Origin: a virus
Lineage: Duplodnaviria; Caudoviricetes
DNA length: 35,734 nt
Virus record (IMG/VR): IMGVR_UViG_3300012952_000052
Location: 1-35,734 of that record
Direction: 5' to 3' (one strand)
Part shown: positions 1 to 35,734 of the stretch, in pieces
Numbering within the stretch: the stretch's first letter is position 1
How the letters are laid out: every line of letters begins with the position of its first letter
Program-made: the position numbers and the translations under genes
Notes under the pieces: generated by a model
What the model saw: only the letters and a program-made list of their open reading frames with translations
Databases searched by the model: none
Told to the model about the DNA's origin: nothing

Positions 1-1749
1 ATTAAGTATTTTTCAGAATGGTTGACGGATCAAATTCTATCTAAAGATGAGGCAGAAATGCCGCTTCCCAATTTTCTGAATGCTTTTTTCAACCTGTTGA
101 TCCGGAACTTTCTTAATGACGATTCGTGCTTTAAGAATCCGGCTACGCAGAAGATTCGAATGAATCAAACCGTGGTATCGAGTTATTGTGATTACCAATT
201 AAAAGTTGACCAATCTTCTAATTTCTTAGGAGGTCAGGCTCTTCTCGCTCAAGGAGAACATCCCGTAGATAGCCTTACTTTAGCAACATATGCGTCGAAT
301 ATCGCCATGCAAGATAACGAGGTTGCCAGCTTTTATAGCAACACGATCAGGACCATGCATGCCGCCGCGGGTACCCGCGGCGTCGGAGGGAGTGATGACG
401 CGGAGTCCGCACTGGAATGGGACATGTTCGCAGAAACTCGCGATTTTCAAATGGACGCTAATATGTCCCGAGTCCGTCATTTCAAGCCTCTGACGATCGC
501 TGCAGGCGCCCGCTATCCTGTATTTGTAGGAAATGAGGGAAGTGGCGTAGGAAATCCATTGTTGTCGATTTCAGGGCACAATAGTCGCGGCGGGCAGGGC
601 GGTGGACGTGGTGACCGTCACCAGCAGCCACAAGGCGCCCAACGCCGCGGGATGTCAGCAGTGCAAGCATTACAATGGACAATGGCTCGAAATGCCTATT
701 ATGTACAACCCGACCTGACACCACCGGAAGGATCCACGAACCCCGCCGCCCGGGGCAGATATGTAGATGTTTTTGGAAATACAGTGTATACTGACATCCC
801 GGGCTATCGCCGATCCGTGGTTCCCTATAATCCCGGTGATCTGAGTCCGCTACCTGGCTCAGCGTGGGTCAATCCTGACGATTCGGTCGGCAACTGGGGC
901 CGCCGCGGCGGAAGTGGTACTTGGAATCTGAACGCTCATGAGGGCACCGACGTGGCCACTCCACAATATTACTCCGAAGATATTCTTTACACCATGGCCA
1001 CACAAAATCCTACTTTGCACGATACCACTTATAATTTTCTTATTTTTTGCGCCGGTCGTGCCGCACCCTTACGAGAACTACAAGAAACTGTTACAGCCGA
1101 TCGGCAAAGCTTAAAGGGAAACTCAGCATGGCATAGGATTAAACGCGCACACCACAGATATCGAATTCCTCATTATACGTTAGGTCGCCAACGTGGGGTT
1201 GTAAAGGAAATTAAGCTCACTAAAACCAATTCTCCGGGTCTTCAAGAAGTGCGTTTTGAACAAGACGGTTATGATGGATTGCGACAATTGCGTGAAGTTT
1301 ATGATGTTGAAGTGACGATGTTGTGCAATCCAAAGCTCTATCCCGGTACCTACATATATATTGATCCGGATGGGTTTTTCCCGGCACGCGAATTAGGACG
1401 TTCAACTGTGATTAACAGCTCTGGCCAAGCGATTGTGCGCGAATATAACCTCAGTCAGTTTGGAATTGGGGGATACTATATGGTAATCCGTTCGGAGAAT
1501 AAACTATCCGATGGTACCCTGTTGACAACTGCCACTGCCAAATGGGTCGCCTCTATCGATCCTCCTTCGGATAATCCTGCGCCGAGCGCCGAACAGGATT
1601 CGGGTGAGATGACTACAAGCGAACATGCTTTATGCGCCCGCGCCCGTAGATCAGAGTTGTTAAAGATTATGAACTTAGAAGAGATCAGCGCGGCTGCAGA
1701 GGCGCCAGATCTTAATACTCCGGCGATGGAAGTGACAGAAGGAGGTTAA
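1..1749 (+). CDS. 5'-truncated large structural protein, probable baseplate hub/tail protein (gp27/gpD-like C-terminus)
   Basis: Frame 1 is open from base 1 (IKYFSEWLTD...), so the gene starts upstream of the window. The C-terminal pattern EVTMLCNPKLYPGTYIYID...GIGGYYMVIRSENKL...TTATAKW resembles the 'GnP.l.pG..i.i...G.Y.v..v.h' end of phage hub proteins. Confidence 0.55.
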   Translation: MKYFSEWLTDQILSKDEAEMPLPNFLNAFFNLLIRNFLNDDSCFKNPATQKIRMNQTVVSSYCDYQLKVDQSSNFLGGQALLAQGEHPVDSLTLATYASNIAMQDNEVASFYSNTIRTMHAAAGTRGVGGSDDAESALEWDMFAETRDFQMDANMSRVRHFKPLTIAAGARYPVFVGNEGSGVGNPLLSISGHNSRGGQGGGRGDRHQQPQGAQRRGMSAVQALQWTMARNAYYVQPDLTPPEGSTNPAARGRYVDVFGNTVYTDIPGYRRSVVPYNPGDLSPLPGSAWVNPDDSVGNWGRRGGSGTWNLNAHEGTDVATPQYYSEDILYTMATQNPTLHDTTYNFLIFCAGRAAPLRELQETVTADRQSLKGNSAWHRIKRAHHRYRIPHYTLGRQRGVVKEIKLTKTNSPGLQEVRFEQDGYDGLRQLREVYDVEVTMLCNPKLYPGTYIYIDPDGFFPARELGRSTVINSSGQAIVREYNLSQFGIGGYYMVIRSENKLSDGTLLTTATAKWVASIDPPSDNPAPSAEQDSGEMTTSEHALCARARRSELLKIMNLEEISAAAEAPDLNTPAMEVTEGG

Positions 1750-1751
1750 AG

Positions 1752-3032
1752 ATGTCTATATTTTTAGTAGGAGATGAAGCCGAGTCCGCGCGAGACTTGT
1801 TCTATAAACGCAGCGCATATACTCTTATCACACAAGCACCTCAGAACAGTCCGGTGACCGATTTCTATATAGCAGAAAAGCAATTGTATGGCAAAGTAGA
1901 TTTCGATTATATTCCTATTCTGCTCAAAAAGCACAGTGATGCGGCTCTGTTTACTCACCAGCGCTCACTCAGTACTCAATATACGAGCAATCCTATTGAG
2001 CCCCCTGTTCTTCCTGTATATGTGGCGGATGCATTCGAGGGTCTTGGTCGGGCATTCGAAAAGGCCAGTTTCACGGGACAGGTCCCCTCGGGACACCAAT
2101 ATTTAAGCACTATCAAGGTGTATGCAGCTTATTCTGATTTTCGGCTCAGATATGACGAATATTTACGCAATTATATTCAAGCCATTGCCGGCGAAATACG
2201 TCAAATGCAACTTCCTGTTGAAAATATCACTCAACTCGTTGAATACTATGAAATCATGCTGATGCCCGCGCTTTCCAAAGAAAATCCTCTCACTTTATCT
2301 AGCTTCATTAAAGGAACACAGTGTTCGCGCTTACATACTGGGCTAGCACTTGAGATCGCTGATTTAGGTGTGGGGAATGATCAAGAAAAGGTGAAGCATT
2401 TTTTTAATGCACCTGCCTGGGAATTTTATGTTAATGCCGCCCGGGCCCATGGCTTTATGATCGATCGTCATGTTCCGTGGCGACTGGTAGCTGATATTGG
2501 ATCTCAATCAATGTTGCAATATGCCACCAAGTATGGACTGAACACAACTGGTAAAATATTAGATATGGGATATGAAAAAGCATATCATCAAGGATTTATT
2601 AAGTTTATAAACTTTTTCTTGCGCTTGTATGAAAACACTGTTCGCCCTACGGTGGATTTTCAACGGCTTTGTCCCGACGGCAAGATAAGATATGTTTCTC
2701 GACCCACTAAAAAATATAACTTTATTGACGTACTGACAGAGATCTCCGAAGAGCGCCTGCTGCGATTATATTTTCAAGTCCGCATGAACGAGGAAGATCA
2801 TAGTTTTACCGATAGTCAGCAGCATATTCTAATTAACGAGTGTATGGGGCTTTTTGAGATATCTCGTCATCGAGACACTGCATTAGAAGTTTTTGCTAGA
2901 ATTTCTAATAAAACGTTTGACTATGATGGCTCACTGAGTTATATTGTTAAAGTAAGAAAACAAATGCAAGCTGAAACGTTATCAGGCGTCGGTGGAGCAA
3001 TGAGTTCAGATACTGGCGGAGGTGGCTATTGA
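1752..3032 (+). CDS. hypothetical phage protein (426 aa)
   Basis: Long ORF with a GGAGG RBS upstream (about 1741-1745); no recognisable catalytic motif. Confidence 0.8.
   Translation: MSIFLVGDEAESARDLFYKRSAYTLITQAPQNSPVTDFYIAEKQLYGKVDFDYIPILLKKHSDAALFTHQRSLSTQYTSNPIEPPVLPVYVADAFEGLGRAFEKASFTGQVPSGHQYLSTIKVYAAYSDFRLRYDEYLRNYIQAIAGEIRQMQLPVENITQLVEYYEIMLMPALSKENPLTLSSFIKGTQCSRLHTGLALEIADLGVGNDQEKVKHFFNAPAWEFYVNAARAHGFMIDRHVPWRLVADIGSQSMLQYATKYGLNTTGKILDMGYEKAYHQGFIKFINFFLRLYENTVRPTVDFQRLCPDGKIRYVSRPTKKYNFIDVLTEISEERLLRLYFQVRMNEEDHSFTDSQQHILINECMGLFEISRHRDTALEVFARISNKTFDYDGSLSYIVKVRKQMQAETLSGVGGAMSSDTGGGGY
2917..2945 (+). promoter_or_regulatory. sigma70-type promoter TTGACT-17-TATATT upstream of the mini-PolA gene
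   Basis: -35 at 2917-2922, -10 at 2940-2945, 17-nt spacer, inside the 3' end of the preceding gene. Confidence 0.6.
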
Positions 3033-4225
3033 TTTTCCAAACAATCGATGATAAAAGCGAATGTATCGGAATATACGCGGAAGGCAAACTACATTATGAA
3101 AATTTTCCAACTGATTTAACGCGCACATGGCGCTACACGGGCTCTCTTGATAAAGAGGATATAGAATATGGGTGGTTATGGGGAAATGGGCTCACGTTAG
3201 AACAAGCGTGCCCCGAAGATTTGGCCGAAGCCTACAAAAAGTCCCAAAAACGTCTGCAGGCGTATCTAAAATCCTTTCAGTTAGGCAAGATTAACATGCG
3301 AGAGCATTGTATTTTTGATTTAGTGCCGGAAGACTTCCTCATGGAATTCTGCGATATCAAAAATAGAATCACTCAACATGTGTTTGAAACATATGAAAAG
3401 CCTGAGAGCTATGAACACTTGTCGGCCATTGATCGCTTATTGTACAAGATTAAATACCAAGAGCTAAATCTTAATAATGAAAACTGTAGGGAATTGTACT
3501 ATTCTTCCCGTTCCCGTGCAAAAGCGACGGAGTTAATAAACAACTATCGCTATGTGGATTACAATCTATTTGGCACCGTCACAGGGCGCCTCACCACACG
3601 CAAAAAGTCTTTTCCTATCCTTACCGTCAAAAAAGAATTTCGGAAGCTCTTAAAGCCAAATAACGAATGGTTCTTGTCATTGGACTATAATGCCGCGGAA
3701 GCTCGCACTTTCTTGGCGTTAGCAGGGCACTCGCAGCCTAATGAAGATATTCATGCATGGAATATGAAAAATGTTTATCATGATAGCGGTGAAACAGCAA
3801 CACGCGAAGATGCCAAAGTTAGATTTTTTGCATGGCTTTATGATCCTAACTCCGATGATGTAAGTATTGAGAATGTCTATGACAAACAAAAAGTACTTGA
3901 CCTTTATTACAAAGAAGGATATATTAATACAACCTTTGGGCGTTCGATTCGCGTCGATCCTCCGAAAGCGTTGAATTACTTGATTCAGAGCACTACAGCT
4001 GATCTGGTGCTGGAGAGGGCGGTAGCGATGGATAAGTTTTTAGAAAATCATAAATCGTTCGTTTCTCATATTGTTCACGATGAGATTGTGGTTGATTTGG
4101 CTGACGACGAGCGAGATCTGGTGCCACATCTTAAAGAGCTATTTAGTGCTAATAAGCTCGATCAATTTCAAGTTAACTTATCGTGTGGCTTTAATTATTA
4201 CGATCTGAAAGAGTTAAAGATATGA
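3029..4225 (+). CDS. polA: minimal family A DNA polymerase (palm/fingers only, thumb largely deleted)
   Basis: Motifs TVTGRLTT, motif A LSLDYNAAEAR, motif B REDAKVRFFAWLY, ALNYLIQSTTADL and motif C IVHDEIVV; only 398 aa. Confidence 0.85.
   Translation: MIFQTIDDKSECIGIYAEGKLHYENFPTDLTRTWRYTGSLDKEDIEYGWLWGNGLTLEQACPEDLAEAYKKSQKRLQAYLKSFQLGKINMREHCIFDLVPEDFLMEFCDIKNRITQHVFETYEKPESYEHLSAIDRLLYKIKYQELNLNNENCRELYYSSRSRAKATELINNYRYVDYNLFGTVTGRLTTRKKSFPILTVKKEFRKLLKPNNEWFLSLDYNAAEARTFLALAGHSQPNEDIHAWNMKNVYHDSGETATREDAKVRFFAWLYDPNSDDVSIENVYDKQKVLDLYYKEGYINTTFGRSIRVDPPKALNYLIQSTTADLVLERAVAMDKFLENHKSFVSHIVHDEIVVDLADDERDLVPHLKELFSANKLDQFQVNLSCGFNYYDLKELKI
3897..3925 (+). promoter_or_regulatory. internal sigma70-type promoter TTGACC-17-TATATT within polA
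   Basis: -35 at 3897-3902, -10 at 3920-3925; lies about 300 nt upstream of the tubulin-like gene. Confidence 0.45.
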
Positions 4226-5085
4226 TTTCAATTGTAGGACTCGGCACTGCCGCCTCGGCGATCGCCGCTAAATTCGAAGGGATCTCCAATTATCAGGTTT
4301 ATTATCTTAATGATAAAATCGAGAAGACCCACAAGTATAACTTTAAATTAGAGAAGTATGATACGCCAGAAGAATACGAACAACACATACCAGACGTGAG
4401 GAAGACTTTCAAGTCGCTCACCGAACGCGTTCAATTCTTTGTGACCGGTGCCTCCATGAGTTCAAATTATTGTTTAGGTATTTTGGAGCAAATTAAAGAT
4501 AAAGAAATTGATGTATTTTATATCAAGCCTGATACGGAATTGTTAACGGGCCTTCCCAAGTTAATGGAAAACATGGTTTTTGGAGTCCTGCAAGAATATG
4601 CACGCTCTGGGCTTCTGCGTTCGGTTACGTTGGTTTCTAACGCAAATTTAGAGAACACGCTGACCGAAATTCCAATTAAGACTTACTACGATACACTTAA
4701 TACTTCGATCTTTTCTACGGTCCACTATCTAAATTATTTTGAATTCACAGAGCCCGAAATCGGGCAAGTGTCCCGACCATCAGAAATTAATCGCATTCGT
4801 ACGATTGGAATGTTGAATATCAAAAATCTTGAAGAAAAATGGCTTTTTGATCTTGACATGGAACGCGACCTGTGTTATTATATATGTATAAATGAGAACA
4901 GATTAGCAACCGAGGGTGGTTTGCATCGGAGAATCGTCGACATGTTGAAGAAAAAGCCAAAGAATGCATTTCGACGGATTTCGTACGCAATCTATGAAAC
5001 CCCACTAGAAGACTTTGGGTTTTGCGTTGCCCACACTAACGCAGTACAAACACAAAAAACTCTTGACTCTTTAGAGACAGAGTGA
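4222..5085 (+). CDS. divergent tubulin/FtsZ-superfamily protein (PhuZ/TubZ-like) with a degenerate signature motif
   Basis: N-terminal ISIVGLGTAASAIA resembles the T1 loop. VQFFVTGASMSSN sits at the GGGTGS/TG position, followed by DVFYIKP and SVTLVSNANL (cf. LIVIdNd.L) and YYDTLN. Confidence 0.65.
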   Translation: MISIVGLGTAASAIAAKFEGISNYQVYYLNDKIEKTHKYNFKLEKYDTPEEYEQHIPDVRKTFKSLTERVQFFVTGASMSSNYCLGILEQIKDKEIDVFYIKPDTELLTGLPKLMENMVFGVLQEYARSGLLRSVTLVSNANLENTLTEIPIKTYYDTLNTSIFSTVHYLNYFEFTEPEIGQVSRPSEINRIRTIGMLNIKNLEEKWLFDLDMERDLCYYICINENRLATEGGLHRRIVDMLKKKPKNAFRRISYAIYETPLEDFGFCVAHTNAVQTQKTLDSLETE

Positions 5086-5091
5086 TATACT
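5063..5091 (+). promoter_or_regulatory. sigma70-type promoter TTGACT-17-TATACT with extended -10 (TG) for the SSB gene
   Basis: -35 at 5063-5068, TG at 5083-5084, -10 at 5086-5091; AAGGAG RBS follows. Confidence 0.75.
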
Positions 5092-5117
5092 TTATTCACA
5101 AAAGGAGAAATTGAATA

Positions 5118-5885
5118 ATGTCAATTGATATGGAGCTTATGCGTCGCAAGCTCGCAACTTTGCGCGGCGAAACTAAGAGTGACTCAACATCGGTATGGTT
5201 TAGGCCAGACGAGGGAGACACTGATATTCGGATCATTCCCACTAATGACGGAGATCCACTGAAGGAAATGTTCTTTCACTATAATGTTGGAGATCATAAG
5301 GGCGGTGTCCTGTGTCCCAAGCGCAATTATGGTGAGCATTGTCCTATCTGCGAATTCGCTTCCTCGCTATGGCGAGAAGGAAGTGATAACAACGACGAGG
5401 AGAGCAAGAAGCTAGCAAAGTCACTCTTTGTGCGCACCCGCTATTTCAGCCCCGTAGTTGTACGTGGACGAGAAGACGAAGGGATTAAGGTATACGGCTA
5501 CGGTAAGACCGCATACGAACTCCTTCTCGGCTACATCCTTGATCCCGAGTACGGTGATATTACGGATGTAAAGGAGGGTACTGACATTACTCTCACTTAC
5601 ACCAAGCCCACCAAGCCGGGAGCATACCCCCAAACAAGTCTGAAGATGCGTCGAAACACCTCTCCTCTATTGAGTGATGTGGAAGCGACACCCGCCCTCC
5701 TTGATCGCATGCCAGAGTTTGATACGCTCTTTGAGCGTTTGAGTTCTGCGCAAGTCGACGCAATTCTTGATGAGCAACTGGCCGGCGATGGTAGTGCCGA
5801 GAGCCGATCATCGGAAACCACTAAGTATGCTGGCACGCAAACTAGTGAAGTAGACCGCGCCTTCGATGAACTGATGAGCGGTTAG
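5118..5885 (+). CDS. single-stranded DNA-binding protein, T4 gp32-like
   Basis: WFRPDEG..IRIIP, Zn-binding H...CP...CPICE, VKVYGYGK-like segment, DITD..EG.D, acidic C-terminal tail ending AFDELMSG. Confidence 0.9.
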   Translation: MSIDMELMRRKLATLRGETKSDSTSVWFRPDEGDTDIRIIPTNDGDPLKEMFFHYNVGDHKGGVLCPKRNYGEHCPICEFASSLWREGSDNNDEESKKLAKSLFVRTRYFSPVVVRGREDEGIKVYGYGKTAYELLLGYILDPEYGDITDVKEGTDITLTYTKPTKPGAYPQTSLKMRRNTSPLLSDVEATPALLDRMPEFDTLFERLSSAQVDAILDEQLAGDGSAESRSSETTKYAGTQTSEVDRAFDELMSG

Positions 5886-5898
5886 GACCCGGACTTGG

Positions 5899-5934
5899 CC
5901 CGCTGGCAGACCGGGAAAAGTCTGCCACATTTTT
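5899..5934 (+). terminator. stem-loop/pseudoknot with a short U tract downstream of the SSB gene
   Basis: TGGCAGAC (5904-5911) pairs with GTCTGCCA (5920-5927), followed by CATTTTT. Loop CGGG can also pair with CCCG at 5899-5902. Confidence 0.65.
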
Positions 5935-5944
5935 AATTAGTTGC

Positions 5945-5973
5945 TTGACAATACAAAAAGCATTTGATATAAT
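5945..5973 (+). promoter_or_regulatory. perfect-consensus sigma70 promoter TTGACA-17-TATAAT
   Basis: -35 at 5945-5950, -10 at 5968-5973. Confidence 0.9.
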
Positions 5974-6070
5974 AAGAATATCTTCTCAACAGAAGATGAG
6001 TACCAAATCTCTATTGCTACGGCCCGGAGATTTTAGACATAAACACGCGATTCGCGAAAAGGAGAAATAA

Positions 6071-7180
6071 ATGTCGACCCAACTCAAAACAGTCCCCCAA
6101 CAGGCTTATATTGTTGGAACAACCATCCGACCAGGGTTCAATGGTCAGGGAACTATCGATCTAAACGATTATGCAGGAATGGTGCCACCCACGTTTGAAG
6201 GTTGCACTTTTTCTCACTTTACGTTTCTTGATTTGACTACGGTTAATATCGATACTGAAAGCTTTGCTAACCTTGGAATTCGTGAAGAATTTGAAGGCGA
6301 TGATGGCAATCGTATCGACGAACTTGAAGTCTCTTTTGAGAACAACGGGTTTGAAACCGTTGACTGGCCCCCATCAATTGATAATCTTGGTGGATTCATT
6401 GATGGTCGTGGGCGCACCACAGGTGCTCTCAATCGCAACGAGCGATGGATTCCTGTCGCGGTTTATGACCGTGATGATTTTTCGGTTTCAAGCACTGTTA
6501 CCAACGGAATCAAGGGCAACCTCGGAGGACGCCCACAGCGTAGTGCTTCGTTTCGTGACATTGTTAATGGAGGAGTTCACTTGGTCAATGAAGGTGAGCT
6601 TAAGCCAACAGTTAGCGATGTTAACAACTGGTTGAAGAAGCGTCTTGAATTGTGGAGATTCTTCAAGGCTGATTTGATCACGAAAATGCAGCAAGCTATT
6701 GTTGAAGAAAGCACGCGTGATGAATCGTTGATTCTGCGCAAGAAGACTAGTTCGTGGCACGCGTGGATTAAGCGCAACCTTGGACTTGACGAGAAGGCTG
6801 GTGATTACGTATTGGTAAATGCGTCTTCATCCTCGTATCAGACGTATATTCAACGTCTGTGGTGTGAGAGCATCCTTCCGGCTATCATCGACGGTTCGGA
6901 TCCGGTAGATGTGATCTTTTATACTAGTCACTATCGACCTTCAAAGGCTCGGGATGGACTGCAAAAGTCCATTGAAAAGCTGGACCAACTGTACGACATG
7001 TCATTTAGTCTTGTCAAGAGTCACCTCAAGAGTTCGGGTATCGATCTCGATGCAGTCTTGGCTGCAACAGGTACTCAACTTAACAGTGATAAGCCTTTCA
7101 ATATCATTGGAGCATGTCCGCAGATTGTTAGCGATCACGAATTTGAAAGCGGCAAGTTGATTGATGTGACTAGCTACTGA
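6071..7180 (+). CDS. hypothetical protein with a probable ParB/Srx-like N-terminal domain
   Basis: IDELEVSFENNGF...WPPSI...FIDGRGRTTGAL...WIPVAVY resembles the ParB-N pattern 'L..SI...G...P.....iDG..R..A......iP..v'; AAGGAG RBS. Confidence 0.55.
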   Translation: MSTQLKTVPQQAYIVGTTIRPGFNGQGTIDLNDYAGMVPPTFEGCTFSHFTFLDLTTVNIDTESFANLGIREEFEGDDGNRIDELEVSFENNGFETVDWPPSIDNLGGFIDGRGRTTGALNRNERWIPVAVYDRDDFSVSSTVTNGIKGNLGGRPQRSASFRDIVNGGVHLVNEGELKPTVSDVNNWLKKRLELWRFFKADLITKMQQAIVEESTRDESLILRKKTSSWHAWIKRNLGLDEKAGDYVLVNASSSSYQTYIQRLWCESILPAIIDGSDPVDVIFYTSHYRPSKARDGLQKSIEKLDQLYDMSFSLVKSHLKSSGIDLDAVLAATGTQLNSDKPFNIIGACPQIVSDHEFESGKLIDVTSY

Positions 7181-8064
7181 TGAAGACTCCGTTACGATAT
7201 CCCGGCGGCAAAAGTCGTGCTGTGAATACGTTAATGGACTACATCCCTGATGATTGTGGGGAGCTTTGCTCCCCCTTTCTCGGGGGTGGTTCGTTTGAGC
7301 TAGCTTTGGCAGCGAAGGGTGTAAAGATACACGGATACGATGCCTTTAAGCCAATCGTATGGTTCTGGCAGGCACTACTAAAAAACCCTGCGAGATTAGC
7401 TCAATTGGCCGATGCGACCAAGACCCGAAGACCGCGCAAATACGTATATCAAGGTAAAGAATATAAAGCACGAGGCTTGCTAAAGAAAGACTTTGAGCGA
7501 TTCCGTGACGAAATCCGGTTTGCGCTGAAGATGAAGCATCCCTTCACTTTTGAATCGGCTGCTAAAGTATATGCCATTAATCGGAGTAGTTTTTCGGGAG
7601 CTACATTTGCCGGGGGCTTTTCCGAGAGAGCTTCTTATGCGCGATTCACAGATAATCAAATTGAAGCAATTAGAAACTTTAAGGTAGATAATTTTACGGT
7701 AAAACATGCTGATTTTAAAGACTCAATGAAAAAGCATGATTGTCATTTCTACCTTGATCCTCCCTACTTCTTGTCTGGCGCAAGAAACAAATTGTATGGA
7801 GACGAGGGCGATATGCATGAGTTTTTCCCTCATTTGGCGTTATTCTCCGAATTACGAAAAAGAGAGAACTGGGTTTTATCGTACAATGACTGTCCCGAGA
7901 TTAGAGAACTCTATCGCGACTATAAGATTCATAAGGCCCAGTGGACTTACGGAATGAACAAATCAAAAGAATCGTCAGAAATTATTATTACCAACTTGCC
8001 TGAGCGCAAACACTATGTTATACTAAATGAAACCAAAGGAGTAAACAATGGCACGCAAAGCTAA
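7180..8064 (+). CDS. dam: D12-class N6-adenine DNA methyltransferase (Dam-like)
   Basis: PLRYPGGKSR, motif I PFLGGGS, NRSSFSG, catalytic YLDPPY, WVLSYND, EIIITN. Confidence 0.9.
   Translation: MKTPLRYPGGKSRAVNTLMDYIPDDCGELCSPFLGGGSFELALAAKGVKIHGYDAFKPIVWFWQALLKNPARLAQLADATKTRRPRKYVYQGKEYKARGLLKKDFERFRDEIRFALKMKHPFTFESAAKVYAINRSSFSGATFAGGFSERASYARFTDNQIEAIRNFKVDNFTVKHADFKDSMKKHDCHFYLDPPYFLSGARNKLYGDEGDMHEFFPHLALFSELRKRENWVLSYNDCPEIRELYRDYKIHKAQWTYGMNKSKESSEIIITNLPERKHYVILNETKGVNNGTQS
7996..8024 (+). promoter_or_regulatory. sigma70-type promoter TTGCCT-17-TATACT (extended -10) for recA
   Basis: -35 at 7996-8001, TG at 8016-8017, -10 at 8019-8024, inside the dam 3' end. Confidence 0.65.
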
Positions 8065-9205
8065 ATCTAAAGCGGGTAGAGTATCCATGCAAGATCTGAT
8101 GGGTCTTGTAAATAAGAAGGCGGGACGAAACGTCGCGCATGATCTAACCGGCGATAATCCTACTGCCGTTAAAGAATGGATCCCTACAGGCTCGCGATGG
8201 CTTGATTCGATCATATGCAAAGGTCGAGTGGCCGGCATTCCAGTGGGCAAAGTTACCGAGATTGCAGGACTTGAATCTACAGGTAAGTCATACATGGCTG
8301 CACAAATAGCCGCTAACGCCCAGAAAATGAATAAGCTTATCGTTTATTTTGATTCTGAGTCTGCTATCGACCCTTCATTTTTGGAACGAGCAGGATGCGA
8401 TTTAGAGCGCCTTATGTACGTTCAAGCTAGTTCGGTGGAGTTTGTGTTGGAGACAATCGAAGAATTGCTTGGCGCTACCGATGATCAGCTAGTTTTTATT
8501 TGGGACTCGTTGGCATTTACTCCATCGATTTCTGATGTAGAGGGCGATTTCAATCCCCAATCTTCGATGGCTGTTAAGGCACGCATTCTTGCCAAGGGTA
8601 TGTCCAAACTGACTATTCCGCTAGCGGATAAGAAAGCAACCCTCATTGTTCTTAATCAGCTAAAGACAAATATCCCACAAGGACCTAATGCGCGAATTGT
8701 GGCCATGACCACGCCTTATATTACACCGGGTGGAAAGGCTATGCACTATTCGTATTCGCTTAGAATCTGGCTCACCGGACGTAAAGCAAAGTCTTCGTTT
8801 GTGACTGATGACAAGGGCTTTCGAATTGGATCGGAAGTTAAGGTGAAGCTGGAGAAATCCCGCTTCGGCACCCAGGGTCGGTCCTGTGCGTTTCGTATTC
8901 TGTGGGGTACAGAGGATATCGGGATCAACGATGAGGAGAGTTGGTTTGAAGCTATCAAAACCTCGGAATGCCTCACGTCGGCCGGCGCGTGGTACACGTT
9001 AAAGATGCCCGATGGGTATACTAAAAAGTTCCAACCGTCGAAGTGGACAGATTTAATTACATCTGATGATGAATTTAAAGCTAATGTCATACGTCTAATG
9101 GATGAAGAAGTTGTTCAGAAGTTTGATAAACGTGAAGGTTCCGCCGACACATTTTACACAGACCCAGACGACTTGCCACAAAAAGTGGCCCACCACCCCG
9201 TATAG
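8048..9205 (+). CDS. recA: RecA/UvsX recombinase
   Basis: IPTGS..LD, Walker A GLESTGKS, YFDSESAID, Walker B FIWDS, IVLNQLK, TPGGKAMHY. Confidence 0.93.
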   Translation: MARKAKSKAGRVSMQDLMGLVNKKAGRNVAHDLTGDNPTAVKEWIPTGSRWLDSIICKGRVAGIPVGKVTEIAGLESTGKSYMAAQIAANAQKMNKLIVYFDSESAIDPSFLERAGCDLERLMYVQASSVEFVLETIEELLGATDDQLVFIWDSLAFTPSISDVEGDFNPQSSMAVKARILAKGMSKLTIPLADKKATLIVLNQLKTNIPQGPNARIVAMTTPYITPGGKAMHYSYSLRIWLTGRKAKSSFVTDDKGFRIGSEVKVKLEKSRFGTQGRSCAFRILWGTEDIGINDEESWFEAIKTSECLTSAGAWYTLKMPDGYTKKFQPSKWTDLITSDDEFKANVIRLMDEEVVQKFDKREGSADTFYTDPDDLPQKVAHHPV

Positions 9206-9214
9206 GAGAAAAAC

Positions 9215-9484
9215 ATGACTAGTCTATTCGCACTACTTTTAATGGGAGCAGTTGATACTGCTGACGCTCATCCTCGACACGTCCACCGTCCGAGGCATCA
9301 CCATGCACAACGCCATCGTCCCGCACCGCCTCCGCGTCTGCGTGGTCATCAAGTACGTTGGCATCGCAACCATTGGGTATACACCCACAGCAACCCAAAC
9401 TTTATTTGGAGATGGGTGCCGGGCCACTATACTCGCCGCGGCGCATGGGTACCCGGATCATGGCAAGTAGTCATGCGATTTTAA
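9215..9484 (+). CDS. small secreted His/Arg/Pro-rich protein with WXXGXW-type repeats
   Basis: Hydrophobic signal peptide ending ADA, His/Arg-rich middle, and WRWVPGHY...AWVPGSW repeats; AGGAG RBS. Confidence 0.7.
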   Translation: MTSLFALLLMGAVDTADAHPRHVHRPRHHHAQRHRPAPPPRLRGHQVRWHRNHWVYTHSNPNFIWRWVPGHYTRRGAWVPGSWQVVMRF

Positions 9485-9496
9485 TTAAAAAACTGA

Positions 9497-9525
9497 TTGA
9501 CTTTACCCTCCGGATTGGTTATAAT
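9497..9525 (+). promoter_or_regulatory. sigma70 promoter TTGACT-17-TATAAT for uvsE
   Basis: -35 at 9497-9502, -10 at 9520-9525. Confidence 0.8.
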
Positions 9526-9553
9526 AAGATATAATCATGAAGGAGGGTTTTTC

Positions 9554-10489
9554 ATGCGTAACTATGGCTATGCCTGCATCAACATGGGGTTTTCTACTCG
9601 CCCCAAGTCGCAGCGTATCACAACTAACCGAACGATGATCAAACGCACGTTCCAAGAAAAAGGTATCGGATATGCTTCCGAACTAGCTCTACAAAATGTG
9701 CGAGATCTGTACAAGATTCTACATTGGAATCTGGAGAATGACATTTATTTCTATCGCCTGTCCTCGGATATCATTCCGTGGGCCAGCGAGTACGAGATGG
9801 AACAGCTTCCAGACTATGGGTTAATCCTAGCTGCATGCAAGAAAGCTGGTAATTTTGCCAAGCAGCACGGCATGCGTCTTACTTCTCACCCTGGACCATT
9901 CAACAAGCTAGCTTCACCCAAGGAGCGCGTATATCACTTGACAGCCACGGACCTGACGGTACACGCTGACTTGTTTGATATGATTGGGCTGCCTCGCACG
10001 CCATATGCTAAACTTAATATTCACGTCGGTGCTGCCTACGGCAACAAGCCGTTTGCTCTTGACAACTTCTGTCGTAACTTCGAACGGTTGCCTGAATCTG
10101 TGCGTTCTCGCCTTACAGTTGAGAACGATGATAAAGCATCGCTATACTCTACGCAAGAATTGTATGAAGGGGTTTACAAGCGCATTGGTATTCCGATTGT
10201 ATTTGACTACCATCACCACATGTTACACCCCGGCGGACTGTCCGAACAAGAAGCGCTTGAACTTGCTTTGTCTACGTGGGGCGATGTCAAGCCGGTTGTA
10301 CACTATGCAGAATCACGCTCCGTGGAACATAATAATCCAAAGATTAAACCACAAGCACACTCGGATATGATCCGTAATCCCTTCAATGACTACGGTCACG
10401 ATCTGGATGTTATGATTGAAGCTAAACACAAAGAACTTGCATTATTAGAATATCGTGTTATAATGAATAAACAAAGGATGGCAATATGA
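9554..10489 (+). CDS. uvsE: UV-damage endonuclease (UvsE/UVDE)
   Basis: GYACIN, FYRLSSDIIPWAS, RLTSHPGPF, NIHVG, RLTVENDD, PIVFDYHHH, VMIEAKHKE. Start placed at ATG 9554 after the AGGAGG RBS; the track's TTG 9497 is the -35 box. Confidence 0.93.
   Translation: MRNYGYACINMGFSTRPKSQRITTNRTMIKRTFQEKGIGYASELALQNVRDLYKILHWNLENDIYFYRLSSDIIPWASEYEMEQLPDYGLILAACKKAGNFAKQHGMRLTSHPGPFNKLASPKERVYHLTATDLTVHADLFDMIGLPRTPYAKLNIHVGAAYGNKPFALDNFCRNFERLPESVRSRLTVENDDKASLYSTQELYEGVYKRIGIPIVFDYHHHMLHPGGLSEQEALELALSTWGDVKPVVHYAESRSVEHNNPKIKPQAHSDMIRNPFNDYGHDLDVMIEAKHKELALLEYRVIMNKQRMAI
10437..10464 (+). promoter_or_regulatory. sigma70-type promoter TTGCAT-16-TATAAT with extended -10
   Basis: -35 at 10437-10442, TG at 10456-10457, -10 at 10459-10464. 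Confidence 0.55.
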
Positions 10490-11460
10490 AAAGACTACTA
10501 ATAATTGATGCGCTGAATGCGTACTTAAGGGCATATATTGTAGACCCTAGCTTGTCTACAAATGGGCAACCAATTGGAGGATTGAAGGGGTTCGTTAAAA
10601 TCCTTCAAAAGCTCGTCCGTGATACTAATCCGGATCAGATTGTGGTAGTTTGGGATGGTCCCAATGGATCCGCTAAACGGAAGAGCATGGACAAAAATTA
10701 CAAGGAGGGACGCAAACCTATCAGGCTTAATCGAGCATTTCACAATCTTACCGAAGACGAAGAACTACAGAATAAGATGTGGCAACAGAGCCGAGTGATT
10801 GAGTATTTTAATAATATGCCCATCATGCAGTTCATGATCCCCGAGATCGAAGCCGACGATATTATTGCGTACATTGCAGGGATGCCCTATTATAAAGGAT
10901 GGCAGAAGATTATTGTCTCCAATGATAAGGATTTCATGCAGGTGTGTAACGAGGAGACGATTCTTTTGCGGCCGACAGCCAAAGAGCTGTTAAACATGGA
11001 TCGAATCCTAGAAAATACAGGTGTTCATCCAACAAATATGGCGCTAGCAAGAGCCATTATTGGAGATGCATCGGACAACTTGCCGGGTGTCCGGGGGGTT
11101 GGCTTCAAGACTGTAAAAAGTCGCCTACCTTTTCTTAAAGAATCGCGCACATATACGATTGACGATGTAGTTGACTACTGTCAACAAGCCGAGAGCAAGT
11201 TAAAGTTTTATTCGAGTGTGGCTGAAAGTCGCAAGCTAATTGAGCATAACTACAAAATGATGCAGCTTTACGCACCACAGATGTCAGTACAATCTAAAAC
11301 TTATGTACAGGAATCTATAGAAAATTTTGAATGTGATTTCAACAAAACTGAGATTCTAAAAATGATGCGCAATGATGGATTTGGTGAGTTAAACTGGGAA
11401 GATTTGCGCACTGCCCTCAACCGAATTAGCAGGGAGTGTGTTGACAATGAAATGCAATAA
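10486..11460 (+). CDS. 5'-3' exonuclease / flap endonuclease (T4 RNase H, PolI 5'-exo family)
   Basis: LLIIDALN, VVVWDG, YKEGR, EADDIIA, IVSNDKDFMQ, GDASDNLPGVRGVGFKT. Confidence 0.93.
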   Translation: MKRLLIIDALNAYLRAYIVDPSLSTNGQPIGGLKGFVKILQKLVRDTNPDQIVVVWDGPNGSAKRKSMDKNYKEGRKPIRLNRAFHNLTEDEELQNKMWQQSRVIEYFNNMPIMQFMIPEIEADDIIAYIAGMPYYKGWQKIIVSNDKDFMQVCNEETILLRPTAKELLNMDRILENTGVHPTNMALARAIIGDASDNLPGVRGVGFKTVKSRLPFLKESRTYTIDDVVDYCQQAESKLKFYSSVAESRKLIEHNYKMMQLYAPQMSVQSKTYVQESIENFECDFNKTEILKMMRNDGFGELNWEDLRTALNRISRECVDNEMQ

Positions 11461-11474
11461 AATTTCGTTTGAGA

Positions 11475-11502
11475 TTGACTTTCGACAGCTGTGTGGTATA
11501 GT
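11475..11502 (+). promoter_or_regulatory. sigma70-type promoter TTGACT-16-TATAGT (extended -10) for the helicase
   Basis: -35 at 11475-11480, TG at 11494-11495, -10 at 11497-11502, intergenic. Confidence 0.6.
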
Positions 11503-11529
11503 TAATATACAGTCCGCCAGAGGTAGTAG

Positions 11530-12918
11530 ATGCTCGCAGAAAATGTAAATTTTGGAAGGTATGGCAAGACCTTCCAAGAGGGGCTAGTGCAGCTCATTTT
11601 TGAAGATAGAACGTTTGCCGATCAGATTACCGAAGTACTAAATATTGATTTTCTAGAATTAGAGTATCTTCAAGTTTTTGTTACTAAAGTAGTGAAGTAT
11701 CGAGCTAGATATGGAAAGCACCCGTCAGTAGACGTGATGGTTTCCATGATGCGCACTGAACTAGACAATGAAGACGAGGTGACACAAAAACAAGTCCGAG
11801 AATACTTCGCGCGCATTCACACCACTGAAATTAGCGGCGGTGATTATATTAAAGAAACGGCACTTGATTTTTGTAGAAAACAAAAACTTAAGGAAGCAAT
11901 GATGAAGTCCGTGGGACTTCTTCAAAGTTCGTCCTTTGATGAAATATCACAAGTAATTAATGATGCGCTCAAGCTTGGATCTGAGAATAATTTTGGTTAT
12001 GATTATATGGCTGATTTTGAAGCTCGATTTGTTCCCAAACATCGGAATCCCGTCACTACTGGTTGGTCAGACATCGATGTGATTATTGGGGGTGGTCTGG
12101 GTAAAAGCGAATTGGGAGTGGTTATTGCTCCCACAGGCGCTGGAAAGAGCATGCTCTTGGTACATCTGGGAGCTAGCGCTCTACAGGAAGGCAAGACGGT
12201 AGTGCACTATACGCTAGAGTTGCAAGATACTGTTATCGCTAATCGTTATGATAGCTGTATCACTGGATATCCCTTATCCGATATCACTAATTTTAAGGAA
12301 GAAGTTTACGAAGAAATTAAAGAGCTAGACGGAGCGCTCTACATAAAAGAGTATCCCACAAAGTCGGCCAGCACTAATACTATTCGCAACCATCTTTCGC
12401 GACTAGTCAAGCGCGGCATCAAGCCCGGGCTGGTGATTGTGGACTACGCGGATCTTTTAAAGCCCGTGACAGTAAGAAAAGAGAAGCGTTCTGAATTAGA
12501 GTCTATTTATGAGGAACTCCGCGCACTCTCCACAGAGTTTCAATGTCCAATCTGGACAGCTTCCCAGACCAATCGGTCAGGTTTGAGTGCCGAAGTTATT
12601 ACGATGGAACAGATTTCTGAAGCGTTCAATAAGTGTTTTGTTGCTGATTTCATTTTCTCGGTCTCTCGTACTATTGATGACAAACAAAATAATAAAGGCA
12701 AGATCTTTATTGCAAAAAACAGGAACGGCCCCGATGGAATGGTATATCCGATATTTATGGACACATCAAATGTTAAGATTAGAATATTGCCCCGAACGCA
12801 GCTCATCGCCCAACAAGGACAACAGCAGATTACTACTGCACCCGTGGCGCTGGATCCGAAAGCGCAGCAACAATTGTTAGCTGCCAAATACAACAAATTA
12901 AAAGGAAAACGCAAATGA
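11530..12918 (+). CDS. dnaB: replicative DNA helicase, DnaB/T4 gp41-like
   Basis: Walker A APTGAGKS, HYTLEL, IVDYADLL, IWTASQTNR, AKNRNGPDG. Confidence 0.92.
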   Translation: MLAENVNFGRYGKTFQEGLVQLIFEDRTFADQITEVLNIDFLELEYLQVFVTKVVKYRARYGKHPSVDVMVSMMRTELDNEDEVTQKQVREYFARIHTTEISGGDYIKETALDFCRKQKLKEAMMKSVGLLQSSSFDEISQVINDALKLGSENNFGYDYMADFEARFVPKHRNPVTTGWSDIDVIIGGGLGKSELGVVIAPTGAGKSMLLVHLGASALQEGKTVVHYTLELQDTVIANRYDSCITGYPLSDITNFKEEVYEEIKELDGALYIKEYPTKSASTNTIRNHLSRLVKRGIKPGLVIVDYADLLKPVTVRKEKRSELESIYEELRALSTEFQCPIWTASQTNRSGLSAEVITMEQISEAFNKCFVADFIFSVSRTIDDKQNNKGKIFIAKNRNGPDGMVYPIFMDTSNVKIRILPRTQLIAQQGQQQITTAPVALDPKAQQQLLAAKYNKLKGKRK

Positions 12919-14882
12919 GAACAATTGAGAATATCCGCCGATTTAGACTATCAGATACTTTTATTGAACCTTATAAAGAAAGCGCCGTACCCTGGGGACC
13001 GCTGGGATACGTTACTTTCAAAAGGACCTATTCACGCCGACTAGAAGAATTCGAACCCGGGATGTCGGGATCGGAAGAGTGGTGGCAAACCTGCCGGCGT
13101 GTGGTAGAGGGCATGTTCAACATGCAGAAGCAGCACGTATTCTTGTTGGGTCTTGAGTGGAATGATAACAAGGCTCAAAAGACGGCTAAAGAAGCCTATG
13201 ATCGTTTATTTAATTTGAAATGGACACCCCCCGGACGTGGACTCTGGATGATGGGTACCAAGTTTATTGAAGAGCGAACGGCGGCGGGATTGTTTAATTG
13301 CGCATTTCGTTCTACTCGCGATCTTTCTACCAAGGGGGGTTACCTCTTTGCATGGATGATGGATGCATTGATGCTCGGCATCGGCGTTGGATTCGACACA
13401 GAAGGCGCAGGAAGCCTCACCATCAAAGAGCCGCAGTATACCAACGATACATTAGTTATCGATGATTCGCGCGAAGGATGGGTTGATTCCGTCCATACAC
13501 TTTTAGATGGGTTCTTTTTCGGTAATAAGGTGCCTAAGTTCGATTACTCTGCTATTCGACCAGCTGGTGCTAAGATCGGAGGATTCGGCGGAACGTCGAG
13601 CGGGTATGGTCCACTTAAAGAGTTGCACGATAACCTCGTAGAATTGTTTTCCTCCAAAGTAGGAGAACCTATTTCCTCAGTGGATATTGTAGATACCGAA
13701 AATCTCATTGGACGCTGTGTGGTGTCGGGAAACGTGAGACGTTCGGCCGCCTTGGCTATGGGCGCCTACGATGATTTTAGATATTTGGAGATGAAGAACG
13801 ATTCTGAAAAATTAATGCACCACCGATGGGGTTCTAATAACTCATTTAACGCTAAGGTAGGGATGGACTATAGCTGGCATGCCCAGCAATCCCAAAAGAA
13901 TGGAGAGCCAGGATATATTTGGCTGGAGAATGCGCGCACCCGCGGCCGGTTTAAAGATGGCTTGCGATTTGATGATGTAAATGTAGCGGGATTCAATCCA
14001 TGTGTAGAACAGCAATTGGAAGACGCAGAACTATGCTGCTTGGTCGAAACGTTCCCAGCTAAGCATGAAAATCTGGAAGACTACTTGCGTACTTTAAAGA
14101 TCGCCTACCTGTACGGTAAAACTATTACGCTTTCCAACACGCATTGGCCCGAGACTAATGCGAAGATGCTCAAAAACCGACGCATCGGACTCTCACAATC
14201 AGGAGTAGTTCAGGCGTTTAACAAGTTCGGCCGCCGTACGGTATATGATTGGTGCGATAAGGCGTACGAATCCGTAGCTCAATTAGATGAGGAATATTCT
14301 AATTGGTTGTGCATCCCGAAATCTATTCGCACTACCTCTATTAAGCCTTCGGGTACTGTATCTCTCCTAAATGGTTCAACGCCGGGCATCCACTTCCCAG
14401 AGAGCGAGTATTATATTCGACGCATTCGGTTTGGTAGCGACTCTAGAGTGCTGCCAACATTGGAAGAGAGCGGCTACAAGATGGAAGAAGACAAGTATAC
14501 CCCCAATACTATTGTAGTAGAGTTTCCTGTACATGAGCCTTATTTTACAAAAGGGAAGAAAGATGTTAGTATATGGGAGCAATTGGAAATCGCCGCACAA
14601 TACCAACATTACTGGGCCGACAACTCAGTATCCGTGACTGTCACTTTCTCTGAAGAGGAATCTGATCAGATCAAATCAGCCTTGGAAATGTATGAAACGC
14701 GCTTGAAGGCTGTCTCATTCTTGCGTTATCAAGAGACAGGCTATGTGCAGGCTCCCTATGAGCCCATTACTAAAGAGCAATACGAAGAAATGAGCAAAAA
14801 TATTACTCCTATCAAACAGCTAATCGAAGTAGAAGAAGCTGCAGGTAGTAAGTTTTGCACCAACGATAGCTGTACTATATAA
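12915..14882 (+). CDS. nrdJ: class II (adenosylcobalamin-dependent) ribonucleotide reductase, monomeric RTPR type
   Basis: KRTYSR, PPGRGLW, NCAF, VVSGNVRRSA, catalytic NPCVEQ, TSIKPSGTVS, C-terminal redox pair CTNDSC. Confidence 0.92.
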   Translation: MRTIENIRRFRLSDTFIEPYKESAVPWGPLGYVTFKRTYSRRLEEFEPGMSGSEEWWQTCRRVVEGMFNMQKQHVFLLGLEWNDNKAQKTAKEAYDRLFNLKWTPPGRGLWMMGTKFIEERTAAGLFNCAFRSTRDLSTKGGYLFAWMMDALMLGIGVGFDTEGAGSLTIKEPQYTNDTLVIDDSREGWVDSVHTLLDGFFFGNKVPKFDYSAIRPAGAKIGGFGGTSSGYGPLKELHDNLVELFSSKVGEPISSVDIVDTENLIGRCVVSGNVRRSAALAMGAYDDFRYLEMKNDSEKLMHHRWGSNNSFNAKVGMDYSWHAQQSQKNGEPGYIWLENARTRGRFKDGLRFDDVNVAGFNPCVEQQLEDAELCCLVETFPAKHENLEDYLRTLKIAYLYGKTITLSNTHWPETNAKMLKNRRIGLSQSGVVQAFNKFGRRTVYDWCDKAYESVAQLDEEYSNWLCIPKSIRTTSIKPSGTVSLLNGSTPGIHFPESEYYIRRIRFGSDSRVLPTLEESGYKMEEDKYTPNTIVVEFPVHEPYFTKGKKDVSIWEQLEIAAQYQHYWADNSVSVTVTFSEEESDQIKSALEMYETRLKAVSFLRYQETGYVQAPYEPITKEQYEEMSKNITPIKQLIEVEEAAGSKFCTNDSCTI

Positions 14883-14904
14883 TCTAAACACAAGAGAGGA
14901 AATT

Positions 14905-15192
14905 TTGTTTAAACCAGTTAATAGATATATGCAAATAAATATACCAAAACCAAAGCCGCAAACGGCAAGCGGTCTTTTGCTCCCCGAAGATTACAAGCCA
15001 GCAGAAGAAAGGCACATAACAGCAGAAGTGGTTGCGTACGCTGCAGATGTGAGGTTTAAGGATCAGTTGGTGATGTGTGGCGGCAAAGGCGCATCTGTCA
15101 TCGTCGATAAGTCGATGATTGAAGAAATATCAGTAAATAATGAGAAAATAAACATTGTTCTTGATAATTATGTTGTGGGCATAATTAACTAA
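14905..15192 (+). CDS. groES: GroES-like co-chaperonin
   Basis: FKPVNRY..I....QTASGLLLP (mobile loop) ...AEVVA; 95 aa; ends with VVGII. Confidence 0.75.
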   Translation: MFKPVNRYMQINIPKPKPQTASGLLLPEDYKPAEERHITAEVVAYAADVRFKDQLVMCGGKGASVIVDKSMIEEISVNNEKINIVLDNYVVGIIN

Positions 15193-15205
15193 ACGGAACA
15201 AAGTA

Positions 15206-16123
15206 ATGACTATTGACAAGAACTTTTACAATGAAGCGTCAGCAGCTAAATTGGGGTGGGATCCAACATGGTTTGGAGAAAAATACTTCGATGATAAGTT
15301 AACGCGCGCCATTAAGAAATGGCAGAAAGAGAATCGCTTAGTCTCCGACGGACTCTGTGGTCCAGCCACATTTCGCCGGCTTTGGACTGCGCGCCAGTCC
15401 GATATTGACGATTATAAGCCCGAGGAATGTAAGTATTCTAACTATATCGTCCAGAATGGGAATTTCATTCCTATCAAGTGGGATAAGGTTGTGTTATGGT
15501 CCGAAAGCGGGGGGATGAAGGCTGAGGCTGGAAATTACTATGATTATACCGGTAGACCTCTACGCAAAATCAGATACTTTGTTAACCACTGGGATGTGTG
15601 TTTGAGTTCTCGCTCTTGTCAACGGGTTCTTGACAAGCGAGGTATTTCTGTGCATTTTCTTATCGACAATGATGGCACCATTTACCAGACTTTAGACATG
15701 CAACATGGCGCATGGCACGCGGGTTCCGAAAGAGCCAACCGTGCTTCCGTAGGAGTGGAGATCTCTAACGCCTATTATCTCAAATATCAAGATTGGTACG
15801 AGCGCAACGGCCATGGCACACGACCAATTGTCGAAGATGCCTGGGTGCATTCCACCAAGCTAGAGCCGTTTCTCGACTTCTATCCGGTACAAATTGAAGC
15901 CCTTAAGGCTCTATGGAAAGCCATCCACGAAGGAGTGGACATTCCTTATGAAGCGCCGTTAGGTCAGTTTGGCAACACTTCTACCAAATATGAACAGCAT
16001 GTAAAATACGGAGACTTTACGGGATTTGTTAGTCATTATCATGTAAGCAAGCGCAAGATTGACTGTGCGAATTTAGATCTCAAGAAACTACTGGATGAAT
16101 TAAAGAGCGATTGTGATTCTTAA
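15206..16123 (+). CDS. endolysin: peptidoglycan-binding domain plus N-acetylmuramoyl-L-alanine amidase (Amidase_2)
   Basis: AIKKWQ....VSDGLCGPAT (PG_binding_1); VNHWD, SVHFLIDNDGTIYQ, AWHAG..AN..SVGVEI, VSHYH...KIDC. Confidence 0.88.
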   Translation: MTIDKNFYNEASAAKLGWDPTWFGEKYFDDKLTRAIKKWQKENRLVSDGLCGPATFRRLWTARQSDIDDYKPEECKYSNYIVQNGNFIPIKWDKVVLWSESGGMKAEAGNYYDYTGRPLRKIRYFVNHWDVCLSSRSCQRVLDKRGISVHFLIDNDGTIYQTLDMQHGAWHAGSERANRASVGVEISNAYYLKYQDWYERNGHGTRPIVEDAWVHSTKLEPFLDFYPVQIEALKALWKAIHEGVDIPYEAPLGQFGNTSTKYEQHVKYGDFTGFVSHYHVSKRKIDCANLDLKKLLDELKSDCDS

Positions 16124-16979
16124 CTATGACGTGGTTGTAGTAGGCAATGATTTCGACGCAATACTTTACGCATTCACACATCAGTTGCCTCTTATTAACA
16201 CCGCCTTCCAGCGGCCTTTTCGGTTTGATTACTGCTCAGATCATTATGATTGGGGGTGCGTTAAACTTTCCAGCTGCTTAAGTCGAGAGGTAGTTACACA
16301 CGATCAAGTTTATCAGACCGGCATTCCTAAAGAACTTTTATGGGAACGCCTTCTTTTCCTGATGGGGCTCAATGGGCTGCTACCCGTTGGGGGCATAGAC
16401 ACGTCAATTCGGTGGCGGAATGACAATACTATCGTTGCTTCCGGTGAATATGCAAAAGTGGCCGAGATTACCTATGAAGAATGTCACATAATAAATCAAA
16501 AACCCCTTGAAAGCAGTAAGATAACATGTTATGATTGGATTGCTTTTAATCGTGGAGGTAAACATGAGATTGATCTCATTGAAACCGCTGACGAGTTTGT
16601 AAATCATATATGGTTTTATCCATCAGATCGTATCAGTGGCAATACCGGCGTGAAAGACGCTTGTGCTGTTTCGTACTTGACTGCTGAACAGATTCTTAGC
16701 TTTGATTACGCTGAAACAATGGCGCGCTTTAAGGTGGTCCACGAGATGAAAGCACGAGGAATGAAAGGATTATACAATGGTTTATCACCCACAGGCGTTC
16801 CTAAATATTACGACTTTAAAACTAGTTTTATTGCTCGCGACAGAAGCACGAAATTACAGCGCGCATTCACACCGCCCACGACGAAAAGTATTCAACATAA
16901 AATGGAAACAGAGGAGAATTTATTCGCATCTGTATCATCGGCTTGTGTGGGATACGATAGATTTCTAAAGCATTTATGA
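16113..16979 (+). CDS. hypothetical protein with a degenerate Rossmann/FAD-binding-like N-terminus
   Basis: YDVVVVGNDFDAILYA mimics 'YDVvVvGgG.aG...A' but lacks the later glycines. Confidence 0.55.
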   Translation: MILNYDVVVVGNDFDAILYAFTHQLPLINTAFQRPFRFDYCSDHYDWGCVKLSSCLSREVVTHDQVYQTGIPKELLWERLLFLMGLNGLLPVGGIDTSIRWRNDNTIVASGEYAKVAEITYEECHIINQKPLESSKITCYDWIAFNRGGKHEIDLIETADEFVNHIWFYPSDRISGNTGVKDACAVSYLTAEQILSFDYAETMARFKVVHEMKARGMKGLYNGLSPTGVPKYYDFKTSFIARDRSTKLQRAFTPPTTKSIQHKMETEENLFASVSSACVGYDRFLKHL

Positions 16980-17875
16980 ATACCGCATCCCATATGGCAG
17001 GTATCATTCCTGTGGCCAATCTTCAAACAGATTTAGAGGCGCCATTCGACCCCGTGTTAACCCTGGTTGCTCCCGGTTATACGGCTATTCAAAAATCCGT
17101 ATTAGAGTGCGCCATCGCTGGCTGTCGGACTATATGGATCGTCTGTGGAGATGACACCGCTCCTATTATACGCAAGATAGTGGGCGAATGGATCTTCGAC
17201 CCGGTATACCTTTCTCGGCCACATGTGCGCTTTCCTTCCGAGCATCAACGCGAGATTCCTATTTATTATGTCCCTATTCATCCTAAAGATATGGATCGCC
17301 GTGATTCGTATGGCTGGTCTGCGCTTTATGGGATAGCTTCCGCATGGCGCGTGGCATCGAAGATCTCGCGGTGGCTATTGCCAGATAAGTATTTCATTTC
17401 ATTTCCGTTGGGACTACATAATGTTTACGGACTGCGGCCATTACGCCAACAGATCTCTAGCACCGAAGGGAATTTCTTCCTATCTCACAAGGAACAAACT
17501 GTATTGGATAATTTGCCATTAAGCTTTACCATGTCAGGTGATGATTTTTTACAGTGCCGGCGCCAGGTTAATAGTTTAACTACAAAAGAATACTACAATA
17601 CCGACGAGCAATATCCTAGCGAAAAGTTACCGCTAAGCGAAAGATGGTCTGCACGCCACTTCGATTTCGCTACGGTTTTTGGACCGACAGATCGAACCAA
17701 CGCAGTTGACCATGAAGTAGACTGGTATTATGATGCTAGCCAGTGGGAAGAATATCGGAATTATTTGGGCTCAGAAAATTTCATTAAAAAACCAGCAAAG
17801 ATCTTGACACAGCCGCGTAGACATGCTAAATTAACATATACACAGGAGGGAAGTGTTGAAGAAATCGAAGATTAA
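16976..17875 (+). CDS. divergent sugar-phosphate nucleotidyltransferase-like (GT-A fold) protein
   Basis: AGIIPVAN...PFDPVLTLV...AIQKSVLECAIAGCRTIWIV follows the RmlA/GalU N-terminus but has no GGxGTR; WYYDASQWEEY matches the 'w.D.gt.e.y' end motif. Confidence 0.6.
   Translation: MNTASHMAGIIPVANLQTDLEAPFDPVLTLVAPGYTAIQKSVLECAIAGCRTIWIVCGDDTAPIIRKIVGEWIFDPVYLSRPHVRFPSEHQREIPIYYVPIHPKDMDRRDSYGWSALYGIASAWRVASKISRWLLPDKYFISFPLGLHNVYGLRPLRQQISSTEGNFFLSHKEQTVLDNLPLSFTMSGDDFLQCRRQVNSLTTKEYYNTDEQYPSEKLPLSERWSARHFDFATVFGPTDRTNAVDHEVDWYYDASQWEEYRNYLGSENFIKKPAKILTQPRRHAKLTYTQEGSVEEIED
17804..17832 (+). promoter_or_regulatory. sigma70-type promoter TTGACA-17-TAAATT (extended -10) for dnaE
   Basis: -35 at 17804-17809, TG at 17824-17825, -10 at 17827-17832; AGGAGG RBS downstream. 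Confidence 0.65.
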
Positions 17876-20800
17876 ATTTGTGGGACTCCACGCACACTCA
17901 GTCGCGGGGTCTATTTTTGATGCCATTGGTTATCCGCAGGACCATATGGATTTTTGTTATGAGAATGGCGGAGAAGCATTGGCTCTAACCGATCATGGAA
18001 ACATGAACGGGTTAGCCTATCAGGTTTTGCATGCCAAGAAGATGCACGAAAGCGGCCGCGACTTCAAGCCTATCTATGGGTGCGAAGCGTATTTCATTCC
18101 ATCACTAGAAGAATGGCGAGAGGAATATGAGAAGGCGATGGAGGACAAGAAGCGCGCAAGGTCTATTAAGAAAACTGATCAATCCGGCGCCACTGTCGAA
18201 GATGAAGGCAGCAGCAAGAAGGTGCAGGATATCCTCCGCCGGCGAAGACATCTTGTGTTGTTGGCACAGAACCAGACAGGGCTCAACAACCTCTTTAAAT
18301 TGGTATCCGAGTCTTACCAGCCAGAAAACTTTTATCGCTATCCACGCATTGACTACGCGCTCCTAGAGAAGTACAACGAGGGTATCATCGCCGCGTCTGC
18401 GTGTTTGGGTGGAGTATATGCCGGAAACTATTGGGAGAATCGAGAGGAAGGTGATCAAGCTGTACTGGATGCAATGTCAGAGACGACTCAGAAAATGAAG
18501 GACATCTTTGGCGATCGCTGGTACGCCGAGGTGCAGTGGAACAACATTGATGACCAGCACAAGTTGAATCAATTCGTTATCCAAACAGCCCAAGAACATG
18601 ACGTTAAACTTATTACAACGGCCGACAGTCATTATCCAAATCCAGACGCATGGAGAGATCGAGAACTGTATACCCGTTTAGGTTGGCTCGGCAAAGGCGG
18701 CTTGCCAGAATATATGGAGTCAGATCTTCCCGAAGGTGTGGAAGAAGTGGGTTATGAACTCTATCCCAAGAATGGGGATCAGATGTGGGAGAGCTACAAG
18801 AAGTATGCCACAGAAGGAGGCTTTGAATATGATGACAAGCTCATCCTCCAGAGCATTGAGGAAACGCACCATATCGCGTTTGAGCGTATCGAAAAGTTCT
18901 TCCCTGACAATACGGTCCAACTACCAAATTTCGTGGTGCCGGCCGGCTTCACGGCGACTCAGGCACTGGTACAGTTTGCTCTAGAAGGATTGAAAGAGCG
19001 AGGCATGCATGAAGATCCGGAATATGTCCAAAGGCTCAAGCATGAACTAGATGTTATTGATGACCGAGGCTTCTCTAAGTATTTCTTGACGATGAAGTCT
19101 ATCGCCGATGTGGCATCCACAATGATGCTTACTGGTCCTGGCCGCGGCTCGGCTGCTGGGTCGCTCGTAGCCTACGCACTAGGTATTACACAGGTTGATC
19201 CTATCAAGTATGGGCTCCTCTTTTCTCGTTTCTTGCGTTCCGACGCTAAGGATTATCCAGATATCGATTATGATGTGTCAGATAGTATGGCGCTCAAGGA
19301 GAAGCTGGTGGATATGTGGGGTAAAGATTGTGTAGCTCCGATTTCTAACTGGAACACACTCCAGTTGAGATCATTGATTAAGGACATCTCAAAGCTGTAT
19401 GATATACCCTTTACTGAAGCCAATACAGTGACGTCAGTTATGATGCGCGAGGCTACTCCCGAAGCTAAGAGAAAACACGGGATCAAGGCGGGTGTTTATA
19501 CTCCTACCTGGGAAGAAGTCATGGAGTACTCCGCTTCTCTCCAGAAGTATTTGAACAAATATCCGGCCGTCAAGTCACATGTTGAAGGATTGGTGGGGCA
19601 AGTACGTTCATGTTCACGGCATGCTGGTGGCGTCGTTATTGCCGAGAACCTAGACAGCAACATGCCTCTGATTAATTCCGGCGGTGTGCGTCAAGCTCCG
19701 TGGGCTGAAGGGCAGAACGTTAGGCATCTGGAGCCCATGGGTTTCATTAAATTTGATTTGCTCGGACTCTCGACACTCAAAATGATGGAGGGTGCGATCT
19801 ACCACATCTTGCGCCGTCATCATGGGATTCAAGAACCAACCTTTTCGCAGATTAGTGATTACTACACTGAGAACCTGCACCCTGATAAGCTGAATATGTC
19901 CGATCGGTCGGTATATGAGAATATTTTTCATCCAGGCAAGTGGGCTGGAATCTTTCAGTTCACTGAGCACGGGGCTCAGAACTTCTGCACCAAAGTAAAG
20001 CCTAATAGTATCATTGATATTTCGGCTATTACTTCTATCTTTCGACCGGGACCATTATCCGCTGGTGTGGATGCCGATTACGTGGAGGCAAAAGAGCATC
20101 CTCACTATGTTTCCTATTTGTCGGAAGAGGCCCGAGAGATCACCGAAGAAACCTTTGGGTTTCTCATTTTTCAGGAGCAGATTGCGCTCTTAGGGCACAA
20201 GCTCGGAGGATTGACTCTAGACGAAGGCAATCTTCTGCGGAAAGTTCTCACGAAGAAGGGGACAGGAAAGAATAGCGTTAAGGGAAGACTGCACAAGAAG
20301 TTTATCACGGGCTGTGTTGAAAAGGGAATCGCCAGAGACGCCGCTCAGGATCTATGGGATAAGTTTGAGTTCTTCTCTGGCTATGGTTTCAACAAATCAC
20401 ACGCGGTTAGTTATTCTATTATCTCTTTTCAATGTGCATGGCTGTTTAACTACTACCCGGCAGAATGGATGGCGGCGTTCTTGGACAAGGAGCCCGAGAG
20501 ACGCAAGGAAAAGGCAATTAATATCGCCAAGAAGTTTGGATTTAAGATCGCTCCCTTGGATGTGAACAAGTCTGGTGTAGTGTGGGAGATTAGTGAGGAT
20601 GGAAAAACACTCATTCAACCCCTCACTTCTATCAAGGGACTGGGAATGTCGGCCATCGAGCAGATTCTAGAGAATCGCCCGTTCACAAATGCCGAAGACC
20701 TGCTCTTTCGGGAGGAGATCATCTACAGCAAACTCAATAAGAAGGCGCTAGACGCACTCTGTCGCGGGGGCGCTCTCGATGAAATTGTGGATGATCGCTT

Positions 20801-21278
20801 CACGGGTAGAAAACACTTTTGGTCTGCTTGTATCGTGGACCGTCCAAAAAATCCCAAGAGATTTTCTGAGAATTTGGAACTTTACCGACCCGAAGGGGAT
20901 TTTAGTGAGGAAGAGATCATTCAGTTTAAGACCGATTTGACGGGTGTTTTCCCCATTAACCTCGTAATCCGTCCCGATACTGTACAACGTTTGCAAGAAA
21001 AATTTGTCCCACCAATCTCTGAGTTTGATCCCGGGCTGCAGCTTTGCTGGTTCATTCCCCGAAAGATTACACCTAAGAAAACAAAGAACGGCAAGAACTA
21101 TTGGGTGGTTGAGGTTATTGATTCCAACAATGAACTTACTAGAATTCGATGCTGGGGTGTAAAGCCGGAAAAGGATCGGATTCATTTAAATCGCCCCTAC
21201 ATGGCTCGGTTAAAGTATGACGAGAACTGGGGATTTTCCACCTATGCGGTGGGTAAGACATTTAAACTCCTAGGATGA
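17853..21278 (+). CDS. dnaE: DNA polymerase III alpha subunit (family C)
   Basis: PHP domain LHAHS, ALTDHG, TADSHY; GPGRGSAAGSLVAY; catalytic PDIDYD; HAGGVVI; KFDLLGL; YGFNKSHA. No intein-sized insertion. Confidence 0.96.
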   Translation: MLKKSKIKFVGLHAHSVAGSIFDAIGYPQDHMDFCYENGGEALALTDHGNMNGLAYQVLHAKKMHESGRDFKPIYGCEAYFIPSLEEWREEYEKAMEDKKRARSIKKTDQSGATVEDEGSSKKVQDILRRRRHLVLLAQNQTGLNNLFKLVSESYQPENFYRYPRIDYALLEKYNEGIIAASACLGGVYAGNYWENREEGDQAVLDAMSETTQKMKDIFGDRWYAEVQWNNIDDQHKLNQFVIQTAQEHDVKLITTADSHYPNPDAWRDRELYTRLGWLGKGGLPEYMESDLPEGVEEVGYELYPKNGDQMWESYKKYATEGGFEYDDKLILQSIEETHHIAFERIEKFFPDNTVQLPNFVVPAGFTATQALVQFALEGLKERGMHEDPEYVQRLKHELDVIDDRGFSKYFLTMKSIADVASTMMLTGPGRGSAAGSLVAYALGITQVDPIKYGLLFSRFLRSDAKDYPDIDYDVSDSMALKEKLVDMWGKDCVAPISNWNTLQLRSLIKDISKLYDIPFTEANTVTSVMMREATPEAKRKHGIKAGVYTPTWEEVMEYSASLQKYLNKYPAVKSHVEGLVGQVRSCSRHAGGVVIAENLDSNMPLINSGGVRQAPWAEGQNVRHLEPMGFIKFDLLGLSTLKMMEGAIYHILRRHHGIQEPTFSQISDYYTENLHPDKLNMSDRSVYENIFHPGKWAGIFQFTEHGAQNFCTKVKPNSIIDISAITSIFRPGPLSAGVDADYVEAKEHPHYVSYLSEEAREITEETFGFLIFQEQIALLGHKLGGLTLDEGNLLRKVLTKKGTGKNSVKGRLHKKFITGCVEKGIARDAAQDLWDKFEFFSGYGFNKSHAVSYSIISFQCAWLFNYYPAEWMAAFLDKEPERRKEKAINIAKKFGFKIAPLDVNKSGVVWEISEDGKTLIQPLTSIKGLGMSAIEQILENRPFTNAEDLLFREEIIYSKLNKKALDALCRGGALDEIVDDRFTGRKHFWSACIVDRPKNPKRFSENLELYRPEGDFSEEEIIQFKTDLTGVFPINLVIRPDTVQRLQEKFVPPISEFDPGLQLCWFIPRKITPKKTKNGKNYWVVEVIDSNNELTRIRCWGVKPEKDRIHLNRPYMARLKYDENWGFSTYAVGKTFKLLG

Positions 21279-21322
21279 AGAGCATAAGGAACACTAATTA
21301 TGATAAACAGAGGTATAGAGAG

Positions 21323-21928
21323 ATGAATGTTATAAAGAATTTTAGTCCACTCCTTAAGGACAAAGAGTTTATTGATAATTTACCGGTCGTACTGCGCGTG
21401 CGAAAGTTCGATGAGACCGCGGCTAAAGAGTTTGCCGCCGGTGTCTGTAAGGCTCAAAACACAGGACAGCCTATTCTTCCTGTGATAATTGATAGTTACG
21501 GGGGGCAGGTCTATAGTTTAATGTCTATGATTTCGGATATAAAACATAGCCGCATTCCTGTGGCCACTATTGTGCAAGGAAAAGCCATGTCATGCGGTGC
21601 TATTCTATTTAGTTTCGGCGCCGAAGGTAAGCGATATATAGATCCTGATGCCACCTTGATGATACATGACGTGAGTTCAATGAATTGGGGCAAAGTCGAA
21701 GAGATTAAGGCATCGGCCGAAGAAACAGAGCGTCTTAATCGCAAGGTGTATGAAATGATGGCAGAAAACTGCGGACATCACAAGGATTATTTTCTAGATA
21801 TCATTCACGATCGGGGACACGCAGACTGGTTTTTGGAAGCTGACGATTGTCTCAAACACAATTTAGCTAATCACACCCATATCCCCACGTTTAAAATTAC
21901 GGCTTCGGTCAAGTTTGACTTTAAATAG
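21323..21928 (+). CDS. clpP: ClpP-family serine protease (copy 1, Ser-His-Asp)
   Basis: IDSYGGQV, KAMSCG (Ser), LMIHD (His), ADWFL (Asp). Start at ATG 21323 preferred; the track starts at 21275. Confidence 0.88.
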   Translation: MNVIKNFSPLLKDKEFIDNLPVVLRVRKFDETAAKEFAAGVCKAQNTGQPILPVIIDSYGGQVYSLMSMISDIKHSRIPVATIVQGKAMSCGAILFSFGAEGKRYIDPDATLMIHDVSSMNWGKVEEIKASAEETERLNRKVYEMMAENCGHHKDYFLDIIHDRGHADWFLEADDCLKHNLANHTHIPTFKITASVKFDFK

Positions 21929-21939
21929 GAGGATGCGAT

Positions 21940-22641
21940 GTGGGCGCTTATAAACGACTACGATGGAAACAAGCTCTTAACCAGTATCGGTTTATTAAAG
22001 AAGAGCAAGAAATAGTGCAATCGTTAGGGCGTGAAGCTGCTCCCTTGTTTCAGCAGCATTATGAAGGCTTTTTAGTGCGACATGACATTGATTTGGAAAA
22101 GCTTAATCAGCAGAATGCCGATCGTATCCAAGAAGCCTACAATATCACGGAGTCCGAGTGGGGTGACGTGCCAGCCCCCGCCGAAGGGGCGTCTTGCACG
22201 CAAGTAATGGCCGCGACGTCGACTCAAGAAAAAACAGAAGAACAACAACTGAGCGAAGATGAGCACATTATACATCAAATCTTTACTAAACTTTTTAAGA
22301 CGATTGCCGTTAAGGTGCATCCTGATAAGATTAATGTATATGATTATGACTTTCATGAGAGAGAGCAGATGACTAAAGATTTCCGCGATGCCAATACGGC
22401 GCTTAAAGATAGAAATTATTTTGTTCTTTTAGATATGGCCGAGAGACTTAGTATCCCCCTTCCAAAAAACTATGAACAACAGACTCGGTGGATGAAAACT
22501 GAGATTCGAAAAGCACAAGATCAACTAGCGGCACAAAAAAGAACTTACAATTATCTGTTTGCAGCTGCTGAAACGGACGAAGAAAAAGATAACGTCATTC
22601 GTCAATTTGTTCAGCAACTTTTTGGATTAAATTTATCTTAA
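21940..22641 (+). CDS. J-domain (DnaJ-like, HPD) protein
   Basis: KLFKTIAVKVHPDKIN...EQMTKDFRDANTAL fits helix II-HPD-helix III; the J-domain is internal. Confidence 0.75.
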   Translation: MGAYKRLRWKQALNQYRFIKEEQEIVQSLGREAAPLFQQHYEGFLVRHDIDLEKLNQQNADRIQEAYNITESEWGDVPAPAEGASCTQVMAATSTQEKTEEQQLSEDEHIIHQIFTKLFKTIAVKVHPDKINVYDYDFHEREQMTKDFRDANTALKDRNYFVLLDMAERLSIPLPKNYEQQTRWMKTEIRKAQDQLAAQKRTYNYLFAAAETDEEKDNVIRQFVQQLFGLNLS

Positions 22642-22648
22642 AAAAATA

Positions 22649-22677
22649 TTGACAGCGCTGCGTTTGTTTGTTATATT
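22649..22677 (+). promoter_or_regulatory. sigma70 promoter TTGACA-17-TATATT (extended -10, A-rich UP element)
   Basis: -35 at 22649-22654, -10 at 22672-22677, A-tract upstream, AGGAGG RBS downstream. Confidence 0.8.
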
Positions 22678-22703
22678 AGAATAGAACCAACAAGGAGGTA
22701 CAC

Positions 22704-22958
22704 GTGGCTAACACGTATGAACAAAAGAAAAGATATGTGAAGGAATATATTCGTTCACTGAGTGCGATTGAAGAGGCCATGGAGCCTTATAAGGAGCAAA
22801 AGCGCGAATTGCGAAGCGAGTTTCGCGAGAACGGCTGGCTGAACACTGACGAATTAAGAGCCGCAGTTAAAGCCTATCGACTGTTCAAGGGTAAGGTGAA
22901 CATTGATGAAGTTGTAGACAACTATAATTTGATTGCTGATCCGGAGTCTACCCCATGA
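22704..22958 (+). CDS. small dsDNA-binding protein, GapR (DUF2312)/T4 DsbA-like
   Basis: 84 aa; YIRSLSAIEEAMEPYKEQKRELRSEFRENGWLNTDELRAAVKAYR parallels the GapR pattern 'ieRierLeeEk.....di..ya.eak..G.d.k.lr..i..r'. Confidence 0.6.
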   Translation: MANTYEQKKRYVKEYIRSLSAIEEAMEPYKEQKRELRSEFRENGWLNTDELRAAVKAYRLFKGKVNIDEVVDNYNLIADPESTP

Positions 22959-23428
22959 ATGCAGCAACTCAACAAACTATGTTTAGTTCAAAAACTGGCG
23001 AATGGGCAACCCCACAGGAATTTTTTGATAAGCTCAATTGGCGCTTCGGTCCCTTTGACTTAGACCCGTGTGCAAATCCCCATAACACCAAGTGTGCTAA
23101 CTTTTATACCGAAGCTGAAGACGGGCTCACCAAGGATTGGTCTGGACACACTGCCTTTGTGAATCCACCCTATGGTCGCGGCATTGATAGGTGGATCGAG
23201 AAAGCGTATAACACAGCAAAGGACGGCAGATCGAAAGTCGTCATGCTTATCCCGGCACGCACAGATACGAAATATTGGCACAGTTTTGTAATGAAAGCCT
23301 CGGAAGTTTATTTTCTTAAGGGTCGCTTGAAGTTTGGCAACAGCGTCAATAGCGCGCCGTTCCCATCGGCCATTGTTGTGTTCGACAGTAACACCTCTCA
23401 GCAGAGGTTTGGAACGATGAACCGATGA
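22955..23428 (+). CDS. phage N6-adenine DNA methyltransferase (short phage Dam family)
   Basis: EWATPQEFF, FDLDPCA, DGL..DW, catalytic FVNPPYG, LIPARTDTKYW, GRLKF, APFPSAIVVF. Confidence 0.9.
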   Translation: MNAATQQTMFSSKTGEWATPQEFFDKLNWRFGPFDLDPCANPHNTKCANFYTEAEDGLTKDWSGHTAFVNPPYGRGIDRWIEKAYNTAKDGRSKVVMLIPARTDTKYWHSFVMKASEVYFLKGRLKFGNSVNSAPFPSAIVVFDSNTSQQRFGTMNR

Positions 23429-23697
23429 ACCGCAAACAACGCCGCGCAATGCGGAAGGAAATGGGGAAAGAAAACACCGAAAAGCTCTCCCAAAAAATTT
23501 TCCAGTTTGAGCAACTGCCAGAAATGTGCCTAACATGTGAAAAGTCATTTGACAAAACTAATCGAGACATGGTAGAATCATGGACAGTGATTGTAAGAGA
23601 AAAGAACGACTCCACGGTCCGTCTTTATTGCCCAGATTGCTGGGCAAAAGCGCAAGAAATTGTGGACATATACATAAAACAACAGGAGAAAAAATAA
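23425..23697 (+). CDS. small zinc-finger protein
   Basis: N-terminal MNRKQRR, then CLTC ... CPDC. Confidence 0.7.
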   Translation: MNRKQRRAMRKEMGKENTEKLSQKIFQFEQLPEMCLTCEKSFDKTNRDMVESWTVIVREKNDSTVRLYCPDCWAKAQEIVDIYIKQQEKK

Positions 23698-24098
23698 TGC
23701 CCATTCAACGACTCACTTCAAACGCCCTTCAAAAGATTATTGGCGGAAAAGTTCGGGACACAGCTACATGTGTTATTAAATTTTATTCTAACACATGTGA
23801 ATTGTGTCACAATTTTCATAATGAATATGAAGAACTGTCCTTCGATCAAAATTATCAGGATATTCACTTTTTCGCATTTAACTTGGCCGACCATCCTACG
23901 GTTGACTTCGAATTAGGTTTTGAAGGAGTACCGACAGTTGTCCTTGTCGCACTAAACGACAAGGCAAGCCCTCAAATTGAGGTATGTCCGGATCCTCCCG
24001 ACCCTCACCCTTTAACCTTCTTAAGAAAAAAGGACGTCTCTCGGTTTATTGACCAATATCGCGATCGGAAACCGCCAACCGTCGACGGGAGGTTTTAA
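23697..24098 (+). CDS. thioredoxin-fold protein
   Basis: VIKFYSNTCELCH (CxxC), GVPT cis-Pro loop. Start at ATG 23697 overlaps the upstream TAA, with AGGAG RBS. Confidence 0.8.
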   Translation: MPIQRLTSNALQKIIGGKVRDTATCVIKFYSNTCELCHNFHNEYEELSFDQNYQDIHFFAFNLADHPTVDFELGFEGVPTVVLVALNDKASPQIEVCPDPPDPHPLTFLRKKDVSRFIDQYRDRKPPTVDGRF

Positions 24099-24099
24099 G

Positions 24100-24450
24100 A
24101 TGTCAAAGATAGTTTATGATGCCGTGATATCGCAACTGAGGGGTGAGGCACAGGAAGCGTTAGGAATGATTCAACATTTGCTGGAGACTCCATCTATCGG
24201 GCGCGACAGCACTCACACTGCACAGATTAAGGAGTATGCCCACAAGCTGGTCACGGCCGAAGGAGCCCTTCTTACGATGCAGCAATACTTTAATCAGCAG
24301 TTTTACCCGCCTGTGGAGGCGCCTCCGGGCCCGCCGACGGTTGTTACGCCCGAGATGTCTCCTACTATGCGCGAGGCTTTGGAATCTGAAAAGATTAAGG
24401 CGGAAGCAAAAAAGCGGAGAAAGAATCCAAAAAAGAAGGATGACTCATGA
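24100..24450 (+). CDS. hypothetical protein
   Basis: ATG 24100 follows a GGAGG RBS; Pro-rich linker and basic C-terminus. Confidence 0.7.
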   Translation: MSKIVYDAVISQLRGEAQEALGMIQHLLETPSIGRDSTHTAQIKEYAHKLVTAEGALLTMQQYFNQQFYPPVEAPPGPPTVVTPEMSPTMREALESEKIKAEAKKRRKNPKKKDDS

Positions 24451-25463
24451 ACCACATGATAGCTTACGATGACGTGCTGTTGGTGCCTCAATATTCAGAC
24501 ATTCGTTCGCGTTCGGAAATCGATATTGCGTCGAATCTGGGAAAAGGGGTCGACCTGTGCCTGCCTATTTTGGCTTCCCCCATGGATACTGTATCCGAAA
24601 GTGCAATGGCGAACGCTATGTCGATCAGCGGCGGCGCAGCTATTATTCATCGTTATAATACGATTGCTGAACAAGTGAAGCATGTTGGCAAGGTAGAGGC
24701 GCCAGCTGTTGTTGGAGTCGCCATTGGCATAACGGGAGATTATATGGAACGCGCCGCGGCATGCTTGGAAGCCGGCGCAACTTTTCTCTGCGTTGATGTG
24801 GCTCATGGTCATCACATCATGATGCGCGAAGCATTAAGACAGCTGCGTAAGAGTTTTGGACAACGGGTTCACTTGATGGCTGGAAACGTGGCCACTCTAG
24901 AGGGCATTAATGATCTTGCCGACTGGGGCGCCGATAGCGTACGGTGCAATATTGGAGGAGGATCTATTTGCTCAACCCGTATTCAGACCGGACATGGCTT
25001 GCCTGGACTCCAAACGATTATTGAATGCGCCAAGACCGACAGAGACGTAAAAATTATCGCAGATGGAGGAATCAAAAACTCCGGCGATATGGTCAAGGCG
25101 CTTGCAGCCGGCGCCGATGCGGTCATGGTAGGTTCGTTGCTTGCCGGCAGCACTGAGACTCCGGGGGAAGTATTTTATGATCGAGACGGTCACCGTTGGA
25201 AGACATATAGAGGTATGGCTTCGAAGGAAGCACAAATCGACTGGCGTGGAAAATATTCCTCCTTTGAAGGAGTAGCCAGCAGAGTAACCCATCAAGGGCC
25301 GGTGGGAAAAATCTTAGATGACCTAGAAAAAGGAATTCGTTCGGGCTTTTCTTACAGCGGCGCTAGAACTTTAACCGAACTGCAGGCGAAAGCTGTATTT
25401 GTAGAGCAGACAACCTCGGGACTCTCGGAGAGCGGCGCACATATTCGGAGTCGTGAGAGATAA
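24447..25463 (+). CDS. IMP dehydrogenase / GMP reductase family protein lacking CBS domains
   Basis: YDDVLLVP, ASPMDTV, DVAHGH, AGNVAT, catalytic GGGSICSTR, IIADGGI, VMVGSLLAG, YRGMAS, EGV. Confidence 0.9.
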   Translation: MNHMIAYDDVLLVPQYSDIRSRSEIDIASNLGKGVDLCLPILASPMDTVSESAMANAMSISGGAAIIHRYNTIAEQVKHVGKVEAPAVVGVAIGITGDYMERAAACLEAGATFLCVDVAHGHHIMMREALRQLRKSFGQRVHLMAGNVATLEGINDLADWGADSVRCNIGGGSICSTRIQTGHGLPGLQTIIECAKTDRDVKIIADGGIKNSGDMVKALAAGADAVMVGSLLAGSTETPGEVFYDRDGHRWKTYRGMASKEAQIDWRGKYSSFEGVASRVTHQGPVGKILDDLEKGIRSGFSYSGARTLTELQAKAVFVEQTTSGLSESGAHIRSRER

Positions 25464-25783
25464 TGGAAATAGACTATGGTAAGCTGACCAAACGAGTAGT
25501 CTTCACGGAGAATGACCATCGCCATGCCAAGTTCTTAATTAAGCTTAAGCAAGACGGACTCACCCAGGCGGCATTTTTTCGGCAGATTCTAAGTGGATAC
25601 GTGGAGGGTGATGAGCGTATCCAATCGTTCGTTGATCAACACAAACCGCAGTCTAAAAAGCACAAAAAGAAAGTTCGGCAGCGCAGAGAAGCGGGACAGG
25701 CAGCGATACTTGATCATGGATTCTCCGAAGAGCAGATAGAAGATTTATATGACCTAATAGCAGAGGAGCACCCAGAATTATGA
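25463..25783 (+). CDS. probable ribbon-helix-helix DNA-binding protein
   Basis: KRVVFT beta-strand, helix, GLTQAAFFRQIL second helix; basic tail. Confidence 0.5.
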   Translation: MEIDYGKLTKRVVFTENDHRHAKFLIKLKQDGLTQAAFFRQILSGYVEGDERIQSFVDQHKPQSKKHKKKVRQRREAGQAAILDHGFSEEQIEDLYDLIAEEHPEL

Positions 25784-26049
25784 AACCACCCCATCCGGGA
25801 CTACTGGCCTGTAGTCAAATTTGTTTAGATAAACAGGTTGAGTGTCCAAATAAAGACTGTAAATATTGGATAGACTATAAAAAAGAGCAAAATTGCACAC
25901 TAGTATCTATTTATGTTAACGGACCGATGACACTACGACAAGTGGGAGAACGCTTACATATTTCATTCGCCCGTGTTAAACAAATTGAATCGAAAGCTTT
26001 GAAGAAACTCAAATCTCTCATCGGCGGTGATACAAATTTGTTTTTTTAG
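25780..26049 (+). CDS. stand-alone sigma70 region-4 HTH protein with a Cys-rich N-terminus
   Basis: GPMTLRQVGERLHISFARVKQIESKALKKLK matches sigma70 r4.2 (TLEEVG..F.VTRERIRQIEAKALRKLR); five Cys upstream. Confidence 0.8.
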   Translation: MKPPHPGLLACSQICLDKQVECPNKDCKYWIDYKKEQNCTLVSIYVNGPMTLRQVGERLHISFARVKQIESKALKKLKSLIGGDTNLFF

Positions 26050-26068
26050 GTCTTTAGTGGAACAAACC

Positions 26069-26077
26069 ACTATTTAT
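26069..26077 (+). promoter_or_regulatory. candidate late-promoter motif ACTATTTAT
   Basis: Intergenic, about 40 nt before ATG 26118; the same 9-mer lies at 33401 before another putative virion gene; no -35 box seen. Confidence 0.45.
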
Positions 26078-26117
26078 TTTTGAGTTAACGTAACTGTACT
26101 TTTAAGGAGAAAAACTA

Positions 26118-26912
26118 ATGGCTCGCAAAACTTTATTAACCGAAGGCGAAATTCGTCAATTTATGAAACTCGCTAATTTATCCCCGGTCGCCAAAACTCG
26201 ACTGAATGAAATGGGAGTATTAGGCGAGGAGGACGACGAGCTAGATGTTGCGCTCGACGTTGAAGAAGAACCACTCGATGATGATGGAATGGAGGTAGAT
26301 GCCGCCGAACTGGATGTCGAGGCAGAGCCAGCTGATGACATGATTTCTTTAGGAGACTTTGTTCAAGCACTTGAAGACGCAGTTCAAGACGTAACAGGAA
26401 GACCCACAGACGCAGATCTTGAAGGAGGTGAGGAAGAAGATCTCGACATGATGGGCGGCGAAGATGACCTTGAAGTCGATGCACTTGAGGTAGGAGTCGA
26501 TGAAGACCCCCCTGGTGGGATGGATATCTACGAAGCAGATGGCGCTATGAAAGGCGATCAATCCAAGTCCCGCGCAGACTATATGCATCAACATGATAAA
26601 GATCCCGAAGAGGACGAAAAAGAGCGTAGGAGATACGACAGAACTCATAAGGGACACGGCGATCGCGAAGGCGATCAAAGCGCCACTCGTTCTGACTTTA
26701 GTCGACGCACCGTGGACCGCAGCAAGAATCGCGCTCGGGGTAGGCTCAAGCAGGCTAAAAATCCATTTTCAGTCGGAGAGAATCTCGATAAAGATGCTCT
26801 CGTTGCGGAAGTGGCCAAGAGAGTTGCCGCTCGTCTCCAGCAAGAGACTAAGCGCGACACGATGGTGGATGACTTGACTGAGAGAATTTTTAAACGTCTT
26901 ACCCAAAAATAA
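26118..26912 (+). CDS. highly acidic, low-complexity protein, probable prohead/internal virion protein
   Basis: N-terminal LLTEGEIRQFMKLA, D/E-rich centre, basic patch, GDQS.(S/T)R.D repeat. Confidence 0.6.
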   Translation: MARKTLLTEGEIRQFMKLANLSPVAKTRLNEMGVLGEEDDELDVALDVEEEPLDDDGMEVDAAELDVEAEPADDMISLGDFVQALEDAVQDVTGRPTDADLEGGEEEDLDMMGGEDDLEVDALEVGVDEDPPGGMDIYEADGAMKGDQSKSRADYMHQHDKDPEEDEKERRRYDRTHKGHGDREGDQSATRSDFSRRTVDRSKNRARGRLKQAKNPFSVGENLDKDALVAEVAKRVAARLQQETKRDTMVDDLTERIFKRLTQK

Positions 26913-26913
26913 T

Positions 26914-26942
26914 TTGACTTTCATAGAGTAAGATGATACAAT
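26914..26942 (+). promoter_or_regulatory. sigma70 promoter TTGACT-17-TACAAT (extended -10)
   Basis: -35 at 26914-26919, TG at 26934-26935, -10 at 26937-26942. Confidence 0.7.
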
Positions 26943-26976
26943 AACCACTGGGAGCAATCCAAGTGGTTATTTTTTT
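26941..26976 (+). terminator. intrinsic terminator
   Basis: ATAACCACT-G-GGA-GCAA-TCC-A-AGTGGTTAT hairpin with a GNRA loop, followed by a T run. Confidence 0.8.
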
Positions 26977-26985
26977 AGGTGGTGT

Positions 26986-27396
26986 ATGGAATACATTTTA
27001 TATTTGCTAATTTTTATATTCGGATATTTTACTTGCAGGGCTGTTTACTTTCTTCGCTCATTAACAACAAGCATGGCATTGATTCGCTTGTCGCAATTAG
27101 TGGCGCTTTCGATTTTTGCCAAAACATTGGAAGACATTCATTATGCGCGAGTGGCTAAAATGGAAGGCATGCTAAAGAATAAAGAAAGTGAACACAATGT
27201 CCAGGCATTTGTATATCGTTTTGAGGACGAGATAGCTAGTTATAAGAGAAGGTGTATTAAAGATTTAATCGCCCTCCACCCGCAGATGTTCCAAGGAACT
27301 GTACAGTTTGATGATTGGAAGTCTGCCATGCAATTTTTAAACGATCACAGACCGGTCGTCGAACACATATTAAGAGGGGAACCCACCAATGATTAA
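26986..27396 (+). CDS. membrane-anchored hypothetical protein
   Basis: N-terminal hydrophobic helix ILYLLIFIFGYF; overlaps the next clpP start. Confidence 0.7.
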   Translation: MEYILYLLIFIFGYFTCRAVYFLRSLTTSMALIRLSQLVALSIFAKTLEDIHYARVAKMEGMLKNKESEHNVQAFVYRFEDEIASYKRRCIKDLIALHPQMFQGTVQFDDWKSAMQFLNDHRPVVEHILRGEPTND

Positions 27397-28015
27397 GAAA
27401 CTAAAAGAGGCCATTACCTCGATAGCAACACCAGGGGAGGGCGAGCCAGACGTTATCTTGGTCCAAGCCCCAGGTCCTAAAGAGCCTGAACTGCAGATGA
27501 TTGGACTTTTTGCTGAAGTAGTAGAAGAGAAGATTGCTGAAGTGGTGCATGCGATGTTATATCTTAATGAAGTCAATAAAGGCAAAAGTGCAAAAGCCAA
27601 GCAGCCGATTGAATTTTATATTTCGACCTACGGCGGTTCGGCTGATGATATGTTTGCGCTTTATGATATAATGAGATTAGTGCGCGAAGATACTGACATC
27701 AGCACTGTGGGTTTAGGAAAGGTAATGTCGGCCGGTGTGCTGTTGTTGGCGGCTGGCACCAAAGGAAAGCGCAAGGTTGCCCGCAATTGTCGGATTATGA
27801 TCCATTCAGTGATTGGAGGCAATCACGGTAGTTTGCATAATATGATAAATGAGATGGAGGCTATCGAGCAACTGCAACAAATGTACTCAGATTGTTTAGT
27901 ATCGGAAACAAAAATCACAAAAACACAGCTGAAAAAAATGTTAGAACGTAAAGTAAATGTCTATTTATCAGCAGAAGAAGCGGTCGAATATGGAATCGCC
28001 GACATTATTGTATAA
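27389..28015 (+). CDS. clpP: ClpP-family serine protease (copy 2, apparent Ser-His-Asn)
   Basis: YISTYGGS...ALYDIM, GKVMSAG (Ser), IMIHS (His), VNVYLSAEEAVEYGIAD (Asn at the Asp position). Confidence 0.88.
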   Translation: MIKKLKEAITSIATPGEGEPDVILVQAPGPKEPELQMIGLFAEVVEEKIAEVVHAMLYLNEVNKGKSAKAKQPIEFYISTYGGSADDMFALYDIMRLVREDTDISTVGLGKVMSAGVLLLAAGTKGKRKVARNCRIMIHSVIGGNHGSLHNMINEMEAIEQLQQMYSDCLVSETKITKTQLKKMLERKVNVYLSAEEAVEYGIADIIV

Positions 28016-28023
28016 GGAATCCA

Positions 28024-29763
28024 ATGTCAGATTTAACACAAATACTTAAAGAAGAATACTTTAAACAAATGCATAGCATGGATATGGATTCGTTGATGGA
28101 GATGATAGAAGATGTGATGGACTCAGTGGGGTCCATCGTTCGGGAGGATGTTGCATCGGCACCCAAGATGGATGATCGTGATGATGAAGCCACGCTGCGT
28201 ATGCTTTTACGCATGATTCCCGATATTGAAGTATCTGAAATCGGATGGTCGGATGTAAGGACGCGCGATGAAGACGTCGAAATTAAAGGACCGCAGCGGC
28301 AATTGTTGGAGAATTACCTTAGTAATATCAAAGGAGATGACTTTGCAGCACGCATTGAAAATATTTCTGATTTTTATACAAAGGGAGCGGGCCTCATCGC
28401 CGAGCATGCCGGCACTGATCGCACTCAGATAATCGTACAAGCAATTTCTTATCTTGTATTTTATAAGACTTTGACAAAGGTGGTCACTAACTTTAACGCA
28501 TCGTCGGCAGGGTTTAGTTTTGAGTCCTTCCTCGCAGCATTGGTGGATGGCTATCAGATCCCCGCCGGCGGCAACACTATCGCAGATTATGTCGATCGTG
28601 CCGGTGATAAAGAGATCCCCGTCAGTCTTAAGTTGTATCGCAAGGGAGGGCTTGAAGTGGGTGGTAGCTATACCGACTTGGTAAACGATCTAGTAAAGCC
28701 GCAGTTTTCTAGTTTCCCTGGGATGCGCTATGTTGTGTGCACAAAGAGTCTCCAAGGTAAAGGTTTGGAACAAGAAGGGGCTATTCACTTTTATCAGTTC
28801 GATTTTGAGCTTGCGAATGTCATGAGTATCCTTCTTAATTCTAAATATCCCTATGTTATCAGAATTCACCAAGCGTCAATGGCTGCCATCGAAGCTGGAC
28901 AACAAGTGGGCGCAGCCGAACTACTGGATTTACCTGAAGCGGCCCGAGAGCTTTCGGCTGAAGAACTCACTCCCGTCTTTGCAAAGGCGTTGGAAGGGAG
29001 AATCCGTGACTTTCAAGAAGATAACCCTAATCATCCACTGAAAACTTTTGATAACGAAGCTTTAGCTGCGCTTATTGAAGCTCTCAATTGGGAAAAGAAC
29101 GATGACATCTTCAACAAAGAGAAGGTGCGCGGGAGAGGAGCACTGGGCAAGAAACAGATAGCAAAGTGGATTAAAGCTGCCTACTCGGAATCTCCCGAGC
29201 AATATGCACCTTTAGTAGATTTGCTTATCGCCGCCAATGCAGATGTGATTCGTCAACAATCAGCCGCCTCCAAGAAGACAGAGCGCAATAAAATGATAGA
29301 TGCAATGATTGAGGGAGGAGAGTTTTTATCACCCGAAGACACAGCCGAAAGATATGGAAACCTGGGCCCTCGTCAACAGCGCGAGGCTTTAAAAAGCAGC
29401 TTAGGTTATCTGCGCCGTCTGCACTTTGCCTTGAATGAAAAACAGGCCATAAATCCCGGAGAGCCAACTAACACGATAGATATAGGTCAGATCAATATTG
29501 GTCGTCAGATGGTGGCTAACGTGCTGAATAGTGTGCGCGATTTGTTAAATGGCGAGGTGTATCAAATCTTCGAATCACTTAAACTATTGTCTGACAGTCT
29601 CAATACTTTTTTCGCCGGCGGATTGGAAGATGATTCACAAGCCTACGCCGCAGTACACAATGCTAACAATATTAGTTCATCCGAAATACTATCGGACGAT
29701 GAAGCCACGTTATCGTGGGCCACTGGCGCGATGTATGAATCTAAAAATAAATCTAACAAATAA
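28024..29763 (+). CDS. large hypothetical protein, possible PD-(D/E)xK-like nuclease domain, possible virion protein
   Basis: AGFSFESFLAAL...TIADYVD...PVSLKLY motif; N-terminal ILKEE. Confidence 0.55.
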   Translation: MSDLTQILKEEYFKQMHSMDMDSLMEMIEDVMDSVGSIVREDVASAPKMDDRDDEATLRMLLRMIPDIEVSEIGWSDVRTRDEDVEIKGPQRQLLENYLSNIKGDDFAARIENISDFYTKGAGLIAEHAGTDRTQIIVQAISYLVFYKTLTKVVTNFNASSAGFSFESFLAALVDGYQIPAGGNTIADYVDRAGDKEIPVSLKLYRKGGLEVGGSYTDLVNDLVKPQFSSFPGMRYVVCTKSLQGKGLEQEGAIHFYQFDFELANVMSILLNSKYPYVIRIHQASMAAIEAGQQVGAAELLDLPEAARELSAEELTPVFAKALEGRIRDFQEDNPNHPLKTFDNEALAALIEALNWEKNDDIFNKEKVRGRGALGKKQIAKWIKAAYSESPEQYAPLVDLLIAANADVIRQQSAASKKTERNKMIDAMIEGGEFLSPEDTAERYGNLGPRQQREALKSSLGYLRRLHFALNEKQAINPGEPTNTIDIGQINIGRQMVANVLNSVRDLLNGEVYQIFESLKLLSDSLNTFFAGGLEDDSQAYAAVHNANNISSSEILSDDEATLSWATGAMYESKNKSNK

Positions 29764-29765
29764 GC

Positions 29766-29794
29766 TTGACAATAGGCGCGTCAGGGATTATAAT
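29766..29794 (+). promoter_or_regulatory. perfect-consensus sigma70 promoter TTGACA-17-TATAAT for groEL
   Basis: -35 at 29766-29771, -10 at 29789-29794. Confidence 0.9.
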
Positions 29795-29816
29795 ATAAAC
29801 TAACCTAAGAGGAAAC

Positions 29817-31388
29817 ATGAGCAGAGCATTTGATGACAATCAAACTCTTCAACAGAAGATTATAAAAGGCGCTAACGTTTTGGCCGACAACGTTGCTTCC
29901 ACATTGGGGCCGAGAGGTCGAAATGTTTTACTCAAAGAGAAAGACAAACAACCATTTATTACGAAGGACGGTGTAACTGTCGCACACTTTGTAGCGTTGG
30001 ATGATCCATTTGAAAATGCAGCCGCTAGCGTCATTAAGCAAGCAGCTATTCAAACTAACAATGATGCAGGAGATGGTACGACCACCGCCACAGTCCTTGC
30101 GCGTGCAATTCTACAAGAATCTCAGAGATTTATTGCATCTGGCGTTTCTCCTATCGAATTGCAAAGAGGCATTGGTCTTGCTGTAGAAGAAGTGGTGGAA
30201 GGATTGCGAGAGATGGCCAAGCCAGTCACCAGCACCGAAGACATCGCACATATCGCTTCGATTTCTGCTAATAACGATAGCAGTATCGGTGAGTTGATTG
30301 CCATCGCTGTAGACAAAGTAGGTCAAGACGGCTCCATTACGATTGAAGATTCTCGTTCCTTAGAAACATCGCTAGATATTACTGAAGGATTCGGGTTCGG
30401 ATCGGGTTATTGCGCCGGCGCTTTTGTGACCGACGAAAGGCGCGGAGTGATGAACCACGACGACCCACTTCTGTTTATTACAGATCAAAAGATTTCGACC
30501 GTAGAATCGATTCTACCTGTGTTAGAATTGTGCGCACGCGAATCTCGGCCACTTATTTTTGTCGCCGAAGACATCGAAGGTCAGGCGCTTGCTGCGATGA
30601 TTATGAATGCCATGCGCGGTACACTAAAAGTTGCGGCAATCAAAGCTCCGCATTATGGAGAAGAGAGGAGAAATATCCTAGAGGACTTGGCGATTTCCAC
30701 CGGTGCAACCTTTATCACACGCGAGAGCGGCATTAAGCTAAAAGATGTTAAAATGCAACATCTCGGCAGTGCCAAGCGCATTGAGAGTACACAAGTTACC
30801 ACTACGATTATTGGCGGAGCAGGCAACTATGAAGAAATCGATGCGCGCATTGAATCTCTCAAAGAACTTATTAAGGTGACTGATTCGATGCAGGCGTGTG
30901 AACGCCATCAAGGTCGCTTGGTACGCTTGGCATCGGGCGTGGCGGTTATTCGTGTCGGTGGCACTACCGAAGTGGAAATGATTGAGAAGAAGCATCGTAT
31001 CGAAGATGCTTTGGAAGCGGTGCGTTCAGCGCAGGAAGAAGGTATTATACCCGGCGGTGGCTCGGCATTACTCAGAGCGAGTCAGTCCCTGGCTATCACC
31101 ACCGACAGCGCGCAGCAGGCGCTAGGTGCAACAATTGTTCAGCGCGCCTGCCAAGCGCCGATTGTACAGATGGCTAAGAATGCAGGAGAGTCCTCCGACT
31201 TGATTATTGATTCGGTACTTAAAAGCAAACAAGCGATGGGGTGGGATTTCCGCGCTAACGAAATGGTCAACCTATATGATCGCGGTGTTGTCGATCCTGT
31301 TAAGGTAACAGTCACTGCATTGAGAAATGCTGCGAGCTGTGCTGGTACACTAATTACCACTAACTTTGGCATCATACAAACGGAGTAA
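29817..31388 (+). CDS. groEL: GroEL-like chaperonin (phage-encoded, no GGM tail)
   Basis: TLGPRGRNV, ITKDGVTVA, AGDGTTTATVLA, AEDIEGQAL, KAPHYG, GVAVIRVGG.TEVE, IEDAL, PGGGSAL, VVDPVKV. Confidence 0.96.
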   Translation: MSRAFDDNQTLQQKIIKGANVLADNVASTLGPRGRNVLLKEKDKQPFITKDGVTVAHFVALDDPFENAAASVIKQAAIQTNNDAGDGTTTATVLARAILQESQRFIASGVSPIELQRGIGLAVEEVVEGLREMAKPVTSTEDIAHIASISANNDSSIGELIAIAVDKVGQDGSITIEDSRSLETSLDITEGFGFGSGYCAGAFVTDERRGVMNHDDPLLFITDQKISTVESILPVLELCARESRPLIFVAEDIEGQALAAMIMNAMRGTLKVAAIKAPHYGEERRNILEDLAISTGATFITRESGIKLKDVKMQHLGSAKRIESTQVTTTIIGGAGNYEEIDARIESLKELIKVTDSMQACERHQGRLVRLASGVAVIRVGGTTEVEMIEKKHRIEDALEAVRSAQEEGIIPGGGSALLRASQSLAITTDSAQQALGATIVQRACQAPIVQMAKNAGESSDLIIDSVLKSKQAMGWDFRANEMVNLYDRGVVDPVKVTVTALRNAASCAGTLITTNFGIIQTE

Positions 31389-31395
31389 ATAAGAA

Positions 31396-31608
31396 ATGGA
31401 ATTAATAGAGGGTGATTTAGTTTATATACCACAAGATGTGTTGTTGTATAATTTGCAATCGGGATCTAAGCGGTTTAGAACCGACAAGCCCACAACTGCG
31501 ATTTTTCTTAAGGAGGAGCCCAACTCCACAGTTAAAGTATTTGTAGACGGTAGTGAGATGATTGTGCGAAAAAATCATATATACATAATGGAGAAAAGAT
31601 GCTCGTAA
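31396..31608 (+). CDS. small hypothetical protein (SH3-like beta pattern)
   Basis: EGDLVYIP...AIFL...VKVFVDG alternating beta strands. Confidence 0.6.
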   Translation: MELIEGDLVYIPQDVLLYNLQSGSKRFRTDKPTTAIFLKEEPNSTVKVFVDGSEMIVRKNHIYIMEKRCS

Positions 31609-31889
31609 AATTAACAGAGGTATGTAACAATGCGGCCGTTACCAGTCGTCACCAATACACTTTAAGAGATATATTTATCAACCCGGAACACGTTGTGATG
31701 ATTCGGGAAGAGCGACGGTTGCGTGAGATCAACGAGGGCGGCGGTGTGCTAGCTGGGCTCGACACTAATCATCGTTTTTCTAAACTCACCCTCAACAGAG
31801 GAACTACCGGCACAGAAATCGTAGTGATCGGCGCACCAGAAATAATCGAAACCCAATTGAAAAGCAGCAAAGTACTGCTTAAAGGATAA
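31599..31889 (+). CDS. hypothetical protein (FlbD-like 'INP.hi..i.E' pattern)
   Basis: MLVKLTEV...IFINPEHVVMIRE...IVVIGAPEII; GGAG RBS. Confidence 0.6.
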   Translation: MLVKLTEVCNNAAVTSRHQYTLRDIFINPEHVVMIREERRLREINEGGGVLAGLDTNHRFSKLTLNRGTTGTEIVVIGAPEIIETQLKSSKVLLKG

Positions 31890-31892
31890 GCT

Positions 31893-32330
31893 ATGAGTTC
31901 ACCTAGAGTTAATATTCAATATTCCGTTAGTGTGGAAGATTTGCCAGACGAAATTAGCCGTCTCGTAACAAAGGCTACTCATCTTCAAATGCAGATGAGC
32001 GAGGAGTGTGGACAACTTAATACCGCCGATCCAGACACTTTATGGAGCGCCGCATACGTTGGCGATATACAAAACTGGAGAGCGTATTTGGTGGAAATCG
32101 ATCACACTTTGAAAGATGTTGAAAACTTAGTTAAGTCGTATCTATCCCAAATGGGGTCCTCAGCTCACACTGCCGTAGAGAACACACCCACTCCTTCTCC
32201 CTCGTTGCCGCTGAAGGGCCTCCCGTTGCCCTCCCCGGGGGATTTGGACCATTTGATCGAGAATTTTCAAGAACGCATTGAATCTCCAAGAGAGGAAGGG
32301 CATGAAATCACCCCTGAAGCCTCTCCATAA
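31893..32330 (+). CDS. hypothetical protein
   Basis: ORF with AAGGA RBS; helical N-terminus and Pro-rich C-terminus. Confidence 0.7.
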   Translation: MSSPRVNIQYSVSVEDLPDEISRLVTKATHLQMQMSEECGQLNTADPDTLWSAAYVGDIQNWRAYLVEIDHTLKDVENLVKSYLSQMGSSAHTAVENTPTPSPSLPLKGLPLPSPGDLDHLIENFQERIESPREEGHEITPEASP

Positions 32331-33060
32331 TTCTTTAGCCAGTGGTTATCTTAGAAACAAGGTGGGACAGAAACAGATAGTCGACTCTTTCTTTTTTTTT
32401 GATGGCAACTATGAATGTATGCTAGCACAGCAGAATAATTTTGTTATCGGACATACCACGGCATATACGGTAGGAGAGTTTTGGACATCTTTAGAAGAGT
32501 CGCGTCCTTGGATCGAGGGAGTGTGTGAGGATGTAAGCAACATTCTCCATAAACCTGTTTTTGAGCTACTGCAAGACACATGGCACACTCAAGATACATT
32601 ATTCATTCGCAGCGCGTTATTCTTTTTATTGAGTCGCTGTTCAACAAAGGGGTTGCCTTCGTCGGGAGAACTCTTGACAGAAGGTTTAAGTCCGATGGCT
32701 TTTAAGTACTTGCGAGAGTTGAAGACAGAGAATTTACACTTTATTCATCACTCAGAGTCGGATCCTATAGACGTGATACAACCATCTCGCGCTAATAGTA
32801 TTATTTTGATGAATTTGGGCTCTTATGGGCACGGATTAACTCAAGGACCCGTGAATCTAGGGGTGGAGGAGACTTTTATTGACCACCGCAACGTGAGAGA
32901 AAAACTTTTTTCTATGAAGAATCCGTGGATTGTGAATTATACATATAGCAATGCAGTGACAGATTTGTATCGTTCCCAAGATGTTGTTTTACTTGACATG
33001 TATGGAAACAAAACGCAGGAGAAATCAGAAGCCCGCGAGGTAGTAATTGCTAACTTCTAA
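32302..33060 (+). CDS. catalytically degenerate D12/Dam methyltransferase paralog
   Basis: Colinear with the 7180 Dam (MKSPLK/MKTPLR, FWTSL/FWQAL, SALFFLLSRCS/AAKVYAINRSS, WIVNY..LYR/WVLSY..LYR, EVVIANF/EIIITNL), but motif I reads FFFFDGN and DPPY reads NLGSY. Confidence 0.7.
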   Translation: MKSPLKPLHNSLASGYLRNKVGQKQIVDSFFFFDGNYECMLAQQNNFVIGHTTAYTVGEFWTSLEESRPWIEGVCEDVSNILHKPVFELLQDTWHTQDTLFIRSALFFLLSRCSTKGLPSSGELLTEGLSPMAFKYLRELKTENLHFIHHSESDPIDVIQPSRANSIILMNLGSYGHGLTQGPVNLGVEETFIDHRNVREKLFSMKNPWIVNYTYSNAVTDLYRSQDVVLLDMYGNKTQEKSEAREVVIANF

Positions 33061-33061
33061 G

Positions 33062-33397
33062 ATGGCACTGGCCATGGCTTTGTTCGCGTTAGGGCAAACT
33101 TTAGCATGGTTTCAAATTAACAGTCAATTTGTGTGGGAATGGTGGCGCGCCCATCCTCTTCTGGCTGTAGTTTTATATGGTTTGCCCACCGGTGTGTGTT
33201 TTTTGTATGGTGTGCGATTTGCTTATGAGGAAATGGGACAAGTGTGGGGCCCGCGCTTTCTCATCTTTAGTATGTCGTATTTGACATTTCCTCTACTTAC
33301 ATGGCACTTCTTAGGCGAGAGTATGTTTACGACCAAGACAATGATATGCGTCATGCTATCATTTCTTATTGTATTAGTACAATTGTTTTGGAAATAG
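33062..33397 (+). CDS. small four-helix membrane protein, DMT/SMR-like
   Basis: Four hydrophobic segments in about 111 aa; FLGES before the last helix, as in DMT/EamA half-transporters. Confidence 0.6.
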   Translation: MALAMALFALGQTLAWFQINSQFVWEWWRAHPLLAVVLYGLPTGVCFLYGVRFAYEEMGQVWGPRFLIFSMSYLTFPLLTWHFLGESMFTTKTMICVMLSFLIVLVQLFWK

Positions 33398-33400
33398 TCA

Positions 33401-33410
33401 ACTATTTATA
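33401..33410 (+). promoter_or_regulatory. candidate late-promoter motif ACTATTTATA
   Basis: Intergenic, 18 nt before ATG 33428; matches 26069-26077. Confidence 0.45.
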
Positions 33411-33427
33411 ATGTTGGAGTTTATTTA

Positions 33428-35734
33428 ATGAGTTATTCGACAGATAAATGGTTTCGCTATCTCAACGAGAATGTGAGACTAGACGAGGGGATTAGAGACA
33501 TAGGGCTCCCCGAAGAGATAATAGATCGTATTGAGAGTTCTTTGCACGATGCACCTGAGAATGCCAAGACGTGGTTAGGGCACATGTGGAAGAAAACATA
33601 TTTACATCAGTTTGTACGCCCTTCTAATAGAATGCAGAAGTTTCGCTTCGATACAATGGAGCCATTGCTATCGGCTCTTGACTATTGGACGGGCAGCGCA
33701 AAGGCTGACGATATAGACCCACCACTGCCTCCCGTGCAGTTTGAGAATATATTGAAAGAAGATGTGGAGTGGAGCGCAGAGAAAGCGGATCGAACCAAGC
33801 AGGTGCTTAAAAATGTCAATACAGCTATTAAAGATCAAGCCCTGGGCAAATGGCCCCGAGCTTTTAAGAGAGCGGCCAAGAATTTAAGCAAGCTAGGATT
33901 GAATAGCGAAACAGTGGAGTTTGTTCAAGAGGTGCTCGATAACGCACTCGCTGAAGCATGGAACCAGTTCCACAGCCGGTTCAGGGATGTGTTTGTGTAT
34001 TTGAATATGCATCCCGATAATATCAGGACTCTTTCTAATATTAAGACTATGGCGTCGGCCGACGAAAAAGCCGAAGCTGAATTACGCGAGCACGAAGACC
34101 CTGAACAGATTCTTCACACTTTTGACGATGGTTCATATTGGTATGACCTTGACACAACTTCATGCGATATGGAAGGGGAGCGAATGGGGCACTGCGGCGC
34201 TGGTCAAAGTGGTGGCACTCTCTATTCGCTGCGTAAGCCCGAAGGCAGACGGGGCAAGTCCAAGTCTTTCGTGACCCTTGAAATGGGCGACGGAAATATG
34301 GGCGAGACTCTCTTCCAAATTAAAGGACGCGGGAACAGCGTTCCCCCGGAAGAAACATGGCCCCACATTGAATGGTTTATTGATAACATGAACGTTCAAG
34401 CAATAGAGGAGCAGGGCGAGTATTCTGACGACCCCGAAGCCTTTCATGAGATGAACTTCTGGCTGGAAAGACGCACCCAGGTCAGCATCAGCGGCAATCG
34501 CGAGAGCCGAATAGAGGAACTACGAAGCGAATTAGAAAATGCCGATTATGAATTTCAAGGGATGGAGTTTTGTGAAGTCTTCTGGGAAATTGCAGATTAT
34601 GATGGGGACGGCAATGACATCTATGTAGATCTCGGCTCGTATTGTAGGTTAGAGATCAACTTGGGATGGCCAGCATTTGAACAGAGAGGCGAAGGCTACT
34701 TTGCTATGTCAGCCGAGGGCGTAACACTTGATAACATAGATTACATTCCCACAAAATATTCGGAAGTTAACAACTTTGAGTCCGAAGTGGGACTAGATGA
34801 TATATTGTCTCTTCTTCCCGGTGAGGACAAGGAGATTACATCAATAGAGGTCAAAATGATGGAGGGGGTTGATCCTACCTGGCGAGAAGGTGACCCAATT
34901 AAACAGATGCCTCAAACTGCTCATCTGATAGTCGACCTGAGACTGAGTGAAACGGTCGGCGAAGACGGAGCGGTGAGTGATTTCAACTACTTTGCAAGTG
35001 AAGTGCGAGATGAGTTTGAAGAAAAGTATGACCAACATGTGCGAGAGGTCCAAATGGAACTGGCTGATGGCGGATATATGTCTAAGAATGCTTATCTTAA
35101 CAACCGCGAAGACTTGCTAGCATTAGAGGGAGAACTAAAGCATTGGACCGTTGCCAGCTCTGCATCTGAAACTATATTCACGTTTCAGCACGAATCTGGT
35201 CACGGATCCGGCACTGCTACTTATTTCATTCCCACCGGCATTAGCCTTCCCACTGCGGCTCTTATTTATCTCGGAGATCAAGCCGGCGCCAATTATGAAG
35301 GTTTGGTGCGAGATATTTTCAAGGCGCGCAACCACAGACAGATTTCATCGCCTAGTCTCAATAAACAAATGGCTATGCACCTTGATGATGCGTATGTTAA
35401 AGCGCAACAAAAGAGCCGTGATGATAGTGGACAGACGGAGTTTGATTTTGGACCCGAGTATCAACCAGAAGATATTCTAGACCTTCCCGAAGACCTCAAT
35501 TTCGTAATCAATCCGAAAATCAGATACGAGCCGCGCGAACCTAACAGAGTACCCAGTGTTACTTTTGACATGTTCTTCCAAATAAAGATTAACTACAACG
35601 ACACCATCGATGAGATTGATAGTGCGTTAAACCTTGTGAAATATCTGAACGAAAATCCCGAGCTGGTTATTGAGGCTGGGAAGAGCATTGTTGCGATTGC
35701 CCTTGAGCCACTTGAAGACGAGGTGTCCAAGAAG
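33428..35734 (+). CDS. 3'-truncated large protein (at least 769 aa) with a PcfJ-like domain; missing from the ORF track
   Basis: Manual translation MSYSTDKWFRYLNE... stays open to the window end (...EDEVSKK). Contains EGERMGHC...LYSLR...FVTLE...QIKGRGNS; GGAG RBS. Confidence 0.85.
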   Translation, partial: MSYSTDKWFRYLNENVRLDEGIRDIGLPEEIIDRIESSLHDAPENAKTWLGHMWKKTYLHQFVRPSNRMQKFRFDTMEPLLSALDYWTGSAKADDIDPPLPPVQFENILKEDVEWSAEKADRTKQVLKNVNTAIKDQALGKWPRAFKRAAKNLSKLGLNSETVEFVQEVLDNALAEAWNQFHSRFRDVFVYLNMHPDNIRTLSNIKTMASADEKAEAELREHEDPEQILHTFDDGSYWYDLDTTSCDMEGERMGHCGAGQSGGTLYSLRKPEGRRGKSKSFVTLEMGDGNMGETLFQIKGRGNSVPPEETWPHIEWFIDNMNVQAIEEQGEYSDDPEAFHEMNFWLERRTQVSISGNRESRIEELRSELENADYEFQGMEFCEVFWEIADYDGDGNDIYVDLGSYCRLEINLGWPAFEQRGEGYFAMSAEGVTLDNIDYIPTKYSEVNNFESEVGLDDILSLLPGEDKEITSIEVKMMEGVDPTWREGDPIKQMPQTAHLIVDLRLSETVGEDGAVSDFNYFASEVRDEFEEKYDQHVREVQMELADGGYMSKNAYLNNREDLLALEGELKHWTVASSASETIFTFQHESGHGSGTATYFIPTGISLPTAALIYLGDQAGANYEGLVRDIFKARNHRQISSPSLNKQMAMHLDDAYVKAQQKSRDDSGQTEFDFGPEYQPEDILDLPEDLNFVINPKIRYEPREPNRVPSVTFDMFFQIKINYNDTIDEIDSALNLVKYLNENPELVIEAGKSIVAIALEPLEDEVSKK

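What the first reader, a model, noticed from the sequence alone, without database searches (positions are those of the whole stretch)
4222..33060. A set of full-length pseudoenzymes with only the ligand-binding loops removed
Seen: four intact ORFs keep family-typical scaffolds but lack the glycine-rich or catalytic motif. These are the tubulin-like protein (4222, no GGGTG), the Rossmann-like protein (16113, GNDFDA for GxGxxG), the nucleotidyltransferase-like protein (16976, no GGxGTR) and the Dam-like protein (32302, no FxGxG or DPPY). None has stops or frameshifts, and each overlaps a neighbouring gene. Inference: this lineage repeatedly exapts enzyme folds as structural parts, decoys or inhibitors of host counterparts rather than losing them.
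Basis: partly seen in the sequence, partly recalled or inferred. Interest (0 to 1): 0.7.

Follow-up and report, generated by a model that had tools for sequence, protein, structure and literature searches.

The report
Four conserved dead-enzyme phage genes
A widespread group of uncultured, probably marine, phages keeps four intact genes under strong selection whose proteins resemble tubulin, a flavin enzyme, a DNA methylase and (likely) a sugar-nucleotide transferase but lack the usual catalytic motifs in every relative checked, and three of them sit right beside DNA polymerase genes, so they likely serve as non-catalytic helpers of phage DNA replication (untested).

Summary
Four intact ORFs of a T4-like phage (relatives 187-203 kb) have no Pfam or PHROG hit, yet derive from enzymes. 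Tubulin/FtsZ (VIA Z 23.6) and GR2 flavoprotein (Z 12.3) come from AlphaFold models, Dam from profile searches (E 2e-8). The nucleotidyltransferase call rests on ~70 N-terminal residues only (E 4e-4). Canonical motifs are absent family-wide: GGG[TS]G 0/176, GxGxxG 0/126, GxG[TS]R 0/76, DPPY 0/46. Pooled dN/dS is 0.06-0.13 (control genes 0.03-0.11). Three families occur in 6/6 complete relatives, the Dam-like in 5/6. Corrections: more than loops were lost; the tubulin keeps two invariant Asn at the guanine/ribose positions (mapped by eye), so it may still bind nucleotide; overlap is ordinary here (30/38 genes). The three core genes flank polymerases (PolA-tubulin-SSB 63/64; flavo-NTase 73/73, then DnaE 58/60), away from the virion block. 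Best reading: exapted non-catalytic replication accessories, with the Dam-like a SAM-free DNA binder; function untested. The principle is published for poxviruses. This scan already reported the tubulin member three times on other DNA; look-ups for the other three returned nothing.

The parts
4222..5085 (+). Minimal tubulin/FtsZ-fold protein; T3, T4 and T7/H8 degenerate or lost; T1 glycines and two invariant Asn (140, 160) kept; family-specific invariant QxYxRS (124-129)
   Evidence: AF2 pLDDT 91.2; Foldseek FtsZ E 2e-12; VIA CetZ Z 23.6, rmsd 4.1, 265 aligned; tallies over 176 sequences
16113..16979 (+). Shrunken GR2-type flavoprotein fold without GxGxxG; new conserved polar set in domain 2 (D141, H151, R173, K181, D182, S187, K207, R242)
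   Evidence: AF2 pLDDT 91.8; Foldseek geranylgeranyl reductase-like 3oz2 E 1.5e-7; VIA 2ivd Z 12.3, rmsd 4.2, 238 aligned; tallies
16976..17875 (+). Likely sugar-phosphate nucleotidyltransferase derivative; GxGTR absent, Arg position mostly Asp; near-invariant DxxRRDS (105-111), R157, RWS (223-225)
   Evidence: hhalign N-terminal E 2e-4 to 1.5e-3; ESM lead; tallies
32302..33060 (+). Dam (D12-class) derivative without GGK, FxGxG or DPPY; target-recognition helices (R103, L-[NS]-R-C-S, G122) kept
   Evidence: tallies over 46 genes
3029..4225 (+). Context: short PolA, likely divPolA1 type, overlapping the tubulin-like gene by 4 bp
   Evidence: Pfam DNA_pol_A; tblastn to immuto phage PolA E 1e-6; synteny 63 of 64
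5118..5885 (+). Context: gp32-like SSB directly after the tubulin-like gene
   Evidence: Pfam gp32; 63 of 63
17853..21278 (+). Context: DnaE (Pol III alpha) directly after the flavo-like/NTase-like pair
   Evidence: Pfam; 58 of 60
7180..8064 (+). Context: intact Dam paralog (FLGGG, DPPY), internal control
   Evidence: Pfam MethyltransfD12 E 2e-26

Best explanation
These are four old, strongly selected phage genes derived from enzymes (tubulin, flavoprotein, Dam and likely a nucleotidyltransferase) that lack the ancestral catalytic motifs and likely work as non-catalytic binding proteins, three of them probably as accessories of the phage's DNA replication machinery. Shown: intact ORFs, three folds, family-wide motif loss, purifying selection, and fixed position beside polymerase genes. 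Inferred: (1) the ancestral chemistry is dead (about 0.85); (2) the tubulin-like protein is co-translated with the short PolA and SSB and is a GTPase-dead scaffold that may still hold a guanine nucleotide; (3) the flavo-like and NTase-like proteins are co-translated with DnaE and act on or with the Pol III replisome through their new conserved charged patches, much as vaccinia A20, a dead ligase, serves as processivity factor; (4) the Dam-like protein, a subclade-specific gene, binds DNA through its retained recognition domain without SAM, as a regulator or site shield.
For: Motif loss: GGG[TS]G 0 of 176, GxGxxG 0 of 126, DPPY/FxGxG/GGK 0 of 46; GxG[TS]R 0 of 76 against 62 of 71 canonical controls. 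Pooled dN/dS over disjoint pairs: 0.085, 0.127, 0.059, 0.064; 12 control genes 0.027-0.111. Tubulin-, flavo- and NTase-like each in 6 of 6 records at least 90% complete. Synteny: PolA upstream of tubulin-like 63 of 64, SSB downstream 63 of 63, flavo-like upstream of NTase-like 73 of 73 (median overlap 4 bp), DnaE downstream 58 of 60. In complete relative G005 the recognisable head, tail and baseplate genes lie at about 75-143 kb and the four genes at 155-183 kb among replication and chaperone genes. No beta clamp or gp45 clamp was detected in 5 of 5 complete genomes, which leaves room for other accessories. The Dam-like is in 5 of 6 complete genomes but the intact Dam in only 3 of 6, and three genomes hold the dead one with no D12 Dam detected.
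Against: No function, expression or interaction is shown. Adjacency in a phage early/replication block is weak evidence, as many unrelated genes sit there. The phage may simply use the host beta clamp, and a divergent phage clamp could be missed. Each family has invariant polar residues that could be a new active site. The NTase fold rests on ~70 residues. Residue mapping onto FtsZ beyond T1 is by eye: hhalign aligned only T1. The Dam-like gene is not near a polymerase and has only 4 usable pairs for dN/dS. The cultured relative immuto_3-5A has PolA...SSB with two short ORFs between them and gave no tblastn match to the tubulin-like protein, so this PolA type can do without it.
Confidence: 0.5

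Rival explanations
1. Decoys or inhibitors of host counterparts: the tubulin-like protein caps FtsZ (or the phage's canonical tubulin) filaments by offering a nucleotide face without a T7/H8 face; the Dam-like blocks host methylase or restriction sites; the other two poison host oligomers.
For: The model has no H8 between residues 175 and 192 and no T7 aspartates, while T1/T6/H7 residues are kept. A canonical tubulin lies elsewhere in 5 of 6 complete genomes (three of these were found through that gene).
Against: Identity to cellular structures is only 8-16% and the invariant patches are family-specific, not host-like. Complete genome G002 has the degenerate tubulin without the canonical one. 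The fixed 4-bp coupling to PolA is not needed for a decoy.
Confidence: 0.2
2. Not dead but changed: they keep ligand binding (nucleotide sensors or sponges) or run new chemistry, for example a flavo-like + NTase-like pair modifying nucleotides for DnaE.
For: Tubulin N140 and N160 176 of 176, aromatic residue at 156 in all 176, G8 175 of 176. Flavo-like G11 125 of 126 and near-invariant D141, R173, K181, D182, S187, R242. NTase-like R108, R109, R157, R223 70 of 70.
Against: The phosphate- and metal-handling residues are the ones lost, with charge reversal in the NTase (Arg to Asp in 58 of 70). Bulky aromatics fill the Dam SAM loop. The flavoprotein's second and third glycines, beta-2 acid and ATG site are not kept.
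Confidence: 0.2
3. Virion structural proteins, as with several dead enzymes in poxvirus cores.
For: Published precedent (10.1101/2022.11.22.517515); three families are core genes.
Against: They lie outside the head/tail/baseplate block of G005, among replication genes.
Confidence: 0.08
4. Decaying pseudogenes or chance motif misses.
For: Pfam, PHROG and NCBIfam give no hit to the ancestral families.
Against: Hundreds of intact orthologs (1081, 505, 563 hits), dN/dS 0.06-0.13, fixed synteny.
Confidence: 0.01

Closest known systems
Exapted inactivated enzymes of orthopoxviruses (Mutz et al., 10.1101/2022.11.22.517515; abstract and Discussion read)
   Same: Enzyme folds kept, catalytic sites disrupted, homology mostly visible only by structure; 16 cases, including processivity factor A20 from a ligase.
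   Different: Eukaryotic virus and different folds; here a bacteriophage, and the genes cluster with polymerases rather than core proteins.
Tubulin/FtsZ superfamily: FtsZ, TubZ, CetZ, PhuZ (PDB hits); FtsZl1/FtsZl2 (PMC2875224, passages read)
   Same: Whole two-domain fold (Z 16-24); T1 glycines and, by eye, the T6 and H7 Asn.
   Different: No GGGTG(S/T)G, which FtsZl1/2 keep; no T3 glycines; no T7 Asp or H8; about 280 aa.
GR2 flavoproteins (protoporphyrinogen oxidase, renalase, geranylgeranyl reductase); Rab GDI/REP as known non-enzymatic members (status recalled; both appear at Z 9.6-9.9)
   Same: Topology over ~240 residues.
   Different: Much shorter, FAD fingerprint lost, different conserved residues; unnamed viral relatives in BFVD (A0A516M785 E 4e-23).
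Glucose-1-phosphate nucleotidyltransferases RmlA/GalU/GalF; inactive relatives such as GMPPA and eIF2B-gamma (recalled, no call)
   Same: N-terminal strand-loop-helix-strand; best single match is E. coli GalF (E 1.5e-3), itself annotated as low activity.
   Different: GxGTR, Lys and (by eye) the LGDN Asp are replaced; the remaining ~230 residues are not aligned with confidence.
Dam/DpnM (D12 class) adenine methyltransferases; pseudo-methyltransferases such as METTL14 (recalled)
   Same: Full-length homology, recognition-domain helices.
   Different: No SAM motif I, motif II acid or DPPY; present without an active partner in 3 of 6 complete genomes.
divPolA1 phage group (Yutin et al., PMC11188092, passages read)
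   Same: 155-190 kb phages with a short PolA with dead exonuclease followed by replication genes.
   Different: The main text has 0 occurrences of 'tubulin'; the four families were not seen in the passages read.

Membership tests
Tubulin/FtsZ superfamily | GTPase + C-terminal activation domain fold | tested here: met
   Foldseek E 2e-12, TM 0.68; VIA Z 23.6
Tubulin/FtsZ superfamily | T4 signature GGGTG(S/T)G | tested here: not met
   0 of 176
Tubulin/FtsZ superfamily | T7 catalytic NxDxxD/E and helix H8 | tested here: not met
   Ser/Ala at the Asp positions, Pro186, no helix 176-191 in the model; mapping by eye; a loose regex matched 4 of 176
Tubulin/FtsZ superfamily | Guanine/ribose contacts (T1 Gly, T6 Asn, H7 aromatic + Asn) | tested here: inconclusive
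   G8 175, N140 176, N160 176 of 176; equivalence to E. coli N165/F182/N186 by spacing only
Tubulin/FtsZ superfamily | GTP-dependent polymerisation | not testable with these tools
   needs protein
GR2 FAD-dependent oxidoreductases | Fold | tested here: met
   Foldseek E 1.5e-7 (TM 0.46); VIA Z 12.3, 238 aligned
GR2 FAD-dependent oxidoreductases | GxGxxG plus acidic residue after strand 2 | tested here: not met
   0 of 126; GxG 18 of 126; acid 5 or 29 of 126 at the two candidate positions
NTP_transferase (RmlA/GalU) family | GT-A-like fold over the whole domain | tested here: inconclusive
   only ~70 N-terminal residues align; no model made
NTP_transferase (RmlA/GalU) family | GxGTR...K pyrophosphate motif | tested here: not met
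   0 of 76; control 62 of 71
Dam / D12 adenine methyltransferases | Full-length homology and motif order | tested here: met
Dam / D12 adenine methyltransferases | Motif I FxGxG and motif IV DPPY | tested here: not met
   0 of 46 each
Exapted viral pseudoenzymes | Intact and under purifying selection | tested here: met
   dN/dS 0.06-0.13
Exapted viral pseudoenzymes | Catalytic inactivity and a new function shown | not testable with these tools
   inferred from motifs only

The most novel reading that the evidence does not exclude
This abundant phage lineage runs a two-polymerase replisome (short PolA plus DnaE) whose accessory subunits are built from dead metabolic and cytoskeletal enzymes: a GTP-binding, non-hydrolysing tubulin that scaffolds or positions PolA/SSB, and a flavoprotein/nucleotidyltransferase pair standing in for clamp-type processivity functions.
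Probability: 0.15. Interest if true: 0.85.

Novelty: new variant of a known kind. Interest (0 to 1): 0.58.

Why it matters
Exaptation of dead enzymes is documented for poxviruses; my paper searches found no such set for a bacteriophage. These are large families (hundreds to over a thousand 90%- or 50%-identity clusters) invisible to Pfam, PHROG and NCBIfam, so they name a slice of phage dark matter. A selected tubulin without T4/T7, fixed beside a polymerase, makes testable what the tubulin fold does without GTP hydrolysis. The four proteins are small and predicted well folded (two modelled), so biochemistry is simple, but no cultured phage in the collection carries the two that were searched.

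Tried and rejected
Pfam and PHROG scans of the four ORFs: no hits; NCBIfam: none to the ancestral families; member-wise Pfam scans of the flavo-like and Dam-like alignments: only scattered single-member hits. Profile searches of PDB sequences found nothing relevant for the tubulin-, NTase- and flavo-like families; cysteine synthase at E 0.011 was rejected against the structure. hhalign of tubulin-like against FtsZ and of flavo-like against E. coli Glf aligned only the first strand and helix, so the idea that the flavo/NTase pair descends from a glf-rfbA sugar operon has no support here. Complex prediction of flavo-like + NTase-like: no verdict. RNA runs: none was listed. Cultured-phage tblastn: no match for the tubulin- or NTase-like proteins (only E 5 noise); the flavo- and Dam-like were not searched there. 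A locus scan with the flavo-like alignment could not run. Obligate active/dead pairing was rejected for Dam (dead one alone in 3 of 6 complete genomes) and weakened for tubulin (G002). Gene overlap was rejected as evidence. dN/dS with dS up to 1.5 gave a Dam-like median of 0.35 from 9 pairs, 5 of them deeply diverged (dN 0.5-0.9); I treat these as saturated and use dS 0.03-0.7. Host not determined: the NTase-like family gave only 8 loci in 185,579 prokaryote genomes, in MAGs of unrelated taxa, probably mis-binned phage DNA. Paper searches with no relevant result.
Full report
Setting. The window is a 35.7 kb virus record carrying PolA, gp32, Dam, RecA, UvdE, 5' exonuclease, DnaB, a B12-dependent RNR, amidase, DnaE, two ClpP, IMPDH/GMPR and GroEL. 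A complete relative (G005, 203 kb, terminal repeats) has T4-type capsid, portal, terminase, sheath, tube and baseplate genes (109 of its 236 called ORFs were scanned), so this is a T4-like myovirus group. 'Marine' is inferred from Tara labels among homolog sources; the host is unknown.

Observation. The four ORFs are intact and overlap neighbours by 4 to 29 bp, but so do 30 of 38 genes in the window. None hits Pfam or PHROG. All belong to families: 1081 hits among 1640 candidates for the tubulin-like, 563 among 790 for the NTase-like and 505 representatives at 50% clustering for the flavo-like. The Dam-like gave only 5 hits by word search, but 46 distinct genes were recovered from neighbouring-gene loci.

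Folds. Tubulin-like: AF2 pLDDT 91.2; Foldseek best hits FtsZ and TubZ, E 2e-12; VIA top 16 rows all tubulin superfamily, Z 23.6 to 16.3, first unrelated row 8.9. Flavo-like: pLDDT 91.8; Foldseek geranylgeranyl reductase-like and flavin monooxygenases, E 1.5e-7, TM about 0.45; VIA protoporphyrinogen oxidase Z 12.3, 238 aligned, rmsd 4.2, with GDI/REP at 9.6-9.9. Dam-like: full-length hhalign to the window's intact Dam, 95%; the family profile finds 7m6b at E 2e-8 and E. coli Dam and DpnM at 0.017. NTase-like: only the first ~70 residues align with canonical enzymes (E 2e-4 to 1.5e-3; RfbA alone 0.066), above 30 of 30 column shuffles and above three unrelated profiles (E 0.26-0.38); ESM features point the same way at 0.90 with only 126-135 shared features. 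This fold call is likely, not proven.

Motifs across orthologs. The motif names and canonical patterns are recalled, except the tubulin signature, which is quoted in PMC2875224. Tubulin-like: GGG[TS]G 0 of 176; T4 reads G-[AS]-S-x-S-S-N with a variable residue at the Thr position; the T7 Asp positions are Ser/Ala. G8 (175), N140 (176), an aromatic at 156 (176) and N160 (176) are kept and match E. coli FtsZ N165, F182 and N186 by spacing (by eye, as hhalign did not reach them). QxYxRS at 124-129 is invariant and has no counterpart in the FtsZ sequences aligned. Flavo-like: first Gly 125 of 126, second 18, third 0 (Ala 101, Ser 22); the window's GNDFDA is an outlier of a G-[GS]-[ST]-L-x-A consensus; conservation has moved to polar residues of the second domain. 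NTase-like: GxG[TS]R 0 of 76 distinct genes (0 of 211 sequences) against 62 of 71 controls; the Arg position is Asp in 58 of 70; R108, R109, R157 and R223 are invariant. Dam-like: DPPY-type, FxGxG and GGK 0 of 46; DPPYY aligns to PVGKF.

Selection. Nei-Gojobori with Jukes-Cantor correction, my own script, disjoint pairs with dS 0.03-0.7: tubulin-like 0.085 (17 pairs), flavo-like 0.127 (13), NTase-like 0.059 (9), Dam-like 0.064 (4). Controls: intact Dam 0.111, PolA 0.069, gp32 0.065, canonical tubulin 0.045, DnaE 0.047, others 0.027-0.050. With dS up to 1.5 the medians are 0.127, 0.178, 0.098 and 0.353; the last comes from 9 pairs, 5 of them saturated. Pairs are not phylogenetically independent.

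Distribution and context. Among records at least 90% complete, the tubulin-, flavo- and NTase-like genes are each single-copy in 6 of 6. One of these records was reached through the NTase-like gene, two through a small neighbouring gene and three through the canonical tubulin. One 87%-complete record lacked the tubulin-like match, and 8 of 19 partial records lacked all three together. The Dam-like is strong in 5 of 6; G002's weak hit is its intact Dam, and in 7 viewed loci of the distant subclade the slot holds other small genes. An intact D12 Dam was found in 3 of 6 and a canonical GGGTG tubulin in 5 of 6 (the latter biased by how the records were found). Synteny is nearly fixed: PolA-tubulin-like 63 of 64, tubulin-like-SSB 63 of 63, flavo-like-NTase-like 73 of 73 within 500 bp, NTase-like-DnaE 58 of 60, and Dam-like after the 96-aa gene 45 of 45, which is largely circular because most were found that way. 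No beta clamp or gp45 was detected in 5 complete genomes.

Mechanism. The lost residues are those handling phosphates, metal, SAM and catalysis, so the ancestral reactions are probably dead. The new invariant charged patches and tight coupling to two polymerase genes suggest protein or DNA binding roles in replication, with the poxvirus A20 precedent. This last step is inference from gene order. Decoy, retained-ligand and virion readings remain open at about 0.2, 0.2 and 0.08.

Prior knowledge. Mutz et al. (10.1101/2022.11.22.517515; abstract and Discussion) report 16 inactivated enzyme derivatives in orthopoxviruses. Yutin et al. (PMC11188092; passages) describe divPolA1 with a dead exonuclease in related 155-190 kb phages and never mention tubulin in the main text; the window's PolA is likely of this type but I did not test membership, and their figure 4B and supplements, unseen, may show these genes unnamed. 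Makarova and Koonin (PMC2875224; passages) describe FtsZl families that keep the signature. Iyer et al. (PMC7824862; passages) discuss phage tubulins with no inactive form in the passages seen; supplements unseen. Searches for phage pseudoenzyme sets found nothing relevant. Earlier scan notes cover the tubulin member on three other genomes. One says most relatives lack an ordinary tubulin, which my biased sample does not bear out. Look-ups for the flavo/NTase stretch and a Dam-like member returned nothing.

Verdict. Real, conserved and selected; a new variant of a known evolutionary mode, with unnamed families and untested function. Interest 0.58.

Noticed in passing
window 27389-28015: Second ClpP: Ser and His motifs intact, but the catalytic Asp position reads Asn in 44 of 47 parsed homologs (18 of 65 unparsed), while the first ClpP keeps Asp in 27 of 27 parsed. 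Possible fifth degenerate enzyme or a ClpP1/ClpP2 heteromer.
   Followed up: partly
L276 1318-2445; L277 1039-2061 (-): Relatives carry a second, canonical tubulin (GGGGTGS, FDxxD) elsewhere in the genome, highly conserved (177 loci; best 80 at 91-100%).
   Followed up: partly
window 14905-15192: Very divergent GroES-like gene (E about 1e-4), about 14.6 kb from GroEL.
   Followed up: no
window 21940-22641: Unannotated protein with an HPD motif in a helical context, J-domain-like by eye; no family hit. Distant relatives also encode a DnaK-like ORF (L223).
   Followed up: no
L244 1-1497; L247 248-1504: Distant-subclade phages carry Cu-binding_MopE repeat proteins just upstream of the flavo-like gene; such repeats are common in myxobacteria (recalled), a weak host hint.
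   Followed up: partly
G005 about 42-64 kb (L450-L451): Large block of glycosyltransferase and nucleotide-sugar-type genes (two scanned with Pfam; the rest by eye).
   Followed up: no
window 6071-7180: 369-aa ORF with no family hit between SSB and Dam, absent from this slot in some relatives (L237, L443).
   Followed up: no
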